Source: Candidatus Undinarchaeales archaeon | GTDB taxonomy: Archaea > SpSt-1190 > JASMDC01 | Assembly (NCBI GenBank): GCA_030753015.1 | Contig: JASMDC010000002.1 | Location: 1-64,000, forward strand | DNA length: 64,000 bases | Reading direction: 5' to 3' | Shown: one piece after another, positions 1-64,000 of the stretch | Numbering within the stretch: position 1 is the first letter of the stretch | Layout: every line of letters begins with the position of its first letter | Position numbers and translations under genes: made by a program | Notes under the pieces: generated by a model | Database searches by the model: none | Seen by the model: the letters and a program-made list of their open reading frames with translations, nothing else | What the model was told of the DNA's origin: nothing

Positions 1-613
1 TTCCTGTGCTCCTTCTACCTTTCGGCTCCATCACCTCCCTTTCGGAAGGGGACTTCCCGCCGAAGTAAAAAAAGTTAAAAAGAGTAGACTGTGAGCGCAC
101 AGCCGAACTGTGTCTCCTCCGGGCGACTCTACGATAGAACTCAATTTCACGCGATAGGAACAATAAATGAGATTAAGACCAATTACTAGTCGTGTTTTAT
201 GAATTCCAATTCTGCCTTCTGCGTCTTTTTCGCGTTAATTTCTAATGCAATCTCCTTTCCACCTTCAGATAGTCCGAAGGTTACTATCCGACAAGATACG
301 GGAGAATTTCGGGTGCCGATATCGCAGAGGACTACATGAACAAACTCAGGGATGCAATACGGCTCAAACCCCTCGACGAGACGGAATGAAGCAAAGAACG
401 AACTAGGTCCCACCAAGGACATCCCCTCTCTCTCCCGCCCTGTAGTAATGTTACTACCACACCAGACCGGCACAACTTGTTCAAGAATCGGGAGATTCGA
501 ACCGGCGAAGCGGGTTCCGTCCGGGGCTTTATCTAAGTCTCAAGGACGCCACACACTGCGGGACTCGGTAGCAGCTATGACGTTGGCGGGAAATGGGATG
601 AATAGAACGAGTT

Positions 614-644
614 GAGGGGGCCGGTGAACGGCCCCCCCTTTTTA
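614..644 (+). terminator. GC-rich hairpin followed by a T-run (intrinsic terminator-like)
   Basis: gggggccg-gtgaa-cggccccc stem-loop followed closely by ttttt. It lies ~25 nt beyond the MC1 stop codon, but the T-run is on the + strand. Confidence 0.6.
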
Positions 645-667
645 GTTTCGCCAGTTCAGTATCGAAC

Positions 668-934
668 TTACAGGCGCTTGATGCCCTTCTTCTTCACGTT
701 GGCCTTCTTGACCTTCGCGGGCATCCAGGAGGGTGCGTTCGGGGGCGCGTCAACGACCTTGACGTTACCGTCGAAGATGTGGATGCGCTTGGCGCCGCGC
801 TCGCGGAGCTCGATCTTCTTGAAACCGCGGGCGGCTGCCTTCAGGGCAGCAGCACGGGGCTGCTTGCCAGAGAAGACGTGGTTCGAGTCCTTACCTTTCT
901 CCTGCAGAACAAAGTACTTAACAATTCCAGCCAT
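668..934 (-). CDS. Non-histone chromosomal protein MC1 (88 aa)
   Basis: C-terminal 88 aa of ORF 668..1336: YFVL...HVFSGKQPRAAALKAAARG...IELRERG...IHIFDG...APSWMP...ANVKK, the MC1 signature. TATA-like ATATAAAG at 967-974 (-) supports the start at 934. Confidence 0.92.
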   Translation of the reverse strand: MAGIVKYFVLQEKGKDSNHVFSGKQPRAAALKAAARGFKKIELRERGAKRIHIFDGNVKVVDAPPNAPSWMPAKVKKANVKKKGIKRL

Positions 935-1439
935 AATATCACACTGCCTTCCCCGATAGCGTTTTCCTTTATATTGATTTGTGAAATTGGAGCCGCGTAC
1001 GCGTGTTCTGTCCCCGATTGGGCCTTTTTTCCTCTCGCTCTCCTCGATAGATGGATCGCCGACAGCAGCTTTCCATTGATTATGGACGCTGCCTTGTCCA
1101 TGTTTGGACGGGTGTAACTGCCTGTTCTCGACATCTTGGAAGAAGGATCCCGACGATGCATCGCCTCCATCGAGGGGGGTATCCGTGTCCCGGATATCAG
1201 TTATGTCCACTCCAACATCGCTGTGCTCCCTGCCCGGGATCCCTCTGTAGACCGGTATTGGAACGAACGCCGCCATGAGGGCCAATGCAAAGAACGTGTA
1301 CATCTTACCAAACCCCTCCCGGGCTTTTGTCACCATCGGACCGACCGAACTCGTTCTGCTCCTTGTACTTTATCCGGAGACCGTGGCCGCGTACCCCCGT
1401 GGCGTTCCATTTAAAAAACGAGAGAACGTCACGGGGGCC

Positions 1440-3551
1440 ATGGGAACAACGACCCACCTTGGTATCATCGTTCTACTGATAGCACTGGCCGTCGCCCTCA
1501 TGGGATGCACCGGAGGAGATGACGCCCCTCCCGCGCCCACCGAGGCCCCCGGGCCTGCCCCTACTGAAGGGACAAAGCCAGCACCGACCGAGGTGGCGCC
1601 AGCGCCCACGAAGGAGGCACCCGCACCGACGAAGGTACCGGAGCCCGAGCCCACCGAGGTGCCCTCACCCGAGCCCACTGAAGCACCGGCCCCCTCCCCG
1701 ACCGCCAAGCCGGAAGATGGCCCCGTCCCCTACTTCCTCTTCTTCTGGGAGGCCTGGCCCGAGGAGTACAGCATCGACACCTTCGAGGAGCTCAACGAGA
1801 ACGTGGGCCCCATCTTCGACTACATCCAGGACCAGGGGTACAACATGATCCTGCTCGAGGTTCCGACCCTCGACCAGAAGTACATGTCGACCTCCTCGAT
1901 CCTCAAGGAACGGAAGTGGACGCCCATGGACGGCGACCATCTCAAGGTCATAACCGAGGAGGCCGAGCAGCGGGGTATCCCCGTCATCATCAACCTCGAG
2001 ACCATCGCGCACCGGAACCTCAATGCCCCCGGTAAGGTCGAGGTCACCACCGATCCCACAACGGGCGAGGAGATCCCCAACATGATGAGCGTGGAGGACA
2101 TGGTGACGCTCGTAGAAGAGCTGATCACCGGCTACACCATCATGGCGGTCTACTCCGAGGCGTTCGCTGACGAGTACGTCGACGCCATCCAGGCCAAGGC
2201 GAACGAGCTGGGTTCCATGTACATGCATGCCGGTGGCGTGCAGCCCAAGGGGCACGGCGCCGTCCACAACAGCTACGCCTATTCTTTCTACACACCGGAC
2301 GCCACCGAGTTCGCAGAAAGGTTCGGCGACCTCGGAGCTCATGACGTCATCCACGGCGTGGCCCGACGCCACGGCAAGCCCTCCATGATCACCGGGGCCG
2401 TTGGTTGGGGCTATCCGTTCGACATGGCCGGGTTCGAGAAGAACATATTCCTGTACAAGACCGTCCAGTACCCCGACCTTTGGGGCTACTTCCTCTTCGT
2501 CTGGACGGAAGAGCTGTACCCGCGGCTCGTGAACCCTCCCTTCAACTTCATGGAAGATATGGGCAAGGACATCCTGGAGTTCAGAAGAACGCCCGAGGAC
2601 AAGCCCGTGGCCAACCTGGTAATCGACATGCCAGGGCCCATTTCGGAGGGCCAGGTCTACCAGGCGACGGCGCGAGGCATCAGCGTTGCGGTCAACGCAC
2701 TGACCGCGAGCGGCTATGACTTTGCAGTGAGCTGGGAACCTTTGGCAGAGGCCGACCTCTACTACGTGTTCTCCACGAGCACGAAGGCCTGCTACCGGAA
2801 CTGGCGGGCCGACACCGAGTGCGGCGAGGGGACCGGTGACGAGGAGTACTGCAGGGCCTACTACCAGGCCAGCTGCGACGATCCCACAGGAGAGCCCTCG
2901 GACGAGGCGGTGGAGGCCCTGGAGGGCAAGCCGCTCCCGGTCCACGACCTCTCCCCTGCGATCACGGCACTGCTCCAGGGCGATGTGCCCGTGATCTTCC
3001 ACCAGGCCTACGCCATCCCCGACGCACCGGGCTGGAACGCGGTGATGGAGTACTTCCAGATCACCACCGATTACACGTCACTTCCCGACCTTCCTGCAAC
3101 TGTGGAGTTCGACGGGGACAAGGTCAGGTTCAAGGGGCTGCCCCCCTTCGATCTGTGCAGCATCCCGACCGCGAACGTGGGCTCGGAGGTCGTCCTCTCG
3201 GGCACTGTGGGCGGGGCCGAGCACGCGCTGCTCGTGACCAAGGACGACAAATACCTGGTCAACGGGAACAATCTCCACCTGGACATGACCTACGTCCTGG
3301 CCAACCAGCTCGAGGACACTCTCCAGGGCCCGACCTTCTCCCACATCGTCGTTGGTAAGGAGGGCTCCGCGTTCCTCGCGGCCGAGGACACGACCGTCTC
3401 CGTCAGACTCCCCGGCGCCCCCAAGAAGGCGAGGGTCGTCATCTTCGACGGGCAGGGGAAGCGTGTCCAGGACGCGACAGAGGACGTCGGCGAGGTCTTC
3501 GAGAAGGAGCTCACGCAGTACCAGCTCATGATAGTTGAGCCGGTGGCCTAG
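1440..3551 (+). CDS. Secreted lipoprotein with Pro/Thr-rich linker and a large acidic, possibly glycoside-hydrolase-like domain
   Basis: Lipobox-type signal (LLIALAVALMG|C) from ATG 1440, TTTAAAAA at 1410-1417, then APAPTE-type repeats and ~600 aa of globular sequence. Enzyme class is only a guess. Confidence 0.75.
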   Translation: MGTTTHLGIIVLLIALAVALMGCTGGDDAPPAPTEAPGPAPTEGTKPAPTEVAPAPTKEAPAPTKVPEPEPTEVPSPEPTEAPAPSPTAKPEDGPVPYFLFFWEAWPEEYSIDTFEELNENVGPIFDYIQDQGYNMILLEVPTLDQKYMSTSSILKERKWTPMDGDHLKVITEEAEQRGIPVIINLETIAHRNLNAPGKVEVTTDPTTGEEIPNMMSVEDMVTLVEELITGYTIMAVYSEAFADEYVDAIQAKANELGSMYMHAGGVQPKGHGAVHNSYAYSFYTPDATEFAERFGDLGAHDVIHGVARRHGKPSMITGAVGWGYPFDMAGFEKNIFLYKTVQYPDLWGYFLFVWTEELYPRLVNPPFNFMEDMGKDILEFRRTPEDKPVANLVIDMPGPISEGQVYQATARGISVAVNALTASGYDFAVSWEPLAEADLYYVFSTSTKACYRNWRADTECGEGTGDEEYCRAYYQASCDDPTGEPSDEAVEALEGKPLPVHDLSPAITALLQGDVPVIFHQAYAIPDAPGWNAVMEYFQITTDYTSLPDLPATVEFDGDKVRFKGLPPFDLCSIPTANVGSEVVLSGTVGGAEHALLVTKDDKYLVNGNNLHLDMTYVLANQLEDTLQGPTFSHIVVGKEGSAFLAAEDTTVSVRLPGAPKKARVVIFDGQGKRVQDATEDVGEVFEKELTQYQLMIVEPVA
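1524..1710 (+). repeat. Degenerate 24-nt (8-aa) Pro/Thr/Glu/Ala tandem repeat linker
   Basis: APPAPTE APGPAPTE GTKPAPTE VAPAPTK EAPAPTK VPEPEPTE VPSPEPTE APAPSPT. Confidence 0.85.
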
Positions 3552-3577
3552 GCCCGGGGGATCTGGGACATCCCGGC

Positions 3578-3916
3578 CTAGTCCCTCTCCTGTGCGCTTG
3601 CCGCGTAGAACGTGAACAGGGACAGGCCGCACAGGACGTAGAGAGCGTTCATCATCTCCTCTTTTACGAGCCACATCGCACCGATGCCGGTGAGCAGCCC
3701 CAGCATGTACAGCGTCAGGTGGACCAGATACCGCTCCTGCCCCTGGTCCGTCTCCTCCGCACGTTCCTTCTCCACAAGTGCCTTGTCACCAGGGGCTCTG
3801 AGCTGTCGCATGGACCCTTCCCGTCCTACAGGATAGTGGCCATTCTTTATCAAGCCACCGATGGTGCGCCCAAGGCTCTCTACCGTGAGCACATCCTTCA
3901 CGGGATCAGAGGACAT
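3578..3916 (-). CDS. Small membrane protein, two C-terminal hydrophobic helices, unknown function
   Basis: 112-aa ORF with GGAGGT ribosome-binding site 5 nt before ATG and two hydrophobic segments. Confidence 0.7.
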   Translation of the reverse strand: MSSDPVKDVLTVESLGRTIGGLIKNGHYPVGREGSMRQLRAPGDKALVEKERAEETDQGQERYLVHLTLYMLGLLTGIGAMWLVKEEMMNALYVLCGLSLFTFYAASAQERD

Positions 3917-4018
3917 TGTCTACCTCCCTCCCCGGGGCCCCGATCCTCACATCACGGAGGCCGGGATCGCACCCAATCCTTTTTTATACATCAATGTCTA
4001 ATCCAGCATCGGTTGCCC

Positions 4019-5554
4019 GTGAGCGATGTAGTCCTGGTCCAGCCCCGCGCCTCACTCTTCGATGAGGTCCTTGAAGGCCACTCCCTTCCCCTCTCGATCA
4101 TGATCGCCGGCTCGGTGGTGGCCCAGGAGCGCAAGATAACCCTGATCGACCAGCGGACGTCGGACGACTGGGAGGGCGAACTACGTTCCGCCGTACGCTC
4201 GGGTCCGGTGTGCGTTGGCACGACCACCATGACGGGGATCCAGATATGGCAGGCCCTGGAGATATCCAGGACCGTCAAGGACGAGGATCCCGAGATCCCC
4301 GTGGTCTGGGGTGGCCCCCATGCGACCCTCGATCCCGCGGGGACCGTGCGACACCCCCTGGTGGACGCGGCGGTGGTGGGCGACGGTGAGCACACCCTGT
4401 GGGAGCTGGTCCGCGCGCTGGAGGACGGCCGACCGCTGTCCGCTATCAAGGGGCTCGTGTACTCGAAGGACGGTAAGGTCCATGTGAACCCCCCGCGCCC
4501 GCCATCCGCACTGGACGAGCTACCCGATCCCCCGTTCCACCTCCTGCGCGACCCGGAGAATTACATCTTTGGAAGAAGGGGGAGGCGCTGCATGAGCGTC
4601 CCCACCTCTCGTGGGTGCCCGAGGATGTGCACATTCTGCGTGTCGACCGTAGTGGGCCGCGGAATGTGGAGGGCCATGTCGGTGGTGCGTGTGCTCGACC
4701 TCGTGACCTCGATGGTGGAGCGCTTCGACCTCGGATTCGTGTGGTTCGAGGAGCAGGATTCGTTCATCGATAGAAAGCGCATCCTTGCCATCGCCCAGGG
4801 GTTCGTGGATCGTGGCCTCGACATCCAGTGGGAGGCGAACGCTCACGTCACCGAGCTGTCGCGAATGAGCGACGAGGACCTCTCTATCCTGGAGAGGGGG
4901 GGGATGAAGGACCTCATAATCGGTGTGGAATCCGGCTCCCAGCGGATTCTGGACTCTATCAACAAGGGCCTCAGTATCGAGACAGTCCATGCGCTCAACC
5001 GTCGGCTTGCATCGTATCCCTTCCATCCCCGCTACTGCGTCATGAGCGGATTCCCCGGAGAGACCGAGGAGGACCTTGCTGCGACCGTGAGCCTCATGGC
5101 CCGGGTCATCGAGGAGAACCCCCGTGCCTCGACCAACTGCCTCTATCCGGTCATCCCCTACCCGGGCACGGAGTACCTGGCCAAGGCGATGGCGCAGGGG
5201 CTCGAGCCTCCGGACTCGCTGGAGGGCTGGACCGCTTTCGACACCTACGTGGCCCTGCGCGATGGCCTCGACAGGATCCTGCCGTGGGTGACGGAGGAAC
5301 GCGCGAAGCTCCTGAGGCGACTCTACGTGATCTCCAACTTCATCGATGAGAAATCGGACATCGTGTCCAACCCCGTTCTCCGCACGCTCTCCCGCCTGTA
5401 CAGGCCAGTGGCCAGGGCCCGGTTCTTCTCCATGAACACATCCTTCATGGAGCTCGAGGACGCCCTTTACATAAAGGGACGGGAGGGCGTGTTCACGTCA
5501 CCCGCACGCGAGCCTGTCGTCGGCCCGACCATGGCCCCGGAGGATCCTCGGTAG
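4019..5554 (+). CDS. Cobalamin-binding radical SAM enzyme (class B methylase-like)
   Basis: N-terminal B12-binding domain (VVWGGPHAT...GDGE), SRGCPRMCTFC CxxxCxxC motif, IGVESGSQRIL, GFPGET. Start placed at GTG 4019 (TTG 4013 possible), downstream of TTTTTTATA at ~3980. Confidence 0.9.
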   Translation: MSDVVLVQPRASLFDEVLEGHSLPLSIMIAGSVVAQERKITLIDQRTSDDWEGELRSAVRSGPVCVGTTTMTGIQIWQALEISRTVKDEDPEIPVVWGGPHATLDPAGTVRHPLVDAAVVGDGEHTLWELVRALEDGRPLSAIKGLVYSKDGKVHVNPPRPPSALDELPDPPFHLLRDPENYIFGRRGRRCMSVPTSRGCPRMCTFCVSTVVGRGMWRAMSVVRVLDLVTSMVERFDLGFVWFEEQDSFIDRKRILAIAQGFVDRGLDIQWEANAHVTELSRMSDEDLSILERGGMKDLIIGVESGSQRILDSINKGLSIETVHALNRRLASYPFHPRYCVMSGFPGETEEDLAATVSLMARVIEENPRASTNCLYPVIPYPGTEYLAKAMAQGLEPPDSLEGWTAFDTYVALRDGLDRILPWVTEERAKLLRRLYVISNFIDEKSDIVSNPVLRTLSRLYRPVARARFFSMNTSFMELEDALYIKGREGVFTSPAREPVVGPTMAPEDPR

Positions 5555-5643
5555 CGTTCCCCGGAACTTGTTGAATTATCGACCAGAACTGGAGTCCACG
5601 CCGGCACCGTCGCGTCGGGATACCCGCCCCCTCCTGTCCTCTG

Positions 5644-5945
5644 CTATCGGGGAGAGCTGGGCCCCGCACGTTCCGCGGCCTGCATGACCAGGGTCACAAC
5701 GTCGTCCCGCGTGACGCCCGGCAGCTCCACGCCCTGCTCCAGCCACCCGTCCACCGCTTTCCCCAGAGAGTCCACGTCAAGCTCGCTGCCCTTCAGGGTC
5801 TCCTCCAGCCTGGTGAGAGCACGATGAGCGTGGGAGCGTCGCCATCCCTTGCCGCCTGGGCCACGGCGTGGTAGAGGGACTGGGAGCGTAGGGCCGACAC
5901 GGATCCCGGGCGCAGGATGCGAAGGTGCGTGGTTATGTCATACAC
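5644..5945 (-). pseudogene. Lipoate-protein ligase A-like gene remnant with large internal deletion
   Basis: My manual translation. GTG 5945 gives LRILRPGSVSALRSQSLYHAVAQAARDGDAPTLIVLSP (LplA-like N-terminus). A second frame from 5820 gives ALTRLEETLKGSELDVDSLGKAVDGWLEQGVELPGVTRDDVVTLV...TAG (LplA C-terminal domain-like). The catalytic core is absent. Confidence 0.7.
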
Positions 5946-5961
5946 GCCATCTGGCAACAGA

Positions 5962-5967
5962 TTTAAA
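5962..5967. promoter_or_regulatory. Palindromic TTTAAA TATA box between divergent genes
   Basis: TTTAAA lies ~22 nt before ATG 5990 (+) and ~16 nt before GTG 5945 (-). Confidence 0.5.
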
Positions 5968-5989
5968 CCATCGTCGATCCGTGCGGCCC

Positions 5990-7873
5990 ATGGGATCCAC
6001 CGTAATCGAGAAGATCATCGCCACCCATGCCGGCCACTCCGTCAACGCGGGGGACGTCGTGTGGATGGACATCGACGTGCGCAGCGCCCGGGACTTCGGG
6101 GGCGCCAATGTCGTCAAGAACCTCCAGGCCAACTGTGCCGATAAACCGGTCGACGACAGGGAGCGCACCTTCTTCACCTTCGACTGCAACGCTCCGGCCA
6201 CTTCTGCCGGGTACGCGGACAACCAGCAGACCTGTCGCCTGTTCTCCCGGGAGAACGACATCAAGGTGTACGACGTCAACACCGGTGTCGGCAGCCACGT
6301 GATGCTCGAGGAGGGACTTGTGGTCCCCGGCGCCATCGTGGTGGGCACCGATTCGCACCTCAACATCATGGGCTCCGTGGGCGCCCTCGGCCAGGGGATG
6401 GGAGACGTCGATGTGGCGTTCGTGTGGTGCGCGGGCCGCACCTGGTTCACCGTCCCCGAGACCATGCGCGTCGTCCTGAAGGGCACGCCCGGTCCCGCAG
6501 CGTCCGCCAAGGACATCACCCTTGCCGTTATCAAGCGTCTTGGCTCCAAGGGGGCTCTTGGCCGCGCGGTGGAGTTCTCCGGTCCCGCCATCGACAAGCT
6601 CTCGCTCGCCGGTCGCATCACACTTGCCAGCATGGCCACCGAGATGGGGGCCATCTCTGCCTTCCTCATCCCCAACGACGAGGTCGTCAACTTCAGTCGC
6701 CGTCGCTCGGCGGCCGAGCCTGTCGTGGTCGTGCCTGACACTGACGCCGCCTACGTTGAGACCATCGAGATCGAAGTGGACGGGCTCGCACCCCAGATCG
6801 CCAGACCTGGCTCGCCCGCCGACGTGGTGGACGTGGCCGCGGTCGCCGGCGCCCACGTGGACTCGGGGCTCATCGGTTCATGCACCAACGGGCGGTTCGA
6901 GGACATGGCCACCGCGGCAGAGATCCTGCACGGGAAGCAGCTGGCCGACGGGTTCGTGCTCAAGATCGTCCCCGCCACCTCCGAGGTGTACGACAGGATG
7001 CTCGATGAGGGGCTCATCAAGGTGTTCCGCGACGCGGGCGCCCTGGTCCACAATCCCGGGTGCGGCGGATGCGCCGCTGGCCAGGCGGGCATCATCGGCG
7101 TCGGTGAGGTGCAGGTGTCAACGTCGAACCGCAATTTCCCCGGCAAGCAGGGGAAGGGTGACACGTACCTCACCAGCCCGGCCACCGTGGCGGCCACGGC
7201 GCTGGCGGGCAAGCTCACCGTCCCACAGGCGGTCAGCCTTGACGGCATCATCCCGGACGGGAAGTACGGCTGGGCCACACGGAAGGCGCCCGCACCTACG
7301 GTTCCCCGTCCCGCCGAGGCGAAGGATGGTGTGGCCGGTGCCAAGGGCGACAAGCCCACCTCCCTCAAGGGCCGCGGGTTCCCTCTGGTGTCCGGTGACG
7401 CGTTCATCGACGACATCGATACGGACATGATCTTCCACAACCGGTACCTTCACATCACCGACGTGGCGCAGATGGGCCAGTACGCCCTGGACAACCTCGA
7501 CGGGTACAAGGATTACTCCGAGCGGGCCAAGAAGGATGATATCCTCGTGGTGGGCAAGAACTTCGGCTCGGGCTCGTCCCGTGCTCAGGCGCTCGACTGC
7601 TTCGTCTCGCTGGGCGTCCAGTGCATCGTGGGCCAGTCCTTCGGCGCGATCTGGCTGCGCAACGCCATCAACAACGGCATCCCGGTGGTCATCGCACCCG
7701 AGCTTGGTACTGAATTCCTCAAGGAGGGCGACGGGCTGGAGGTGGACCTCACGACCGGTACCATCACCAACACAGCCTCTGGGAAGTCCGTCAAGGGCCA
7801 GCCGATGTTCTCGGTGCAGATGGACATCTATCAGGCAGAAGGCGTCTTCAATTACGCCGTGAAGAAGGGCTGA
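5990..7873 (+). CDS. Fused large+small subunit aconitase-family dehydratase (3-isopropylmalate dehydratase/homoaconitase type)
   Basis: GTDSH, GSCTNG, PGCGGC and STSNRNFPG (large subunit), then a Pro/Ala linker, then DIDTDMIF and GKNFGSGSSR (small subunit swivel domain). Confidence 0.9.
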   Translation: MGSTVIEKIIATHAGHSVNAGDVVWMDIDVRSARDFGGANVVKNLQANCADKPVDDRERTFFTFDCNAPATSAGYADNQQTCRLFSRENDIKVYDVNTGVGSHVMLEEGLVVPGAIVVGTDSHLNIMGSVGALGQGMGDVDVAFVWCAGRTWFTVPETMRVVLKGTPGPAASAKDITLAVIKRLGSKGALGRAVEFSGPAIDKLSLAGRITLASMATEMGAISAFLIPNDEVVNFSRRRSAAEPVVVVPDTDAAYVETIEIEVDGLAPQIARPGSPADVVDVAAVAGAHVDSGLIGSCTNGRFEDMATAAEILHGKQLADGFVLKIVPATSEVYDRMLDEGLIKVFRDAGALVHNPGCGGCAAGQAGIIGVGEVQVSTSNRNFPGKQGKGDTYLTSPATVAATALAGKLTVPQAVSLDGIIPDGKYGWATRKAPAPTVPRPAEAKDGVAGAKGDKPTSLKGRGFPLVSGDAFIDDIDTDMIFHNRYLHITDVAQMGQYALDNLDGYKDYSERAKKDDILVVGKNFGSGSSRAQALDCFVSLGVQCIVGQSFGAIWLRNAINNGIPVVIAPELGTEFLKEGDGLEVDLTTGTITNTASGKSVKGQPMFSVQMDIYQAEGVFNYAVKKG

Positions 7874-8588
7874 TGGCGCACGAGCTCCCCTCCTTGCCCT
7901 GCACGAACCGGTCCGCGAAGTAGGCCTTCCCGGCGGATGGGCCGCATGCGATGACGCGATCGCCGAGCCAGGTGAATGGATAGACCAGGAACAGCAGGGT
8001 GAAGAACTCGTTCAGCTCCCGCTCGAGATCGCCATCGGGCTGGGTGAGCACCAGGAAAGCAGTGTCGGAGAGGCGCTGGGCGTAGGTGGCGTACCATGTA
8101 TCGTCGTGCTCGATGACGGTGGCGTGACTTACGAAGAGGCCCTTGAGCGCCAGGTCGAACGCCTCCAGGAATGCTCTCGGTGGCAATCCCGGGTCCGCTG
8201 CAGCCACGAGCTCGGGCAGGTGCGGATCAGTGGGCAGGTCGGGCCAGTCTATCCCGTCCAGCGCGGGCAGCTCGCCGCCCTCCTGTCGTCCAGCGAAGTC
8301 CACCAACCGCTCGAGCAGCGCGTCCCCGGAGGCCAGCGTCTCGGCAGTTGTCACGTCATCATATTGCAGGCGCTCCTTCGGGAACGTCCGGGCCCGCAGG
8401 AGCCGATGCTCGGACAGAGGGTGCAGGCTGCGCACAAGGCCGGTGTACATCGATGCCGGATCGAACCGAGCGTGCCGGTCGAAACCGCGCACGAGGGCGT
8501 ACAGCTCACCGGTGGCCAGACCACGGAAGGCCCGACGACATCTGGACCTGGCGTGCATGTGCCGCTGGGTGCGTCCGGCATGGCCCAT
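7848..8588 (-). CDS. Hypothetical protein
   Basis: Protein-like composition in the distal part of ORF 7848..8747. TTTATAT at 8613-8619 (-) places the start at ATG 8588. No family recognised. Confidence 0.55.
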   Translation of the reverse strand: MGHAGRTQRHMHARSRCRRAFRGLATGELYALVRGFDRHARFDPASMYTGLVRSLHPLSEHRLLRARTFPKERLQYDDVTTAETLASGDALLERLVDFAGRQEGGELPALDGIDWPDLPTDPHLPELVAAADPGLPPRAFLEAFDLALKGLFVSHATVIEHDDTWYATYAQRLSDTAFLVLTQPDGDLERELNEFFTLLFLVYPFTWLGDRVIACGPSAGKAYFADRFVQGKEGSSCAISPSSRRN

Positions 8589-8635
8589 TCCTGGCCCCCT
8601 TACGCTAAACCGATATAAACCTGTGCTCGGCGGGC

Positions 8636-9013
8636 TCAATCCTCGAACACCAGCGTGTCCCCCAGCTCGATCCCCGTGCGCTCGATGGTCCCCACGGGGA
8701 CCTCCACGGCGTACCGCGCGGGCTTCTGCGGGTAGTACACGCGCCATGTGCGGGGGTTCAGGCCCATGGGGGGGATGTCGCGGGCCAGACCAGTGACCGT
8801 GAACCGCTCGTCGGCGTACACCACGTCCAACGCGTATCGCATAAGCGGCATCCAGATGCCCAGCCGGGTCTCGCCGCCCATGTCGATGATGAGGCCTTCC
8901 CCCTCGCCCAGTGGCGGTGTGAGCATGAGGCCGCGGACGTTCTGCCAGAGGCTCGTGGCATGGCGGATGCGGTCGCCCAGGGACGTCTCCCTGGTGAGGT
9001 TACGGACCTCCAT
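8636..9013 (-). CDS. DUF192 domain protein
   Basis: RGLM...GEGLII...IWMPLMRYALDVVYAD...ARYAVEVPVG pattern of DUF192. Confidence 0.85.
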   Translation of the reverse strand: MEVRNLTRETSLGDRIRHATSLWQNVRGLMLTPPLGEGEGLIIDMGGETRLGIWMPLMRYALDVVYADERFTVTGLARDIPPMGLNPRTWRVYYPQKPARYAVEVPVGTIERTGIELGDTLVFED

Positions 9014-9016
9014 TGC

Positions 9017-9805
9017 CTATCCCACTTCGAACCGGGCCCGCTCGAAGTAGTTGATGTCCACCAGCCGGATGAGTCGGGCCCGTTGCTCGGAGGCGGCGAG
9101 CACCAGCTCGCCGTGGGCCGGGAGAGTGGCCTCGCACTGGCCGTCAACCACGACCGTGGCCGGTTGGTCGCCCAGCACGATGCGCAGACGGTCCCTAGTG
9201 GACACCACCGATGGTCGAGCGCTAAGCTTGAAAGGGCTGACGGGGACCACCACAAAGGCCTCTACCCGCCAGTCGACCACTGGACCACCGCAGGCCAGGG
9301 AGTAGGCCGTGGAGCCTGTGGGCGTCGCCACGATAAGGCCGTCGGCACGGACCTTTTCCACCAGCTTGTCGCCGGTGTACACCTCGTACTCGATGATGAA
9401 GCCCGGCCGGGTGCCCATGATCGCCACCTCGTTGAGCGCGTCGGGCAGGTCCAGCCCCGAGATCGAGAGCTTGAGCCGGTCCTCGGTGTCGTAGTCGCCA
9501 TCGAGGATGGTGTCCAGGGACGGTAGCATGTCCTCGACCTCGATGTCGGAGAGGAAGTTGAGGCTGCCCACCCGGATGCACACTAGCGGGACGCCGGGGT
9601 GATGTGTCTCGGCGTGGAGCAGGGAACCGTCACCGCCGACGGCGATCATCATGTCGGGTACGCCCGGGTAGGGCTCCATCCCAAGCACCTTGGCGTTCTC
9701 CTCATTGAGAATGATCTCAAGTCCCTTCTTGCGCAAATGATCGTGGATGGTGCGGGCGATAGAGAGCGCCTGATCGCTGCGCTTCACGAAAAGGCCGATC
9801 CTCAT
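9017..9805 (-). CDS. nadK: NAD(+) kinase
   Basis: GGDGS, GSLNFL, ALNE, DGLIVATPTGSTAYSLACGGP motifs; start at MRIGLFV. Confidence 0.95.
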   Translation of the reverse strand: MRIGLFVKRSDQALSIARTIHDHLRKKGLEIILNEENAKVLGMEPYPGVPDMMIAVGGDGSLLHAETHHPGVPLVCIRVGSLNFLSDIEVEDMLPSLDTILDGDYDTEDRLKLSISGLDLPDALNEVAIMGTRPGFIIEYEVYTGDKLVEKVRADGLIVATPTGSTAYSLACGGPVVDWRVEAFVVVPVSPFKLSARPSVVSTRDRLRIVLGDQPATVVVDGQCEATLPAHGELVLAASEQRARLIRLVDINYFERARFEVG

Positions 9806-9863
9806 CGCCCCTCGCACCCCGGTGCAATATAATAAAGGTTTCCCATCCCGGACCGGCGTTCGC

Positions 9864-11114
9864 TCACAACCCAGTGCCTTCGGGCCAGTCGAGCATCTGG
9901 ACGGTGAGCTCGGTCCCGGCCTCGATCCGCTTGGTCCCCTCGGGAACGACGGCCAGACCGTTGGCACGGGACATGGACGTCAGCATACCGGAGCCCTGCT
10001 CGCCGGTAGTGTGAGCGTGGAACCGGTCGTCGCGTCGCTCGACCATCACCCTGATGAATCCTCGCCGACCGCTGTTGGAGACCGCCTCGTCCAGCACTGC
10101 CCGCACCGTGGGTTTGGCCAGATCGCTCCGTCCGAGCATGCGCAGGATGGCAGGCCTAACGAACTGTTCGAAGCTCACCATGGTGGACACCGGATTGCCC
10201 GGTAGGCCCACGAGGGGCACGTCGCCGGCCAGCAGACCGAACGCCAGTGGTTTTCCCGGCTTCATGTTCACCTGCCAGAACCGCATCCGACCCTCAGCGT
10301 CCAGCACGTCCTTGACCACGTCGTAGTCGCCCACCGACACGCCGCCCGAAGTGAGCACCAAGTCGGCACCATTGTCCAGTGCTGCACGGAGCTTGGCAGT
10401 GAGGTCGTCGGTAGTATCACGGGCGATACCTAGGGCGAGCGGCACACCGCCCGTCCGGGTCACGAGGGCTACCATTGAGTGCTCGTTGGAGTTGCGGATC
10501 TTGCCCGGTCCGAGCGGTTCGTCCACATCCACCAGCTCGTCACCAGTGGCAAGGATGGCCACACGCGGTCGTCGGTGGACCGTGACCGTGGCACAGCCCA
10601 GGGACGCGAGAACGCCCACCTCGGCGGGACGGACCAGCCGGCCACGCTCCAGCACGACCTCGCCGCTGTGTACGTCCTCGCCGCTGGGGCGCACGTTCTT
10701 TTTGGGTGGGACGGAGGCCCTGATCTCGATGACGTCCGCTGGCGACGCCAGCCGGTCCTGTTTGGACCGATCGAAGTCGGACGTGTCCTCGTACTTGACC
10801 ACGGCGTCGGCACCGGGAGGGAGAGGAGCACCGGTCATGATCCGCACTGCTGTGCCCGGTGCCACGGTTTCTGCGTGGACGTACCCGGCGGCCACGGACC
10901 CGGCGACCCTCAGGGTCACAGGCACACTAAGAGTGTCGGAGGCGCGGACGGCGTATCCGTCCATAGCGGAGTTGTCGAACGGAGGGATGTCGGTGTTGGC
11001 CACAACGTCAGCGGCGACGACCTGTCCCAGCGCCTCGATGATGGGCACCTCTACGGGCTCCAGTGCCTTCACGTGCGCCAGGATCTCTGCGAGCGCGTCC
11101 TCCACGGATATCAT
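9864..11114 (-). CDS. moeA: Molybdopterin molybdotransferase MoeA
   Basis: PPFDNSAMDGYAV, RIMTGAPLP, ATGDEL, TSGGVSVGDYD, KPGKP, GLPGNPVS. Confidence 0.96.
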   Translation of the reverse strand: MISVEDALAEILAHVKALEPVEVPIIEALGQVVAADVVANTDIPPFDNSAMDGYAVRASDTLSVPVTLRVAGSVAAGYVHAETVAPGTAVRIMTGAPLPPGADAVVKYEDTSDFDRSKQDRLASPADVIEIRASVPPKKNVRPSGEDVHSGEVVLERGRLVRPAEVGVLASLGCATVTVHRRPRVAILATGDELVDVDEPLGPGKIRNSNEHSMVALVTRTGGVPLALGIARDTTDDLTAKLRAALDNGADLVLTSGGVSVGDYDVVKDVLDAEGRMRFWQVNMKPGKPLAFGLLAGDVPLVGLPGNPVSTMVSFEQFVRPAILRMLGRSDLAKPTVRAVLDEAVSNSGRRGFIRVMVERRDDRFHAHTTGEQGSGMLTSMSRANGLAVVPEGTKRIEAGTELTVQMLDWPEGTGL

Positions 11115-11233
11115 GGTATCGTACCTTGAGCGCGACCAGCCGGCACAACCATTTAATCCTTTCCCGGCAGCGCACACCCGTCAGGTGAAAACGTTTAAAG
11201 CGTTGCACTAGGCCACCTTGCCCGGTAAGCGAG

Positions 11234-12310
11234 ATGGACGTGGGACAACGAGAGAACATCGCCCTCGCGGTCTTGCTGTCCATGACGCTTCTTGCTGGGT
11301 GCACCAGCGGCGGGACGGGGAACGTGTCTGGATCGGGAAAGACCGATGCACCCCCCACGACTAAGGGGACGACCGTGCTGAGCATCTATCATGCTGGAAG
11401 CCTGGCAGTGCCGTTCGAGGCACTGGAGAAGACATTCGAAGCTTTGCACCCGGACATCGACATCCAGCGCGAGGCCGCGGGCTCAGTGAAGAGTGTGCGC
11501 AAGATGACCGAGCTGGGAAAGACACCTGATGTACTGGCCACGGCCGACTACAGCCTCATCCCGAGTATGACGATCCCGGACCACGCTAGCTGGTACGCGG
11601 CCTTCGCCACCAACGAGCTGGTGATCGCCTACAACGAGAAGAGCGCCTACCGCGACGAGATCACCACGGACAACTGGTTCGAGGTCCTGCGCCGGCCTGA
11701 CGTGAAGTTCGGATTCTCCAATCCCAACGACGATCCTTGCGGCTACAGGGCGACCATGATCAACCTATTGGCCGAGACACATTACAGGGACGACAAGATA
11801 TTCAAGGACCTCATCGCCTCCAACGTCGCCTTCACCGTGGAGAACGACACCAGGGTCGTCGTACCGAAGAGCGAAGCGTTCGATCCGAACACCAAGAAGG
11901 TGCTCATCCGCAGCATGGAGACCGAGCTCCTGGCCGCGCTCGAGAGCGGTGAGATCGACTACTTCTTCATCTACCGGTCGGTCGCAATCCAGCACCACCT
12001 CGACTTCATCGAACTGCCCCGTGAGATCAACCTCGGGGCCACAGAGCACGGTGATTTCTACATGAAGTACTCACTGCAGCAGGCGACGGGGAAGGTCGTC
12101 CAGGCCAAGCCCATCGTGTACGGGGTGACCATCCCCGACAAGGCCGTTCATCCAGAGCTGGCGACGCAGTTCCTGGCCCTTCTCCTGGGAGAGGAGGGGC
12201 AGAAGATCTTCGCTGACCTGGGGCAGCCCCCCATCGTACCACCGATGTCCAGCGATCCTGGTAAGCTCCCGCAGGAGCTCCGGCCGCTGGTCCTGGCAGA
12301 GAATAAATAG
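11234..12310 (+). CDS. wtpA: Tungstate/molybdate ABC transporter substrate-binding lipoprotein
   Basis: LLAG|C lipobox, YHAGSL, EAAGSV, ATADY, SNPNDDPCGYR, IYRSVAIQH, PIVYGVTIP. Confidence 0.93.
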   Translation: MDVGQRENIALAVLLSMTLLAGCTSGGTGNVSGSGKTDAPPTTKGTTVLSIYHAGSLAVPFEALEKTFEALHPDIDIQREAAGSVKSVRKMTELGKTPDVLATADYSLIPSMTIPDHASWYAAFATNELVIAYNEKSAYRDEITTDNWFEVLRRPDVKFGFSNPNDDPCGYRATMINLLAETHYRDDKIFKDLIASNVAFTVENDTRVVVPKSEAFDPNTKKVLIRSMETELLAALESGEIDYFFIYRSVAIQHHLDFIELPREINLGATEHGDFYMKYSLQQATGKVVQAKPIVYGVTIPDKAVHPELATQFLALLLGEEGQKIFADLGQPPIVPPMSSDPGKLPQELRPLVLAENK

Positions 12311-12311
12311 G

Positions 12312-13148
12312 GTGACGAACATGGCCGGGACCGATGAGAGCATGCGAGGGCGCCTTGACCGGGCGTTCGGCGGTGTGCTCTGGCTCGGTATGGCCGCTGC
12401 CCTGCTCCTCGTGGTCCTCCCGCTGGCCGCCATGGTGTGGACCCAGGTGACCGGGGACTGGCCCCGGCTGATGGCTACCGCCGTCGACGACGCTGTTGTG
12501 TCGTCCATACTGCTCACCATGTACTGCGCGGTCCTCGCTACAGCTATCGCCATGGCCTTCGGGCTCCCGGCCGCCTACCTGCTCGCCCGTCACGAATTCA
12601 CGGGCAAGGAGCTTGTGGAGAGCGTGCTCGACGTGCCGGTGGTCATCCCGCACACCGTGGCAGGGATAGCTCTGCTGACGGTCCTGGGGCGCCACGGGCT
12701 CATCGGTGCACCGCTGGCGGACGTCATCACCTTCGTCGACGCGCTCCCCGGCGCCGTCGCCGCCATGCTCTTCGTCTCGTTCCCGTTCTTCGTCAACGCA
12801 GCTCGCGAGGGCATCGCTGCAGTCGATCCACGACTCGAGAACGTGGCGCGCACCCTGGGCGCCACCCGCTTGGAGGCCGTGACGCTGGTCACCTTGCCTC
12901 TGGCAGCACGGAGCGTGCTCTCGGGCGCGGTGATGACCTGGGCGCGAGGTGTGTCGGAGTTCGGCGCGGTTGTAATCATAGCCTACTACCCCATGATCGC
13001 ACCCACGCTCATCTACGAGCGTTACATAGGCCACGGGCTGGCGGCCTCCCGCCCGGTGGCCGTGATGCTCATCATGACCTGTCTGGGCGTGTTCCTGGCC
13101 ATGCGTGTTCTCTCAAGGAGGTTGTTTGCCTATGATCGAGCTCCGTGA
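12312..13148 (+). CDS. wtpB: Tungstate/molybdate ABC transporter permease
   Basis: DVPVVIPHTVAGIAL, EAA-like loop ENVARTLGA, WARGVSEFGAV. Confidence 0.93.
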   Translation: MTNMAGTDESMRGRLDRAFGGVLWLGMAAALLLVVLPLAAMVWTQVTGDWPRLMATAVDDAVVSSILLTMYCAVLATAIAMAFGLPAAYLLARHEFTGKELVESVLDVPVVIPHTVAGIALLTVLGRHGLIGAPLADVITFVDALPGAVAAMLFVSFPFFVNAAREGIAAVDPRLENVARTLGATRLEAVTLVTLPLAARSVLSGAVMTWARGVSEFGAVVIIAYYPMIAPTLIYERYIGHGLAASRPVAVMLIMTCLGVFLAMRVLSRRLFAYDRAP

Positions 13149-14199
13149 GGTCACCAAGAGTTGGCAGGGGTTCGCCCTTGAGGATATCGACCTGGAAGTA
13201 TCCGAGGGAGAGTATCTTGTGGTGCTCGGACCAAGTGCTGCGGGGAAGACGCTTTTACTCGAGATGGTGGCCGGGCTCCACTCCCCCGACGCAGGCAGGA
13301 TCGTCATCGACGGTGTGGACGGCAGCGAGCTTCCGCCGGAACGGCGTCAGTTGGGCTTCGTCTATCAGGACTACGCCCTCTTCCCCCACCTCACCGTCCT
13401 GGAGAACGTGGCCTTCGGTGCGCGGTTCGGGCAGGGACTTGCGCGAGAGGACGCTGGTCGGACGGCACAAGAGCTCTTGGCGCGCGTGGGCGTGACCGAC
13501 TTGGCCGACCGTTCGCCAATGACCCTTTCAGGTGGGGAGCGTCAGCGTGTGGCACTAGCGCGGGCGCTGGCAGCACAACCCCGTGTGCTCCTGCTGGACG
13601 AGCCGTTGTCGGCACTGGACCAGACCACTCGTGACGAACTGCGCGCGCTGTTGCGTTCCATCCACCGTAAGACCGGTGTGACTGTTGTGCACGTCACCCA
13701 CGACCGGTCCGAAGCGGCATCGCTGGCCGACCGTGTAGCGGTGATGATGGAAGGTCGACTGGTACAGACCGGGACGGTGGAGGATGTGTTCTCCCGCCCC
13801 AAGACCGAGGCCGTCGCGCGGTTCGTAGGGGTAGAGAACCGGCTCACTGGTACCGTCACGGAGGTAGGCGAGCATACGCTCTCCGTCCGCGTTGGCGAGA
13901 ACGAGCTAGCCTCATCGCGTATCGACAGGTTCGCCGTTGACGACAAGGTGCGTGTGTACCTGCGGCCCGAGAACGTTACACTCCTCAAGCGCAAGCCCAA
14001 GTCGTCGGCCCGGAACCAGCTGCCTGCCACTGTCACGTCCGTGGAGCCGCTGGGCCATGTCCAGAAGGTCGAGCTCGACTGTGGATTCACTCTGGTGGCA
14101 CTGGTCACACCGCGCTCGGTGGAGGAGCTGGGGCTCGCAAAGGGTGCATCGGTAGTGGCCTCCTTCAAGGCTACGGCGGTCCACCTCCTGCCGTACTGA
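13132..14199 (+). CDS. wtpC: Tungstate/molybdate ABC transporter ATPase with C-terminal TOBE domains
   Basis: GPSAAGKT, LSGGERQR, LLLDEP, HVTHD; C-terminal SSARNQL...FKATAVHL TOBE region. Confidence 0.93.
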   Translation: MIELREVTKSWQGFALEDIDLEVSEGEYLVVLGPSAAGKTLLLEMVAGLHSPDAGRIVIDGVDGSELPPERRQLGFVYQDYALFPHLTVLENVAFGARFGQGLAREDAGRTAQELLARVGVTDLADRSPMTLSGGERQRVALARALAAQPRVLLLDEPLSALDQTTRDELRALLRSIHRKTGVTVVHVTHDRSEAASLADRVAVMMEGRLVQTGTVEDVFSRPKTEAVARFVGVENRLTGTVTEVGEHTLSVRVGENELASSRIDRFAVDDKVRVYLRPENVTLLKRKPKSSARNQLPATVTSVEPLGHVQKVELDCGFTLVALVTPRSVEELGLAKGASVVASFKATAVHLLPY

Positions 14200-14204
14200 C
14201 GTTC

Positions 14205-15179
14205 CTATTTGGTGGTCTCCACGCACGACGTGCGTGCGGTCGGATCGCTGATGCGTTCGCATAGCGTTGGGTCCTTGCTGTTCTGAGCGAGGTTGGTTAT
14301 GCACACGTTGCGGTTCAGCGGGCTCTCCACCTGCTCGCATACAGCGGGGTCCAACGTGACGAGGGCGATACAGAAGGCGCGGTTGTCGGCACCGACCACG
14401 TTATCACAGATGGACGGATCACCACCCGGAGCAAAGAATGTGGAGTAGCACCAGTCACGCAGGCCTTCGATGGTGAGATCACCGCATAGGGAGACGTTCC
14501 TCGCCTCCACGGCCGCGTCACCGATGCAGTTCTCCCGGTCGAACCGGTCGTCCTTCTCCTCGCAAGCGGCAAGGAGCGCGGCGGTCTTGGCCCTTCGCGC
14601 GGAAAGGGACGGGATGAGCGCCTCAAGTGGCAGTTCGAAGCTCGTGGGGGCCGTCGATGGCTCGGGTGTCGTCTCAGTGCAGGAACGGACCGTGAGCACG
14701 CCAGTGTCGGACAGCTCCAAGGCGACATCCCGGGTACCCTCGCGGGCCGAGCCCATCACCGTGAAGGGGACCTCGCCGATGGCCTCGCGTGGGAGCTCGA
14801 CCTCCATTGCGACCGTCAGCTCCTCGCCACTGGTGAGCGGGATGGACTGTGGAAGGGCGTAGAGCGGGCGCCCCTCTAGAGTGAGCTTCAGTTCCAGCGT
14901 CTCGCGTCGGTGGTTGACCACCCTCATCAGGATGGTGACGTTCGTGCCAGGACACCCGTTCGGCGCTGTCGATACAAGCTCGAGCTCAAGCCCACCATCT
15001 GCAGGCACGACTGTCGGCGGTGTACCTCCTTGGAGTGCGAGGAACACGAGCACGATGGCCACGGCAGCGATGGCGAACGTGGCACTGCGGTCGCGGGGCG
15101 GGCAGCCCTCGCATGGGGCGATATCCTCGTCGCGCGCATCCTCGTGCTCCCGGGCCACGGCGATATCTGTGGAAGTCAC
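14205..15179 (-). CDS. Membrane-anchored protein with Ig-like domain and C-terminal Cys-pair helical repeats
   Basis: N-terminal TM (FAIAAVAIVLVFLAL), beta-rich middle, then five repeats of C-x8~11-R-x2-C-x~10-D-P-x2. Confidence 0.75.
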   Translation of the reverse strand: MTSTDIAVAREHEDARDEDIAPCEGCPPRDRSATFAIAAVAIVLVFLALQGGTPPTVVPADGGLELELVSTAPNGCPGTNVTILMRVVNHRRETLELKLTLEGRPLYALPQSIPLTSGEELTVAMEVELPREAIGEVPFTVMGSAREGTRDVALELSDTGVLTVRSCTETTPEPSTAPTSFELPLEALIPSLSARRAKTAALLAACEEKDDRFDRENCIGDAAVEARNVSLCGDLTIEGLRDWCYSTFFAPGGDPSICDNVVGADNRAFCIALVTLDPAVCEQVESPLNRNVCITNLAQNSKDPTLCERISDPTARTSCVETTK

Positions 15180-15299
15180 TTTCTTAAGCCTGCTGTTGAG
15201 CGCATGCGTCCCGTAGATGCGGGAAGAAATAGGTTCAGGGATCGTCCGGGGGCGATGATCGCCCCCGGTCCGTTCCCTTGAATGCTACTTTTTTTACCG

Positions 15300-16268
15300 T
15301 CACTCGGCGCGGTTCTTGCGCCGCTCGCGGCGGGACATGGAGTCGTTCGTGAGCTCGAGCTCCCTCACGAGCTCCTTGTACCGGTTCCGGAGGGTTATCT
15401 CCGTGATGCCGGCGACCTTGGCGGCCTCCTTCTGCGCCATCTTCTTGCCCTCCATGCGGGCGGCGAGGTAGAGTGCCGCAATGGCCACGCCCCGGGGATC
15501 CTTGCCCGAAGTGATCTCCTTTTCCTTGGCGTCCTTGATGATCTCGAAGGCCTTGGCCTGGATCTCGCCGCTCAGCTCGAGCATGGTAGCAAAGCGCGGC
15601 ACGAAGTCCGTGGACGACGTGGGCAGCACCTTTATACCGAACTCCCGGGCGATGAACCGGTAAGCCTTCCCGATGTCACGCTTGGTGATGGAAGAGACCT
15701 CGGATATCTCCTTGAGTGTGCGAGGGCAGCCATGCTGCCGGCAGGCGGCATAGAGCGCGCCGGCCACGAGGCTCTCCATGGAGCGCCCGCGCACCATGCC
15801 CTTCTCCACCGCGCGGCGGTAGATGAGAGCAGTGGCCTCTTCGACGTTCTTCGGGATGTCCAGATACGATATGTATCGCTTCAGTTCCGAGAGCGCATAC
15901 TTCAGGCTCCGCTCCTTGGCGGTGGCGAAGCGGCCCTGCCACTTCTTGAGCCGGAAGTACTGCGAGCGCTTGCTCGGTGGGAGCTTGTAAATCTCCGCTA
16001 CTGAGGCGCCCACGTTCGTGGACAATCCTTGGTCATGTCTCGACAGCGAGAGCGGTGCGCCGACACGCTTGCGTCGGTCAGAGCCCTCGTCATCGAATTC
16101 GCGCCATTCCTTGCTGCAGTCCACGATCGATTCCTCGATCACGAGGCCACAGCTATTACAGATGATTTCAGCGCGGTTCCCGTCCTGGAAGAGCTTGTTA
16201 CTACCGCATTCTGGGCATTCGCTCACACCGTACTCTGAGATCACCTGTACTTCAGCATTCAAGTCCAT
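15300..16268 (-). CDS. tfb: Transcription initiation factor IIB (TFB)
   Basis: Zn ribbon CPECGS...CNSCG, B-reader EWREF, two cyclin repeats (RGRSME...LYAACR; SGKDP...ITEITLRNRYKEL). Confidence 0.97.
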   Translation of the reverse strand: MDLNAEVQVISEYGVSECPECGSNKLFQDGNRAEIICNSCGLVIEESIVDCSKEWREFDDEGSDRRKRVGAPLSLSRHDQGLSTNVGASVAEIYKLPPSKRSQYFRLKKWQGRFATAKERSLKYALSELKRYISYLDIPKNVEEATALIYRRAVEKGMVRGRSMESLVAGALYAACRQHGCPRTLKEISEVSSITKRDIGKAYRFIAREFGIKVLPTSSTDFVPRFATMLELSGEIQAKAFEIIKDAKEKEITSGKDPRGVAIAALYLAARMEGKKMAQKEAAKVAGITEITLRNRYKELVRELELTNDSMSRRERRKNRAE

Positions 16269-16477
16269 CTCGTCCTGTCCCTCCAAAAACCGATTAACGG
16301 TATTTCCCCTGAATTGAAGTCGGTATAATCAGTAGAGACCTTAGAAGCCTGTTTGGGGCGCATTGGTGCGCTCCAGCCCTTCGCTTGTCCCCGCTTGGCC
16401 ACTCCCCCTACTAAAGGGGCAATAGTCAAGGTTTCTGACCTCCCCGCCTTCAACTTCAGTCACAATGGGAAAGGTTG

Positions 16478-16493
16478 TTTATAAAGTTTTCGG
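16478..16493 (-). promoter_or_regulatory. BRE-TATA promoter (CGAAAAC TTTATAAA) upstream of tfb
   Basis: Minus strand reads cgaaaactttataaac, a consensus archaeal BRE plus TATA, ~210 nt upstream of the tfb ATG. Confidence 0.6.
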
Positions 16494-16584
16494 GACTGAA
16501 TGACCTACATCGGGCCCAGGCCACCCTTTTTCGGCTGAATTCCCTCTTTTAAATCTATACTTGAGGTGGGTCAACGGGGAACGG

Positions 16585-19500
16585 CTATGGCTTCCCGTTG
16601 TCCTTTTCCGCTTCAGTCTTGCCTTTTTCGTTCTTCCCTTCGATCTCTTCGATACGGTCGAGAACCTCGAGGATCGCAGCCAGTTTATCCTCCTCGAGCC
16701 GCTCCAGGATGGGGAGCGAGGTCCTCGGAACGGGGACGGGCGTAGGTTCTACTCCCACGACCTCGGCGATGAGCGCGGCCTCCTTCTCCTTCAGGTGACC
16801 GAGCTCCTTGATCTCTTCCCTGAATGTAAGGGCGCTCGCCGCTGCTCTTTCCGCCAGCTCGTTGAAGGTGGGCGGCCTTTCCTCGACAGGCTCTACCGGC
16901 TTGGTGACCAGCTCGGGCCTGGCCACAGCGACGGTCACGCCTTCCTCGATGACAGCGCGCCGTCCGCGCATGGACAGAGCGGACATGCCGATGGTCACGA
17001 CCATGAGGATCATCAGCGCGCCCACTAGGAGGGGGCTTCCGAGGCCCGAGGCCGTCTCGACGGTGCGACAGGCACCATCGCTGCACAGGGAGTCGAACGG
17101 GCAGCCGCAATCGGTGCAGCAGGACGACTGGTCCTCACCTTCACCGCAGATACCGTCGCCGCATACGCCCTCGGCGACGCATACGTCCGCCGTGCACAAG
17201 AGACCATCGCCGCACGAGCAATCGGAGCAGCACGTGGATGAATCCTCCCCAGCATCGCACTGGTTGTTGCCGCAGGTGCAGTCGGCCGGGCAGGTCAAGA
17301 GGTCCTCGCCGGAACCGCACACGCCGTCCCCGCAGTCCGTCTCCTCGACCAGGATGACCGGCTGGGAGAACACCGACGCGTTGACCTTGCTCAGGTCCTT
17401 GGCCACCTTGTACTCGATGACCACTTCCTCGCCGGGTTCGAGGTCGACGTACCATCCCAGGATGGGATCGTCCTTGAGGATGAAGTCCGGCGGTGGATCG
17501 AACACAAGCTGGGAGACGTCGCCAGCGATCGACTTGTCGATGGTCTCGACGATCCGCACGCCCTTCTTCGTCTCGTTCCCGTCGTTGCGGAGCTTGATGC
17601 CCACCGTTGAGCGGAAGCCCTCGTTCGTCTTCTTTACATTGAGGTCGCGCTTGACCTTCACCTCACGGCTGGCCTCGATCGATCGATCGACCATGGACTG
17701 GACCTGCTTGGCCGCCACGATCGAGCTGATGGTTTTGCCACCCGATGTACCCGACGTGGCCATCTTCGACCTGGTGACCAGAGTGGCGATGCCCGCAACC
17801 GTGCGCTTGCGCTCCTCCTTGCGGCGGGTGGCTGTGGGTGATTCCGTGCCGGTCCCCGTACCCGTTCCGGACACATCGCCCGTCCCCGTACCTGTTCCGG
17901 ACACATCGCCCGTACCGGTCCCGGTGCCGACGTCCTCCTCATACTCCTCGTCATAATCAAATGAGCGGCTGATCTCCTCTTCCACGATAATGCACTGCTG
18001 GGTGATCGTGTCGCACTCCTCATCGCCGAAGCAGCCGCAGTCGGTGCAGCAGGTCTCGCCCGGACTGCAGGTACCGTCGCCGCAGGTGGTGCAGTCCGTC
18101 GGGCATGTGAGGATCTCTCCGGCCTCGCACGTCCCGTCGCCGCAGGTCGTGGTCTGGCATATCGCGAGCACGGGATTGCACACTCCTTCACCGGGGCAGC
18201 CGCAGTCAGCACAGCAGGATGCCTGGTCCTCGTCCCCGGAGCACTCACCGTCGCCACACACTGCACAGTCGGCAGCGCAGGAGGCAGTCGTCTCGTCTAT
18301 GTCGCATGTACCGTCACCGCATATGGAAACGGGCAGGCAGATGAGGTCGCAGGCGAAGCCGTCGGGGCAGCCGCAGTCGGTACAGCAGGTGGCCGTCGTC
18401 TCGTCACCGGTGCACTGGGCGTCACCGCACACCGAGCAATCCGCGGCGCATCCTGCAAGGTCCTCGCCATCCTCGCACGTCCCGTCACCGCACACTGTGT
18501 CCGAAAGGCACAGGAGCTGGCTCGGGTCGCAGGAGGTACCGGCCGGGCAGGCGCAGTCGGTGCAGCAGGTAGCGCTGGTCTCGGCGCCGGTGCACTGGCC
18601 GTCACCGCACACCGTACAATCGCTGGGGCAGTTAATGAAGTTCTCATCACCCGTGCAGGTACCGTCGCCGCAGCTACTGAGGTCGAGCGGGCAGTCGCCG
18701 GGGCATGTGGTACTGTCCTCACCGCCCTCGCACAGGTCGTCACCGCAGATGGGGCAGGTGTCTTCATCGCGCAGGAGGCGGACGGTGACGGTAGTGTCGT
18801 TCACGAAGCTCTTTTCGTCCTCGCGCTCGAACACACCTCGTACCTGGATCTGGACGTCCGTGGTGGCGCACACGGAGTCGGTGGCAAGGGTGATGTCCTT
18901 GAGCCGGGAGTACTCGACGTGGTCCTTGAGCGTCTGCGCCTCGTCCTTGTAGATCCAGTGGGACAGGGCCGGGAGCGAGAAGCTCAGCGGGTCGGGGCGA
19001 ACACCGGTCCCCGAGACGCTCACGTCGACGTCCAGTGCCTCAACGGAGCCTTCAAGCTCGGTGAAGTTACAGGTGAGAGTCGCCGAGGTCCCCGAGGGCA
19101 GCGACAGGACAGAGCCTCCGTTGCAGGTGATATCGAAGGTAGCGTCCATGGTATAACCGCCCACAGTTCCGCCACCGCTGCTGGTGGTCGTGCTGCCGCT
19201 GGGCGTCGCACCGCCCGTGGACGTACTGCCGCTGCTGCTGCCGCCCATACCGACTGAACCGGGATAGGGCGCGTCTCCCTTGACGTGATAGCGCATGGAC
19301 GGGTACTCCCTGATGGTCGGAGCCTTCCATTCAATGTAGGCGTACTCGTCCTTGTACTCGTGCGGCACCATCCGCAGCGCGTAGACCGTGTTCTCCTTGA
19401 TCGAGGTCTCGCCCGACGTGGCCGTTGTGTTGCGCTCCCACACGTCGGTGACGTAGCTCGTTCGGTGGTCGTTCCACACCTGCATGATGATGCCCGTCAG

Positions 19501-22500
19501 GTACTTGGTTGTGAACTCCTGGGAGTTGAGGAACACCAGGTCGTGGTACTGCTCCCAGATCTCGCCGGACCTGTCAGCCTTTATTTTAACTGTCCGCGTC
19601 GTAGAGTCGATCCGTGGAGTGGGCGTGGTGTAGTTGTAGTGGAGTGTCGTTGTCGTTCGGGATCCCTGCGAGACGGCTGCAGCATCCTTGGAGGTCTGGT
19701 CCGGGGCGTAGGTGAGGTTCATGGAAACATTCGCGCTTCCGTGGTTGAACAGGTGGAACCGTTTGGTCCAGTTGAGGGTTGGTTCGTCGGTGGCAAGGCG
19801 CGTGCTCGTGAACGAGGTCGTGTTCTCCACGACCTCGATATTCTGAGCTGCCCCGCTCCTGAGCAGGATGCGCGGACGGCCGTCGGCGCGTAGCACCTTC
19901 ACCCGGTGCTCGGTGTCGTTGCCGTCCAGGAAGGTACGGAAGGTGGTCCCGATGAGATTGACCTTAGTCTCCCACGATGATGCGTCAGCGGTGTCCTTGT
20001 CCCATGAGTCTGCGAGGTCGAGGCCTGCGAGCACGGTTCCATTGACTATCTCGTCCAGCACTGTGCCGTTCACGAACACATCGAAGTTCTGCCACATGAT
20101 CTCACCCTCGGTGATGTTCGCCCGGCGGATGATGGAGAGGGTTCCGCCGGTGACCGGGGCGTTGATGCATACATATACCGGGGTCGTCTCGAACTCGTAG
20201 AACAGCTCCACGTCCGACCGGGTCGTGCGGTCCGAGATGGTCGTCTCTTTCGATGTGCTGAGGCGCTCTGAACAGTCCGCCTTGAGCGAGAGGAAGGCCT
20301 TTGTGTTCCCGGTCTCGAGGAGCGGGTGCGCCTCCCCGTGGATGAGGGCGAGGCTCACTGACTGGTCGCGGTCGAGCACCTTCGTGGTGTTGTGGATGAT
20401 GGCGAGCGCCTTGCCCTCCTTCAGCTTGGAGCTGTTGATGAAGAAGATAGTCGAATTGTCCTGGGAAGCAGGGATGTAGGCGTGGTAGGAGCGGGACACG
20501 TTCGCCACGTAGGGATCACCTGACGAGGAGGAAGTGTTCGTCTCGATGAGGGTGACGTCGTCGGGCACTGTACCCTTGATCCGGACGGTGATGTCGAAGT
20601 CCTCCTTCTCTATGCCGTCGACCACGCCGTCGGGGACCACGCGCAGGCCCTTCGTCGCGTCCTTTGTGGTCCCTTCGTACACCTGTAGATAGTAGTAGCC
20701 GCTTGCCAGCACGTCCTCGAGGTAAGTGGAGTAGGTGGGGGTCGTCCCGTTCACGGGTACGTACGAGGTCGTGCCGTTGGTGTACTCTACCGTGTAGTTG
20801 GCGTCGCCCCAGGCCGTGATCGTGTCATTGGCGTGGATGAGGTCGGCGTGCATCTTCCCGGTGACGCGCGTGACGTTGAGCTCGACGTTACTGTTGGCCG
20901 GTAGCGCGCGGGTGCGGTTCAGCACGGGTGCGGAGGTATGGCCGCCGGTGTGGGCGTGCACCACGCTCCAGGCGGTCCCGGGCAGGTAGACCGCGTAGGT
21001 CATGGGGGCCGTGGTGTCGGTGATGTTCACATATGCATCACCGGGGCCTGTTCCGTCACCCGCTAGGTCCACCGACACGGTCTTGACGTCGGGCGGTACG
21101 ACACCGAACAGTCGCGCGGTGATGGCGAGCCCGCTCTTCTCGAGCCCGTCCAGCGCCCCGTCGGGAACGAACCGACTTCCCCGGGTGACGTTGCCCTTGC
21201 TGTCGTTCACCTGGAGATAATAATAGTTGCCTGTGGTGTGGACGTCGTCGAAGTATACCGTATAAGCGCTGCCTGCCATCTGCACCGTGTCCTTACCGGC
21301 CGACAACCGGTTCATGTAATCGTCGCCTCCGTACACGGCCAGGGTCTCGTCGGATGCGGACGACACCAGATCGGTATGGAGGGTTCCGGTGAGGGTCGTG
21401 ACGTTGAACGTCGTGTCCTTGGTGATGGAGCGAGCGAGCTGCGGCGGCGTCCCTCCGGGCGGTGTTGCGGTCGTGTAGAGCAGGACGTACGCATCGGTGT
21501 CCCCGCCGAAGAAGATCACGTACGAGCTCTTGGCGTCAGGTGTCCATGGATCACCGGACGTCTGAGTGAACCCGTCCTTGGCGAGGTCCAGGGCCACTGA
21601 AGGGAATGCCGCGGGGACGACACCGGCCAGGCGCACGTCCAGGTCGACACCCGTGGCCTCTGCGCCGTCGTTGGTGCCGTCGACCGCCACACGGATGCCG
21701 CGGGTGCGGTTATTGCTGTTGGCGTCCAGGACATCGAGGTAGTAGTGGCCGCTCGCGTGGACGTCCTCGAGGTACACCGTATAGGCGCTGCTGGACACAT
21801 GGTAGGAACCGGTACCGTTGGTGAGCTCGCTGTCGTACGCTGACGAGGCATGCACCTTGACCACATCGGTGGAATTAGTCAGCTCACCGTGGACAGCGCC
21901 CGTGATGGTAGTGACGTTCAGGATGGCGTCAGCAGATAGGTTCCGGGCGCGCTGGAGAAGCGGTGCGGTGGACTGCGGGCTCGACTCGGCCCACATCCTT
22001 ACCTGGGACGTGGTGTCGGCGGGGCCGTAGAGGCGATAGGCACCCTTGACAAGCACGGCCCACGGATCGCCACCGGACGCGGTGACGCCATCGTTGGCGA
22101 GGTCGACAGCCACGGTGCGGACAGCATCGGGCACGACACCAGAGAGCCTGACGTTGAGGTCCACGTTCGAGGCGGGGATCGAGGAGGCAGCGACCCGCAG
22201 ACCGCGTGTGACGTTCCCGGTGTCGGCGTCCCGGGCGTCCAGGTAGTAATATCCGGAGGTGGTTGTGTGCTCGAAGAAGGTCCGGTATGTACCGCTCGAG
22301 TAGTGGTAGGAGGAGGTGTCTGAGGACAGCTCTTGGGTACAGTCGCCGTCAGCGTAGACGCGGACCTTGTCCTGTGAACCGCCAAGGTCGGTGTGGACGG
22401 CACCGGTGATACGGGATATATCGAGGACGACATCGCCGGCGTTCAGGGCCTTGGTGCGCTTGAGCACCTCGGTCGAGCCGCTAGTGTCCTCGTAGGCGTG

Positions 22501-25500
22501 GGTGAGGACGGAGACGTCGATCTTGTCGCCGTAGAGGCGGTACAGTGAGGAGGGGAGAGTGGTCGTCCAAGTATCGTCACCGTCGCTGTCGTAGTCGAGC
22601 CCCATGCGCTTGACATCGGCGTGGACCGTGCCCGCGACCCGCGTCTCCAGGTCCTGGACCTTGGCCTGGGCCGTAGTGGTGAAGGCGTGGCCGCACTGGA
22701 CGTACGTGGCGCTGTCCACCGAGGTCTTTACATAGAGGGTGCTGCCGGAGTCCTCGAACCAGATGATGTAGTCCGGCCCGGTCGACAGGGATGGATTGAC
22801 GGTCTCTGTGCTCGCGGCGCTGGCGCAGGCGGTGGCAGTGTGGACCTCGATGAGGTCGTTCCCGCCGTTACGCAGGTCGGCGTGTACCTCGCCCTGGAGC
22901 CTGCCCACGTCGATGTCGGCGGAACCGAGGCTGCTGGTGGACCTCTCGAGGACCCTGTCGGTCCCGTTGCAGAACACGAGGTAGTAGGTCACCCCGTTCT
23001 GGCCGTACACGTCGTAGTCGGCGTCGGACTGGGAGGGATCGGTATCGGTGTCGGACGAGAGGTATGCCTGGCCGGAACCACAGGCACCCGTACCGGGATC
23101 GTCGAGGAACACCCTGACGGTTGGCTCGTCGGCGGGGAGGTCCCCCGATCCCTTGACCGCGGGCGAGAAGGTGAGCCCCTGCCCACCTGCCAGGCTCGTG
23201 AGCTTGATGCCAGCGCGCAGGTCGGCGGACGTGCAGGATGTCGTACTCGAGGATACCAGCGCGAAGGCGGTGGCCTGCGTGACCTCGAAGTACTGGTGAG
23301 CGCTCCCAGCGTCGTACTGGGATCCCGCGACATCGCGTGTGGAGAGCACGCTCCCGTCGGGTGCCGTGCACACGATCACCTTGGCGGAGTCGAGGTCATC
23401 GTGCACGCTCCCCGAGCCACCGGAGGCAATCCGGGCTATGTTCATGACCGCATCTGAGGTGATGCTCTTCTCGCGCTCGAGCACCTCGACGTTACCGGTG
23501 ATGTAGGCGTGGACGTAGAGAGGGCTGTAGTTGGCGTCACCGTACACAGCGTATGATCCGCTCAGTGTGGACGTCGTCCACAGGTTATCGGTCCCGTCCT
23601 TAGCATAGTCGAGGCCGACGCGGGTTATATCCGAATGCACGGTACCGCTGGCCTTGCCGTCGAGCTCCACGGTGGCCGCTTGGGAGGAGAGGGTGAAACC
23701 GGGGCCACACTGGGTTACTACCGCGTCCTTGGTGCTCTTGAGATCGAACGCGCTTGGTCCGGGGGACTCGAACCACACAGTGTAGTCGGTCCCCGCGGAC
23801 GCTGTAGGCTGGACATCGTGGCGGGATACCTCGGTAGTGCACGAATTCTCGGTGAACACTTCGACGTTGTCGGCGGTCCCGGTGTCCTCGAGGTCACTGT
23901 GAGTTTCACCGGAGACCTTTCCAAGGTGGACGGCCAGGTCGCCCGTAATCCCGCTCTTGGCCGTGCTCTCAAAGAGTCGCGCGTCAGAACCATCACAGAA
24001 CACTACATAGACATCCTGTCCCTCGGTCCTGTTTACATAGAGGTCGTAATCGTTCGCGGATGGGGAAGCGTCCGGTAGTCCGTCATATCCACGGAGCGTT
24101 GTGCCTGCCGCGGTGCATGCCTGGCCTGCTGTAGCGAAGAGCTTGACGTACGAGACACCGGCCGGGATATCGCCGGTGACCTTGTGGAGGGGAGTGTACT
24201 GGTAGCTGTTTCCTGCCTGGAGGCCAGTGAGGAGGGTTGTGGTGTTGAGCTTGGTGGCGGTGCAGTCGAGGGCCGCCGTGGACACGCCAAGGTAGAGCTG
24301 GGAAATGCCAGACATGTCGATGTAGAGGCGGTCGCCGATGGTGACGCCCTCGAATGCCTGGCCTGTGATATCCTCGCTCACAAGTGCCGACCCACCCGGT
24401 ACCGAGCATGCGACGATATGATGGGCCGTGTCGTCGAGGTCGGCATGGATAGCGTCCTCCAGCGCCCGGACCAGGGAGATGTCGAAAACCACGTCGACTC
24501 CTGCAAGGCTCTTTGACCGCTCGAGCACCTCTGTCGCACCACCCGTGTCCTCGTAAGCGTGTGCGAGGACGGACGTGTCGGTGGCGTCGCCGAAGAGCTT
24601 GTAGGCGCTCGAGGAGAAGGTCGTGGTCCAGACATCATCGCCGTCGGTAGCATAGTCGAGACCGATGCGCTTGATGTCCGACGGGACCGTCCCAGAGATC
24701 TCGGCCGTGAGTGGCTGGAGCCCGGCGCGGCTTGTCGTTGTGAAGGCGTGACCGCACTGCACGTAAGTGCCGTCCATCGATGTCTTGACGTAGAGCGTTC
24801 CTCCCGCATCCTCGAAGAAGATGGTATAGTCGGGGCTCGCTGCATCGGAGGGGTTGACGGTCGCGGAGCTGACGGTTGACACGCAGGTAGAGGTGTCGTG
24901 GACCTCAACGACGTCGTTCCCTCCGGTCTCGAGGTCCGAGTGCGCGTCACCGGTGAGTCGGCCAACGTTGAAGGTGACGTCTGAGGCGAGCGATTTCCCG
25001 CGCTCGAGCACCTCGGTGGAACCGCTTGTATCCGAGTAGGCGTGGACCAGGACCGATGTGTCTGCTACGTCGCCGAAGAGGCGGTAAGCGCCGGAAGAGA
25101 ATGTGGTAGTCCAGCTGTCGTCACCATCGGTGCTATAGTCGAGGCCTATCCGGAGCACATCAGCATGGACAGTACCGGCTACCTTGGCGGTGAGTGGTTG
25201 GGCCTTGGTACGGCTGGTCGTTGTGAAGGCGTGACCGCACTGCGTGTACGTCCCGTCGACGGATGTCTTGATGTAGAGAGTGCCATCCGCGTCCTCGAAG
25301 AATATAGTGTAGTCCGGGCTCGCTCCATCGGAGGGATTGACGGTCGCCGAGCTGACAGCGGAGGTGCAGGTCGATGCATCGTGGACCTCTATGACGTCGT
25401 TCGCACCGGTCTCGAGGTCGCCATGTGTGTCGCCAGTGAGGCGTCCGACGTTGAAGGTGACATCGGAGGCGAGCGATTTCCCCCGCTCGAGCACCTCGGT

Positions 25501-28500
25501 GGAACCGCTCGTATCCGTGAAGGCGTGGATCTGGACGGATGTGTCAGTTGCGTCCCCGAAGAGCTTATAGGCGCCTGAAGAGAAGGAGGTGGTCCATGTG
25601 TCGTCAGCATCCGCCGCGTAGTCGAGGCCCATGCGCAGGACATCGGAGTGGACGCTGCCCTCAACGCGAGCAGTGAGCGCCTGGACCTTTGCACGGCTGG
25701 TCGTTGTGAAGGCGTGACCGCATTGGGTGTACGTCCCGTCGACGGACGTCTTGATGTAGAGAGTGCCATCCGCGTCCTCGAAGAAGATGGTGTAGTCCGG
25801 GCTCGCTGCATCGGAGGGATTGACGGTTGCCGAGCTGACGCCGGAAGCGCAGGTCGATGCATCATGGACCTCTATGATGTCGTTCCCACCGGTCTCTAGG
25901 TCGCCGTGCGTGTCACCGGTGAGTCGGCCGACGTTGAGCGTGACATCGGTCGTGAGGGCCTTCCCACGCTCGAGAACTTCGGTGGAACCGCTTGTATCCG
26001 TGAAGGCGTGGACCTGGACGGATGCGTCAGCAGCGTCGCCGAAGAGCTTGTAGGCGCCTGAAGAGAAGGTCGTGGTCCATGTGTCGTCTCCGTCCGTAGT
26101 GTAGTCTAGGCCCATGCGGAGCACATCAGCGTGGACCGTACCGGCGATCCGTGTCTCCAGGTCCTGTACCTTGGCCTGGGCTGAGAGAGTGAACTGATGG
26201 CCGCACTGGACATAGGTGCTGTCCACGGACGACCTTATGTAGAAGGGGCCTCCGGTGTCCTTGAACCAGACAAGATAGTCCGGAGTGCCGGCAGCGGGAT
26301 TGACGGTCTCGGTGCTCACAGCGGAGCCACAGGAGGAGGCGTCATGTACCTCGATGACGTCATTACTACCGGTCCGCAGGTCTGCGTGCACCTCTCCCTG
26401 GAGCCGGCCTACGTCGATATCAGCCGCTGCCAAGCTGCTAGTGGACACCTCGAGCACCCGGTCGGTACCGTTGCAGAACACCATGTAGTACGTCTCCCCG
26501 TCCTGACCGTAGACCTTGTAGTCGAGGCCGCTCTGTCCGCTGTCAGTGGACGTGTCGGAGGCCACGTACGCCTGGCTTCCACCGCACGCGCCGGAGCCGG
26601 GGTCATCGATGAATAGGCGAACTGTGGGATTATCGTTGGGGATGTCCCCGCTCTGGAACACGCTGGGTGAGAACGTATAGCTCCCGCCGCCAGTGATGGA
26701 CGTGAGCTTTGTGCCGGCTTGTAGGTCGGACGACGCACAGGATGTAGTGGTCCCTGACAGGACGGCGTAGACCGTACCATCGGAGGTCTCGAAGTACTGG
26801 TAGGTCGAGCCGCCGTCGAAGGACGAACCGGTGACGGCCTCGCTGGATATTCGTGTGCCGCCTGGTGCGGTACAGACCAGCACGTTGGCTGAGTTGAGGT
26901 CGTTAGAGACCTTGTCGGATCCTCCCGAGGATATCCGGGCCACGGAGATGGCGACATTACCTGAGATGGAGGAGCGAGACGTGCTCTCCAGGATCCGGGT
27001 GGACCCAGTGCAGTACACCACGTAGAAGGTGGCGCTGTTGGTGGCGTTAACGTAGAGGTCGTAGTCGTTTGCGGACTGGCCAGAGTCGATAACGCTGTCG
27101 TACCCAGCGAAGGTGCCGTCCACATCTGAGCACGCCTTGCCGTTAGCGGTGAACAGGCGGGTGCCGTCGATCGAAGAGGGGATATCACCTGTAACCTTGT
27201 ACAATGGTCGGTACCCGTAGGTACCTCCCGCGGTCACGGAGGATTGCTTTGTAACGGTCACAAGGTCGCTGGAAGCGCAGCTGTATGATGAGCCTGTCAC
27301 TGTGAGGTATATGTCCGTCACATCTGTTGTGTCCACATAGAGCGTATCGCCGCCCTCGTAAGCGGTTCCGGTGATGTCCTCGCTCGTCAGCGCCGCGCCG
27401 CCGGGCAGGGAGCATGCTACCACGTGGTCACTGGCGTCGTCCAGATCGTCATGGAGCGCACCGCCAGCGGCGATCGAAACGATGTCGAACGCTACGTCTA
27501 GGGCCGTGAGGGCGCGGGTGCGCTCGAGCACCTCGGTGGCACCCGACGTGTCCTCGTACGCGTGCACGTCCACCGAGGCGTCCGCAGCGTCACCGAAGAG
27601 CTTGTACCCACCACTCGAGAACGTGGTGGTCCAAGCCTCATCGTTGCCGTTCCTGCTCTGGTCGAGGCCGATGCGATTGATGGCACCGGGCACCGTGCCC
27701 GCTACACGCGCTGTGAGGTCGACGACCTTTGCTTGTGAGGTGAGCGTGAAAAGGTGACCGCACTGTACGTAGGTGCTGTCCACGGACGTCTTGATGTAGA
27801 AGTTGCTACCCGTGTCCTCAAAGTAGATTGTGTAGTCCGGTGTAGCTGCCGTCGGATTGACCGTTGCGGAGCTGACCTTGGATGCACAGGTGCTATCGTC
27901 GTACACTTCGACGACATCGTTCCCGCCGGTGCGCAGGTCAGTATGCACGTCTCCCGTGAGCCGGCCAGCGTCCACGTCCAGGTTCTTACCTGCAGCTCCG
28001 GAAAGGTTCTTGCCCGTGCGGGAGAGTACCGTCCCGCCCGTTGTGTTGAAGGATACAGTGAGGCTGGTGTCGCTACCGTTGGTGTAGAGCGCATACCCGC
28101 CGCTCACGACGGAGGTGGATCCTTCTGCACCGCCACCCTCGTCGAGGTCCACAGATACCACGGTTATGTCGGTGTGCACGGTACCTGTGATGGCACCGGT
28201 CAGGTCAGCGGTGGCCTCTCGGTTCCCGTCAGGGGAGATTGCGTTGCCGCATGTGCTGTTCGTGGATGTGGCGGCCTTGAGATAGAAGGTGGACGCACCG
28301 GTGGAGTCGAAGTACACGGTGACATCGGCGCCGCCGGAATCGCTCGCGTCCGTGGACGCGGACCGGGCCTCGGTACAGGTGGACGTAGCATATACCAGGA
28401 TGCTACCGTCATCATCGAGGTGCGTGTGTGTCTCAGCGGTGAGCCGGGCGATGTTAAAGGTGACAGCGCTCGTGAGGTCATTGAGGCGCTCCAGTGCCTC

Positions 28501-31500
28501 CACATCGCCGGTAAGGTAGGCGTGGACATCCACCTGGCTGTCGGATCCGTCACCGTAGATCGCGTAGGCGCCACTGAGCGTCGAGGATGTCCGGACCTCG
28601 TCGGTGCCATCTCTGTCATGGTCAAGACCCATCTTCAGGACGTCGGTCTGGACAGAACCGGCGACCTTTCCGTGGAGCGGGACCGTGGCCGCCTGGGAGG
28701 TAAGGCTGACCGAGTGACCGCACTGGACGTTCGCCCCGGTGTCCTTGGTGACCTTGACGTAGAACGGGGACGCTCCGGTGGACTCGAACCACACGGTGTA
28801 GTCCACACCGGAACCGTTCTCGGTGGGCTGTGTATCGTGGCGCGACACCTCGGAGGTGCACGTGGCACCGGTGAACACCTCGACGTTGTCAGCCGTCCCT
28901 GCGTTCTCGAGGTCGGAGTGGGCCTCGCCTGAGATCTTCCCGATATGGAGGGCCAGGTTACCGGACACCGTCCGGCTCGACGCTTCGAAGAGCCGGACGT
29001 TGCTAGCATCGCAGAACACCGCATAGAGGGTAGTGCCCTCGGTCTTGTTCACGTACAGGTCGTAGTCGTTTGCGGACTGACCCGTGAGCAGGGCGCCGTC
29101 GTACCCGCGCAGGGTGGTGCTCGCGGCGGTGCACGCCTGGCTGACTGAGGAGAACAGCTTGACGTACGAGATCCCGGCCGGGATGTCGCCGGTGACCTTG
29201 TACAGTGGTGTGAACTGGTAGCCGCTGCCGCCCGTGGGCGACGCGAGCCGTGTGGCGGTGGCGAGGTTCGTGGCCGAGCAGTCAAGAGCACCTGATGATA
29301 TTGTCAGGTAGGCCTCGGAGAGGCTTGTGGCATCGAAGTAGAGGATATCCCCGCTCACACCCTCGAAGGCTGTGCCTGTAATGTCCTCGCTCACGAGCGT
29401 CGAGCCACCGGGCGCAGTACAGACAACCACGTGATCGCCCGAATCGTCAAGGTCGTCGTGGATGGCCGCTTCTAACGCCCTGACCTTGGCAACGTCGAAC
29501 CCGACCGTCCCGCCGGCCAGGCTCTTGATGCGCTCGAGGACCTCCGTGGTGCCATTGATATCCTCGTATGCGTGGACACGTACTTGGGTGTCGGCAGCGT
29601 CACCGAACAGCATGTACACCTGGTCCTGGAGAGTGGTCGTGTAGGTTTCGTCGCCATTGTCATCGTAGTCGAGACCGATGTGGGGGACATCGATGGGCAC
29701 GGTACCCGACACGCGAGCGGTGAGGTGATGGTCCGTCTTGGTCTGCGAAGTGAGGGTGAAGGGAGTACCACAAGCGTCGTAGGTCTTACCGGACGCCACG
29801 ACGGTCGTCTTGATGTAATAGGTGCCGCCAGTGGTGTCCATGAAGAGAACGGAGTAATCCGGATTATTGCCGTCGTTCGGCTGGACCGTCTCGGAGCTGA
29901 CCTTGGTGGTACAAGTGCTGTCCGAGTACACGTCCACGCGGTCGTTACCGTCCCCCGGGGTTTCCAGGGACGAGTGGGCGTTACCGGACACCTTCCCCAC
30001 ATCCAGGTCGGTACCAGCCTGCGCGAGGGTTGACACGGAGGTCTGGACACCCTTGGAGGTCCCGTCACAGTACACGATGTAGTAGGTATCGCCGTCCTGG
30101 CCATAGACCGCGTAATCGGCATCGCTCTGGGTGTAGTCGGTGGAGGTGTCCGCGGCGATGTAGTCCTGGCCCGAGGCAAGGCAGGCCGAGCTCCCGGGAT
30201 CCTCGGTGAACACGCGGACGGAAGGATCATCGGATGGGATATCGCCCTTGAGCTTGCCTGTCGGATCGAAGGTCACCGTGGCGCCCGGAGTGACGCTACG
30301 CTTGATCCCGGCCCTTAGGTTCGACGAGGCACATGATGTCCCTGACGTGGAGAGGGCGAAGTACACGTCGCCCGATCCGGGAACCTCGAAGTACATGTAG
30401 CTGGTGCCGCCGTTGTCGTAAGATGATGCTGCAAGCTCTGTCGTGGAGATGCTCGCGCCCGAATCGCCCACGGCGGAGCAAATGACCACGGAAGTGCTGC
30501 CCTTGATGTCAGCATGGACCTTATTGACGCCGGATGTGTGAACCCTTGCTATATCGATGTCTGCTGTGGCCACGTCGGTGATGAGGGCCGACTCGTACAG
30601 GACCGTACTGCCCTCGCAGAACACCATGTAGTAGGACTGGCCGTCGTGACCGTACACGGCATAGTCGGCGTTGGACTGGGAGCTGTCGGTGCTGGTGTCC
30701 GATGACACGTAGGATTGACCTGACGACTGGCATGCGCTCGTGTCGGGATTACCGATGAACATCCGTACCGTCGGATTGTTGGCGGTGATGTCACCCGTGG
30801 CCTTGTCAGTGGCCGTGAACGTGTCGGTGTCGCCGGCCGCCACCGTCGTGCTCACGGCGGCCGAGAGGTCGGACGAGGCGCACGAGGATGATGATGACGA
30901 TACCGCGAAGTACACGCTGGATCCCGAGGGCTCATAGTACTGGTAGGTGCCGCCGTTGAACTGGGTACCCGAGACCGATGCCGATGAGATGCGAGTGCCC
31001 GAGTCGCCGATGGCCGAGCACGCCACGATGTTCTTGCTCGTGAGGTCGCTGTGCACTGTCCCGCCCACCCGGGCGAGGCTCAGGGCGAGGTCGTCGGGCA
31101 CGCTCTTACCGGCGGACTCGAGGAGGAGGGTGTTGGACCAGTCGCAGAACAGCACATAGAAGGTCTCCGAGGTGGTCTCATTGGTGTAGAGGGTGTAATC
31201 GCTGGAGGTGCCGTGGGATACTCCGCCGTCGTAACCGCGGAAGTTCAGGCCACCCGTGGTGCATGACTGGCCCGAGGTACTGAAGAGCCGTACATGGGTG
31301 GGGCCCAACGGTATCTTACCGGAGAACCGACGACTGGGGGTATAATAGTAAGTGGTGCCGCCCGTCACGCTACTCTGCGGGGTCGTGCTGTTGATGGCTG
31401 TCACCTGACAGCCGTCAGATGCCGTGGAGATGGTGAAGAACACCTGGCTGCCGTCCTTCTCGAAGTAGAGGTCCGTATCACCGTCGTTGAAATTGAGGCC

Positions 31501-34500
31501 GGACACGACCTTCGAGTTGAGCTTGGTGCTGCCAGGGCTCTTGCATGCGAGCGCATAGTGGTTCCCGTCGGCCAGGTCGCCGTGGATGGGGCCGCTGCTC
31601 TTGACCTTGGCGACATCGAGGACGAAGTCTATGGCCAGGCTCTTGGGACTCTCCAGCACCTCACCTCCGGAGTCGTAGACGTGGACGTCGAGGGAGGTCT
31701 GGACACTGTCTCCGTAGAGGGCGTACGAACCACTGAGCGAGCCCTTCGACACCAGGTCGTCGCTCCCGGTCTTACCGTAGTCAATGCCCACGCTCGTCAC
31801 GGTCGAGGGAACGGTGCCGCTGGCCTTCGTGTTGAGCTGGACCGCGGCGGCCTGGGATGTGAGCGTGAAGCCAAGACCGCACTGAGCGTTCGCTCCCGCA
31901 TCCTTGGTAGCCTTGAGATAGAATGTGCTCACAGTGGTTTCGAAGTATACGGTGTAATCGTCACCGCCCGATGCAGCGGGCTGGATATCGTGGCGGGACA
32001 CTTCTGAGGTGCAGGAGCTATCACTGAACACCTCGACGTTGTCGGCTGTCCCGGAATCCTCCAGGTCAGTGTGGGTCTCCCCGGCCACTTTGCCCAGGTG
32101 GATCGTGGTGGCCCCGGACACGGTCCGTCCCGACGCCTCGAACAGCCTGTTGTTGGAGCCATCGCAGAACACCGCGTAGAATGTCGACGAGTCGGTCTTG
32201 TTCACGTAGAGGTCGTAGTCGTTGGCGGTCTGGGCCGTGGTCATGCTTCCGTCATAGCCGCGGAGGTCGGCATCCACATCGGTGCATCCCTTGCTCGCGG
32301 CGGCGAATAGCTTGGCATAGGTCGGCCCGGAGGGGACATCACCGGTGACCTTGTACAGGGGTGTGTAAGCGTACCCACTGCCGCCGGACAGGCTCGACTG
32401 CTTGGTGGCGGTGATGATGTTGGTACCGGTACATGAAAGGGACGAGGACGTGATGGCGAGGTACATGTCGGAGATGCCCGTGACATCGACGTACAGCACG
32501 TCACCGTTCCCGGAGCCTCCTTCGAAGGTAGCCCCGTTGATGCTCTCGCTGACGAGCGCGGACCCGCCCGGAGCAGAGCAGGCGACAACATAGTCGCTGG
32601 TGTCGTCCAGATCATCATGGATGTTCTGCGGGGTCGTTATCCGGGCCACGTCGAACGTCCGGTCGCCGGCGGTGAGGTCGCGGGTGCGCTCGAGGACCTC
32701 GGTAGAGCCACCGGTGTCCTCATAGGCGTGGACGAGGACGGCGCTGTCCGCGTTATCGCCGAAGAGCTTGAACGCGCTGGACTGGAATGTGGTGGTCCAG
32801 GTATCGTCGCCGTTAGAGTCATAGTCCAGCCCCACCCGCAGAACTCCCGAGGGCATTGTCCCTGCAGCGAGTGTCTCCAGGTCCTGGGTGGAGGCTTGGG
32901 CAGTGAGCGTGAAGGCGTGACCGCACTGGACGTACTGACCCGAGTCCACGGACGTGCGGACGTAGAATGGGCTCCCCGTGTCCTCGAACCATATGTAGTA
33001 GTCCGGAGCGGCTGACGTCGGGTTCACAGTCTCGGAGCTAACCGCTGACGCGCAGCCGATAGTGTTGTGGACCTCGATGACGTCGTTGCTACCGGTGCGA
33101 AGGTCGGCGTGCACCTCACCGTGCAGCCGGCCCACATCGATATCGGCAGTACCGATACTGGTAGTGCTCGTCTCTAGAGCCTTGGTCGTGCCGTTGCAGA
33201 ACACCACGTAGTAGGTGGCCCCGTTCTGCCCGTAGACAGCGTAGTCGGCGTTTATCTGGGAGGAGTCGGTCGTCGAGTCCGAGGAAACGTAGATCTGACT
33301 GCCACCACAGGCACCGGTCCCGGGATCGTCCACGAACATGCGGACCGACGGATTACCTTCAGGGATGTCACCTGCGCCCTTGGCTTCGGGTGCGAACGTA
33401 TAATCGCTACCACCAGCGACGCTGAGCTTGATACCTGCCGAAAGACCAGTGGCGGAGCAGGACGAGGCGGAACCGGATACCACGAAGTACGCAGTTGACT
33501 GAGTGACCTCAAAGTACTGGTAGGTGCTCCCGCCCTCATAGCTCGTACCGGTGACAGACTCGCTCGTAAGAACTACCCCGTCAGGTGCCGTGCACGCCAC
33601 GATGAATTGGGAGTTCAGGTCGTCGTGGACCTTGGAAGCACCACCCGAGGCGACACGGGCAACGTCGACGTCCACGGCCGCGCTGATGGAGCTCTGGGCC
33701 ACGCTCTGGAGGCGACGTGTACCACCGTTGCAGAACACAAGCCTGAAGGTGGAGCCGTCGGTCTTGTTCACGTAAAGGTCGTAGTCGTTGTCGCTCTGCC
33801 CTTCGACGAGGGTTCCGTCGTAGCCGGCCATGTCGCCGTCAACGTCGCTGCAACCCTTCCCTATCGCTGAAAAGAGGAGGGCGCGGTCGACTCCGGTCGG
33901 AACGTCACCGGTAAGTTTGTACTTTGGGATGTACCGGTAATGACCGCCAGCGGAAACGCTGGTCTGCTTGGTGGCAGTGAGGAGGGTGGACCCGGTGCAG
34001 TCAAGTGACGCGGAGGAGCTGCCGAAGTAGACCGTCGTCTGGCTCGTAGCATCGAAGTATAGGGTGTTACCGCCCTCATAGGACGTACCGGTGATGTCCT
34101 CGCTCGCGAGCACGGATCCGCCAGGGAGAGTGCATACAACAAGATGGTCGTCGGCGTCGTCCAGGTCGTCATGAAGTGCCTCGCCCGCGGTGACCTTGGC
34201 CACGTCGAACGTCTTGTCACCGCTGTTGATGTTGCGGGTGCGCTCCAGGACCTCGGTTGAACCGCCAGTATCCTCGTAAGCGTGGACGAGGACCGACGTA
34301 TCGGCACTATCACCGTAGAGCCTGTAGGCGCTCGAGGAGAATGATGTCGTCCAGGCGTCGTCACCGTTACTGTCGTAGTCGAGACCGGCTCGTAGGACGC
34401 CTGATGGCACGGTCCCGGACACCTTGCCCTCCGTGTTCTGGACCTTGGCCTGGGATGTAAGTGTGAACGCGTGGCCGCACTGGGTGTATGTGCTGTCCAC

Positions 34501-37500
34501 GACGGTACGGACATAGTAGGTACCTCCGGTTGTGTCCTCGAACCAGATCCGGTAGTCCGGGGTACCGGCGGTCGGATTGATAGTCTCGGAGCTGACCATG
34601 CTCGCGCAGTCATTTGCGGAGTGGACCGAGATCGCGTCGTCGCCAGAGCGCAGGTCCGCGTGGACCTCGCCTTGGAGCCGGCCTACATCGATATCGGCGG
34701 TGCCTATGCTGGACGTGGACGTCTCCAGTGCGCGGGACGTGCCGTCGCAGAACACGACATAGTAAGTAATCCCGTTCTGCCCGTATATGGAATAGTCGGC
34801 ATTGGTCTGGCTCGAGTCAGTGGACGTGTCGGATGAGGCGTAGAGCTGGCCGGACGCGTCGCATGCACCTGTCCCGGGATCGGTGAGGAACACGCGGACC
34901 GTCGGATTATCGTTCGGGATATCGCCCGAGCCCTTGGCCTCGGGATCGAAGGTGACCTCCTCGCCGCGGTCCATGTCGCTCTCGGTCCTGGCGGCGGAGA
35001 GGCCGGTGGTAGCGCAGGAGGAGGCGGACGAGGAGACGGCGAGCACGACGGAGGAATCGTCCGCCGAGACCTCGTAGTACTGGTAGCCGCTATCGAAGGC
35101 TGCGCCGGTGACCGACTCGCTGGAGAGCAGGTTCCCGCTGATGGCATCGCAGGCGACGATGTAGTGGGAGCTGTCCTCGAGGTCGGTGTGGACCTTGCCG
35201 GTCGCGCTGGTGTTGACACCGCCCACGCTGAAGGTCACGTCCGTCGACGATACCGCCTTGGTGCGGACCAGGCGCTTTGTGGACCCGTCGCAGAGCGTCA
35301 TATAGTAAGTGGGGCCCTGTACGACGTATACTGCCAGGTCGTCACTGCCCGTGACGGACGAGGGGAGGGTCTGGCGGGCCTTGGTGGCATCGGACAAGCA
35401 GCCTGCGTCGGAGGTGAACACGCGCACGGTCTTCTCGGCGAGGGATGCGGGCACTTCACCATGCATCTTTGCAGTCGGTGAGAAAGTGACCGCATAGTCC
35501 GAGGATGAGGGCGTGGTGTCGAGGCTGGCCGCCACGAGGACGGAGGCCGTGCAGTCCGTACTGCTGGTGATGACCACGTCGGGAGTCCCCGAGGTCGATT
35601 CGAAGTAGAGGGCGCCGCCGCCGTTGAACGTGCTCGTGGATACCGACTCGGAGCTGAGGAGCGAACCGCCCACGTCCGAGCACGCAACTACCTTGTACGC
35701 GGCACCGGCCAGGTCGGCGTGGAGGCTGCCGGTGACCTTCGCCACGTGGAGTGCGCTATAGCCCGCAGAGCCCTCCGAGCGTGTGCGTCTGAGGAGGTTG
35801 GTGCTACCGTCGCAGAATGCGACATGGTAGGTCGTGCCCCCCTGTTCCACATAGAGCACGGTGTCGTTGGTGATCCCGAGGGGCGAAGCGTGGAGCGTGT
35901 GCTGGGCTACAAGGGCCGTCCCGCTACACCCGAGGTCCGAGGTGAACACCTTGATGGTCTTGCTGGCCAGGCTACCCGGCACCTCACCATAGAGCTTCAT
36001 ACCTGGAGAGAAGGACGCGGAGAGCGTGGCCGGCACAGTGACATCGAGCTTGGCGGCCTTTAGGTTCGTAGCAGCGCACGAGAGAGCGGACGTCGAAATG
36101 ATGACCTCTGGTGTCGCGATGCTCTCGAAGTAAACCCGGGTGCCTGCATTATACTGCGTGCCGGTCACGTCCCTGGTGGAGAGAGCGGAGCCGCCGATGC
36201 CGTTGCATGCCACCACGTGGTAACTGGCATTGGCCAGCTCCGCATGGGCCGTTCCAGTGAACTCGGCGATGCTGAAGGTGGAGTTACCGCTCGGATCGTC
36301 CGCCGCACGATTGTAGAGCTTTGTGGTGCTATCGCAGAAAGCAACGTGGTAGTTATTGCCTGTACCGTTCTGCAGGTAGACCATCATGTCGTTGGAGATC
36401 CCGGTCGGATTGGAATGGAGAGTGTTGTAGGTCACCAGATCGTTGGTGGCACCGCAGTTCTGAGTAGAGTTGAACACCTGGATCGTCTTGCCGCCCATCG
36501 AGGCAGGTACCTCGCCGGAGAACTTGGCCTGGATGGTCACGGAGTTGGCATAGTCGCTGGTGTCGATGTTGTTGTCGATCGCCGCAGCCACGACGTTGGT
36601 CGCCGCGCAGCTCGCTGCGGAACGGCCTACGACAAGGTCCGGGGTTCCAGCGATGGTGGGAGTGGCGTCGTAGTACACCGGGGATGTGTTTATTGCGCCG
36701 CCGTCAACGTCCTTCGAGCTGAGGGCCGAGCCGGCCACGTTATCACACATGGTGATGTGATACGTTGAGTTGGCGATGTCCGAGTGGAGGGTCGCCGAGA
36801 AGATACCCACGTCGAAGTCCACGTCGGCCACCGAGGAGAGGTCCTTCTGCCGCCGCAGGGAGTAGGAGTTGCTGCTGGTGCACACAGTGAAGTAGTAGGA
36901 GCGGCCGCTCTCCAGGAACAGGTCATAGTCGCCCGAGCCCGCAACGCTGGCGGCGATGGCGCCCTTCCCCCAGTACCCGCTGCTGCCGCAGGCGTATGGT
37001 TCGCCGGTGAAGGCCTTGATGTAACCGCTCCCGAGCGTCGATGGCACGTCCCCACTGACCTTGATGTCAGGGTGGAACCCGTTCAGGTAATCACTGGTGT
37101 CGATGGTGACGTCATGGACCGATGTGACCATGTTCGCCTCGGTGCAGTCAGTGGCACTACCCGAAGAGATGAAGAAGTCCGGGGTCCCCGTGGCCTCGTA
37201 GTACTGTGCTCCCGAGATGTCATACGTGCCCACGGTCACGGACTCGCTGTTCAGGGCGCTGCCATCGATGTCGCTGCAGACCACGATGTAGTCACCGCTG
37301 GTTAGCGAGTCATGGAGATTACCTGTGATACGGCCTACGTGGAGGGTGTAGGCGCCCGAGCTCCCGTGCTGCTCCGTGCGCTCCAGGAGCGTGGTGGTCC
37401 CGTCGCAGTAGTTGACGTAGTAGGTGGTGCCGCCTGACTGCATGTACACGGCGGCATCGTTGCTACCGCCCACGGGATCGGCAGGCAGTGTCCCCCGGGC

Positions 37501-40500
37501 GACCGTGGCAGCCGAGGAGCAGTCGAGATTGGATGCGTACACCTTGACGGTCTTGCTCGCAAGGGCAGCGGGCACCTCGCCATAGACCTTAGTATCGGGA
37601 TTAAAGGTCGAGACGAAGCTCGCGGGAGCGGAGACGTCCAAGCTGGCGGCCACGAGGTTTGCGGCGGCGCACGAACCAGCGGACGTGGAGATGATCAGGT
37701 CCGGAGTGCCGCCGGTGTCGGCATAGTACACCTTGGTCGATGAGTCGTACTGGGTGCCCGTGACGTCCTCGCTACTGAGGGCAGTGCCTCCGATGTCCGT
37801 GCATGCGACACCGTGATAGCTCCCCGTGGCGAGGTCCGCGTGCGCGTCACCGCCGAAGGAGGCAGCGTCCACCGATGTATCGCTGGAGGGCGTGATCTGG
37901 TACTCGAGGACCTTGGCGTCCCCGCTGGTGCACCATACAAGATAGTAGGTACTGCTGGCGGTGAGATGGACGCTCACGTCATTGTCCACAGTTACAGAGG
38001 ACACTGTCGTGTTCCTCGCTGCGAGATCGGTCGTGTCCGTGCACCCCTTGCCGGTGGACGTGAAGGCCAGGAGCTTCCCGCTGGCCAGAGCGCTGGGGAC
38101 ATCGCCGTACACCTTCGTGGCCACCGTGAAGGTATGGGTCAGGTCTCCCTCCACAGCCGCGTTGCGCTTCACTGACCTGATGTTGGTGGCAGCGCATGAG
38201 CTGCTCGAGGTCGAGATGAGGAAGTCCGGTGTTGATGTGGCGGTGGTCTCGAAGTACTGGGCCAGAGTATCGTCGTAATCGGCAGCGGTGCGCGTGAACG
38301 AGGAGATGAGGTTGCCGCCCACATCATCGCACACGAGCATGTACAGCGAGGCGGAGTCCAGGTCGGCGTGGAGGTCACCGGACACCTCACCGACCTCGAG
38401 GTTCACGTCACCTCCGGCCGAGGGCGACTTGGTGGTCATTAAGAGCTTGGCGTTGGGACCCGAGGACTTGCAGAACGAGATGTACACCGAGGTCCCGGAC
38501 TGGACGTATACACGGTAGTCGTCGGTGTCCTCGTTCACATTGGTGTCGACGGTGCCCTTAGCGATCCAGGGCGTCATGCTGCACCCCGTGCCTGAGTTAG
38601 TGGTTGCGGTCACCAGCACCGTGCCGGCCCCGAATGTCCCGGTAAGGTCGCCCGTGTACTTGACGTTCGGCTGGAGCTCGTTGACATAGTCGGATGTGTC
38701 CAGCGTCACGTCCAGGATGGCGGCGACCACGTTCGCCTGGGCGCAGCTGCCGGATGACGAGGTGATGACGAGGTCGGGCGTGCCAGTGGACTGGAAGTAC
38801 ACGTAGGTGCTGCCGCCGTCGTATGTCTGAGCGTTGGTGTTAACGGTGTTGAGGGCAGAGCCGCCCAGGTCACTGCACGCGGCGATGTAGTTTGACGTCG
38901 TGGCAAGATCGTTGTGGATGTCCCCGTGGATCCCCTGGATGCTGAAACTGACGCTCTCTCCCGCATCGTCGATGGTCGCGCTCCCGTAGTAGACCTTGGT
39001 GCTGCTCTCACAAGCGTAGAGGTACCGGGCCGATGCATCCGGTAGCAGGTAGACGGAGTACGTACCATAGCTCCCACCGCTGACGACCGTGGCCGAGTTC
39101 ACCACGGATGCCCCGCAGGCGTCTCCGGTCCCGGTGTGGACCTCGATGGTGTCGCCCACGAGGGAGGTGGGGACATTGCCTGTCAGAACGGCCACGTTCC
39201 ATTCCGTGTCCGAGCTCACCGTCTTCTGTTCTTCGAGCACCGGTGATGTGTGGGTGGCGTCCGTGTCGGCCTTGAGGTACATGGGCGTCGTACCATCGTG
39301 ATAGAAGCGGTACTTATACCCGCTGCCGGTGTTCGTGATGGCGCCACGGTAGAGCGTGTCGTCCGTCTCGTCGGCCTCGTCGTCCATCCACACCGAACCG
39401 GACGTTGTAATGGCTGTAGGGACCTGGCCGTACGTCAGGATGTCGAGGTCCACGGTCGTGGTAGTCCCATTGCCCGACGAGAAGAACACGTACCCGACAT
39501 AGACCTTCGTCGACACGGTGGACGTCGTGCGCAGGTAGTACTTACCGTCGGTGGCGTTGGAACGGAAGTAGGCCGTGTAATCATCACCCCCGCTGCTCGT
39601 GATGCTCTGGGTCGCTGTGTCGACTTGTGCTGTCGCCGCCAGGTCGTCGAACACGTCCACGACACCCGCTGTCTCCAGCTCGCTGTGCGCCTCGCCCTTC
39701 ACGGCCGCCACGTTGACGGTCACCGTGTTCGCCTCCTTGCTGGTGTGGGTCTCGATGATGTGGAGCGCCTCGGTGCCACCGTCGCAATAGTAGATATGGT
39801 ATATCCCGTTGGAGCTCTCGTCGATGGTGACCGAATAGTCGTTGCCTGAGCCGTTTTCGGCCGGTTCGGTGACGTAACCTATAGCGTCGCTGTGGCACTT
39901 GCTGGTAGCCGTCGAGTTGCAGGGCGTATCCGCAGCAGAGCTGAATATGCACACGGCGTCGTTGGAGCTGGTGCTACCTTCGAGTGTCGTGGGGAGCTCG
40001 CCCTGGATGGTATCGTCCTGGGGTACTAGGAGGAACTGGCGATAGATCCGGAAGGTCATGTCCTTTGCAGAATCGGCGGTCCAGGCGGACCCACCGTCGG
40101 TGCTGCCTACATATGTCCCGTCAGAGTATGCGTTCGAGTCCGCCTTGGAGATGAGGTAGCTGTTGTCGGCGTCGGCAGAGACGGGCGAGTAGGCCATCAG
40201 CGCGTAATCCACGCCCGTTGAGAGCTGGGTGAGGTTGTTACCGATGTATACAATGAAGTGGGGATTCTGCTTGTCCGTGAACGAATCTTGGCCCCATCCT
40301 GAACCGGTGTCCCTGGACTTGTCACCCCGGGTGTAACAAGTGGTATCACTGAATCCGCATGCAGAGTGCCATCGGTACTCGTGACTAGAATCACAGCTAT
40401 CAGCTTCTAGGACGATAGCATACAGATGGCCTGCGCGTACCACCGTCGGTGTATCGAACTCGAAATCTACCTCAGTGAAAGCGCTTGCACTGTAATCCCC

Positions 40501-41628
40501 GATGTTCGCGTCGTCCAATGATTTTGAGGTAAGAGCGGTCCCAGTGGGCATACCATTCGAATCGGCATTCCAGATCGAAACGTTCAAGGGAGACTCGCAA
40601 TGCGTGTCATAATGGGTGACCGTGAGACGCACTTTCGTGAGGTTGCCCGTGCGGCCCGGTTTGAAAGCTTGGGCGTACTTGCTGTTCGTGTAGATGTCAA
40701 TACCACCAGCCCCTGCGGGGGGTGTCGTGGACGTGGCGAGGGGATCCTTCTCGGTCACGTCCAGACGAGAGACCTCCCAAGCGCTCGAGGTATCGACGTC
40801 CCCCGGGAGGACCGGGAGACCGGCAGCGATGAATGTACCGCTGGGTTTGCCAGCGGTCACGCTCTGGATCTCGAAAGCGAGGTTGCCGACAGGTGTACCT
40901 GTCTTCTTCACATGGAAGCTCATGCGGGACAGGTCGGCCGTCTCGTCCATGCGGAATATCTGTGAGAACCAGTTGTCCCCGTGCACTGCGACGGTAGTAT
41001 CGGCTGTGGTCTGGCTTGCAGCAACGATGTTCTCACGCGTCTTCTCAAGGTATACCTTGATCGCCATGTCATCGTCGGCTGCAGCACCCCAGTTCCATGA
41101 GGTCCCCAAACCCCTGGTGACCATGTTACCACCACTGTAGGGATCCGTCTCGTCCTGGTAACAGATCATATACTCGGTGCTGATATCGCCCCGGGAGCTG
41201 CGGTAGATGACGATGGCGTACTTAACGTCCTCGCTGACCTCGGCCAGGTCGGAGGAGAAATCGACCTCGACCCATGCCTCAGATCCGGAACATGTATAGT
41301 CGAGGGTGATGGCCGGGAAGTCCGAGTATGTCACGGTCGCCGTGGAAAGGATAGTCTCCGTTGGATAATTGGTCTCCGCGTCCACGCTCCGTATCTGTAC
41401 CGTGAGGTCCTGCCATGAGCCAAGTCCGCTGTTCCTTGCCCCCTTCAAGTAGATCTTGGTGACGTTACCCGTGATGGTCGGTGTGAATAGCATAGATCGA
41501 TCGTTCCTCTTGTCCACACCAATGGCGGCATCGGCCGATGTCTGCTGGACGTCGAGCTGTTCGGCGCTAACAAGGCAGAACACGAGCCCAAGGACGAGGA
41601 GAGCGCTGAGGACTAGTCGGTCCGTCAT
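16585..41628 (-). CDS. Giant (8347 aa) modular cell-surface protein/adhesin
   Basis: Uninterrupted 25-kb ORF with GGGAGG RBS. Architecture: N-terminal signal peptide, three related N-terminal beta domains, dozens of ~80-aa repeat modules, Cys-rich CGDGxC repeats, C-terminal TM helix (LLVGALMILMVVTIGMSAL) and a charged tail. Confidence 0.93.
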   Translation of the reverse strand: MTDRLVLSALLVLGLVFCLVSAEQLDVQQTSADAAIGVDKRNDRSMLFTPTITGNVTKIYLKGARNSGLGSWQDLTVQIRSVDAETNYPTETILSTATVTYSDFPAITLDYTCSGSEAWVEVDFSSDLAEVSEDVKYAIVIYRSSRGDISTEYMICYQDETDPYSGGNMVTRGLGTSWNWGAAADDDMAIKVYLEKTRENIVAASQTTADTTVAVHGDNWFSQIFRMDETADLSRMSFHVKKTGTPVGNLAFEIQSVTAGKPSGTFIAAGLPVLPGDVDTSSAWEVSRLDVTEKDPLATSTTPPAGAGGIDIYTNSKYAQAFKPGRTGNLTKVRLTVTHYDTHCESPLNVSIWNADSNGMPTGTALTSKSLDDANIGDYSASAFTEVDFEFDTPTVVRAGHLYAIVLEADSCDSSHEYRWHSACGFSDTTCYTRGDKSRDTGSGWGQDSFTDKQNPHFIVYIGNNLTQLSTGVDYALMAYSPVSADADNSYLISKADSNAYSDGTYVGSTDGGSAWTADSAKDMTFRIYRQFLLVPQDDTIQGELPTTLEGSTSSNDAVCIFSSAADTPCNSTATSKCHSDAIGYVTEPAENGSGNDYSVTIDESSNGIYHIYYCDGGTEALHIIETHTSKEANTVTVNVAAVKGEAHSELETAGVVDVFDDLAATAQVDTATQSITSSGGDDYTAYFRSNATDGKYYLRTTSTVSTKVYVGYVFFSSGNGTTTTVDLDILTYGQVPTAITTSGSVWMDDEADETDDTLYRGAITNTGSGYKYRFYHDGTTPMYLKADTDATHTSPVLEEQKTVSSDTEWNVAVLTGNVPTSLVGDTIEVHTGTGDACGASVVNSATVVSGGSYGTYSVYLLPDASARYLYACESSTKVYYGSATIDDAGESVSFSIQGIHGDIHNDLATTSNYIAACSDLGGSALNTVNTNAQTYDGGSTYVYFQSTGTPDLVITSSSGSCAQANVVAAILDVTLDTSDYVNELQPNVKYTGDLTGTFGAGTVLVTATTNSGTGCSMTPWIAKGTVDTNVNEDTDDYRVYVQSGTSVYISFCKSSGPNAKLLMTTKSPSAGGDVNLEVGEVSGDLHADLDSASLYMLVCDDVGGNLISSFTRTAADYDDTLAQYFETTATSTPDFLISTSSSSCAATNIRSVKRNAAVEGDLTHTFTVATKVYGDVPSALASGKLLAFTSTGKGCTDTTDLAARNTTVSSVTVDNDVSVHLTASSTYYLVWCTSGDAKVLEYQITPSSDTSVDAASFGGDAHADLATGSYHGVACTDIGGTALSSEDVTGTQYDSSTKVYYADTGGTPDLIISTSAGSCAAANLVAASLDVSAPASFVSTFNPDTKVYGEVPAALASKTVKVYASNLDCSSAATVARGTLPADPVGGSNDAAVYMQSGGTTYYVNYCDGTTTLLERTEQHGSSGAYTLHVGRITGNLHDSLTSGDYIVVCSDIDGSALNSESVTVGTYDISGAQYYEATGTPDFFISSGSATDCTEANMVTSVHDVTIDTSDYLNGFHPDIKVSGDVPSTLGSGYIKAFTGEPYACGSSGYWGKGAIAASVAGSGDYDLFLESGRSYYFTVCTSSNSYSLRRQKDLSSVADVDFDVGIFSATLHSDIANSTYHITMCDNVAGSALSSKDVDGGAINTSPVYYDATPTIAGTPDLVVGRSAASCAATNVVAAAIDNNIDTSDYANSVTIQAKFSGEVPASMGGKTIQVFNSTQNCGATNDLVTYNTLHSNPTGISNDMMVYLQNGTGNNYHVAFCDSTTKLYNRAADDPSGNSTFSIAEFTGTAHAELANASYHVVACNGIGGSALSTRDVTGTQYNAGTRVYFESIATPEVIISTSALSCAATNLKAAKLDVTVPATLSASFSPGMKLYGEVPGSLASKTIKVFTSDLGCSGTALVAQHTLHASPLGITNDTVLYVEQGGTTYHVAFCDGSTNLLRRTRSEGSAGYSALHVAKVTGSLHADLAGAAYKVVACSDVGGSLLSSESVSTSTFNGGGALYFESTSGTPDVVITSSTDCTASVLVAASLDTTPSSSDYAVTFSPTAKMHGEVPASLAEKTVRVFTSDAGCLSDATKARQTLPSSVTGSDDLAVYVVQGPTYYMTLCDGSTKRLVRTKAVSSTDVTFSVGGVNTSATGKVHTDLEDSSHYIVACDAISGNLLSSESVTGAAFDSGYQYYEVSADDSSVVLAVSSSASSCATTGLSAARTESDMDRGEEVTFDPEAKGSGDIPNDNPTVRVFLTDPGTGACDASGQLYASSDTSTDSSQTNADYSIYGQNGITYYVVFCDGTSRALETSTSSIGTADIDVGRLQGEVHADLRSGDDAISVHSANDCASMVSSETINPTAGTPDYRIWFEDTTGGTYYVRTVVDSTYTQCGHAFTLTSQAKVQNTEGKVSGTVPSGVLRAGLDYDSNGDDAWTTSFSSSAYRLYGDSADTSVLVHAYEDTGGSTEVLERTRNINSGDKTFDVAKVTAGEALHDDLDDADDHLVVCTLPGGSVLASEDITGTSYEGGNTLYFDATSQTTVYFGSSSASLDCTGSTLLTATKQTSVSAGGHYRYIPKYKLTGDVPTGVDRALLFSAIGKGCSDVDGDMAGYDGTLVEGQSDNDYDLYVNKTDGSTFRLVFCNGGTRRLQSVAQSSISAAVDVDVARVASGGASKVHDDLNSQFIVACTAPDGVVLTSESVTGTSYEGGSTYQYFEVTQSTAYFVVSGSASSCSATGLSAGIKLSVAGGSDYTFAPEAKGAGDIPEGNPSVRMFVDDPGTGACGGSQIYVSSDSTTDSSQINADYAVYGQNGATYYVVFCNGTTKALETSTTSIGTADIDVGRLHGEVHADLRTGSNDVIEVHNTIGCASAVSSETVNPTSAAPDYYIWFEDTGSPFYVRTSVDSGQYVQCGHAFTLTAQASTQDLETLAAGTMPSGVLRVGLDYDSNGDDTWTTTFQSSAFKLFGDNADSAVLVHAYEDTGGSTEVLERTRDLTAGDRTFDVARITTPQNIHDDLDDTSDYVVACSAPGGSALVSESINGATFEGGSGNGDVLYVDVTGISDMYLAITSSSLSCTGTNIITATKQSSLSGGSGYAYTPLYKVTGDVPSGPTYAKLFAAASKGCTDVDADLRGYDGSMTTAQTANDYDLYVNKTDSSTFYAVFCDGSNNRLFEASGRTVSGATTIHLGKVAGETHTDLEDSGTADNVEVFSDSSCTSEVSRHDIQPAASGGDDYTVYFETTVSTFYLKATKDAGANAQCGLGFTLTSQAAAVQLNTKASGTVPSTVTSVGIDYGKTGSDDLVSKGSLSGSYALYGDSVQTSLDVHVYDSGGEVLESPKSLAIDFVLDVAKVKSSGPIHGDLADGNHYALACKSPGSTKLNSKVVSGLNFNDGDTDLYFEKDGSQVFFTISTASDGCQVTAINSTTPQSSVTGGTTYYYTPSRRFSGKIPLGPTHVRLFSTSGQSCTTGGLNFRGYDGGVSHGTSSDYTLYTNETTSETFYVLFCDWSNTLLLESAGKSVPDDLALSLARVGGTVHSDLTSKNIVACSAIGDSGTRISSASVSGTQFNGGTYQYYEPSGSSVYFAVSSSSSSCASSDLSAAVSTTVAAGDTDTFTATDKATGDITANNPTVRMFIGNPDTSACQSSGQSYVSSDTSTDSSQSNADYAVYGHDGQSYYMVFCEGSTVLYESALITDVATADIDIARVHTSGVNKVHADIKGSTSVVICSAVGDSGASISTTELAASSYDNGGTSYMYFEVPGSGDVYFALSTSGTSCASSNLRAGIKRSVTPGATVTFDPTGKLKGDIPSDDPSVRVFTEDPGSSACLASGQDYIAADTSTDYTQSDADYAVYGQDGDTYYIVYCDGTSKGVQTSVSTLAQAGTDLDVGKVSGNAHSSLETPGDGNDRVDVYSDSTCTTKVSSETVQPNDGNNPDYSVLFMDTTGGTYYIKTTVVASGKTYDACGTPFTLTSQTKTDHHLTARVSGTVPIDVPHIGLDYDDNGDETYTTTLQDQVYMLFGDAADTQVRVHAYEDINGTTEVLERIKSLAGGTVGFDVAKVRALEAAIHDDLDDSGDHVVVCTAPGGSTLVSEDITGTAFEGVSGDILYFDATSLSEAYLTISSGALDCSATNLATATRLASPTGGSGYQFTPLYKVTGDIPAGISYVKLFSSVSQACTAASTTLRGYDGALLTGQSANDYDLYVNKTEGTTLYAVFCDASNVRLFEASSRTVSGNLALHIGKISGEAHSDLENAGTADNVEVFTGATCTSEVSRHDTQPTENGSGVDYTVWFESTGASPFYVKVTKDTGANVQCGHSVSLTSQAATVPLHGKVAGSVQTDVLKMGLDHDRDGTDEVRTSSTLSGAYAIYGDGSDSQVDVHAYLTGDVEALERLNDLTSAVTFNIARLTAETHTHLDDDGSILVYATSTCTEARSASTDASDSGGADVTVYFDSTGASTFYLKAATSTNSTCGNAISPDGNREATADLTGAITGTVHTDITVVSVDLDEGGGAEGSTSVVSGGYALYTNGSDTSLTVSFNTTGGTVLSRTGKNLSGAAGKNLDVDAGRLTGDVHTDLRTGGNDVVEVYDDSTCASKVSSATVNPTAATPDYTIYFEDTGSNFYIKTSVDSTYVQCGHLFTLTSQAKVVDLTARVAGTVPGAINRIGLDQSRNGNDEAWTTTFSSGGYKLFGDAADASVDVHAYEDTSGATEVLERTRALTALDVAFDIVSIAAGGALHDDLDDASDHVVACSLPGGAALTSEDITGTAYEGGDTLYVDTTDVTDIYLTVTGSSYSCASSDLVTVTKQSSVTAGGTYGYRPLYKVTGDIPSSIDGTRLFTANGKACSDVDGTFAGYDSVIDSGQSANDYDLYVNATNSATFYVVYCTGSTRILESTSRSSISGNVAISVARISSGGSDKVSNDLNSANVLVCTAPGGTRISSEAVTGSSFDGGSTYQYFETSDGTVYAVLSGTTTSCASSDLQAGTKLTSITGGGSYTFSPSVFQSGDIPNDNPTVRLFIDDPGSGACGGSQAYVASDTSTDSGQSGLDYKVYGQDGETYYMVFCNGTDRVLEVSTSSLAAADIDVGRLQGEVHADLRTGSNDVIEVHDASSCGSAVSTETVNPAAGTPDYLVWFKDTGGPFYIRSSVDSTYVQCGHQFTLSAQAKVQDLETRIAGTVHADVLRMGLDYTTDGDDTWTTTFSSGAYKLFGDAADASVQVHAFTDTSGSTEVLERGKALTTDVTLNVGRLTGDTHGDLETGGNDIIEVHDASTCASGVSSATVNPSDAASPDYTIFFEDADGTLYIKTSVDGTYTQCGHAFTTTSRAKVQALTARVEGSVHSDVLRMGLDYAADADDTWTTSFSSGAYKLFGDATDTSVQIHAFTDTSGSTEVLERGKSLASDVTFNVGRLTGDTHGDLETGANDVIEVHDASTCTSAVSSATVNPSDGASPDYTIFFEDADGTLYIKTSVDGTYTQCGHAFTTTSRTKAQPLTAKVAGTVHADVLRIGLDYSTDGDDSWTTTFSSGAYRLFGDVADTSVLVHAYSDTSGSTEVLERGKSLASDVTFNVGRLTGDAHSDLETGGNDVVEVHDTSTCVSTVSSATVNPSDAASPDYTIFFEDAGGTLYVKTSMDGTYVQCGHAFTTTSRAGLQPLTAEISGTVPSDIKRIGLDYATDGDDVWTTTFSSSAYKLFGDATDTSVLAHAYEDTGGATEVLERSKSLAGVDVVFDISLVRALEDAIHADLDDTAHHIVACSVPGGSALVSEDITGQAFEGVTIGDRLYIDMSGISQLYLGVSTAALDCTATKLNTTTLLTGLQAGNSYQYTPLHKVTGDIPAGVSYVKLFATAGQACTAAGTTLRGYDGLPDASPSANDYDLYVNRTEGQDVYVVFCDGSDARLFESTAKSGITGDLAVHLGKVSGETHSDLEDTGTADNVEVFTENSCTTEVSRHDVQPTASAGTDYTVWFESPGPSAFDLKSTKDAVVTQCGPGFTLSSQAATVELDGKASGTVHSDITRVGLDYAKDGTDNLWTTSTLSGSYAVYGDANYSPLYVHAYITGNVEVLEREKSITSDAVMNIARIASGGSGSVHDDLDSAKVIVCTAPDGSVLSTRDVAGSQYDAGSAHQYFEVTQATAFALVSSSTTSCTSADLRAGIKLTSLAGGQGLTFSPAVKGSGDLPADEPTVRVFLDDPGTGACGSGQAYLSSDTDTDPSQSDADYDVYGQNGVTYYLVFCNGTDRVLERSTSSLGSADIDVGRLQGEVHADLRNGGNDLIEVHTATACASAASTETVNPSLSTGPDYIIWFEDSGSTLYVKTSVDSATYVQCGHAFTTTAQAKVQDLETRVAGTVHADVKRMGLDYDSDGDDTWTTTLPSSLYRLYGDKIDVSVLTHAYEDTSGSTEVLKRTKALNAGDVVLDISRITGAVHTDLGGSQDKVRVYADGDCTQELSSDTSSYHYSSGTYRTFFEHTTTSGYYYLDARDADTGNVTRGLRVAASSIPASNVDLNVRLSGVVPDAVRTVAVDLANDGVTASGGDPWAVLVKGAYRLYGPADTTSQVRMWAESSPQSTAPLLQRARNLSADAILNVTTITGAVHGELTNSTDVVKVHASSAYDSELTNGTGSYHVSSSAYTVYLEDVHASGHYYLDVLDANSNNRTRGIRVAVDGTNDGAEATGVDLDVRLAGVVPAAFPSVALDLAKDGFTQTSGDPWTPDAKSSYVIFFGGDTDAYVLLYTTATPPGGTPPQLARSITKDTTFNVTTLTGTLHTDLVSSASDETLAVYGGDDYMNRLSAGKDTVQMAGSAYTVYFDDVHTTGNYYYLQVNDSKGNVTRGSRFVPDGALDGLEKSGLAITARLFGVVPPDVKTVSVDLAGDGTGPGDAYVNITDTTAPMTYAVYLPGTAWSVVHAHTGGHTSAPVLNRTRALPANSNVELNVTRVTGKMHADLIHANDTITAWGDANYTVEYTNGTTSYVPVNGTTPTYSTYLEDVLASGYYYLQVYEGTTKDATKGLRVVPDGVVDGIEKEDFDITVRIKGTVPDDVTLIETNTSSSSGDPYVANVSRSYHAYIPASQDNSTIFFINSSKLKEGKALAIIHNTTKVLDRDQSVSLALIHGEAHPLLETGNTKAFLSLKADCSERLSTSKETTISDRTTRSDVELFYEFETTPVYVCINAPVTGGTLSIIRRANITEGEIMWQNFDVFVNGTVLDEIVNGTVLAGLDLADSWDKDTADASSWETKVNLIGTTFRTFLDGNDTEHRVKVLRADGRPRILLRSGAAQNIEVVENTTSFTSTRLATDEPTLNWTKRFHLFNHGSANVSMNLTYAPDQTSKDAAAVSQGSRTTTTLHYNYTTPTPRIDSTTRTVKIKADRSGEIWEQYHDLVFLNSQEFTTKYLTGIIMQVWNDHRTSYVTDVWERNTTATSGETSIKENTVYALRMVPHEYKDEYAYIEWKAPTIREYPSMRYHVKGDAPYPGSVGMGGSSSGSTSTGGATPSGSTTTSSGGGTVGGYTMDATFDITCNGGSVLSLPSGTSATLTCNFTELEGSVEALDVDVSVSGTGVRPDPLSFSLPALSHWIYKDEAQTLKDHVEYSRLKDITLATDSVCATTDVQIQVRGVFEREDEKSFVNDTTVTVRLLRDEDTCPICGDDLCEGGEDSTTCPGDCPLDLSSCGDGTCTGDENFINCPSDCTVCGDGQCTGAETSATCCTDCACPAGTSCDPSQLLCLSDTVCGDGTCEDGEDLAGCAADCSVCGDAQCTGDETTATCCTDCGCPDGFACDLICLPVSICGDGTCDIDETTASCAADCAVCGDGECSGDEDQASCCADCGCPGEGVCNPVLAICQTTTCGDGTCEAGEILTCPTDCTTCGDGTCSPGETCCTDCGCFGDEECDTITQQCIIVEEEISRSFDYDEEYEEDVGTGTGTGDVSGTGTGTGDVSGTGTGTGTESPTATRRKEERKRTVAGIATLVTRSKMATSGTSGGKTISSIVAAKQVQSMVDRSIEASREVKVKRDLNVKKTNEGFRSTVGIKLRNDGNETKKGVRIVETIDKSIAGDVSQLVFDPPPDFILKDDPILGWYVDLEPGEEVVIEYKVAKDLSKVNASVFSQPVILVEETDCGDGVCGSGEDLLTCPADCTCGNNQCDAGEDSSTCCSDCSCGDGLLCTADVCVAEGVCGDGICGEGEDQSSCCTDCGCPFDSLCSDGACRTVETASGLGSPLLVGALMILMVVTIGMSALSMRGRRAVIEEGVTVAVARPELVTKPVEPVEERPPTFNELAERAAASALTFREEIKELGHLKEKEAALIAEVVGVEPTPVPVPRTSLPILERLEEDKLAAILEVLDRIEEIEGKNEKGKTEAEKDNGKP
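17060..17342 (-). repeat. Cys-rich CGDGxC / CCxDCxC repeats, membrane-proximal block
   Basis: DCGDGVC...TCGNNQC...CCSDCSC...VCGDGIC...CCTDCGC. Confidence 0.85.
17846..17930 (-). repeat. 30-nt tandem repeat encoding GTGTGTGDVS linker
   Basis: gtccccgtacc(c/t)gttccggacacatcgccc occurs twice, plus a partial copy. Confidence 0.85.
17990..18760 (-). repeat. Cys-rich CGD(G)xC repeats, nine copies, mostly in pairs
   Basis: Alternating CGDGTC...CxxDC and CGDGxC...CCxDCxC...C units. Confidence 0.9.
24500..26160 (-). repeat. Near-identical 483-nt (161-aa) tandem repeats inside the giant gene
   Basis: acgttga recurs at 24965, 25448 and 25931; cctcggtgga recurs at 25011 and 25494. Unit: GRLTGDTHGDLETG...TEVLERGKSLASDVTFNV. 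Confidence 0.9.
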
Positions 41629-41630
41629 GG

Positions 41631-42224
41631 TTATCCCTCCCTTCCGACGCGGGCCAGAAGCTCGGACTTACGGTCGAAGAACTCGGCGATGAACATATCC
41701 CTTGGGAAGGTCCAGTCCCAGTCCAGTGGATTCTGCGCGGGGATGATCCCCAGCACATTGAACCGCTCGGGCTCGGTAGTCCAGATCACGTCGATATTGT
41801 TCTCGCGGGCTGTCACGGCAAGGATGCAGTCCTGGATGGCCGATCCGATCAGTCCCTTCTCCTTGGCGATGTAGAGCGCCTTCATAATCGTCATCTGCGA
41901 GGGGGCGACGAGGGTGAGGGTCTGGCTCTTCCATAGGGCCTCGATCCGCTCGTACACCGCGTCCGTGGGGGCAGCGACCTCCATGAGTCGGGGATCGGTG
42001 AGCGCGGCGTAGAACTCGGCGAGGCTCTGGGTGGACACGTAGCCATTGATAAGACCTTGGAGCACGGAGATGGTGATGGCCAGGCTCTTGTTGTAGTGGG
42101 GCGTGTCGGCCATCTCTGAGTACACCCAGATGCCCGTATCGATGAGCACCTTCTTGTCGGCGAACTCGCACTTGTTCACGGACACGCCGTTCACGCGGAT
42201 GCTACTCGGGTCCGTACAGATCAC
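41631..42224 (-). CDS. PIN-domain (VapC-like) ribonuclease toxin
   Basis: VLIDTGIWVY...STQSLAEFY...IQDCILAVTA...IWTTEPERF PIN pattern. Start uncertain (GTG 42224, 42194 or 42179). Confidence 0.85.
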   Translation of the reverse strand: MICTDPSSIRVNGVSVNKCEFADKKVLIDTGIWVYSEMADTPHYNKSLAITISVLQGLINGYVSTQSLAEFYAALTDPRLMEVAAPTDAVYERIEALWKSQTLTLVAPSQMTIMKALYIAKEKGLIGSAIQDCILAVTARENNIDVIWTTEPERFNVLGIIPAQNPLDWDWTFPRDMFIAEFFDRKSELLARVGREG

Positions 42225-42441
42225 CTCGCTTGAACCCCTCTTTCGGTCTTGACGAGAGGGGTGCCTTCAGCACACCCTCGATGTAGGACCGTTCAGGGGT
42301 TGTGTCCCGTACGACGACCGCAGTGAAGGAGGCCTCGCCGGTCACGGTCACCTCTATCTTCATCCCGTCGCGCAATCCGAGCTTTTCCCTGATGTTGCGT
42401 GGGATGTAGAGTTTGCTGTGATGGAAAGTTGCAATAGCCAT
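42202..42441 (-). CDS. AbrB/MazE/SpoVT-family antitoxin
   Basis: KLYIPRNIREKLGLRDGMKIEV swapped-hairpin motif, directly upstream of the PIN gene. Confidence 0.88.
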   Translation of the reverse strand: MAIATFHHSKLYIPRNIREKLGLRDGMKIEVTVTGEASFTAVVVRDTTPERSYIEGVLKAPLSSRPKEGFKRGDLYGPE

Positions 42442-42469
42442 CAATCTGCCCCAATAACTATAGTACGTT

Positions 42470-42507
42470 TTGGGTATTAATACTTTACCCAATCGAAAAT
42501 TGGGTAA
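42470..42507 (-). promoter_or_regulatory. TA promoter (TATTAATA) flanked by TTGGGTA operator half-sites
   Basis: Perfect inverted repeat ttacccaat-cgaaa-attgggtaa (42485-42507) and a third half-site ttgggta at 42470-42476, bracketing TATTAATA (42475-42482). Confidence 0.7.
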
Positions 42508-42663
42508 TTTTTAAAGGAAAAACAAAAATGTCACTTGAAAACAACAGACATCGGTCGAATCTCCATCAAATACCACGGATTACCGCAGTACCCACAAATC
42601 AGGATTCATACACACCCGGCCGCTGGCGTAGGTTTTAAATGCGTTCACGGCCCCCTATCCAAC

Positions 42664-43089
42664 GTGGTGAAGAGTAGGCTCCGGGCCAGGAACCTCGTCA
42701 AACGTATCAACGTTGGCCACAAGGTGGAGGCGGAGAAGCGCTCGTACCTACCAACCCTCCGCGAGGTCCTCCGGACCCTCCTCGAGGTGAAACGCAAGAT
42801 CCGCGCCACGACCGTGAGGACCATGAACGAGAAGCGCTTGGTGGACCTCATCACCCTTCTTCAGAACCAGGCCGAGAGGCTTGTCCACTTCAAGCACGAT
42901 CCCGATTGTGGCGACGACGTGAACAAAGCGCTCGACCATATCCATACCTGTGTGCGGGACATAACCCTCAAGGACACCTTCCGCGCCGCACGAGAGGTGG
43001 ACCTTGCGATCAAGACTATCGCGGACGCCATCGCCATGCTGGAAATAGCGGAATGGAAGCTCGAATCAACCGCCAACGAGGAACTGTAG
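42664..43089 (+). CDS. Hypothetical alpha-helical protein
   Basis: Helical, charged sequence; TTTTAAAT at 42633-42640 supports a GTG start at 42664/42667; overlaps the next gene. Confidence 0.6.
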   Translation: MVKSRLRARNLVKRINVGHKVEAEKRSYLPTLREVLRTLLEVKRKIRATTVRTMNEKRLVDLITLLQNQAERLVHFKHDPDCGDDVNKALDHIHTCVRDITLKDTFRAAREVDLAIKTIADAIAMLEIAEWKLESTANEEL

Positions 43090-44822
43090 CGGTCATTGAC
43101 TGCTACACTGACGAGCCCGCCGGGCTCGGAGTGCCGCCCTACCTTGGAATCCACCCGCGGTACGTGGCGGGCGCTGCCAGCGTCAATGGGCACCAGCCCG
43201 TGTATCTCACTATCGATGACCTGCGTGTTACATCCCGTGGTCGAGGTCGCGGGTACGAGCATCAGAAGCGGACACTTAACACGACACCTAACCTCGCTCG
43301 CGTGTCCCGCGTCCTTGAGCAGGCGCGATTGGTGGTAGTCATCACTGGGAAAGGCACACCTGGTAAGTACGTCTCAGCGGAGCCGGGCAGTCCCGAGGAA
43401 GCAGCGAAACTGGTGGAACGATGCGCGCCACGGCATGGGCCTCTTGTAGCGGCCGGACCGTGCGCATATACCACCCCTGGGCCCTGGGCGGAGAGGTACG
43501 ACCTCGTGGCCACCGGTGACGCCGAGTGCTTTGTTGCCGATCTGCTCGCCGGTGAGGATTCCTCCGACCGGCGACGCGACCACAAAGAGCTCGATGTCTA
43601 CGCTCGAGCGGGCGCTTGCATCCTCCCTCAACACCCCTGGGGCGCTGACGCGACCGTAGAGCTGGAGACCTCACGTGGTTGCCCCCGGGCCCTCTCCGGA
43701 GGGTGTTCGTTCTGCATCGAGCCGGAGACATGGGGTCTGCCCTCCTTCCGGTCGGCAAAGGACGTCCAGGCAGAGGTGACCGCCCTGGCGGCCGAGGGCG
43801 CACGCCACTTCCGTCTCGGGCGACAGTCCTGCATCTACTCTCACGGCGCCCGTGGGATTGGGGAAACTGAGCGTCCCCGGCCCGATCCTATGGCAGTGGA
43901 GCGGCTACTGCGCGCCGTGCGGACAGCAGCTCCCGGTCTATCGACACTTCATGTGGACAACGCCAATCCCGCAATCATCGCCGCCCATCCGGAGGAGGCC
44001 GCATCGATCACCAAGATGCTCGTGCGTCACTGCACATCTGGGAACATAGCCGCTCTGGGCATGGAGAGCGCGGATCCGGCCGTTGTCAAGGCCAACAACC
44101 TCAATGCCGAACCCGAAGAGGTGCTCGCGGCCTGCCGTCTCATCAACCGGTACGGTGCCGGCCGGGGGGAGAACGGCCTGCCCCTGTTCCTTCCGGGCAT
44201 CAACGTCGTGTTCGGGCTCCTGGGCGAGACGTCCGAGACTTACGAGCTCGACCTCGCGTTCCTGCGCGGGCTGCTCGATGAGGGGCTGCTGGTACGGCGG
44301 ATCAACGTCAGGGTGGTGGTGCCCTACTCGGGCACACGGCTCGCACGGGAGGGGGCGCGCATGGCCCGGCGTCATCACTCGCTCATCATGACCTATAGGA
44401 AGCGTATCAGGGAGGAGGTGGACATACCCATGCTCCAGCGAGTGCTCCCTTTGGGGACCAGGCTCACGGGGCTGCGGGTCGAGATCGCCAAGGGGAAGAC
44501 GACCTTCCTTCGTCAGCCGGGGACCTACCCTATCACCGCCGCCATCCAGACCCCGCTCGAGCGCGGTGAGGTTATGGACGCCACGGTCGTTGCGCATCGG
44601 CAGCGGTCGGTGACGGTCGTGCCCAGGCCACTGGATGTGAACGCCGTCTCCATGTCCCTTCTAACGAGTGTTCCCGGGGTCGGGAAGCGCTGGGCAGCTC
44701 GTATCGTACTGGGTCGGCCGTACCGGGACGTCGCGGAGCTGTCCCCTCTCTTGCAGGAGATGAGCGAGCCCGAAGCGTTGGCCGCTGCCCTGGGGATACC
44801 CGCTCGGCGGGAAAAGGCTTAA
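43053..44822 (+). CDS. Archaeal radical SAM protein with C-terminal helix-hairpin-helix (COG1031-like)
   Basis: IDCYTDEPAGLGVPPYL N-terminus, ETSRGCPRALSGGCSFC (Cx7Cx2C), HVDNANP, LLVRRINVR, HhH VPGVGKRWAARI. Confidence 0.88.
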   Translation: MEARINRQRGTVAVIDCYTDEPAGLGVPPYLGIHPRYVAGAASVNGHQPVYLTIDDLRVTSRGRGRGYEHQKRTLNTTPNLARVSRVLEQARLVVVITGKGTPGKYVSAEPGSPEEAAKLVERCAPRHGPLVAAGPCAYTTPGPWAERYDLVATGDAECFVADLLAGEDSSDRRRDHKELDVYARAGACILPQHPWGADATVELETSRGCPRALSGGCSFCIEPETWGLPSFRSAKDVQAEVTALAAEGARHFRLGRQSCIYSHGARGIGETERPRPDPMAVERLLRAVRTAAPGLSTLHVDNANPAIIAAHPEEAASITKMLVRHCTSGNIAALGMESADPAVVKANNLNAEPEEVLAACRLINRYGAGRGENGLPLFLPGINVVFGLLGETSETYELDLAFLRGLLDEGLLVRRINVRVVVPYSGTRLAREGARMARRHHSLIMTYRKRIREEVDIPMLQRVLPLGTRLTGLRVEIAKGKTTFLRQPGTYPITAAIQTPLERGEVMDATVVAHRQRSVTVVPRPLDVNAVSMSLLTSVPGVGKRWAARIVLGRPYRDVAELSPLLQEMSEPEALAAALGIPARREKA

Positions 44823-44847
44823 AAACCATAGGGCGGCAGGGTGCCTC

Positions 44848-45903
44848 ATGAAGGCCGTACGCTCCATCACGCTCCCTCGCCGAGTGCTCATCGGTCACGA
44901 CGTGCTAGACGAGGTGGGTACCGTATGTGGTGAGCTCGACCTGGGCGGATCCCTTGTAGTAGCATACGACAAGGGGACGCTGAAAGCGGCTGGAGCAAAG
45001 GTGTTGGACGTGCTACGCAATGACGGTTTCACCGTGACGGCCTTTGAGGTGACCGAGGGAGGGCCTCCAGATGTGGACGCTCTCCAGAACACGGCGCGCG
45101 ATCACGGCGCCATCGTGGCCGTCGGTGGAGGACGGGTCATCGACGTGTCCAAGGCGGCCGGCTTCATGGCGGCCATCCCCTTTGTCAGCATCCCCACCGC
45201 CGCCTCGCACGACGGTATCGCTTCGGCGCAGGCGTCCCTCATAGAGGAGGGCCAGCGCCACAGCATCGCCGCCGTTCCTCCGGTCGCCATAGTCGCGGAC
45301 ACGGCCGTTATCGCCAAGGCGCCACCCCGGCTGTACCGTGCAGGGTGCGGTGACATCATCTCGAACTTCACCGCAGTGCTCGATTGGCAGCTGGCGCGCC
45401 GGCTACACAACGAGTACTACGGTGAGTACGCCGCCAACCTCGCGCTCATGTCGGCCACCATGCTCATGGAGAACGCTGACATCGTGGCGACCACGAACGA
45501 GGAGGGGCTCAGTATCGTGCTGGAAGCCCTCATCTCCAACTCGGTGGCCATGAGCATCTCGGGCTCGTCCCGCCCTTGTTCTGGGGGCGAGCACCTCTTC
45601 AGCCACGCTCTCGACAGCTTCGCCAAGCGGCCCGCGCTACACGGGGAGCAGGTGGCCCTGGGGACCATCATCTGCACCTACCTCCACGGTGAGGACTGGG
45701 AGACCGTGCGCGACGCTCTTGCATGCATCGGCGCTCCTGTCACCGCGAAGGAGGCCGGGCTGACCGACAAGGAGATCGTCAAGGCCCTTCTGATGGCGCC
45801 CAAACTGCGAAAGAGGTTCACTATCCTCCATACGGGCATCACCGAGAAAGCTGCCCGCCGAGCAGCAGAGGCCACGGGTGTCATCGCAGGAGGCGGTAGA
45901 TGA
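44848..45903 (+). CDS. egsA: sn-glycerol-1-phosphate dehydrogenase
   Basis: VGGGRVIDVSK, PTAASHDGIAS, GSSRPCSGGEHLFSHALD, LHGEQV. Confidence 0.96.
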   Translation: MKAVRSITLPRRVLIGHDVLDEVGTVCGELDLGGSLVVAYDKGTLKAAGAKVLDVLRNDGFTVTAFEVTEGGPPDVDALQNTARDHGAIVAVGGGRVIDVSKAAGFMAAIPFVSIPTAASHDGIASAQASLIEEGQRHSIAAVPPVAIVADTAVIAKAPPRLYRAGCGDIISNFTAVLDWQLARRLHNEYYGEYAANLALMSATMLMENADIVATTNEEGLSIVLEALISNSVAMSISGSSRPCSGGEHLFSHALDSFAKRPALHGEQVALGTIICTYLHGEDWETVRDALACIGAPVTAKEAGLTDKEIVKALLMAPKLRKRFTILHTGITEKAARRAAEATGVIAGGGR

Positions 45904-46994
45904 TGCCTGAGCTCGATCCGTGGGGTAGTTCGGACATCGAGGACTACGCCAAGCTCTTCGACGAGTTCGGTATCCAGCCATTCGAGGAGATACTCGGTAG
46001 TATCGAGAATCCGCACATGCTCATGCGTCGGAAGATCGTGTTCGGCCACCGGGACCTTGAGCGCGTCCTCGACGCAAAGAGGAAGGGCGAGCGGTTCGCT
46101 CTTGTGAGCGGTATGATGCCCTCGGGCAAGATGCACTTTGGCCACAAGATGGTGGTCGACCAGCTCATGTGGTGGCAGGACCTCGGCACGCCCCTCTACA
46201 TCCCCATCGCAAGCGTTGAGGCGTACGGCGTGCGGGAGAAGTCCCTCGACGAAGTGGAACGGTTGGGGATCGAGGAGTACTTGGTAAACTACATCGCCCT
46301 TGGGCTGCGGCCTGACAATTGCACGGTTTACTTCCAGGAGAAGCGACGGGCCGTTGACACCTTAGCACTTCTCTTCTCGCGACGGGTCACCTTCAACGAG
46401 CTGCGCGCCATCTACGGCGAGCTCTCACCCGCCAAGATAGTCTCGGCACTGGTCCAGGTGGGTGACATCCTCCACCCGCAACTGCAGGAGTACGAAGGAC
46501 CTTGCCCTGTCGTTGTCCCCGTGGGTGCTGACCAGGACCCCCATATCCGGCTTACCCGTGACATAGCCTCCCGTGCATCCTCCGAGTTCGGCTTCCAACC
46601 CTGCGCAGCTACGTACCACAGGTTCAATTCGGGGCTGGACGGCGGGAAGATGTCCTCCAGCAAACCCTCATCCTACATCGCGCTCACCGAGACGCTCAAG
46701 GACGCGCGGTACAAGCTCATGAACGCCTTCACCGGTGGGCGTGACACCCTCAAGGAGCAGAAGGAGCTCGGCGGCAGACCGGATATCTGCACCGTCTACG
46801 AGCTCATGAAGCTCCACCTCGAGCCCGACGACGCCAAGCTCGAGAATACTTTCCGTACCTGTGCTGCAGGAGAACTCATGTGCGGCGACTGCAAGAAGTG
46901 CGCCTGGGACCTCCTTGAGCGCTTCCTGGTCGAGCACCAGGAAAAACGGGAGAAGGCGCGCGACCGCATCGAGGAGTACTTAGTAAAGGAGTGA
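45900..46994 (+). CDS. trpS: Tryptophan--tRNA ligase
   Basis: LDPWGS N-terminus, PSGKMHFGH, PVGADQDPH, KMSSS, AFTGGR, CGDCK. Confidence 0.96.
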   Translation: MMPELDPWGSSDIEDYAKLFDEFGIQPFEEILGSIENPHMLMRRKIVFGHRDLERVLDAKRKGERFALVSGMMPSGKMHFGHKMVVDQLMWWQDLGTPLYIPIASVEAYGVREKSLDEVERLGIEEYLVNYIALGLRPDNCTVYFQEKRRAVDTLALLFSRRVTFNELRAIYGELSPAKIVSALVQVGDILHPQLQEYEGPCPVVVPVGADQDPHIRLTRDIASRASSEFGFQPCAATYHRFNSGLDGGKMSSSKPSSYIALTETLKDARYKLMNAFTGGRDTLKEQKELGGRPDICTVYELMKLHLEPDDAKLENTFRTCAAGELMCGDCKKCAWDLLERFLVEHQEKREKARDRIEEYLVKE

Positions 46995-48484
46995 TTAACG
47001 TGGAGCTACACCCGAAGGAGCGCGACATCCTAGCCGCCCTGGCGGCCACCGACGGCCCGGCCCGTCCGGAGGAGCTTGAGAGTGTGGACCCCACCACCGC
47101 CCGCAGAATGGGTTACTGGCTCTCCCAGAAGGGGCTTGTGACACTCGAGGAGCGTACCCTCGAGGAGGCCCGCATCACCGAGGAGGGGCGGTTGGCCGCT
47201 TCAAACGGCCTCATCGAACGACGGCTGCTTACTATCCTCACCAAGAAGACACCGCTCGAGGACCTCTTCCGTACCGAGGGCCTGTCCCGGGAGCAGGTGA
47301 AGATCGGGCTCGGTTGGCTGCGCAAACGCAAGTGGGCGACGATCGGGCGTGACGAGGACGTCACGGTGCTCACCCGCAGCGATGAGGGGACGAAGGCCGT
47401 CGACGGGACCTTACTTGAGGAGGAGATTCTCGTCAAGCTGGCCATCGGTCCCATCGCGGTCACCGACAAGGAGCGCAAACTTCTCGAGACGCTCGTCCAT
47501 CGTAGCATGGCCACCGTCTCCGAGCGCAAGGAGCTCGTGCTCACCATCACCGACGAGGGCCGGGAAACCCTCGAATCGAGCGATGACGAAGGCTCCGTCA
47601 GCCTCCTCACTCCTGTTATGCTCGAGACCGGTTCATGGCGGAACGTCTCCTTCCGCAAATACGACGTCACACTTCCCGTCCCGCCGACACGGCCCGGGCG
47701 GAAGCACCCACTCCCAGTGCTCATCGACCGGGTACGCCGTATCTTCCTCGATATGGGATTCCAGGAAGCTCGAGGACCTTTCGTGGAGTCGTCCTTCTGG
47801 TGTTTCGACGCCCTCTTCCAGCCTCAGGACCATCCGGCACGCGAACTTGCTGACACGTTCTACATGAAGAACCCGGCCAAGACCGTGCTCCCGAAGAAGA
47901 TCGTGCCCAAGGTGCGCTCGGCCCACGAGAACGGCACGGCCGGCTCGTCCGGGTGGGGTTACAAATGGAGCGAAGACGTGTCCCGACGGCCGGTTCTGCG
48001 TACGCACACGACAGCGGTCTCGGCCCGCCGTCTCTCCGAGCTCACGCCTCCCGCCAAGGTGTTCTGTGTTGACCGTGCCTTCCGCAACGAGACGCTGGAC
48101 TACAAGCACCTGATGGAGTTCCACCAGGTGGAGGGCATCGTGGTGTCCGAGGACGTCACCTTCAACCACCTGTTGGGCTATCTCAAGGAGTTCTACCAGC
48201 GCCTGGGTTTCGACAAGGTGCGGTTCCGACCCGCCTACTTTCCTTACACCGAGATGAGCGTCGAGCCCGAGGTGTGGATGCCCTCACGAAAGAGCTGGAT
48301 CGAGCTGGGTGGCGCAGGGATGTTCCGCCCCGAGGTCACCGAACCGCTGGGCATCGAGTGTCCGGTGCTCGCTTGGGGCCTCGGTCTGGAGCGTCCGGCC
48401 ATGCTGGCCCTGGAGATGGATGACATGCGCACCTTCTATCGCAACGACGCGGACTGGCTGGCCGACGCGCCGGGGGTGTTCTGA
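46991..48484 (+). CDS. pheS: Phenylalanine--tRNA ligase alpha subunit (archaeal long form)
   Basis: FDALFQPQDHPARELADTF, LRTHTT, FRNE, EFHQVEG, YFPYTEMSVE, AWGLGLER. Confidence 0.97.
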   Translation: MINVELHPKERDILAALAATDGPARPEELESVDPTTARRMGYWLSQKGLVTLEERTLEEARITEEGRLAASNGLIERRLLTILTKKTPLEDLFRTEGLSREQVKIGLGWLRKRKWATIGRDEDVTVLTRSDEGTKAVDGTLLEEEILVKLAIGPIAVTDKERKLLETLVHRSMATVSERKELVLTITDEGRETLESSDDEGSVSLLTPVMLETGSWRNVSFRKYDVTLPVPPTRPGRKHPLPVLIDRVRRIFLDMGFQEARGPFVESSFWCFDALFQPQDHPARELADTFYMKNPAKTVLPKKIVPKVRSAHENGTAGSSGWGYKWSEDVSRRPVLRTHTTAVSARRLSELTPPAKVFCVDRAFRNETLDYKHLMEFHQVEGIVVSEDVTFNHLLGYLKEFYQRLGFDKVRFRPAYFPYTEMSVEPEVWMPSRKSWIELGGAGMFRPEVTEPLGIECPVLAWGLGLERPAMLALEMDDMRTFYRNDADWLADAPGVF

Positions 48485-50167
48485 ATGGCAACGCTGACGT
48501 TCGACCTGCCCGATCTGTTCAAGCTCATCGGCAAGAAGCTTCCCGTCGACGAGCTCTCGGCCATCCTCGCGGCCATGGGCGTGCCCGTGGAGGGCGTGGA
48601 GGGCGACGAGATCGAGGTCGAGGTGTTCCCCAACCGGCCCGACATGCTCTCGGTGGAGGGCGTCGCCCGGAACCTCAGGGGCATCCTTGGCATCGAGACG
48701 GGATTGCCTGCCACACCGCTCAAGGCATCGGACCTGGTCGTGGAGGTGGACCCGTCCACCAAGGACATCCGTCCCTTCATCGTATGCGGCATCGCCCGCA
48801 ACGTCACGTTCGACGATTCCTTCATCCGCTCGGTGATGCAGATCCAGGAGAAGCTGCACGCCACGCACTGCAGGAAGCGGCGCAAGGCGTCCATCGGAAT
48901 CTACGACCTGGATACCATCACAGGCCCAATACGATACGTCGCTCTGGAGCCGGGGATGATCGAGTTCGTACCCCTCTCCCTCGAGGGCGAGGAGGAGTAC
49001 GGCACTATGAGCGGTCGTGAGATCCTCATCAAGCACTCCAAGGGCCGTGACTACGCGTTCACCCTCGAGGACCTGCCACGCTTCCCCATCCTGGAGGACG
49101 CCAATGGTCAGGTGCTCTCCATGCCCCCCATCATCAACAGCGAGGAGACCCGCGTTTCCGAGGGGACGACGAACCTGTTCTTCGATGTCACCGGCACCGA
49201 TCTCAAGACCATTTGCCAAGTACTCAATATATTCTGCGCCCTGCTCACCGACCGGGGCGCTGATGTGGGAAGTGTCGAGGTGCGTTACCCGGACGCCATC
49301 ATGGTCACACCGGAGCTGGCGCCGTCCACCATGGAGGTCGATGTGGCGTATATCACGGGTCTGTTGGGCATCACCCTTTCCGACAAGGAAGTGGCCGAAC
49401 GCCTGGAGCGCATGCGCCTGGGCGTCAAGAAGAAGGGGAAGGGCCGTCTTGAGGTATCAGTCCCCGCCTTCCGTACAGATGTGATGCATCCCATGGACCT
49501 GGCGGAGGACGTGGCAATCGGCCACGGGTACGATAACTTCGAACCATCCCTCCCTGCCGTAGCGACCGTGGGGGCGCCCTTGCCGATTCGTGATGCTGGC
49601 GACGTGGTCCGAGATGCTCTGATAGGCCATGGATTCAGCGAGGTCATCACATTCGTGCTCACCAATCCCGATCGGCTCTTTACGAGGATGGGCGAGGAGC
49701 AACGGCCGGTAGCGACCATCGCCAATCCCAACTCCAGCGAGTTCACCGTGGTCCGCGATCGCCTTCTGCCCTCCCTTATCGAGACGCTGGAGCGGAACAA
49801 GCGCCACGGGTACCCCCAGCGCCTCTTCGAGGTGGGGGATATCGTGGTGCTCGATGATAAAGCGGACACCGGGACGCGGAACGTCCGGCGCCTTGACGGT
49901 GCCATGGCCGGAACGGACGCCACATTCGCTGCACTGAAGGCGGTAGTGGAGTCCCTGGGGCGGACCCTGGGACGGTCGATGACTTTCGAAGCGGTCGATG
50001 AGAAGGCCTTCATCCCCGGTCGAGCGGCGCGGGTGCTCGTGGAAGGTGCTCCCGCAGGAGTGTTCGGTGAAATCCATCCGGCGGTGCTGGAGTCCTTCGC
50101 TCTGGAGGTCCCTGTCGCTGCCCTTGAGTTCGACCTGGAGGTGCTCTACAATGGTACGCAAGCGTAA
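48485..50167 (+). CDS. pheT: Phenylalanine--tRNA ligase beta subunit
   Basis: PNRPDMLSVEG, QEKLH, SMPPIINS, RTDVMHPMDLAEDVAIGHGY, GEIHP. Confidence 0.97.
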   Translation: MATLTFDLPDLFKLIGKKLPVDELSAILAAMGVPVEGVEGDEIEVEVFPNRPDMLSVEGVARNLRGILGIETGLPATPLKASDLVVEVDPSTKDIRPFIVCGIARNVTFDDSFIRSVMQIQEKLHATHCRKRRKASIGIYDLDTITGPIRYVALEPGMIEFVPLSLEGEEEYGTMSGREILIKHSKGRDYAFTLEDLPRFPILEDANGQVLSMPPIINSEETRVSEGTTNLFFDVTGTDLKTICQVLNIFCALLTDRGADVGSVEVRYPDAIMVTPELAPSTMEVDVAYITGLLGITLSDKEVAERLERMRLGVKKKGKGRLEVSVPAFRTDVMHPMDLAEDVAIGHGYDNFEPSLPAVATVGAPLPIRDAGDVVRDALIGHGFSEVITFVLTNPDRLFTRMGEEQRPVATIANPNSSEFTVVRDRLLPSLIETLERNKRHGYPQRLFEVGDIVVLDDKADTGTRNVRRLDGAMAGTDATFAALKAVVESLGRTLGRSMTFEAVDEKAFIPGRAARVLVEGAPAGVFGEIHPAVLESFALEVPVAALEFDLEVLYNGTQA

Positions 50168-51257
50168 GATCAAGCGGTCCGCAGAGATCGCCCTGGAGAT
50201 GGTAGAGGAGCACGATGATCACAAGCGGAGCCATGGAACATCGGACAAGATGTTCGCGTTCTTCGTAGGAGGGATCATGATCCTCTCTGCTGTGGCCCTG
50301 GGATTCAATTACTTCAGCACGTTCGATAGCGGCGGTGGTAGTGGAGGCCGGGAAGGAGCGCCCGAAGGAGGCCGTTTCCTCTTCGACTGGGATCTGGTGC
50401 CCGGCGAACACTCACCCCAGCTCCGCACGGTCCTCGTGGATGTCTTCGGGGTCACCTTCGCTTCGGAGCCTTCAGTTTTGAAGAGCAAGGATGGTCTGAC
50501 GATCACCTATAGTGATGGGAGCACGACAAGCACCCTCACCCTGGAAGCGGACCAAGAGCTCGTCTCCCTGAACCTCCAGGACGGTACGGAGTACTTGTTC
50601 AAGCTCGTTGAGGACGGGGAGGGTCGTGCTGTGTATGCCACAAGCGAGCGGATCACGCGCTCTCAGGACTATGAGATCGACCTGACCAAGTTCCTTGATA
50701 CTGAAGGCGATTCGCCACCTGAGGAGGCCGAGGCCTATTTCGTGCCTGCGACGATCAAGGGTCGTCTCCCGAGCCTCGTGTTCTTCGGCACCATGGGTGA
50801 GAATACGACCCTCACGCGCCAGGAGGTCATCGTGCGGGTACGTGGTGTGAGGGGTGTTGCCAACGCTACTGAGGCACCTGCCGAGAAGGAGGAGGTCCTT
50901 CATCTCCAGCTCTTCCTCGACCTCGAACATATCCTGGACCAGAACCTCACTGCGAAGCTCGCGGGACAGTTGGAAGTTCTCGGAAAAGAGCTTGCTCTCG
51001 AGACACCAGCAGTATACCAGCCATCGTTCGCTGAGCTGGAAACCGACAAGGTGAACATGACCGTGGGCGGAGAGGGCAAGGTGATCACCTTACGAAACAA
51101 GCTCATCTACAGCATGCTCACACCACCGGTCGAGGAGAACGCTACCGTGCAGCTCATGCTCCGGGGTAAGGTCGTGGGGAGTCGCCCGCACATCCTCACC
51201 GACGGCCGAGAGGACATCATGGGTTTCCAGCAGGCATTCACCCTCTCGCTCGGTTGA
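50151..51257 (+). CDS. Membrane-anchored hypothetical protein
   Basis: Basic N-terminus, one TM (FAFFVGGIMILSAVALGF); overlaps the pheT stop. Confidence 0.75.
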   Translation: MVRKRKIKRSAEIALEMVEEHDDHKRSHGTSDKMFAFFVGGIMILSAVALGFNYFSTFDSGGGSGGREGAPEGGRFLFDWDLVPGEHSPQLRTVLVDVFGVTFASEPSVLKSKDGLTITYSDGSTTSTLTLEADQELVSLNLQDGTEYLFKLVEDGEGRAVYATSERITRSQDYEIDLTKFLDTEGDSPPEEAEAYFVPATIKGRLPSLVFFGTMGENTTLTRQEVIVRVRGVRGVANATEAPAEKEEVLHLQLFLDLEHILDQNLTAKLAGQLEVLGKELALETPAVYQPSFAELETDKVNMTVGGEGKVITLRNKLIYSMLTPPVEENATVQLMLRGKVVGSRPHILTDGREDIMGFQQAFTLSLG

Positions 51258-51329
51258 CGGCCCCTCCATCTGGGAAAGGTATAAATAGCGCCGAGTGAGC
51301 GAAACCCCGGCAGTAGGGGACTGTCATCT

Positions 51330-52397
51330 GTGATCCTTAACGAGGGGCATTCCGTTGGGCTCGAGAAGGAGTTCTACGTCGTCGGCGCCGACAACAACAC
51401 TTACGAACAGGCCATCGTGAAGGACAGCGTAATCCCCCGCATGAAGGCGGAGCTGGGAGCCTACGACGAGTCCTGGGGTCCAAAGTGCTACATCGACGTC
51501 ACGGGTCCCCTTGAGGTCGTCACACGGCCTTGCTCGGACCTGCGCCAGCTCTCCGATGATATTACCACGGCCTACCGCATCGCGCAGGAGGAATCCGACG
51601 ACCGAGGCCTCTACACACTGGGTATGGGCTCACGTCCAGGCAAGCCCAGCGACCAGGCAGGGCTCCACGTGCACGTGGGCTTCAAGGACGAGGCCGAGGC
51701 CGAGTACGTGTTCAACGAGCTACAGAAGCACGTACCGGACATCATGGCCCTTTCGGCCAACTCACCGTCGCGGTTCGGAGGGGTTAAGGACACGCGAGCG
51801 AGTGGCGGGTACTACGGTCACAAGTTCTCTCCGTACTCTGACACGGGCCGCACCTCGGTCATCTACAAGCGTAGCAACACCCTGGAGGTGCGGTGCATGG
51901 ACTCCCAGGGGACGCCGGAGGAGGACGTGGCCATCGCCGCGTACATATTCGGTATCGCCGAGAAGGCCAAGGAGGACCACGCTAACGGTGTCGAACAGGA
52001 TACTGTCGGGAATGAGGGGCCCAAGAACTTCAAGCACGCTGTCAAGAAGGGCATGGAGGCCACCTTCAAGATCGATGACGAGAAGGTCCCGGCGTACCGC
52101 GTGGTCGAGGACACCTTCGTCGACATCCGCCACTACCTGGAGCGGTACGACTGCCCCGATGAGGTCATGGACGTCCTTGAGGGGAAGGTCAAGGAACGTC
52201 GCTCGGGGGCTGACGACATCCTGGACATCTACCACGAGACCGGCTATAGCAGCATATGGACCGGGATTAAGGACTTCTTCACGCTTCACCGGGGCCACGA
52301 CGAACTCTACGATCGGCTCGCACATAGAGGGCGTAGCGATGACGAGACCACCGTCGATGTCCCAGATGCAGACCTGCTACTCGCAAGAGCCGCATAA
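51330..52397 (+). CDS. Glutamate-cysteine ligase family 2 (YbdK-like carboxylate-amine ligase), paralog 1
   Basis: SVGLEKEFYVV, LEVVTRPC, AGLHVHVG, ALSANSP, TLEVRCMD; own TATAAATA at 51280-51287. Confidence 0.85.
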   Translation: MILNEGHSVGLEKEFYVVGADNNTYEQAIVKDSVIPRMKAELGAYDESWGPKCYIDVTGPLEVVTRPCSDLRQLSDDITTAYRIAQEESDDRGLYTLGMGSRPGKPSDQAGLHVHVGFKDEAEAEYVFNELQKHVPDIMALSANSPSRFGGVKDTRASGGYYGHKFSPYSDTGRTSVIYKRSNTLEVRCMDSQGTPEEDVAIAAYIFGIAEKAKEDHANGVEQDTVGNEGPKNFKHAVKKGMEATFKIDDEKVPAYRVVEDTFVDIRHYLERYDCPDEVMDVLEGKVKERRSGADDILDIYHETGYSSIWTGIKDFFTLHRGHDELYDRLAHRGRSDDETTVDVPDADLLLARAA

Positions 52398-52503
52398 TAC
52401 GGCCCATTGTTGCGTTCTATTGTAGTATGGAATGGACTATTTCGCGACCGTTATAAGAAATGTATAAATACCACATCGTGCGCCGCCCCCGCACAGTAAC
52501 GAC

Positions 52504-53625
52504 ATGACAATCGTCAACGAAGGTCATTCGGTTGGGCTCGAGAAAGAGTTCTATGTTGTGGACGGGAGCAACCAGACCTACCAACAGTACACTATCGATA
52601 CAATCGTCAAGGAACGGATGCAAAATGAGATGAAAGCATACGATTCCGATGTAGGACCCAAGTGCTATGTCGATGCATCCGGTCCGTTTGAGATCACGAC
52701 CCGTCCGTGTACAGACCTTCAGCAACTTTCCGATGATATCACAACGACCTACAGGTTCGCCAAAGAAGAGTCGGAGAAACAAGGTCTCTATGCTCTCGGA
52801 ATGGGCGGACGGCCCGGAGCTCCAGACGATGCGGCAGGGCTGCACGTGCATGTCGGTTATGCGAATGAGGGCGAAGCCGACTACGTGTTCCACGAGCTCC
52901 AGAAGCACGTACCGGACATCATCGCGCTCTCGGCCAACTCACCGTCACGGGACGGGATGGTCAAATGCCTGCGGCAGTACGGCAATCCGATAAAGCACCT
53001 CTTCGACTTCCTGGGTGCAGGAGATACGCTCTTCTACGGTCATACGTTCTCACCGTTCGAGAAGACGGGCCGTTCCTCTGTCATCTACAAACGGGACGAC
53101 TCGAACACCGTCGAGGTCCGCTGCATGGACACCCAGGGAACCCCCGAGGAGGACACGGCCGTCGCAGCCTACATTTTCGGCATCGCCGAGAAGGCGAAAG
53201 AGGACTTCAATAACGGTGTTGAACAGGTGGGTATCGGTAAAGAGGAGAAACGCAACTTCAAGCGTGCGGTCCGTAAGGGGATGGAGGCGACCTTCAGAGT
53301 GGATGGGAAGAAGGTGCCAGTATCCCAGGTCGTCGCAGCGACACTCAAGGAGATCCAACCTTACCTGGAGCAGTACGATTGTCCTGATGAGGTCATCGAT
53401 GTGCTCAATGAGCGCGTCGCAACCAAACGCTGCGGTGCTGATGACATAATGGACATCTATCGCGAGGAGGGGGTCGGCGGCTTCTGGGGCAGTCTCACAA
53501 GACCGTTCCTTCTCTCGTCCAAGCGGGAAAGGCTCATCAAGCATCTCGGCTACCGCGACCGGTTCGAGGAAGAGCAGGAAAGACAAGATGATGATCCCTC
53601 TTCCATGGTAGCTTCTCCGACGTAA
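52504..53625 (+). CDS. GCS2/YbdK-like ligase, paralog 2
   Basis: Same motifs (GLEKEF, FEITTRPC, GLHVHVG, SANSP, TVEVRCMD); TATAAATA at 52463-52470. Confidence 0.85.
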   Translation: MTIVNEGHSVGLEKEFYVVDGSNQTYQQYTIDTIVKERMQNEMKAYDSDVGPKCYVDASGPFEITTRPCTDLQQLSDDITTTYRFAKEESEKQGLYALGMGGRPGAPDDAAGLHVHVGYANEGEADYVFHELQKHVPDIIALSANSPSRDGMVKCLRQYGNPIKHLFDFLGAGDTLFYGHTFSPFEKTGRSSVIYKRDDSNTVEVRCMDTQGTPEEDTAVAAYIFGIAEKAKEDFNNGVEQVGIGKEEKRNFKRAVRKGMEATFRVDGKKVPVSQVVAATLKEIQPYLEQYDCPDEVIDVLNERVATKRCGADDIMDIYREEGVGGFWGSLTRPFLLSSKRERLIKHLGYRDRFEEEQERQDDDPSSMVASPT

Positions 53626-53711
53626 AGGACGTCCGCTGCCCTTTTTTCGTAATGTTTATATAGGACCGGGCCCGCAACCACTTGCGGGTAACAACAGGGG
53701 AAACGGGTACT

Positions 53712-54833
53712 ATGGAGGATTTCCTAGAAACAGGCCATAGTGTAGGTCTTGAAAAGGAGTTCTACGTCGTCGACGGGAACAACGGGATGACCAACGACAC
53801 CTACAATCTGGTGCACGACATCGGCGATCGTATGGAAAAAGAACTGGGGGCCTATGACAGCAACTGGGGCCCGAAGTGCTATGAGGACCTCTCCGGCCCT
53901 CTGGAGGTCACCACCCGCCCCTGCAAGGATTTGCGCCAGCTGACCAAGGACATCACGACGTCATATAAGATCGCCCAGGAGGAAGCAGAGAATAACGGCC
54001 TCTACGCTCTGGGGATGGGAAATCGACCAGGCAAGAACGACGACCATGCGGGACTTCACGTTCATGTGGGATTCAAGGACGAGGGGGAGGCGGAGTACGT
54101 GTTCCACGCTCTTCAGAAGCATGTCCCCGACATCATGGCGCTGTCCGCGAACTCGCCCACCAACTATGGCGCTTTCAAGGACATACGCCAGGTCGGTGGC
54201 CTCTTCACACAGCTGGTAGAGAACGTGCTCGCGGTGCCCACCCTCTGGGGGCACAATTTCAGCAAGTACGGCCATACGAGCCGCCGCTCTGTCATCTACA
54301 TGCGGGAAAACACCGTAGAAGTGCGGTGCATGGACTCGCAGGGATCGGGGGAAGAGGACGCGGCCATCGGCGCTTACATATTCGGTATCGCCGAGAAAGC
54401 CAAGGATGACTACGCCAACGGTGTCCCTATGGCGGAGGTCGGACGCTGGGAAGAGAAGAACTTCACACGCTCTCTTGTCAAGGGCATGGAAGCGACCTTC
54501 AAGGTAGACGGCGAGAAGGTCAAGGCCTATCAGGTCGTGGACGACACTTTCGAGGAGATCATGCCGTTTCTCAAGCAGTACAAGTGCCCCAAGAAGGTCC
54601 TCGACGTGCTCGAATCCAAGATAGAAGGCCGGCGCTCTGGCGCGGACGACATCCTCGATATCTACAGGGAGGAGCTCCCTCAGGGCTTCCTGGCGCGGCT
54701 CATCGCTCCATTCAGGCGAAAGGAAGGCCAGAAGGAACAGCTCATCAAACACCTTGCATACCGCGACGAGTTTAAGGAAGAGGTTGAGCTCGAGGATGCT
54801 TTGCCGTGGCAGCCTATGCTCGCAGCAGCATGA
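53712..54833 (+). CDS. GCS2/YbdK-like ligase, paralog 3
   Basis: Same motifs; start MEDFLETGHSVG; TTTATATA at 53655-53662. Confidence 0.85.
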   Translation: MEDFLETGHSVGLEKEFYVVDGNNGMTNDTYNLVHDIGDRMEKELGAYDSNWGPKCYEDLSGPLEVTTRPCKDLRQLTKDITTSYKIAQEEAENNGLYALGMGNRPGKNDDHAGLHVHVGFKDEGEAEYVFHALQKHVPDIMALSANSPTNYGAFKDIRQVGGLFTQLVENVLAVPTLWGHNFSKYGHTSRRSVIYMRENTVEVRCMDSQGSGEEDAAIGAYIFGIAEKAKDDYANGVPMAEVGRWEEKNFTRSLVKGMEATFKVDGEKVKAYQVVDDTFEEIMPFLKQYKCPKKVLDVLESKIEGRRSGADDILDIYREELPQGFLARLIAPFRRKEGQKEQLIKHLAYRDEFKEEVELEDALPWQPMLAAA

Positions 54834-54947
54834 TCGGACCTCTCGAACGGTCGTTCCGAATCCTTCCGTCAACTGTTGGCTGAAACCGCACACCGCAAAC
54901 GCAACGTTTATATAGAGGCCAGAGCAGCACCACTCACCAGTAGCAAC

Positions 54948-56012
54948 ATGGAGATCGTGAACGAGGGTCACTCGGTAGGGCTCGAGAAGGAGTTCTACAT
55001 TGTGAACCACGGAAGCAACGGTAATCTTCACCTTGGGGCAGAGATGGGTATCGCATCCGGTATCGGGAACAGAATGCGTGAGGAGTTGGGTGCCTACGAT
55101 GACGAGGTAGGTCCCAAAGCTTACCTCGATGCATCCGGTCCCATGGAGGTCGTTACCCGTCCCTGCTCGGACCTTCACCAGCTCACAAATGATATCACGA
55201 CCGCCTACGACATCGCCCAGGAAGTAGTGGAAGCGCATGGTAAGTACGCCCTGGGGATGGGGACGCGACCTGGGGCGCCGGACGATAAGGCCGGGCTCCA
55301 CGTTCATGTGGGCTACGGCGACGAGGCAGAGGCGGAATACGTCTTCACCGTGCTCAAGCATCACGTGCCCGAGATCATGGCACTATCAGCGAACTCGCCC
55401 AACAAGGACGGCACTATCAAGGATATGCGTGCCGCCAACCGTTCGTACGGCCAACGCTATTCCCCCTTCAGTACGACCAGCAACGAATCCGTCATCAAGA
55501 AGCGTGACAATACCCTGGAGGTGCGGTGCATGGACACCCAGGGGACAGCAGAAGAGGACGCAGCGATCGCTGCATACATCCTAGGCATCGCCGAGAAGGC
55601 CAAGATCGATTACGCCAACGGAGAGGGCGTCTCGGACCGGTTCGGCGACGAAATCAAGAACCATGAGCAGGCGATAAAGGACGGTATGGCCGCGACGTTT
55701 ACGTACGGTGACGAGACGCGGTCGGTACAGGAAGTGGCCCAGGACACATTCGTCGCTATCCTTCCCTACCTTCGTCAATACGATTGTCCTGACGAAGTGG
55801 TGGGCATATTGGCTGACAAGATCGTCCGCGGACGCTCGGGTGCCGATGATATCCTAGACATCTACGCCGAGCACCGATCCCACGGCTTCATGCAAACACT
55901 TGCATCTCCTTTCACGTTCTGGAGCAGGAGGAAAGCGCTCTACAACGACCTTGCTCATCAGCGTGAGTGGAAGGCGCAGGAACGCGAGCGGGCGGACAGC
56001 GGAGGTGCCTGA
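54948..56012 (+). CDS. GCS2/YbdK-like ligase, paralog 4
   Basis: Same motifs; start MEIVNEGHSVG; TTTATATA at 54907-54914. Confidence 0.85.
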   Translation: MEIVNEGHSVGLEKEFYIVNHGSNGNLHLGAEMGIASGIGNRMREELGAYDDEVGPKAYLDASGPMEVVTRPCSDLHQLTNDITTAYDIAQEVVEAHGKYALGMGTRPGAPDDKAGLHVHVGYGDEAEAEYVFTVLKHHVPEIMALSANSPNKDGTIKDMRAANRSYGQRYSPFSTTSNESVIKKRDNTLEVRCMDTQGTAEEDAAIAAYILGIAEKAKIDYANGEGVSDRFGDEIKNHEQAIKDGMAATFTYGDETRSVQEVAQDTFVAILPYLRQYDCPDEVVGILADKIVRGRSGADDILDIYAEHRSHGFMQTLASPFTFWSRRKALYNDLAHQREWKAQERERADSGGA

Positions 56013-56015
56013 GAG

Positions 56016-57065
56016 ATGATCTCCGAAATCCTCAACGACGGCCATTCGGTGGGGCTGGAGAAGGAGTTCTACGTGGTGAACGGCCATGGTAGCAATCGCA
56101 GAGGCTACGAGATCGTCCCGGCCGTCGAGGAGCGCATGCGCGAGGAAATGGGCGTCTACGACTCGGTCGTCGGCCCGAAAGCATATAACGATCCCACCGG
56201 TCCTGTTGAAGTTACCACTCGTCCCTGCACGGACCTGCAACAGCTCACCGACGATGTCACGACCGCCTACCGCATCGCGCAGGAGGAGGCTGACGCACGT
56301 GGCTGGTACGCCCTCGGGATGGGCACCCGTCCTGGAAAGCCCTACGACATGGCAGGACTGCACGTCCACATCGGTTTCGCCGACAAGGAGGAGGCCCGCT
56401 ACGTGTTCCACGCACTCCAGGCGCACGTTCCGGACATCATGGCACTGTCGACCAATTCTCCATCGAATGATGGCAAGGTCAAGGACATACGCATGGACGC
56501 ACGCGGCCTAGATGGCCTCTTCATGATCAGGTTCGGTCACCAGTTCGATCCGTTCGAAGACACATCACGCGACTCGGTCATCTACGTACGCGAGAACACC
56601 CTGGAGCTGAGATGCATGGATAGCCAGGGGAGCGCCGTGGAGGACGCAGCCATCGCCGCCTACATCCTCGGTATCGCCGAGAAGGCCAAGGAGGACTATA
56701 CCAACAATGCCTCCATACCGGACGTGCCAGCAGAAGGGCCCGAGAACTTCCAGAAGGCCATCGAGGACGGGATGACCGCGACGTTCACCCACGGGGGCAC
56801 GGAGATCCCTGCGCACCAGGTCGTGGCCGATACGCTCGCTGAGGTCAGACCATACCTGGAGCAATATAATTGCCCTGAGAGCGTCATAGCCTCTCTGGAG
56901 GACAAGGTCGAGAACAAGCGGTCCGGAGCCGACGATATCCTCGACATCTACCAGGAGACGGCACCCAAAGGATTCAAGGAGCGTGTTGGCGCGTTCTTCC
57001 ACCCGTGGCGCACGAAGGAGCGGCTCATCGACCGGCTCTCCCATCGGGACGGCGGGGGGTGCTGA
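56016..57065 (+). CDS. GCS2/YbdK-like ligase, paralog 5
   Basis: Same motifs; GGAGGTG RBS inside the end of paralog 4. Confidence 0.85.
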   Translation: MISEILNDGHSVGLEKEFYVVNGHGSNRRGYEIVPAVEERMREEMGVYDSVVGPKAYNDPTGPVEVTTRPCTDLQQLTDDVTTAYRIAQEEADARGWYALGMGTRPGKPYDMAGLHVHIGFADKEEARYVFHALQAHVPDIMALSTNSPSNDGKVKDIRMDARGLDGLFMIRFGHQFDPFEDTSRDSVIYVRENTLELRCMDSQGSAVEDAAIAAYILGIAEKAKEDYTNNASIPDVPAEGPENFQKAIEDGMTATFTHGGTEIPAHQVVADTLAEVRPYLEQYNCPESVIASLEDKVENKRSGADDILDIYQETAPKGFKERVGAFFHPWRTKERLIDRLSHRDGGGC

Positions 57066-57069
57066 GAGA

Positions 57070-58140
57070 ATGGCCGAGATCCTTAACGAAGGCCACTCGG
57101 TGGGGCTGGAAAAGGAGTTCTACGTCGTTGATGGTACGGGGAGCACGTACCGTCAGTCGATCCTCGAGGGCCACATCGTGGACAGGATGCAGGCGGAGAT
57201 GGACGCCTACGACGTCAGTGTCGGCCCCAAGTGCTACGAGGACGGTTCGGGTCCACTGGAGGTCGTTACACGGCCCTGCACGAATCTACAACAGCTCACC
57301 GACGACGTCACCACGGCCTACCGCATCGCCCAAGAGGAGGCCGATACTCTCAACTGCTACGCCCTGGGAATGGGTATCCGTCCCGGCCAGTCTAAAGATA
57401 AAGCAGGCCTTCATGTCCACGTCGGATATGCCGATGAGGGGGAGGCGCGTCATGTCTTCTACACGCTCCAGCGCCATGTACCGGACATCCTGGCGCTCTC
57501 GGCCAACTCCCCGATCCGGAGCGGGAAGGTCAAGGACGTCCGTCTGGTCAAGGGCTCTTACGGCCACGAGATCTCGCCCTACTCTAGCACATCCAACAGT
57601 TCTGTGATCCAGAAGCGATCCGGGACCATCGAGGTGCGGTGCATGGACAGCCAGGGATCGGGCGAGGAGGACGCGGCCATCGCCGCGTACATATTCGGGA
57701 TCGCCGAGAAGGCCAAGGATGAGTACCATGGACTCGACGAGGTACCTCCCGAGGCGGATGTCATGTACGATGTCAGCAGCTCGTACGAGGTATTGCAGAA
57801 AGAGCTGGTGAAGAACAGGGACAGGGCCATCAAGCAGGGCATGACAGCCGTTTTCAAGACTGACGGTGAAGAGGTGCCAGCGTATCAGGTAGCAGCCGAC
57901 ACCCTTGAGGCGATCAAACCTTTCCTTGAACGCTACGACTGTCCCGCGGACGTCCTTGCCATCCTTGAGGACAAGGTGGAGCGCCGTCGATCGGGAGCGG
58001 ACGACGTGCTGGACATCTACCGCGAAGTAGAGCAAGAGAAGGGACTGGACACGTGGTGGCAGGGAGTGAAGCGGTTCTTCCGCAAAGACGACGGCCTGTT
58101 CGGGCCCGACCTGTACGACCGCATCGCTCACCGCGATTAG
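57070..58140 (+). CDS. GCS2/YbdK-like ligase, paralog 6
   Basis: Same motifs; start MAEILNEGHSVG, 4 nt after the paralog 5 stop. Confidence 0.85.
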   Translation: MAEILNEGHSVGLEKEFYVVDGTGSTYRQSILEGHIVDRMQAEMDAYDVSVGPKCYEDGSGPLEVVTRPCTNLQQLTDDVTTAYRIAQEEADTLNCYALGMGIRPGQSKDKAGLHVHVGYADEGEARHVFYTLQRHVPDILALSANSPIRSGKVKDVRLVKGSYGHEISPYSSTSNSSVIQKRSGTIEVRCMDSQGSGEEDAAIAAYIFGIAEKAKDEYHGLDEVPPEADVMYDVSSSYEVLQKELVKNRDRAIKQGMTAVFKTDGEEVPAYQVAADTLEAIKPFLERYDCPADVLAILEDKVERRRSGADDVLDIYREVEQEKGLDTWWQGVKRFFRKDDGLFGPDLYDRIAHRD

Positions 58141-58163
58141 GTACCTTTCACACCCTCGCTTGC

Positions 58164-58186
58164 CCGCAAGGGAACGTTTATTAAGC
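58164..58186 (+). promoter_or_regulatory. BRE/TATA-like promoter of nitrilase paralog 1
   Basis: ccgcaagggaacgtttattaagc; 21/23 identical to 59020-59042. Confidence 0.65.
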
Positions 58187-58223
58187 ATCCCTAAGATGTC
58201 GTGGATTAGGAGCGTAGTGATCG

Positions 58224-58982
58224 ATGTACGAGCTCGAGCCTGGTGATGAACGGCCAGACCACATCACGGTAGGCCTCATCGATGCCGATGTCCCGTTCAC
58301 CAGCAGCGATACCCGGGATGAGACCGTCATGGACCACTATCAGGATGCCATCGGAGCGGCCTTGGAGGCCGAGCCCGACATCCTTGTTGGTGCTGAGTAC
58401 GTATTCTTCCCCTATCAGCCACTCACCCGCGAGGAGCGGGACGAACGGTTCAACGTGATGCGTCAGCTATCGACGGAGCATCCGGACACCCTTCTCATGC
58501 CCGGTACCTACATCTGGCAGGAGCAGGGACATCTGCACAATACACTACCTGTGTTCCACAGGGGTGAGCTGGTGTTCACCTATGAGAAGCAGAATCCGGC
58601 TAATGCCGAGCGCTGGATGGAGAGCGACCATAACTTGGCATACACTGCCGAGAAGAGCGAGGGAGTTCTCGAGTACCAGGGCCTTTCCGTGGGGATGGAG
58701 ATCTGCTACGACCATACGGCACACACACTGCGGGACAAGGGTGTCAGGGACCTCGATCTTCAGGTGTTGGTAGCCAACGGCAAGGATTTCATCGACACGG
58801 CCACCATGGTAAGAGAAGGAGGGTACCATCTTCGCGTCGATGGCAGCGACAGCTCTTCGTACGATAGCGTCGAAGTGCACAAGTGTGTCGGTCCTTACAA
58901 GTACACGACCGTCGGACCTGAACGTATGAGCGAGCTCCCTCATGACATGAAGCTCAACCTCTACGAGCTGGACATGGCGTGA
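58224..58982 (+). CDS. Nitrilase/carbon-nitrogen hydrolase superfamily protein, paralog 1
   Basis: Glu-Lys-Cys triad context: DILVGAEY, LLMPGT, HNT, YEKQN, GMEICYDH. Confidence 0.82.
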   Translation: MYELEPGDERPDHITVGLIDADVPFTSSDTRDETVMDHYQDAIGAALEAEPDILVGAEYVFFPYQPLTREERDERFNVMRQLSTEHPDTLLMPGTYIWQEQGHLHNTLPVFHRGELVFTYEKQNPANAERWMESDHNLAYTAEKSEGVLEYQGLSVGMEICYDHTAHTLRDKGVRDLDLQVLVANGKDFIDTATMVREGGYHLRVDGSDSSSYDSVEVHKCVGPYKYTTVGPERMSELPHDMKLNLYELDMA

Positions 58983-59019
58983 TATGCGCCAGGTCCCCCC
59001 GATAGCACGGGCTAACGGT

Positions 59020-59042
59020 CCGCAAGGGAAGGTTTATCAAGC
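59020..59042 (+). promoter_or_regulatory. BRE/TATA-like promoter of nitrilase paralog 2
   Basis: ccgcaagggaaggtttatcaagc, duplicate of 58164-58186. Confidence 0.65.
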
Positions 59043-59080
59043 GGACGTTGCGGCCCGTTCGTTGGAGGACGTGACGGACA

Positions 59081-59902
59081 GTGTACTCACTTGAAGATAC
59101 GACGAGCAATGATCGACCTGACCACATCACCGTCGGGCTCATCCAGGGCGACGTACCGTTCGACCGCTACAGTCCACGCGACGAGTCCTTCATGGACGCG
59201 TACCAGGACACGATCTCCACGGCCCTGGAGGCCAATCCGGACGTCCTCGTAGGCTCCGAGTACTCCTTCTTCCCCCACGTACCCCTCACTCGCGAGGAGA
59301 AGGACGAGCGACTTGAGCAGATGCGCGAGATCTCAGAGGAACACCCTGACACCCTCCTCCTACCGGGCACCTACCTCTGGCAGGAGGGCGGCAAGCTCCA
59401 CAATACCCTCCCCGTGTTCCACAAGGGCGAGATTGTCTACTCCTACGACAAGCAGAACTCGGCGAACGGGGAGAACTGGGTCGCCGAGCAGCATGGTCTT
59501 GAATATGAGGCGGAGAAGAGCCGCGGTGTGTTCGAGCACCGGGGGCTCTCCATGGGGCTGGAGATCTGCTACGATCACTCGTGCTACGAACTGTCGGGCA
59601 AGGATGTCGAGGACCTGGACCTGCAGTTCCTGGTAGCGAACGGGAAGAACTTCATCGAGAGCGCTGCAGTGGTCAGGTCCGGTGGCTACCACGTCCGCTG
59701 TGATGGCGACGAGGACGGGTACGGTGGCGTTGAGGTGAACCGGCGGGTCGGCAGCGATGAGTTCGACGAGGTGTCCACCGGGCAGGAACGTGACCTTCCC
59801 AACGACATGAAGCTGGACCTGTACGACCTGGACATGCGGCGGCCCGGATCCGGCGAGGATGGCTTCTCCGTGGCTGGTTTTATCTCCCGCATTCTCCACT
59901 GA
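59081..59902 (+). CDS. Nitrilase/carbon-nitrogen hydrolase superfamily protein, paralog 2
   Basis: DVLVGSEY, YDKQN, GLEICYDH; colinear with paralog 1, plus a C-terminal FSVAGFISRILH tail. Confidence 0.82.
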   Translation: MYSLEDTTSNDRPDHITVGLIQGDVPFDRYSPRDESFMDAYQDTISTALEANPDVLVGSEYSFFPHVPLTREEKDERLEQMREISEEHPDTLLLPGTYLWQEGGKLHNTLPVFHKGEIVYSYDKQNSANGENWVAEQHGLEYEAEKSRGVFEHRGLSMGLEICYDHSCYELSGKDVEDLDLQFLVANGKNFIESAAVVRSGGYHVRCDGDEDGYGGVEVNRRVGSDEFDEVSTGQERDLPNDMKLDLYDLDMRRPGSGEDGFSVAGFISRILH

Positions 59903-59949
59903 GCTGCCCGGCCCCAAGCCTTTTATTGTTGCTTTGTCCTACTATTTCG

Positions 59950-60234
59950 ATGGTCACACTGCACCGTATCATAGGCCTGATGCTTCTCCTCGCCCTTGTA
60001 GCGGGGTGCCTCTCATCCGGACCTTCCGGAGGGGCCTCCACAACGAACCTCCCATCATACTACCAGCAGCTTGCGGACCAATGCAAGGGCTCCAGCTGTT
60101 GCCTGTCCTCCGTTGATTCGATGTACAGGATGAACGCGACCCTATCTCCGCCCAACGGGTGTCCCCCGGGCACACAGGGGAACATGCTCAGATGTGAGGA
60201 CTCATATAAATGGTGCGAACCTGCGGCCCCGTAA
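59950..60234 (+). CDS. Small Cys-rich lipoprotein
   Basis: LLLALVAG|C lipobox, Gly/Ser linker, then a compact domain with six Cys (C-x4-CC...GCP...NMLRC...WC). Confidence 0.75.
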   Translation: MVTLHRIIGLMLLLALVAGCLSSGPSGGASTTNLPSYYQQLADQCKGSSCCLSSVDSMYRMNATLSPPNGCPPGTQGNMLRCEDSYKWCEPAAP

Positions 60235-60240
60235 GGGGAG

Positions 60241-61503
60241 TTATGTCTTGACCGGCACCGGCTGCCCGCCCGGCAGGTCCTCGGCCTTCCCCGTGTCCTG
60301 TACGTAGCTGTAGAGCGCCCCCTCAAGCTCCTCGACCGTGGCGACCTGTTCGAGCTCTTGGGACAGCTGCTTGGCCCGACGGTTCCAGAACGGCTCGTGC
60401 TGTTCGATGTACTCGCGCACGATACCGGCGATCTCCTGTACCGGGACCTCCTCCATCGGAGCGAAAAGCGACTCCATGGTGCCCGCCTTGATCGCACCGT
60501 CCTCGTCACCGGCGATGCCGTACCTGCCGGCCACGCGCTCGTAGGTGCGTAGGGACGAGTCCATCTTGCCGAAGGGCAGGTCGGAGCCGAAGAGGATGCG
60601 GCCCTCGTACTCCTGGTGCCGCGAAAGGATGATGTCAGTGAGGCCGAGGGTGTACTTGCCGACGTCCTCTGGCTTCTCCACCTCGTTGTCCTCCAGGGAG
60701 AAGGGCATGGTGATGGAGAGGTCGAGGTACACGTTCTCGTGGGATGCCGCGACATCGGCCGCCTGGGTCACTGCAGCGGTGCGTGCCTTCGCCGATACTA
60801 CCCGTGAGCTCCCGCCGCAGCCGGAGTGGCCGATGATGATGGTGGTGTCCGGGGCCTTCTCGGCGAGCTTGCCCATACGGTAGGGCTCGCACATGATCAC
60901 GTCCTCCGGATTGTCCTGGTCGATGAGGTCGGGACGGGCCTGGGAGTGGAGGAGCACGGGCATGCCCAGGGCACCTGCCACACGCGCCACGGTAGCGGAC
61001 TCGTCCGAGTCGGCGGCGAACTTCTGCGCCCGGGGATGGAGCTTGAGCCCCTCGGCGCCCTCCAGACGGCACCGCACGACCTCGTACACAGCAGCGTACG
61101 GTCCTTCCGATCCTGTGGTGCCGTTGGGGTCCACCCGACAGAACGGGTTGAACCGGCCTTCGTACTCGTTGGCTGCCCACAGCACACGGTCGTTTGCATA
61201 GTGGAATGGGATGAGGACACCGTTGGGATCCGGCACGTTCCGGTCGCCCTCGTTGAAGGGGAACACGTTACACTGGCTCTGCGGTCCGTAGCCCGCGTCC
61301 ATAGCCTCAATGATCTCCTCGGGTGTCAGGCTCCGCTGTGCCTTTTTCTCCCCGACATGGTCGTACCCTAGGCTGGCCTGGACCTCGGCCATGTTCTCCC
61401 ATGTGTACGGTGCGGTCAGTGTCTCGATGCCGTCCGGGGCGTCCCACCCCATGTGGACGTGACAGTCGAGGATCTCCCTGTCCGTGTCGCCGTACTCGAT
61501 CAT
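60241..61503 (-). CDS. Metal-dependent amidohydrolase (amidohydrolase-2 type TIM barrel)
   Basis: DCHVH, GLKLHP, VLLHS, IIGHSG, NVYLDLS, RILFGSDLPF. Confidence 0.9.
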   Translation of the reverse strand: MIEYGDTDREILDCHVHMGWDAPDGIETLTAPYTWENMAEVQASLGYDHVGEKKAQRSLTPEEIIEAMDAGYGPQSQCNVFPFNEGDRNVPDPNGVLIPFHYANDRVLWAANEYEGRFNPFCRVDPNGTTGSEGPYAAVYEVVRCRLEGAEGLKLHPRAQKFAADSDESATVARVAGALGMPVLLHSQARPDLIDQDNPEDVIMCEPYRMGKLAEKAPDTTIIIGHSGCGGSSRVVSAKARTAAVTQAADVAASHENVYLDLSITMPFSLEDNEVEKPEDVGKYTLGLTDIILSRHQEYEGRILFGSDLPFGKMDSSLRTYERVAGRYGIAGDEDGAIKAGTMESLFAPMEEVPVQEIAGIVREYIEQHEPFWNRRAKQLSQELEQVATVEELEGALYSYVQDTGKAEDLPGGQPVPVKT

Positions 61504-61505
61504 GA

Positions 61506-62792
61506 TTACACCAGATACTCCATATTGGTAGATTTCTCGATGACATAGGATGCCAGGTCCTCGCCGTCGTTCACGGCATCGATCTGGACGTCGGCGCCGG
61601 AGCGGCCACTGTACACGCGCGCTTCCAGACGCTCGCGTACATCGTCCGGAATCTTGAGGTCATCGAGGACCGGCTTGATCTTCTCGTATGTCTCCTTGAT
61701 AGCGTCCTTAGCTGCGACCTCTACATCCTGGCCGTCCTTGGAATAGGTGATCGTGCCGTCCATGCCACCGTAGCCCACCTCGTCGATGTTCTTCTTGAGG
61801 ACATCGTTGTCCATCGCGATATCGTACGCGGGGCGGTGATCGGCCAGCCATGTGTCCGATGCGTCCAGCTGTGAGCTGAGCTGGGCGTACTGCTGGTCGC
61901 CGTCGGTCTCCTTACCGAAGAACTTGCGGATGCCCCGGCCCATGGCCGAGAAGATACCGGCATGGTAGACCTGTTCCAGCTGATCCTGCAGGTCGTTGCG
62001 CTCATGCTCTTTGTTGGCGAGTTCGGTCCAGTCGTAGTTACCGCTGGCCATTTCCTTCTTGGCGAACTCAGCGATGCCCCATATGAACGCGGCCACCGCG
62101 ACGTCCTCCTCGGCAGTGAGCTGGGCGTCGGGGCAGCGCACCTCCACGGTCCCCTTGAGCCGGTCGGAGTCCTTCTCTCCGGCGATGACGACCCCGCGGC
62201 CGTCCCAGCGCTCGCGCTTGAAGCTCAGGACCTCGGAGTGGGCCCGGTCCTCGTCGCCGTACACCACCGGATCGTTCGGGATGGTGCGGCCGTACTGCGT
62301 ACCGCCCATATTGGTGGAGTATATGCGGGCGTCCTTGCACCACTTACCCAGTGTGCCCTTCTTTGGCGAGTTGGAGGCGAGGGCGATGATCTCGGGGAGG
62401 TGGGCCCGCAGGGCCTTGGTGACGAACAGCGCCTCACGGTCGTCGGCAGCGCCGACGTGGGTGTGCATGGCCATGTAGCCGCCCTTGTCCGGATGGCGTG
62501 CTGCGGTCATGATCTTGTAGCCGCGGCCGGTGGCCTCGTCACGTACCTTCGTGACCATCTCTTTCATTTCGGTGTTCAGGTCAGTTAGGTTTTCGTAGGG
62601 GTGCGAGTTGATCTCGATACCCCAAACGCTGAATCCGAGCGCTGACGGGTAGTCGTGGTTGATACGGTCGTCGCTGCACGCGTTCTCGATCGAAGTGCAG
62701 TCAACGGGATTGCCATTGGGATCGACGATGATGAACTCCTTCTCCATGCCGATGGTGTGGCCGTCGTTCAGCTTGCCCCACGACATGATCAT
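61506..62792 (-). CDS. GCS2/YbdK-like ligase, divergent paralog 7
   Basis: TIGMEKEFIIVD, IEINSHP, MHTHVG, ALASNSP, GTVEVRCPDAQ, EEDVAVAAFIWGIAE, GRSGAD. Confidence 0.85.
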   Translation of the reverse strand: MIMSWGKLNDGHTIGMEKEFIIVDPNGNPVDCTSIENACSDDRINHDYPSALGFSVWGIEINSHPYENLTDLNTEMKEMVTKVRDEATGRGYKIMTAARHPDKGGYMAMHTHVGAADDREALFVTKALRAHLPEIIALASNSPKKGTLGKWCKDARIYSTNMGGTQYGRTIPNDPVVYGDEDRAHSEVLSFKRERWDGRGVVIAGEKDSDRLKGTVEVRCPDAQLTAEEDVAVAAFIWGIAEFAKKEMASGNYDWTELANKEHERNDLQDQLEQVYHAGIFSAMGRGIRKFFGKETDGDQQYAQLSSQLDASDTWLADHRPAYDIAMDNDVLKKNIDEVGYGGMDGTITYSKDGQDVEVAAKDAIKETYEKIKPVLDDLKIPDDVRERLEARVYSGRSGADVQIDAVNDGEDLASYVIEKSTNMEYLV

Positions 62793-63781
62793 TCCCCTCC
62801 GTGGAACTCTTTCTCCAGCTCCACCGAATACTCGACGATCTGGCGCACTGCGTCCCTGCCATGGCCGGTGCTGCGCTCGAGATTGTAGAATCCACCAGGG
62901 GCGGAGTTAAGTTCCAGCACGATGTAGTCGACGTTACCGTCCTTATCGTATCGCTCCAGGATGTCCACACCGGAGAAGTGCAGGCCGTCACCCATGGCCT
63001 TCACGGCCTCGACCGCCAGCTCTGCGACCTTCTGGTATTCATTATCAGGGACCTTCTCTCCATGGCCACCGTTGTGGATGTTAGTGATCCAGTCGTTGTT
63101 GACACGATACATGGCGCCGATGCACTCGTCGCCCACCACGTATGCCCGGATGTCCCGAAAGCTCTGGTGCGGCCAGTACTTGAACACGTCCTCCTGGACG
63201 ATGTCCGTGCCCAGATTCACCTGCTTGAGCGCCTCTTCGGCGGTGTCCACCTTGCGGATGCCCTTGCCGCCGAAACCATTGGAGGGCTTGAGCACGTAGG
63301 GGCCCTCGACACGTTCGCAGAACTCACGGATATCATCGTAAGAATGAGGGATGACCGTCTCGGCCACGGGCACATCGGCCTGCTCCAGCAGCTGCTGGGT
63401 GCGCACCTTGCTCCCAGTGACCGGGTACATGTCCGGATCGTTGAGAACAAGAGTGCCGTTGGCCTCGAACTCGCGCAGGATGCCCGAGGGGGGCCCGGCC
63501 ATGAAGTTGATAATGACGTCGGGATCGCCGCCCAGCTCCTTGCGGATCTTCTGCTTGACGTGGCCGCCGCCGCTGTAGTGCTTGGGGAACTTCGCGTGCG
63601 CGCCGCGTACGCCGTCCATGGAGTTGACCGCTTCATCGAAGTACCGTCCCAAGGAGGAGTTCATGGAGTTGTCGATATTGTCATGATAGAGCACCTTGAT
63701 GGACTCGTCATCGAGTTCGAACCCGGTGAGCTTGTCCAACAGGTCGCGCCAACCGCTTATCGTGGCCACTTCCTGTGACAT
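62789..63781 (-). CDS. RimK/LysX-family ATP-grasp amide ligase
   Basis: VLKPSNGFGGKGI, IVQE, DIRAYVVG, AMYR, WITNIHNGG, GVDIL, VLELNSAPG. Start uncertain (ATG 63781; frame open to 63850). Overlaps the next gene by 4 nt. Confidence 0.9.
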   Translation of the reverse strand: MSQEVATISGWRDLLDKLTGFELDDESIKVLYHDNIDNSMNSSLGRYFDEAVNSMDGVRGAHAKFPKHYSGGGHVKQKIRKELGGDPDVIINFMAGPPSGILREFEANGTLVLNDPDMYPVTGSKVRTQQLLEQADVPVAETVIPHSYDDIREFCERVEGPYVLKPSNGFGGKGIRKVDTAEEALKQVNLGTDIVQEDVFKYWPHQSFRDIRAYVVGDECIGAMYRVNNDWITNIHNGGHGEKVPDNEYQKVAELAVEAVKAMGDGLHFSGVDILERYDKDGNVDYIVLELNSAPGGFYNLERSTGHGRDAVRQIVEYSVELEKEFHGGE

Positions 63782-64000
63782 CGATGAGCTGATGGGCACG
63801 TTAGTTTGCGCATAGGTATTCCCTATTCCTTTGGATGTAAAGAGCTGCACGTCCCGGTGTTTTTAAAGATTTCGAAACCGTGCGGTAGTAACACTTAATA
63901 TATCTCCCCCCGAAACACTGACGGCGGCCAATCCCGGCCATAGTCTTTTATATCTCGGCTTGGTCTTGAAAGGCCGTGCGCATCTCCATCGTCATACCGG

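Follow-up and report, generated by a model that had tools for sequence, protein, structure and literature searches.

Several large proteins built from tandem beta-domains have been described. NOMO is a type I membrane protein with twelve tandem domains and measures 27 nm (10.1101/2024.09.06.611727). Very large genes are reported to be scarce in archaea (10.1101/2023.11.21.568195), and the SPEARE-type giants of Nanohaloarchaeota include SVXNc_0300 with 9,409 aa and BNXNv_0298 with 8,880 aa (PMC10266531). The grappling hook protein GhpA of Aureispira has 5,898 aa and bundles as seven chains (10.1101/2024.01.29.577165). Here we analyzed a stretch of 64,000 nucleotides (contig JASMDC010000002.1, hereafter the window) carrying a gene for a protein of 8,347 aa. 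The gene is genuine and conserved, its unit of duplication is a di-domain of two module sub-types, H and P, and its N-terminal tips change faster than the rest.

Results

Integrity of the giant gene

The first-pass annotation had proposed an 8347-aa surface protein, and the reading frame (Table 1) is indeed uninterrupted, without an internal stop. A sister species (G001; G380 is the same genome and was counted once) has an intact colinear orthologue of 8,349 aa with 86.6% identity and dN/dS 0.12, located on a 605-kb contig with the same neighboring genes. The two proteins align with 20 gap columns in 8,357, and module count and order are identical; a third lineage shows the same module order from module 65 onward. 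Related sequences cover long overlapping spans, with 99.9% identity for P0006 (aa 360-7003) and P0002 (aa 5987-8347) and 87.9% for P0008 (aa 1718-8346). Three DNA runs from other studies covered 30 of 30 bins of positions 15000-29500 without insertion or deletion, and the remaining 29500-41628 rests on other assemblies. The orthologue, the related assemblies and the DNA runs largely refute the reading that repeat expansion or a misjoin created the length of the ORF, which the first-pass annotation had listed among the outcomes that would refute it, and the closest repeats are just 84% identical in DNA. We hardly credit this reading, although no single contig of the compared runs spans the stretch, P0007 is out of frame beyond aa 6676, and the 163-aa P0009 and P0006, which starts at Met360, may be one assembly broken between them. 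Local errors in the window point the same way: five bases at 23702-23763 differ from other sequences, and the Gly/Thr linker has two copies against five in P0002. Since this linker looks collapsed, the natural protein is probably 30 aa longer. Apparent joints at 17296-18576, 27607-27852 and 27913-26473 have sides of 20-39 letters within repeats and were read as repeat artefacts. An RNA run (X20) gave short contigs in 14 of 30 bins, which do not prove transcription because DNA can be present in the library.

Table 1. Features of the giant gene and its upstream neighbors (positions in the window unless given in aa).
Feature	Position	Strand	Basis or remark
Whole gene, 8,347 aa (873 kDa, pI 4.3)	16585..41628	minus	ORF with one terminal stop
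Predicted cytoplasmic tail, 127 aa, charged	16588..16968	minus	no Pfam or NCBIfam match
Predicted membrane helix	16969-17046	minus	hydropathy
C-terminal base	16969..19251	minus	42% identity over about 800 aa to ORFs on contigs C76 and C47
Gly/Thr linker	17842-17931	minus	
Domain common to three paralogues	aa 7497-7622	minus	
Modules 69-78, membrane-proximal, Cys-poor di-domains	19837..22419	minus	many N-glycosylation sequons
Modules 19-68, KL, MN and OP di-domains	22420..35226	minus	higher-order blocks
Four MN di-domains (modules 53-60), youngest run	24481..26412	minus	66-84% identical in DNA
Modules 5-18, seven EF di-domains	35227..38952	minus	Cys pair in every module
Modules 1-4 (aa 539-892)	38953..40014	minus	alternation irregular here only
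Tip domains N2 (apparently in two parts, aa 198-289 + 467-538) and N3 (aa 290-466, lying within N2)	40015..41037	minus	
Tip domain N1 (aa 23-197), choice-of-anchor-R-like	41038..41562	minus	aligns with N3 at 25-30%
Predicted signal peptide (aa 1-22)	41563..41628	minus	hydropathy peak aa 1-27, cleavage site by eye
PIN-domain gene	41631..42224	minus	Pfam PIN 24.8 bits (cut-off 23.6)
AbrB/MazE-like gene, 79 aa	42202..42441	minus	Pfam MazE_antitoxin E 0.002, below cut-off
Two palindromes preceding the AbrB/MazE-like gene	about 42455-42507		inverted repeat

An array of duplicated di-domains

Hand segmentation divides aa 539-7264, 81% of the protein, into 78 modules of 72-101 aa. Automatic profile segmentation found 77, classing module 4 as H instead of P and missing module 78; from module 5 onward, the H/P alternation is strict under both. 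The alternation of G-x-x-H-x-D-L and G-[DT]-[VI]-P modules described in the first-pass annotation therefore stands, but the motifs are looser than written. In the hand segmentation, strict H-x-D-L occurs in 28 of 38 H modules, with the His within the motif in 37 of 38, and 17 of the 40 P modules have the strict P motif (G-x-x-P in 30/40, G-x-x-H in 7/40). All five module types that had been named exist and recur in higher-order blocks, and the type string of modules 5-78 reads EFEFEFEFEFEFEF KLMNOP KLMNOP MNOP KL KLMNOP MNMNMNOP KLMNMNMNMNOP MN KLMN TUTUTUTU ZY. The type of an H module determines that of the following P module in 37/37 pairs.

H modules share a mean identity of 31% and P modules one of 30%, compared with 21% when modules are shuffled, and the most alike pairs reach 91%, so that the likeness of the repeats is not due to chance. 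The H and P profiles match each other (HHalign 92.5%, E 4.8e-7), and on this comparison the two sub-types are diverged copies of one domain, not several different elements. The module "grammar" is a nested tandem duplication of the H-P di-domain. In the youngest MN run (modules 53-60), copies 2 and 3 are alike at 84.3% in the window and 86.1% in the sister species, compared with 79-81% between orthologues, a hint of gene conversion. N-glycosylation sequons number 29 per 1000 aa in modules 69-78 and 4.5 in modules 19-68.

Exactly two Cys residues occur in 53/78 modules and none in 23/78, in line with the earlier statement that most have a Cys pair. The companion statement that many carry a DxDxxGxD loop was overstated; the strict pattern is present in 6/78 modules (200 shuffles: mean 0.39, max 3). 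A looser acidic-loop pattern, defined post hoc with the sequences already seen, is present in 16/78 modules, every one among the 19 Cys-free P modules, and the N modules within 19-68 are without Cys and with an acidic loop. The possible calcium loops are thus a minority feature and, judging from their distribution, replace the disulfide rather than accompany it. The disulfides would form outside the cell, inside each module, and the acidic loop of Cys-free modules may hold Ca2+ or another cation.

Predicted fold of the modules

The AlphaFold models of modules 27-28 (pLDDT 91.2, pTM 0.85) and 25-30 (pLDDT 91.1, pTM 0.81) show a beta-sandwich of seven strands per module. Module boundaries have about four non-strand residues at most, and one unbroken strand (model residues 335-343) crosses a P-to-H boundary. 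The motif His, conserved in 97% of the protein's own H modules and in 76% of those in homologues, lies in a short helix at the domain junction in the model of modules 27-28; Tyr columns are kept in 79-91% of homologous modules. These models predict that each module is a transthyretin/prealbumin-like beta-sandwich and that the junctions between modules are linkerless and of fixed geometry.

Matches to solved folds were middling (Z 5-7.8, rmsd 2.3-3.3), and the best ones each span a single module: rhamnogalacturonan lyase (Z 7.8, rmsd 2.6, 75 aligned), AglB 3waj (Z 7.5, rmsd 2.7, 69 aligned), pyrogallol transhydroxylase (Z 7.4, rmsd 2.3, 73 aligned), NOMO (Z 7.1, rmsd 2.9, 80 aligned), TTR-52 (Z 7.0), the transthyretin-like domain of carboxypeptidase D (Z 6.8), and SdrD, SpaA and BcpA (Z 6.1-6.3). 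The best Z in two structural searches was 6.5 and 7.8; none reached 8, and values below 8 may mean just a common arrangement. NOMO, carboxypeptidase D, SdrD and TTR-52 superpose at rmsd 2.3-3.0 over 65-81 module residues, and the SlaB, SdrD and EbpC domains matched an H module in one search and a P module in another. We take the NOMO, carboxypeptidase D and CnaB matches to represent one transthyretin/prealbumin-like fold. CnaB pilin and adhesin domains contain a Lys-Asn isopeptide bond with a catalytic acid; here, going by conservation columns only, a first-strand Lys is present in 21% of own H modules and a last-strand Asn is not conserved. Two-module alignments with the pilins 6fwv and 3kpt gave rmsd above 20, indicating that the junction geometry differs from that of pilins. 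The module-pair modeling and Foldseek comparison suggested in the first-pass annotation yielded models with well-defined geometry between domains, with Foldseek TM of at most 0.35 in one search and 0.15 with the hexamer.

The modules had been called unrecognisable as a named repeat family, which the libraries bear out at the level of sequence, although the predicted fold is a familiar one. In Pfam, searched with all 78 modules and the protein halves, 0/78 passed the cut-off, including CarboxypepD_reg (PF13620/PF13715; there was one PF13715 match at E 0.094). Neither NCBIfam, searched with the whole protein in pieces, nor PHROGs, searched with a six-module piece, gave a named family for the modules. 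A PDB sequence search with the H-P pair profile returned 0 matches at E 10, and the best Atlas value was 0.77, with no name. Pfam and NCBIfam found no enzyme domain anywhere in the protein. The Pfam S-layer profiles PF05123/PF05124 did not match it, while the same library finds PF05124 in genome G128, and no oligomerising coiled coil was seen. In the literature surveyed, mostly open papers, we found no description of the protein or its repeat; the supplements of PMC10936187 and PMC7414124 may include proteins of this kind.

Tips, base and neighboring genes

N1 is the fastest-changing part of the protein (53% identity to the sister species, dN 0.38), followed by N3 (66%, dN 0.27). The modules have dN 0.05-0.07 and the stalk dN/dS 0.07-0.11, which indicates strong purifying selection on the stalk; the tips evolve at four to six times its rate. 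Their dN/dS (0.23-0.27) is elevated yet below 1, with dS near saturation, so that relaxed constraint explains the change as well as an arms race does. N3 matches the choice-of-anchor R family NF041539 over positions 10-146 of 155 (23.2 bits, E 5e-5; below the cut-off of 30) and phrog_877 (E 2e-9); N1 had no NF041539 match in NCBIfam. Against the tip profile, N2b scored 30.7 bits over the final third (highest score among 40 control pieces, 11.4), and N2a just 11.6 bits over the first half. A relative found by this profile, P0010, passes the NF041539 cut-off at 33 bits. Atlas neighbors of the tips at 0.95-0.96 are unnamed phage clusters and the nearest named are Lectin_like (0.89), DUF4082 (0.88) and PHR (0.86); all are leads only, as the recognition value of 1971 is under the level where a high score is strong evidence. 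A profile search found the tips in no other ORF of the genome, and no function of the NF041539 family was found in the literature.

The C-terminal base comprises a Ser/Gly linker, the shared domain, 12 Cys-rich CG[DN]xxC repeats, the Gly/Thr linker, a beta-rich domain and the predicted membrane helix. Hydropathy of the whole protein has just two peaks (aa 1-27 and 8193-8220), which predicts an exported type I protein held by one C-terminal membrane helix.

The PIN gene, 92% identical in the sister species, ends 2 nt before the ATG of the giant gene with the same spacing there, and overlaps the AbrB/MazE-like gene, which is also conserved in the sister. The latter is likely the first gene of an operon with the PIN and giant genes. 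Co-transcription with this pair would set the timing of expression of the 25-kb gene. The gene downstream presumably encodes a TFB.

The repeat in other proteins and the host

The same alternating repeat is present in 39 other proteins (P0003-P0005 and, in part, P0011-P0048; P0036, a fragment of the sister orthologue, is excluded), some from other DPANN archaea. H and P alternate in 364/404 directly adjacent module pairs, and P-H-H-P-H-P is a common array start. These arrays have at most 26 modules, with 10 to 26 in full-length proteins; P0018 and P0020 have a CarboxypepD_reg domain directly after the array (E 4e-7 and 9e-5, both just under cut-off). In G128, a gene of the family sits downstream of an S-layer gene (PF05124), two small genes away. 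Weak matches without any module (P0047, P0049 and P0050), which we take to be animal scavenger-receptor-like proteins, were dropped. Searches did not detect the repeat in 15 further genomes from the class (0.6-1.2 Mb; completeness 72-94%), in the phyla of G041 (31 genomes) and G045 (301 genomes), in 24 other archaea, or in ten genomes examined singly; where a genome is incomplete, this is no proof of absence. A TrpRS scan of viral contigs gave no match.

The host is a marine Ca. Undinarchaeota archaeon. In its 3.8-Mb genome, 109 open frames reach at least 1000 aa, and 64 of these contain more than 3% Cys. Its phylum is known for tiny symbionts. A free-living lifestyle has been proposed for 4-Mb DPANN archaea of oxygen-deficient zones (PMC10936187).

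Discussion

We propose, with a probability of roughly 53%, that the giant protein is a membrane-anchored linkerless stalk of an estimated 180-270 nm presenting fast-evolving choice-of-anchor-R-like tips. After Sec export, the 78 sandwich modules would form a straight and likely stiff rod, with the conserved H-x-D-L cap locking each module junction, and at the far end of the rod would sit three rapidly evolving domains that probably bind a ligand, perhaps a glycan or a protein displayed by particles or by other cells. The rigid disulfide/calcium-stabilised filament of the first-pass annotation survives in its well-defined modeled junctions but not in the weight given to calcium, and its "several hundred nm" is met at the low end. 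Adhesion is best supported by the tips, absent from that annotation.

The main rival, which we consider unlikely but serious, sees the protein as a passive bristle or spacer, part of a coat braced by disulfides that holds off viruses, small epibionts or grazers, with the tips as caps or decoys. The many long, Cys-rich frames of the genome fit a general coat equally well, the base is common to the paralogues on C76 and C47, one family member neighbors an S-layer gene, tip look-alikes occur in phage proteins, and such a coat would suit the free-living lifestyle proposed for large-genome DPANN archaea (PMC10936187). However, the protein has no S-layer profile match, its tips are found in no other ORF and outpace the stalk, and one single-copy 25-kb gene is a costly route to a uniform coat. 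Against our own reading, the tips are absent from all 39 other family members, so the repeat itself does not need them.

It is improbable, in our view, that the chains self-associate, either bundling side by side as in GhpA or zipping two cells into aggregates. Module number and order are kept in the sister and, from module 65, in the third lineage despite repeats up to 84% identical, as expected if partners must stay in register, and GhpA, whose 52 Ig-like repeats with disulfides bundle as a heptamer (10.1101/2024.01.29.577165), tops the Foldseek list for the hexamer with its fragments (E 1e-8). That match has TM 0.08 and rmsd 40 and so reflects just repeated sandwiches, full-length family members vary in module number, and no oligomerising coiled coil was noticed. 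Still less probable is an array in which the repeats are the business end, binding polysaccharide or metal ions through the conserved His, Asp and Tyr and harvesting particles, polymers or trace metals. The structural matches include CBM41, CBM26 and CBM20 (Z 7.3, 7.3 and 5.9) and the His and Tyr columns are well conserved, but the CBM matches share just the fold (6-7% identity), the Tyr positions are typical of a strand core, and the His sits in the junction helix.

Returning to the tip-bearing stalk, a wider scenario that we regard as speculative and rather unlikely is that a large-genome, biosynthetically rich DPANN archaeon expanded a DPANN/CPR surface repeat threefold into an appendage of 200 nm for catching partner or prey cells, with swappable tips and toxin-antitoxin operon control; a His-Asp cap would lock its linkerless two-domain rod, in which a disulfide and a calcium loop would stand in for each other as braces.

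At least 40 surface proteins, from DPANN archaea and probably CPR bacteria, have the unnamed di-domain repeat in common; a profile can be built from it, and its unit, small and well predicted, suits studies of structure and mechanics. For this 3.6-3.8-Mb Undinarchaeota lineage, the giant protein provides a specific marker of the surface and a hypothesis of contact that can be tested. With 8,347 aa, it approaches the size of the largest proteins reported from cultured archaea (9,409 aa; PMC10266531).

The overall design of tip, tandem-sandwich stalk and anchor is already well known; here, the stalk is built from a repeat without a name in the domain libraries searched. Compared with the 39 other repeat proteins, whose arrays start straight after the signal peptide and are followed by FN3/Big domains, the giant protein alone has the tips and C-terminal base. 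The tips resemble the choice-of-anchor R domain through the N3 match and P0010, although N3 is below the cut-off and there are three copies, one apparently inserted in another. GhpA likewise has an N-terminal adhesin-like tip, a long disulfide-containing stem of slightly varying sandwich repeats and a C-terminal anchor, whereas it is bacterial, T9SS-secreted and heptameric (10.1101/2024.01.29.577165). Pfam and NCBIfam detect no T9SS C-terminal sorting domain in the giant protein, which has a C-terminal membrane helix instead, and the top Foldseek rank is a design analogy only.

The SPEARE-type giants share the DPANN origin, the length of 8-9 thousand aa, the signal peptide, the acidic character and the membrane-anchored ectodomain of tandem beta-domains; they differ in a cytoplasmic VirB4/TraG ATPase and a second ATPase gene downstream, and were read as secretion channels (PMC10266531). 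Signal peptide, giant ectodomain and C-terminal anchor are all predicted from our sequence, and its 127-aa tail contains no VirB4/TraG-like ATPase by Pfam and NCBIfam. The downstream gene is, by our assumed label, a TFB and not VirB4. NOMO is like the giant protein in type I topology and tandem domains (10.1101/2024.09.06.611727), and the predicted seven-stranded sandwich of the giant protein (72-101 aa, Z 5-7.8, rmsd 2.3-3.3) is shared with NOMO and with the CarboxypepD_reg and CnaB tandem proteins. In contrast to these, the giant protein has no sequence match above cut-off and combines 78 copies of two strictly alternating sub-types with an H-x-D-L helical cap, an internal disulfide or acidic loop, and non-pilin junctions.

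Reality of the giant reading frame

The giant protein is real, well conserved and unusually large, very large genes being reported as scarce in archaea (10.1101/2023.11.21.568195). Its frame runs uninterrupted for 8,347 aa, and the length claimed in the first-pass annotation is upheld by several independent sources. In G001, a sister species from the same genus, the orthologue is likewise intact at 8,349 aa (86.6% identity, 20 gap columns) and lies between the same flanking genes; dN/dS is 0.118 over the whole protein and 0.07-0.11 within the modules. Among records from other assemblies, P0006 spans aa 360-7003 at 99.9% identity and P0002 spans aa 5987-8347; the sister-species records P0007 and P0008 cover aa 1-6676 and aa 1718-8346. 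Three independent DNA runs cover 30 of 30 bins of window 15000-29500 without an indel.

An assembly artefact might be suspected because no single contig of the examined runs bridges the whole stretch, read coverage is confined to 15000-29500 with no long reads among those examined, P0009 and P0006 suggest that one assembly is broken between aa 163 and 360, and P0007 is out of frame at its end. Against the intact orthologue with its matching neighbours and the overlapping records and runs, however, an artefactual length is scarcely credible. Two local flaws leave the reading frame unaffected: within 23702-23763 the window departs at five bases, by C>A or G>T, from P0006 and two independent runs, which agree with one another, and these differences are probably errors of the window assembly; and a Gly/Thr linker at 17842-17931 has two repeat units in the window versus five in P0002.

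Module grammar

Hand segmentation delimited 78 modules of 72-101 aa at aa 539-7264, comprising 38 H and 40 P modules (the two sub-types of the repeat), and automatic segmentation with refined profiles gave 77 modules with the same strict alternation from module 5 onward. The alternation described in the first-pass annotation therefore stands, but its opening motifs were drawn too tightly: G-x-x-H-x-D-L begins 28 of the 38 H modules, and G-[DT]-[VI]-P only 17 of the 40 P modules (G-x-x-P, 30/40). Exactly two Cys occur in 53/78 modules, in line with the Cys pair attributed to most of them, while the "many" DxDxxGxD loops shrank to six strict instances among 78 modules (mean 0.39, maximum 3 in 200 shuffles). 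A looser acidic-loop pattern, set after the sequences had been inspected, is found in 16 modules, all within the 19 Cys-free P modules, so that the acidic loop seems to stand in for the disulfide.

Trees of the H and P modules defined types E, K, M, O and T (H) and F, L, N, P and U (P). An H module's type determines that of the P module behind it in all 37 of 37 pairs, whereas 1.06 bits of uncertainty are left about the next H type once the P type is given. A label-free test gave the same picture: H-H identity correlated much more strongly with following P-P identity (Spearman 0.64; 0/5000 permutations as high) than with preceding P-P identity (0.17; 4/5000). Mean H-P identity is 23%, barely over the shuffled 21%; profile comparison by HHalign (92.5%, E 4.8e-7, 57 columns) nevertheless shows H and P to be related. 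Together with the H-to-P coupling, this points to a stepwise history from a single domain to an H-P di-domain of ~173 aa, then to blocks such as KLMNOP and a recent MN run, in which there is a hint of gene conversion.

Predicted fold and stalk geometry

As first reported, the modules belong to no recognised named repeat family: 0/78 passed the Pfam cut-off, and NCBIfam, PHROGs, PDB sequences and Atlas gave no names. AlphaFold, supplied with alignments of the giant protein's own repeats, returned models (pLDDT 91; pTM 0.85 for one module pair and 0.81 for six modules) with seven strands per module and linkerless junctions, one strand crossing a P-to-H boundary. Single modules matched rhamnogalacturonan lyase, AglB, pyrogallol transhydroxylase, NOMO, TTR-52, the carboxypeptidase D transthyretin-like domain, SlaB, SdrD and CnaB pilins in VIA-align (Z 5-7.8, rmsd 2.3-3.3), all of which we take to share the transthyretin/prealbumin-like fold. 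Since no Z reached 8, the models support this fold class without proof of common descent. In several eight-stranded targets the extra strand aligns to the next module (e.g., 2j71, model 262-398, rmsd 2.9), which suggests, judging by these alignments, that neighbouring modules overlap and pack.

The upper rise per module is taken as 3.5 nm. At 2.3 to 3.5 nm each, 78 modules give an estimated stalk of 180-270 nm. A report on NOMO gives twelve domains, looped, over 27 nm, or 2.3 nm per domain (10.1101/2024.09.06.611727).

Tip domains and C-terminal base

Hydropathy of the whole protein marks only a signal peptide and a single C-terminal helix. Three related domains occupy aa 23-538, N1 (23-197), N2 (198-289 and 467-538) and N3 (290-466), and N3 appears to be inserted into N2, whose second half clearly matches the tip profile and whose first half scores no better than the best control. 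N3 matches choice-of-anchor R below the cut-off, which the tip relative P0010 clears. The tip look-alikes in PHROG and Atlas are unnamed phage proteins, and lectin-like families are weaker leads. Identity to the sister species is 53% in N1 and 66% in N3 versus 77-100% in the modules. Two paralogues with other N-terminal parts share the last 850 aa of the protein at 42% identity. This region holds 12 Cys-rich repeats and, judged by sequence, is a common base bearing different arms.

Gene neighbourhood

The order AbrB/MazE-like gene, PIN gene, 2-nt gap and giant gene is kept in both species, which makes the predicted co-transcription of the giant gene with this VapBC-like pair likely. The PIN start codon is ATG in G001 and ACG at the equivalent place in the window. 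TFB lies downstream, and no secretion ATPase was found near the giant gene. Toxin-antitoxin-type or small regulator genes are located upstream in 4/6 inspected lineages, with the window's genus counted once.

Coordinates of the giant gene, its paralogues and neighbouring genes (G000, the window's genome; L, loci with other family members)
Feature	Position	Strand	Remark
Giant gene	window 16585-41628	(-)	
MC1 non-histone chromosomal protein	window 671-1003	(-)	Pfam E 3e-26
Membrane-anchored protein, Ig-like part and short Cys repeats	window 14205-15179	(-)	83% in G001
AbrB/MazE-like and PIN genes, two palindromes upstream	window 41631-42507; G001:C1 about 223900-224800	(-) in window	
Six tandem GCS2-family ligase genes, two carbon-nitrogen hydrolases, amidohydrolase, seventh GCS2 gene, RimK-like ATP-grasp gene	window 51330-63850		
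Paralogues with the common base	G000 C76:12003-15638; C47:31971-35621		
Winged-helix gene, HepT-like fragment, S-layer gene	L131:16408-19892 (genome G128)		just upstream of family member
HTH gene	L114:1790-2203		upstream of family member
Fic gene	L113:1987-3126		upstream of family member

Distribution and host

A pair-profile search returned 44 clusters among 1.84 billion representatives. Discarding two pieces of the giant protein, a fragment from the sister species and three chance matches, and adding P0004, left 39 other proteins, with 1-26 modules each (18 in the 3,915-aa protein of G145/L132) and H/P alternation in 364/404 adjacent module pairs. Downstream of the arrays, the 17 proteins scanned usually have FN3 and Big domains, and two have CarboxypepD_reg-like domains. 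The repeat is sporadic, occurring in 2/301 genomes of the phylum around an Aenigmatarchaeota-titled record, 2/301 genomes of that around Micrarchaeia and 2/17 genomes of the window's class, and it was not found in the 301 and 31 genomes scanned in two other phyla. The L114 member adjoins an archaeal PGF-pre-PGF gene; the putative host of L113 is probably bacterial (CPR), from its GC and neighbour genes. Literature searches, with supplements outside their scope, found no published description of the giant protein or the repeat.

By PheRS, the nearest named record (L033, 98%) bears the title Ca. Undinarchaeota. The two genomes of the window's family measure 3.6-3.8 Mb and the remaining 15 of the class 0.6-1.2 Mb. 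The window's genome (3.8 Mb) has 109 open frames of at least 1000 aa (559 kb), 64 of them with >3% Cys. Zhang et al. report DPANN genomes of 4 Mb from oxygen-deficient zones that bear the label SpSt-1190 yet branch outside that group, and propose a free-living lifestyle for them (PMC10936187); we infer that they represent the window's lineage. Half or more of the sequence words were found in 14/23 listed runs. With 7 possible sources set aside, these runs stem from 5 studies; the labels read marine or seawater, except for one that says just "metagenome".

Proposed function and comparison with known systems

We favour a stalked adhesin, with a probability of roughly 0.53. A passive spacer coat would fit the 64 long, Cys-rich frames of the window's genome and is a rather unlikely second reading; bundling or homophilic zipping is improbable, and binding along the repeats more so. 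For the small-genome orders, a contact role has been proposed for Ig-domain and LamG proteins (PMC7414124).

As a stalked adhesin, the giant protein would work like other tip-stalk-anchor surface proteins. It is a member neither of the SPEARE-type family of giant membrane-anchored Nanohaloarchaeota proteins (PMC10266531) nor of the family of GhpA, the 5,898-aa Aureispira grappling hook (10.1101/2024.01.29.577165), and its modules fail the Pfam test for CarboxypepD_reg. Both the fold and the overall design are already known; the di-domain repeat is unnamed.

What the first reader, a model, noticed from the sequence alone, without database searches (positions are those of the whole stretch)
51330..63781. 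Expanded amide 'write/erase' locus: seven GCS2-like ligases, an ATP-grasp ligase, two nitrilase-type hydrolases and an amidohydrolase
Seen: 11 of 12 consecutive genes encode amide-forming or C-N-cleaving folds. There are six tandem GCS2/YbdK-like paralogs and two tandem E-K-C hydrolases, facing an operon of RimK-type ATP-grasp, a seventh GCS2 and a metallo-amidohydrolase. Known: GCS2/YbdK and the related pupylation ligase PafA link a glutamate gamma-carboxyl to an amine. A GCS plus ATP-grasp pair is the GshA/GshB logic of glutathione synthesis, and such ligases with peptidases have been predicted to form peptide-tagging systems. Genomes normally carry one or a few GCS2 genes, and I know of no described array of this size. 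Inference: a diversified system that gamma-glutamylates a panel of amines, lipid head groups or protein lysines, extends them and reverses the modification. An effector arsenal is an alternative.
Basis: partly seen in the sequence, partly recalled or inferred. Interest (0 to 1): 0.9.

Follow-up and report, generated by a model that had tools for sequence, protein, structure and literature searches.

The report
Tandem amide-ligase array in marine archaeon
An uncultured marine archaeon carries a conserved 12-gene cluster with seven very divergent YbdK-type amide-bond ligases, an ATP-grasp ligase and three hydrolase-fold enzymes; it most likely makes and breaks small amide-linked compounds whose identity is unknown.

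Summary
Window 51330-63850 encodes six tandem GCS2/YbdK-like ligases, two nitrilase-superfamily (E-K-C) paralogs and a small secreted Cys-rich lipoprotein. Converging on these is an operon of RimK-type ATP-grasp, a seventh GCS2-like ligase and a PF04909 hydrolase-fold protein.

All genes are intact, and dN/dS against a same-genus genome with identical synteny is 0.06-0.15. The six paralogs are ancient: each forms a 100/100 orthogroup. Catalytic residues shared with haloarchaeal GshA are invariant. Paralog-specific indels lie in the loop after an invariant Arg.

The ligase, nitrilase-like and ATP-grasp versions are nearly confined to this genus. None reaches a curated NCBIfam cut-off.

The best reading is a cytoplasmic small-molecule amide ligase/hydrolase system with diversified acceptor specificity. 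Substrates are unknown, and the link between the two operons rests on adjacency in one genus.

A GS-fold ligase beside a PF04909 homologue recurs in two other archaeal genera and one metagenome contig. The nearest solved relatives of that homologue are decarboxylases and hydratases, not amidases. I found no support for protein tagging.

Verdict: new variant of a known kind, moderate interest.

The parts
51274..51287 (+). BRE/TATA-like box upstream of GCS1. Similar boxes lie at 52457-52470 (GCS2), 53649-53662 (GCS3), 54901-54914 (GCS4), 58171-58184 (CNH1), 59027-59040 (CNH2) and 59916-59928 (small gene).
   Evidence: Read in the intergenic sequences and conserved at the same places in G001. The archaeal promoter consensus is recalled, not tested.
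51330..52397 (+). GCS1, a divergent YbdK/GCS2-type carboxylate-amine ligase (355 aa)
   Evidence: Pfam GCS2 42.7 bits. Orthogroup support 100/100. 84.6% aa identity to G001 and dN/dS 0.154.
52504..53625 (+). GCS2 paralog (373 aa). It was used for the structural model. Its 16-residue orthogroup-specific loop insert lies in the 158-176 loop after R157.
   Evidence: 76% identity to G001 and dN/dS 0.145.
53712..54833 (+). GCS3 paralog (373 aa, corrected start)
   Evidence: dN/dS 0.128.
54948..56012 (+). GCS4 paralog (354 aa, corrected start). First gene of the tightly packed GCS4-5-6 unit.
   Evidence: dN/dS 0.087.
56016..57065 (+). GCS5 paralog (349 aa)
   Evidence: dN/dS 0.139.
57070..58140 (+). 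GCS6 paralog (356 aa, corrected start)
   Evidence: dN/dS 0.126.
58224..58982 (+). CNH1, a nitrilase-superfamily (E58-K122-C161) amidase-like protein (252 aa)
   Evidence: Pfam CN_hydrolase 29.3 bits. Triad invariant. Triad aligned to the NAD+ synthetase glutaminase domain. dN/dS 0.119.
59081..59902 (+). CNH2, a paralog of CNH1 (273 aa, 60% identical)
   Evidence: dN/dS 0.133.
59950..60234 (+). Small secreted Cys-rich lipoprotein-like gene (94 aa, LVAGC lipobox-like motif, 8 Cys). No known family.
   Evidence: Translation and G001 orthologue, which carries a second repeat. 86% identity and dN/dS 0.125. No Pfam, NCBIfam or PADLOC hit.
60241..61503 (-). PF04909 (Amidohydro_2) metal-dependent hydrolase/decarboxylase-fold protein (420 aa). 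Last gene of operon B.
   Evidence: Pfam 58 bits. HVH, LHP, GHSG and GSD motifs read. 95.5% identity to G001 and dN/dS 0.058. Homologous to a methanogen 243-aa protein at E 8e-31.
61506..62792 (-). GCS7, the seventh GCS2-like ligase (428 aa, 33% identical to the array, with a long insertion)
   Evidence: 88.7% identity to G001 and dN/dS 0.120.
62789..63799 (-). RimK-family ATP-grasp ligase (330-336 aa; start 63781 ATG or 63799 GTG). First gene of operon B. Its stop overlaps the GCS7 start.
   Evidence: Pfam RimK 78.4 bits. NCBIfam MptN 132.3 vs 350 and rimK_fam 129.9 vs 143.4. PDB alpha-L-glutamate ligase, RimK and LysX at E 9e-18 to 5e-14. Start correction. dN/dS 0.100.

Best explanation
This is a lineage-restricted, vertically inherited set of cytoplasmic enzymes for small-molecule amide chemistry.

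Each of the seven GS-fold ligases would use ATP to phosphorylate a carboxylate. By family analogy this is probably the gamma-carboxyl of glutamate; that is inferred, not shown. The acyl-phosphate would then be coupled to an amine. The six tandem paralogs would differ in which acceptor they take, because they differ most, including by indels, in the loop that follows an invariant active-site Arg.

The two nitrilase-type E-K-C enzymes would hydrolyse amides of this kind.

The convergent operon (RimK-type ATP-grasp, GCS7, PF04909 protein) would be an older and more conserved module. In it, a ligase product is further glutamylated and/or transformed by the metal-dependent PF04909 enzyme.

Shown: folds, conserved catalytic residues, ancient paralogy, purifying selection, separate promoter-like boxes and narrow distribution.

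Inferred: the substrates, the direction (biosynthesis or salvage/catabolism), and any coupling between the array, the nitrilase-like pair and operon B.
For: Fold and catalytic residues:
- The profile matches YbdK at E 5.6e-32, and YbdK, plant GCL, PafA/Dop and GS are the top Foldseek hits.
- 26 columns are invariant across 32 sequences that include haloarchaeal GshA (numbering of the 52504-53625 paralog): E13, E15, E63, H114, H116, N145-S146-P147, R157, T202, E204, R206, D209 and Q211 among them.
- Iyer et al. 2008 (passages read) place two active-site arginines in strand 5 and in the loop before it.

Diversification:
- The six orthogroups each have 100/100 support and contain both G000 and G001 members.
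- 10 of the 50 group-specific columns fall in residues 161-200, where only 6 of the 119 invariant columns lie.
- Orthogroup-specific inserts of 0, 16, 15, 0, 8 and 0 residues follow R157.

Functionality: dN/dS is 0.06-0.15 for all 12 genes.

Independent expression units: BRE/TATA-like boxes before seven genes are conserved in G001.

Hydrolases: the E-K-C triad is invariant in the 8 aligned members, which cover the five paralog types of the genome.

Module support:
- A GS-fold ligase lies next to or within 3 kb of a PF04909 homologue in G023/G046.
- The same pairing is seen in 6 of 6 genomes of a methanogen genus, as ligase, PF04909, a 242-aa protein and CfbA.
- It is also seen on metagenome contig L027, as PF04909, GCS2 and Amidase beside an Orn/Lys/Arg decarboxylase.

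ATP-grasp: its nearest families all add L-glutamate or a related amino acid to a carboxylate (MptN, RimK, LysX, CofF).

Other: the genome has two gamma-glutamyltranspeptidase genes and no GCS2 gene that reaches a curated GshA cut-off.
Against: - No substrate information exists, and the carboxylate could be something other than glutamate.
- The locus has no transporter, regulator, oxidoreductase or aminotransferase. A Puu-like catabolic route would need those steps encoded elsewhere.
- The array, the nitrilase-like pair and operon B are linked only by adjacency in one genus whose whole neighbourhood is syntenic.
- The other nitrilase-like paralogs sit beside an arginase-family gene plus an M28 peptidase, or a Fic gene, not beside ligases.
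- The ligase-PF04909 pairing was seen in only 3 of the 8 genera that have a PF04909 homologue in the 401-genome sample.
- The nitrilase-fold call rests on marginal Pfam scores, because the structure model failed (pLDDT 45.7).
- Solved PF04909 relatives are decarboxylases and hydratases.
Confidence: 0.45

Rival explanations
1. Assembly line. The six ligases, with GCS7 and the ATP-grasp, act one after another on a growing chain to build a single peptide-like or pseudopeptide product. This would be NRPS-independent, as the Mur ligases or GshA/GshB work. The hydrolases would mature or recycle the product.
For: The locus contains ligases and hydrolases and little else, and amino-acid substrates would need no further enzymes. 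GCS4-5-6 are packed with 3-4 bp gaps. All six orthogroups are retained together in G000 and G001. Members of several groups share contig lengths in two further assemblies.
Against: The paralogs are 55-62% identical and of the same size, whereas successive substrates of a growing chain would differ strongly. Four of the six have their own promoter-like box. No carrier or scaffold gene is present.
Confidence: 0.2
2. No integrated system. The ligase array, the nitrilase-like pair and the ATP-grasp/GCS7/PF04909 operon are independent metabolic units. They are neighbours only because the whole region is inherited vertically in this genus.
For: Synteny with G001 extends through pheS/pheT on one side and SRP54/FtsY on the other. 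Each unit has separate promoter-like boxes. The nitrilase-like family has other genomic contexts. Operon B is far more conserved (89-95% aa identity) than the array (76-88%).
Against: GCS7 is the array's closest relative in 1.84 billion representatives, apart from a few singletons. Ligase plus PF04909 plus a third amidase-type gene recurs elsewhere: an amidase-signature enzyme in L027 and a 242-aa protein in methanogens.
Confidence: 0.2
3. Protein or peptide tagging. The ligases attach glutamate or a peptide to protein lysines, as PafA does, and the hydrolases remove the mark, as Dop does.
For: PafA and Dop are among the Foldseek hits (E 4e-10 to 2e-8). Relative to YbdK, the family lacks about 25 residues before the HVHVG strand (alignment), which could open the active site; that is inference.
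Against: No Pup-like small ORF can fit, because the gaps are at most 114 bp. No proteasome or chaperone gene is nearby. TM-scores to PafA and Dop (0.48-0.54) are lower than to YbdK (0.66). The only small protein in the locus has a secretion-type N-terminus.
Confidence: 0.08
4. Conflict system: an effector or defence arsenal.
For: Tandem paralog expansion and faster evolution of the array than of housekeeping genes (76-88% against 94% aa identity).
Against: PADLOC gave no hit for 10 of 10 proteins. The ligases begin directly with the conserved catalytic N-terminus, so no signal peptide is apparent (read by eye, no predictor was run). dN/dS is 0.09-0.15, and each paralog has a 1:1 orthologue. 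The locus sits among housekeeping genes, and no mobile-element gene was seen nearby.
Confidence: 0.03

Closest known systems
YbdK / GCS2-type carboxylate-amine ligases (E. coli YbdK, PDB 1r8g; haloarchaeal GshA)
   Same: Same fold and the same conserved metal- and phosphate-binding residues. The profile matches YbdK at E 5.6e-32 and YbdK is the best Foldseek hit.
   Different: About 25% identity to haloarchaeal GshA. About 66-72 bits against a 176.4-bit family cut-off. About 25 residues are missing before the HVHVG strand. There are seven copies, six in tandem, where the other 23 PF04107-positive archaeal genomes of the sample have one or two. The YbdK activity (gamma-Glu:Cys ligation) is known to me from the title of Lehmann et al. 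2004, seen as a reference.
GshA/GshB glutathione logic (GS-fold ligase plus ATP-grasp ligase)
   Same: GCS7 and a RimK/GSH-S-like ATP-grasp are translationally coupled neighbours.
   Different: The ATP-grasp scores 48.2 and 43.4 bits against glutathione-synthase cut-offs of 272 and 299. It is closer to the alpha-L-glutamate ligases MptN, RimK and LysX. A PF04909 gene is part of the operon.
Gamma-glutamylation pathways for amines (PuuA/PuuD; Streptomyces GlnA2/GlnA3; Haloferax GlnA-2; naphthylamine glutamylation)
   Same: The logic is the same: several paralogous GS-fold ligases with different amine acceptors, and a hydrolase that later removes the glutamyl group.
   Different: Those enzymes are glutamine-synthetase-like (Gln-synt_C), not GCS2. 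Their pathways include oxidation steps that are absent here. I saw these papers only as search listings and abstract starts.
PafA/Dop pupylation
   Same: GS-fold ligase and hydrolase enzymes; both are structural hits.
   Different: No Pup-like gene and no proteasome genes. Similarity is lower than to YbdK.
Predicted amidoligase systems of Iyer, Aravind and co-workers
   Same: GS-fold ligases next to thiol peptidases or cyclotransferases, predicted to make glutathione-like peptide metabolites (passage read in PMC2588565).
   Different: The partners here are nitrilase-type and PF04909 proteins. The 2009 amidoligase survey could not be read, so I cannot say whether it lists this architecture.
Methanogen operon: GS-fold ligase, PF04909, 242-aa protein, CfbA
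   Same: The PF04909 protein is a clear homologue (E 8e-31). It directly follows a GS-fold ligase in 6 of 6 genomes of that genus.
   Different: The methanogen ligase is only remotely related to GCS7 (pairwise E 0.002; profile E 1e-13 to 1e-22). There is no array, no ATP-grasp and no nitrilase-like genes. No curated NCBIfam cut-off was reached for the ligase, the PF04909 protein or the 242-aa protein, so the operon's function appears undescribed.

Membership tests
GCS2 / GS-fold carboxylate-amine ligase superfamily (PF04107) | Pfam gathering score reached | tested here: met
   41.9-46.9 bits for the six and 36 bits for GCS7, against a cut-off of 21. Single-sequence matches are partial.
GCS2 / GS-fold carboxylate-amine ligase superfamily (PF04107) | Full-length fold like YbdK/GCL | tested here: met
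   Profile against 1r8g at E 5.6e-32 over positions 6-316. Model pLDDT 83, Foldseek 1r8g E 2.1e-15, TM 0.66/0.69.
GCS2 / GS-fold carboxylate-amine ligase superfamily (PF04107) | Conserved acidic/His metal ligands and two active-site arginines | tested here: met
   E13, E15, E63, H114, H116, R157, E204 and R206 are invariant in 32 of 32 sequences, including GshA. The residue roles come from Iyer 2008 passages and recall.
YbdK-family / GshA equivalogs (NCBIfam TIGR02050, NF0100xx) | Curated whole-protein cut-off | tested here: not met
   65.8-71.8 bits against 176.4. The equivalog models give at most 72 bits against 332-437.
YbdK-family / GshA equivalogs | Gamma-Glu-Cys ligase activity | not testable with these tools
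   Needs an enzyme assay.
RimK family alpha-L-glutamate ligases | RimK ATP-grasp domain and subfamily cut-off | tested here: inconclusive
   Pfam RimK 78.4 bits against 21 (met). TIGR00768 129.9 bits against 143.4 (just missed). MptN 132.3 against 350 and LysX 111.6 against 275.6.
Glutathione synthetase (GshB) | Equivalog cut-off | tested here: not met
   48.2 bits against 272 and 43.4 against 299.
Nitrilase superfamily (CN_hydrolase, PF00795) | Gathering score and Glu-Lys-Cys triad | tested here: met
   29.3 and 23.9 bits against 23.2. E58, K122 and C161 are invariant in 8 of 8 sequences and align with the triad region of 5kha (E 0.021).
Nitrilase superfamily (CN_hydrolase, PF00795) | Alpha-beta-beta-alpha sandwich fold | tested here: inconclusive
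   The AlphaFold2 model reached only pLDDT 45.7, so no fold search was made.
Amidohydro_2 (PF04909) | Gathering score and metal-binding HxH...H...D pattern | tested here: met
   58 bits against 26.4. HVH, LHP, GHSG and GSD were read in the translation. The pattern itself is recalled.
Amidohydro_2 (PF04909) | Amide (C-N) hydrolysis as the reaction | not testable with these tools
   The nearest solved relatives of the homologous methanogen protein are LigW, ACMSD, resorcylate decarboxylases and the LigJ hydratase.
Pupylation-like tagging system | Small tag gene ending in Gln/Glu next to the ligase; proteasome linkage | tested here: not met
   Intergenic gaps are at most 114 bp. The neighbours are PheRS, GT2, a pseudouridine synthase, SRP54 and FtsY.
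Known anti-phage defence systems (PADLOC) | Match to any PADLOC model | tested here: not met
   0 families for 10 of 10 proteins.

The most novel reading that the evidence does not exclude
The six anciently diverged ligases form an NRPS-independent 'ligase cassette' that writes a set of different gamma-glutamyl or isopeptide marks. The marks would go on proteins or on a shared scaffold, for instance cell-envelope components or the co-located Cys-rich lipoprotein before export. The lineage-specific nitrilase-type enzymes would act as dedicated erasers. This would be a reversible covalent modification system new to archaea and unrelated to pupylation or SAMPylation.
Probability: 0.1. Interest if true: 0.85.

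Novelty: new variant of a known kind. Interest (0 to 1): 0.55.

Why it matters
GS-fold GCS2 ligases have very few assigned functions: gamma-Glu-Cys synthesis, plus the still unclear role of YbdK. Here a clade that no curated model covers has been kept as six distinct paralogs, plus a seventh, over speciation in an abundant uncultured marine archaeon. That points to at least several distinct amide-forming reactions not yet on the biochemical map.

If the acceptors are environmental amines or amino acids, this would be a GCS2-based counterpart of the glutamine-synthetase-like gamma-glutamylation pathways, with relevance to marine organic-nitrogen use. If the enzymes act in sequence, it would be a new ribosome- and NRPS-independent peptide route.

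The recurring pairing of a GS-fold ligase with a PF04909 protein, also seen in a methanogen genus next to cfbA, is a separate testable lead for an undescribed two-enzyme module.

Tried and rejected
- Structure of the nitrilase-like protein: the AlphaFold2 model from a 7-sequence alignment reached only pLDDT 45.7. I made no fold search with it.
- Single-sequence PDB searches of CNH1 and of the window's PF04909 protein found nothing.
- The ESM Atlas gave only generic Amidohydro_2 or unnamed clusters.
- Rfam found no family at gathering score in 49500-64000.
- PADLOC found no hit.
- RNA evidence: no RNA holder is listed among the 23 runs, so nothing can be said on expression.
- Parts of the stretch without cover in single runs are not interpreted.
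- Co-occurrence of the four families elsewhere could not be tested for the close families, because they were not found outside the genus. The relevant counts are: 21 close ligase proteins among 160 hits; 4 representatives at E<=1e-30; 2 of 401 genomes with close matches; 9 nitrilase-like proteins; and 3 of 401 genomes for the ATP-grasp at E<=1e-25.
- Distant GCS2 loci from soil-type metagenome contigs (L018-L033) showed no nitrilase-like or ATP-grasp neighbour by tblastn, and a PF04909 neighbour only on L027.
- In G369 a canonical GCS2 lies about 3 kb from an ATPgrasp_ST/7TM-transglutaminase gene. I judged this a different, already predicted system.
- Literature: searches listed no paper describing such an array. 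These are word searches of an open-access library, and supplements were not consulted.
- The 2009 amidoligase survey is not held.
- My own slips. The small ORF was first taken one base out of frame; it was corrected. The ATP-grasp was first compared from a start that is not conserved; it was corrected.

Full report
WHAT IS THERE

Between pheS/pheT (46991-50167) with a membrane-anchored unknown (50151-51257) on the left, and GT2, a pseudouridine synthase, SRP54, FtsY, prefoldin and eIF6 on the right, the window holds twelve genes.

On the + strand:
- Six GCS2-like genes: 51330-52397, 52504-53625, 53712-54833, 54948-56012, 56016-57065 and 57070-58140.
- Two CN_hydrolase-like genes: 58224-58982 and 59081-59902.
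- A 94-aa gene, 59950-60234.

Converging on them on the - strand are an ATP-grasp gene (62789-63781/63799), a seventh GCS2-like gene (61506-62792) and a PF04909 gene (60241-61503). All eleven enzyme genes pass Pfam's gathering scores. CNH2 does so only just (23.9 against 23.2 bits), and the ligases do so with partial single-sequence matches.

IS IT REAL?

- The same order and orientation lie on a 605-kb contig of a same-genus genome, G001, including both flanks.
- Contigs of four further runs from four studies lie on 50000-64000 with 0-1 differing letters and no joints. One 4558-base contig bridges GCS4 to CNH2.
- The stretch or part of it is held by 20 runs of 11 studies labelled marine or seawater metagenome. 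Eight of these may be the source.

THE LIGASES

The six tandem proteins are 55-62% identical to each other and 33% identical to GCS7.

Evidence for the YbdK fold:
- A 32-sequence profile matches E. coli YbdK (1r8g) at E 5.6e-32 over nearly its full length. It matches plant GCL only at about 1.6e-4.
- The AlphaFold2 model (pLDDT 83, pTM 0.87) is closest to YbdK (Foldseek E 2.1e-15, TM 0.66/0.69). Plant GCL, PafA, Dop and glutamine synthetases follow.

Evidence that they are active enzymes:
- Twenty-six columns are invariant across the clade and seven more distant GCS2 proteins, six of them named haloarchaeal GshA/carboxylate-amine ligases (numbering of the 52504-53625 paralog). They include E13, E15, E63, H114, H116, N145-S-P, R157, T202, E204, R206, D209 and Q211.
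- These are the positions that the GS-fold literature assigns to metal and phosphate binding, plus two active-site arginines (passages of PMC2588565; the residue roles are otherwise recalled).

The ligases therefore look catalytically competent. They are not members of any curated family: TIGR02050 gives 65.8-71.8 bits against a cut-off of 176.4, and all GshA equivalogs score far lower. Relative to YbdK they lack about 25 residues before the HVHVG strand (alignment).

AGE AND SELECTION

- A maximum-likelihood tree of 52 rows puts the tandem genes into six orthogroups. Each has 100/100 support and contains one G000 gene, one G001 gene and proteins from other assemblies.
- The six together form a clade (82/91). 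GCS7 with its G001 orthologue is separate, and haloarchaeal GshA is distant. The tree has long branches and its root is arbitrary.
- Amino-acid identity between G000 and G001 is 76-88% for the array, 85-89% for the nitrilase-like genes, 86% for the small gene, 89% for GCS7, 92% for the ATP-grasp and 95.5% for PF04909. PheS and PheT stand at 94%.
- Nei-Gojobori dN/dS is 0.06-0.15 throughout.
- Of 50 columns that are conserved within orthogroups but take three or more states between them, 10 lie in residues 161-200. Only 6 of 119 invariant columns lie there.
- The loop after invariant R157 carries inserts of 0, 16, 15, 0, 8 and 0 residues in groups 1-6.

That pattern is what diversified acceptor specificity predicts. 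I could not measure distances in the model, so the location of the loop at the pocket is inferred.

DISTRIBUTION

- A word-indexed search of 5.8 billion proteins gave 160 hits. Only 21 were close (E<=5.9e-70), and the next stood at 2.4e-10.
- An exhaustive profile search of 1.84 billion representatives gave 965 hits at E<=1e-3, but only 4 at E<=1e-30. The nearest are mostly singleton metagenome proteins.
- Of 401 archaeal genomes, only G000 and G001 have close matches. Five others have remote ones.
- PF04107 matched 25 of 401 genomes. Besides G000 and G001, 22 had one match and one had two. At most five candidates per genome were scored, and the sample is archaeal only.
- G000 itself has two further, more divergent GCS2-like genes on contigs C29 and C23.

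THE HYDROLASE-FOLD GENES

CNH1 and CNH2 are 60% identical.
- Their family is as narrow as the ligases': 6 and then 9 proteins were found.
- Three more paralogs exist in G000. Two lie in tandem downstream of an arginase-family gene and an M28 peptidase on C95. One lies next to a Fic gene on C52.
- E58, K122 and C161 are invariant in all eight aligned members. They align with the E, K and C of the nitrilase-type glutaminase domain of an NAD+ synthetase, though only at E 0.021.
- The structure model failed.

The PF04909 protein shows HxH, H and D motifs.
- Homologues at E<=1e-8 occur in 15 of 401 genomes, in 8 genera.
- In three of those genera a GS-fold ligase is adjacent or within 3 kb: this genus, G023/G046 (with VWA proteins), and a methanogen genus.
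- In that methanogen genus, 6 of 6 genomes carry ligase, PF04909, a 242-aa protein and cfbA in a row.
- In the other five genera none was found within the DNA fetched.
- A high-GC metagenome contig has PF04909, GCS2 and Amidase beside an Orn/Lys/Arg decarboxylase.
- The nearest solved relatives of the methanogen homologue are LigW, ACMSD, resorcylate and salicylate decarboxylases and the LigJ hydratase. An amide-cleaving role is therefore not a given.

THE ATP-GRASP

- It carries a RimK domain (78.4 bits).
- Its closest curated models are MptN (132.3 against 350), rimK_fam (129.9 against 143.4), LysX and CofF.
- Glutathione synthase models score 43-48 bits against cut-offs of 272-299.
- The PDB neighbours are alpha-L-glutamate ligases, RimK and LysX.
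- Only 3 of 401 genomes have a match at E<=1e-25.

ORGANISATION

BRE/TATA-like boxes stand 22-50 nt before the start codons of GCS1, GCS2, GCS3, GCS4, CNH1, CNH2 and the small gene. All are conserved in G001. GCS4-5-6 are separated by 3-4 bp. The ATP-grasp, GCS7 and PF04909 genes overlap or abut. No gap exceeds 114 bp, so there is no room for an unannotated tag gene. There is no Rfam family and no PADLOC hit.

INTERPRETATION

What is shown is a set of intact, selected and very divergent ATP-dependent amide ligases and hydrolase-fold enzymes, expanded and kept in one marine archaeal genus.

I read it as small-molecule amide metabolism with diversified acceptors (0.45). The rivals are:
- a sequential peptide assembly line (0.2);
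- three unrelated neighbouring units (0.2);
- protein tagging (0.08);
- a conflict system (0.03).

Glutamate as the acyl donor is an analogy with GshA, YbdK, PafA and GS. The genome does have two gamma-glutamyltranspeptidase genes and one canonical glutamine synthetase, which fits gamma-glutamyl metabolism only loosely.

Its core idea of a diversified ligase panel with hydrolases remains the most economical reading.

NOVELTY

The folds are known. What I found neither in the databases searched nor in the paper searches are the clade, its sixfold ancient tandem expansion, its lineage-specific nitrilase-like partners, and the recurring ligase-PF04909 pairing.

Noticed in passing
window 16585-41628 (-): A single open reading frame of 8347 aa. 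Neither its first nor its last 2500 residues match any Pfam family at E<=1e-4. GC skew is positive across it.
   Followed up: partly
whole genome G000 / G001: The genome is 3.85 Mb (98.9% complete, 5% contamination) and its congener is 3.6 Mb. All 15 same-class genomes in the sample are 0.6-1.2 Mb. The public title of the congener labels it Candidatus Undinarchaeota archaeon, and some close proteins are labelled Methanopyri archaeon. A large genome in a class of very small genomes, or else a doubtful classification.
   Followed up: no
G000:C95:104049-108214 (-) (L054 8050-12215): An apparent operon: arginase-family protein, M28 peptidase and two tandem paralogs of the nitrilase-like family. 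The two paralogs gave no Pfam hit on their own.
   Followed up: partly
G000:C52 (L055 8568-10330, -): A fifth nitrilase-like paralog (250 aa, triad kept) next to a Fic-domain gene, at a contig end. The Fic translation contains masked letters.
   Followed up: no
L060-L065 (six genomes of one methanogen genus): A conserved four-gene row: a 483-aa GS-fold ligase, a 243-aa PF04909 protein, a 242-aa protein without NCBIfam or PDB match, and the nickelochelatase CfbA.
   Followed up: partly
window 50151-51257 (+): A 368-aa protein with one N-terminal hydrophobic segment and no Pfam or NCBIfam family. Its start overlaps the pheT stop by 17 nt. It is 85-88% identical in G001.
   Followed up: partly
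L014 about 8000-8503 (-), G001: The G001 orthologue of the small Cys-rich lipoprotein continues into a second copy of the Cys-rich segment, whereas G000 has one.
   Followed up: no
window 52000-60000: G+C is 0.55-0.61 over the array, against 0.60-0.65 in most of the window. AT skew is +0.15.
   Followed up: no
L049 (G023:C80) 3114-8977: In another archaeal genus the PF04909 homologue lies between two VWA-domain genes and faces a 468-aa GCS2-like gene. Nucleotide-sugar genes follow.
   Followed up: partly
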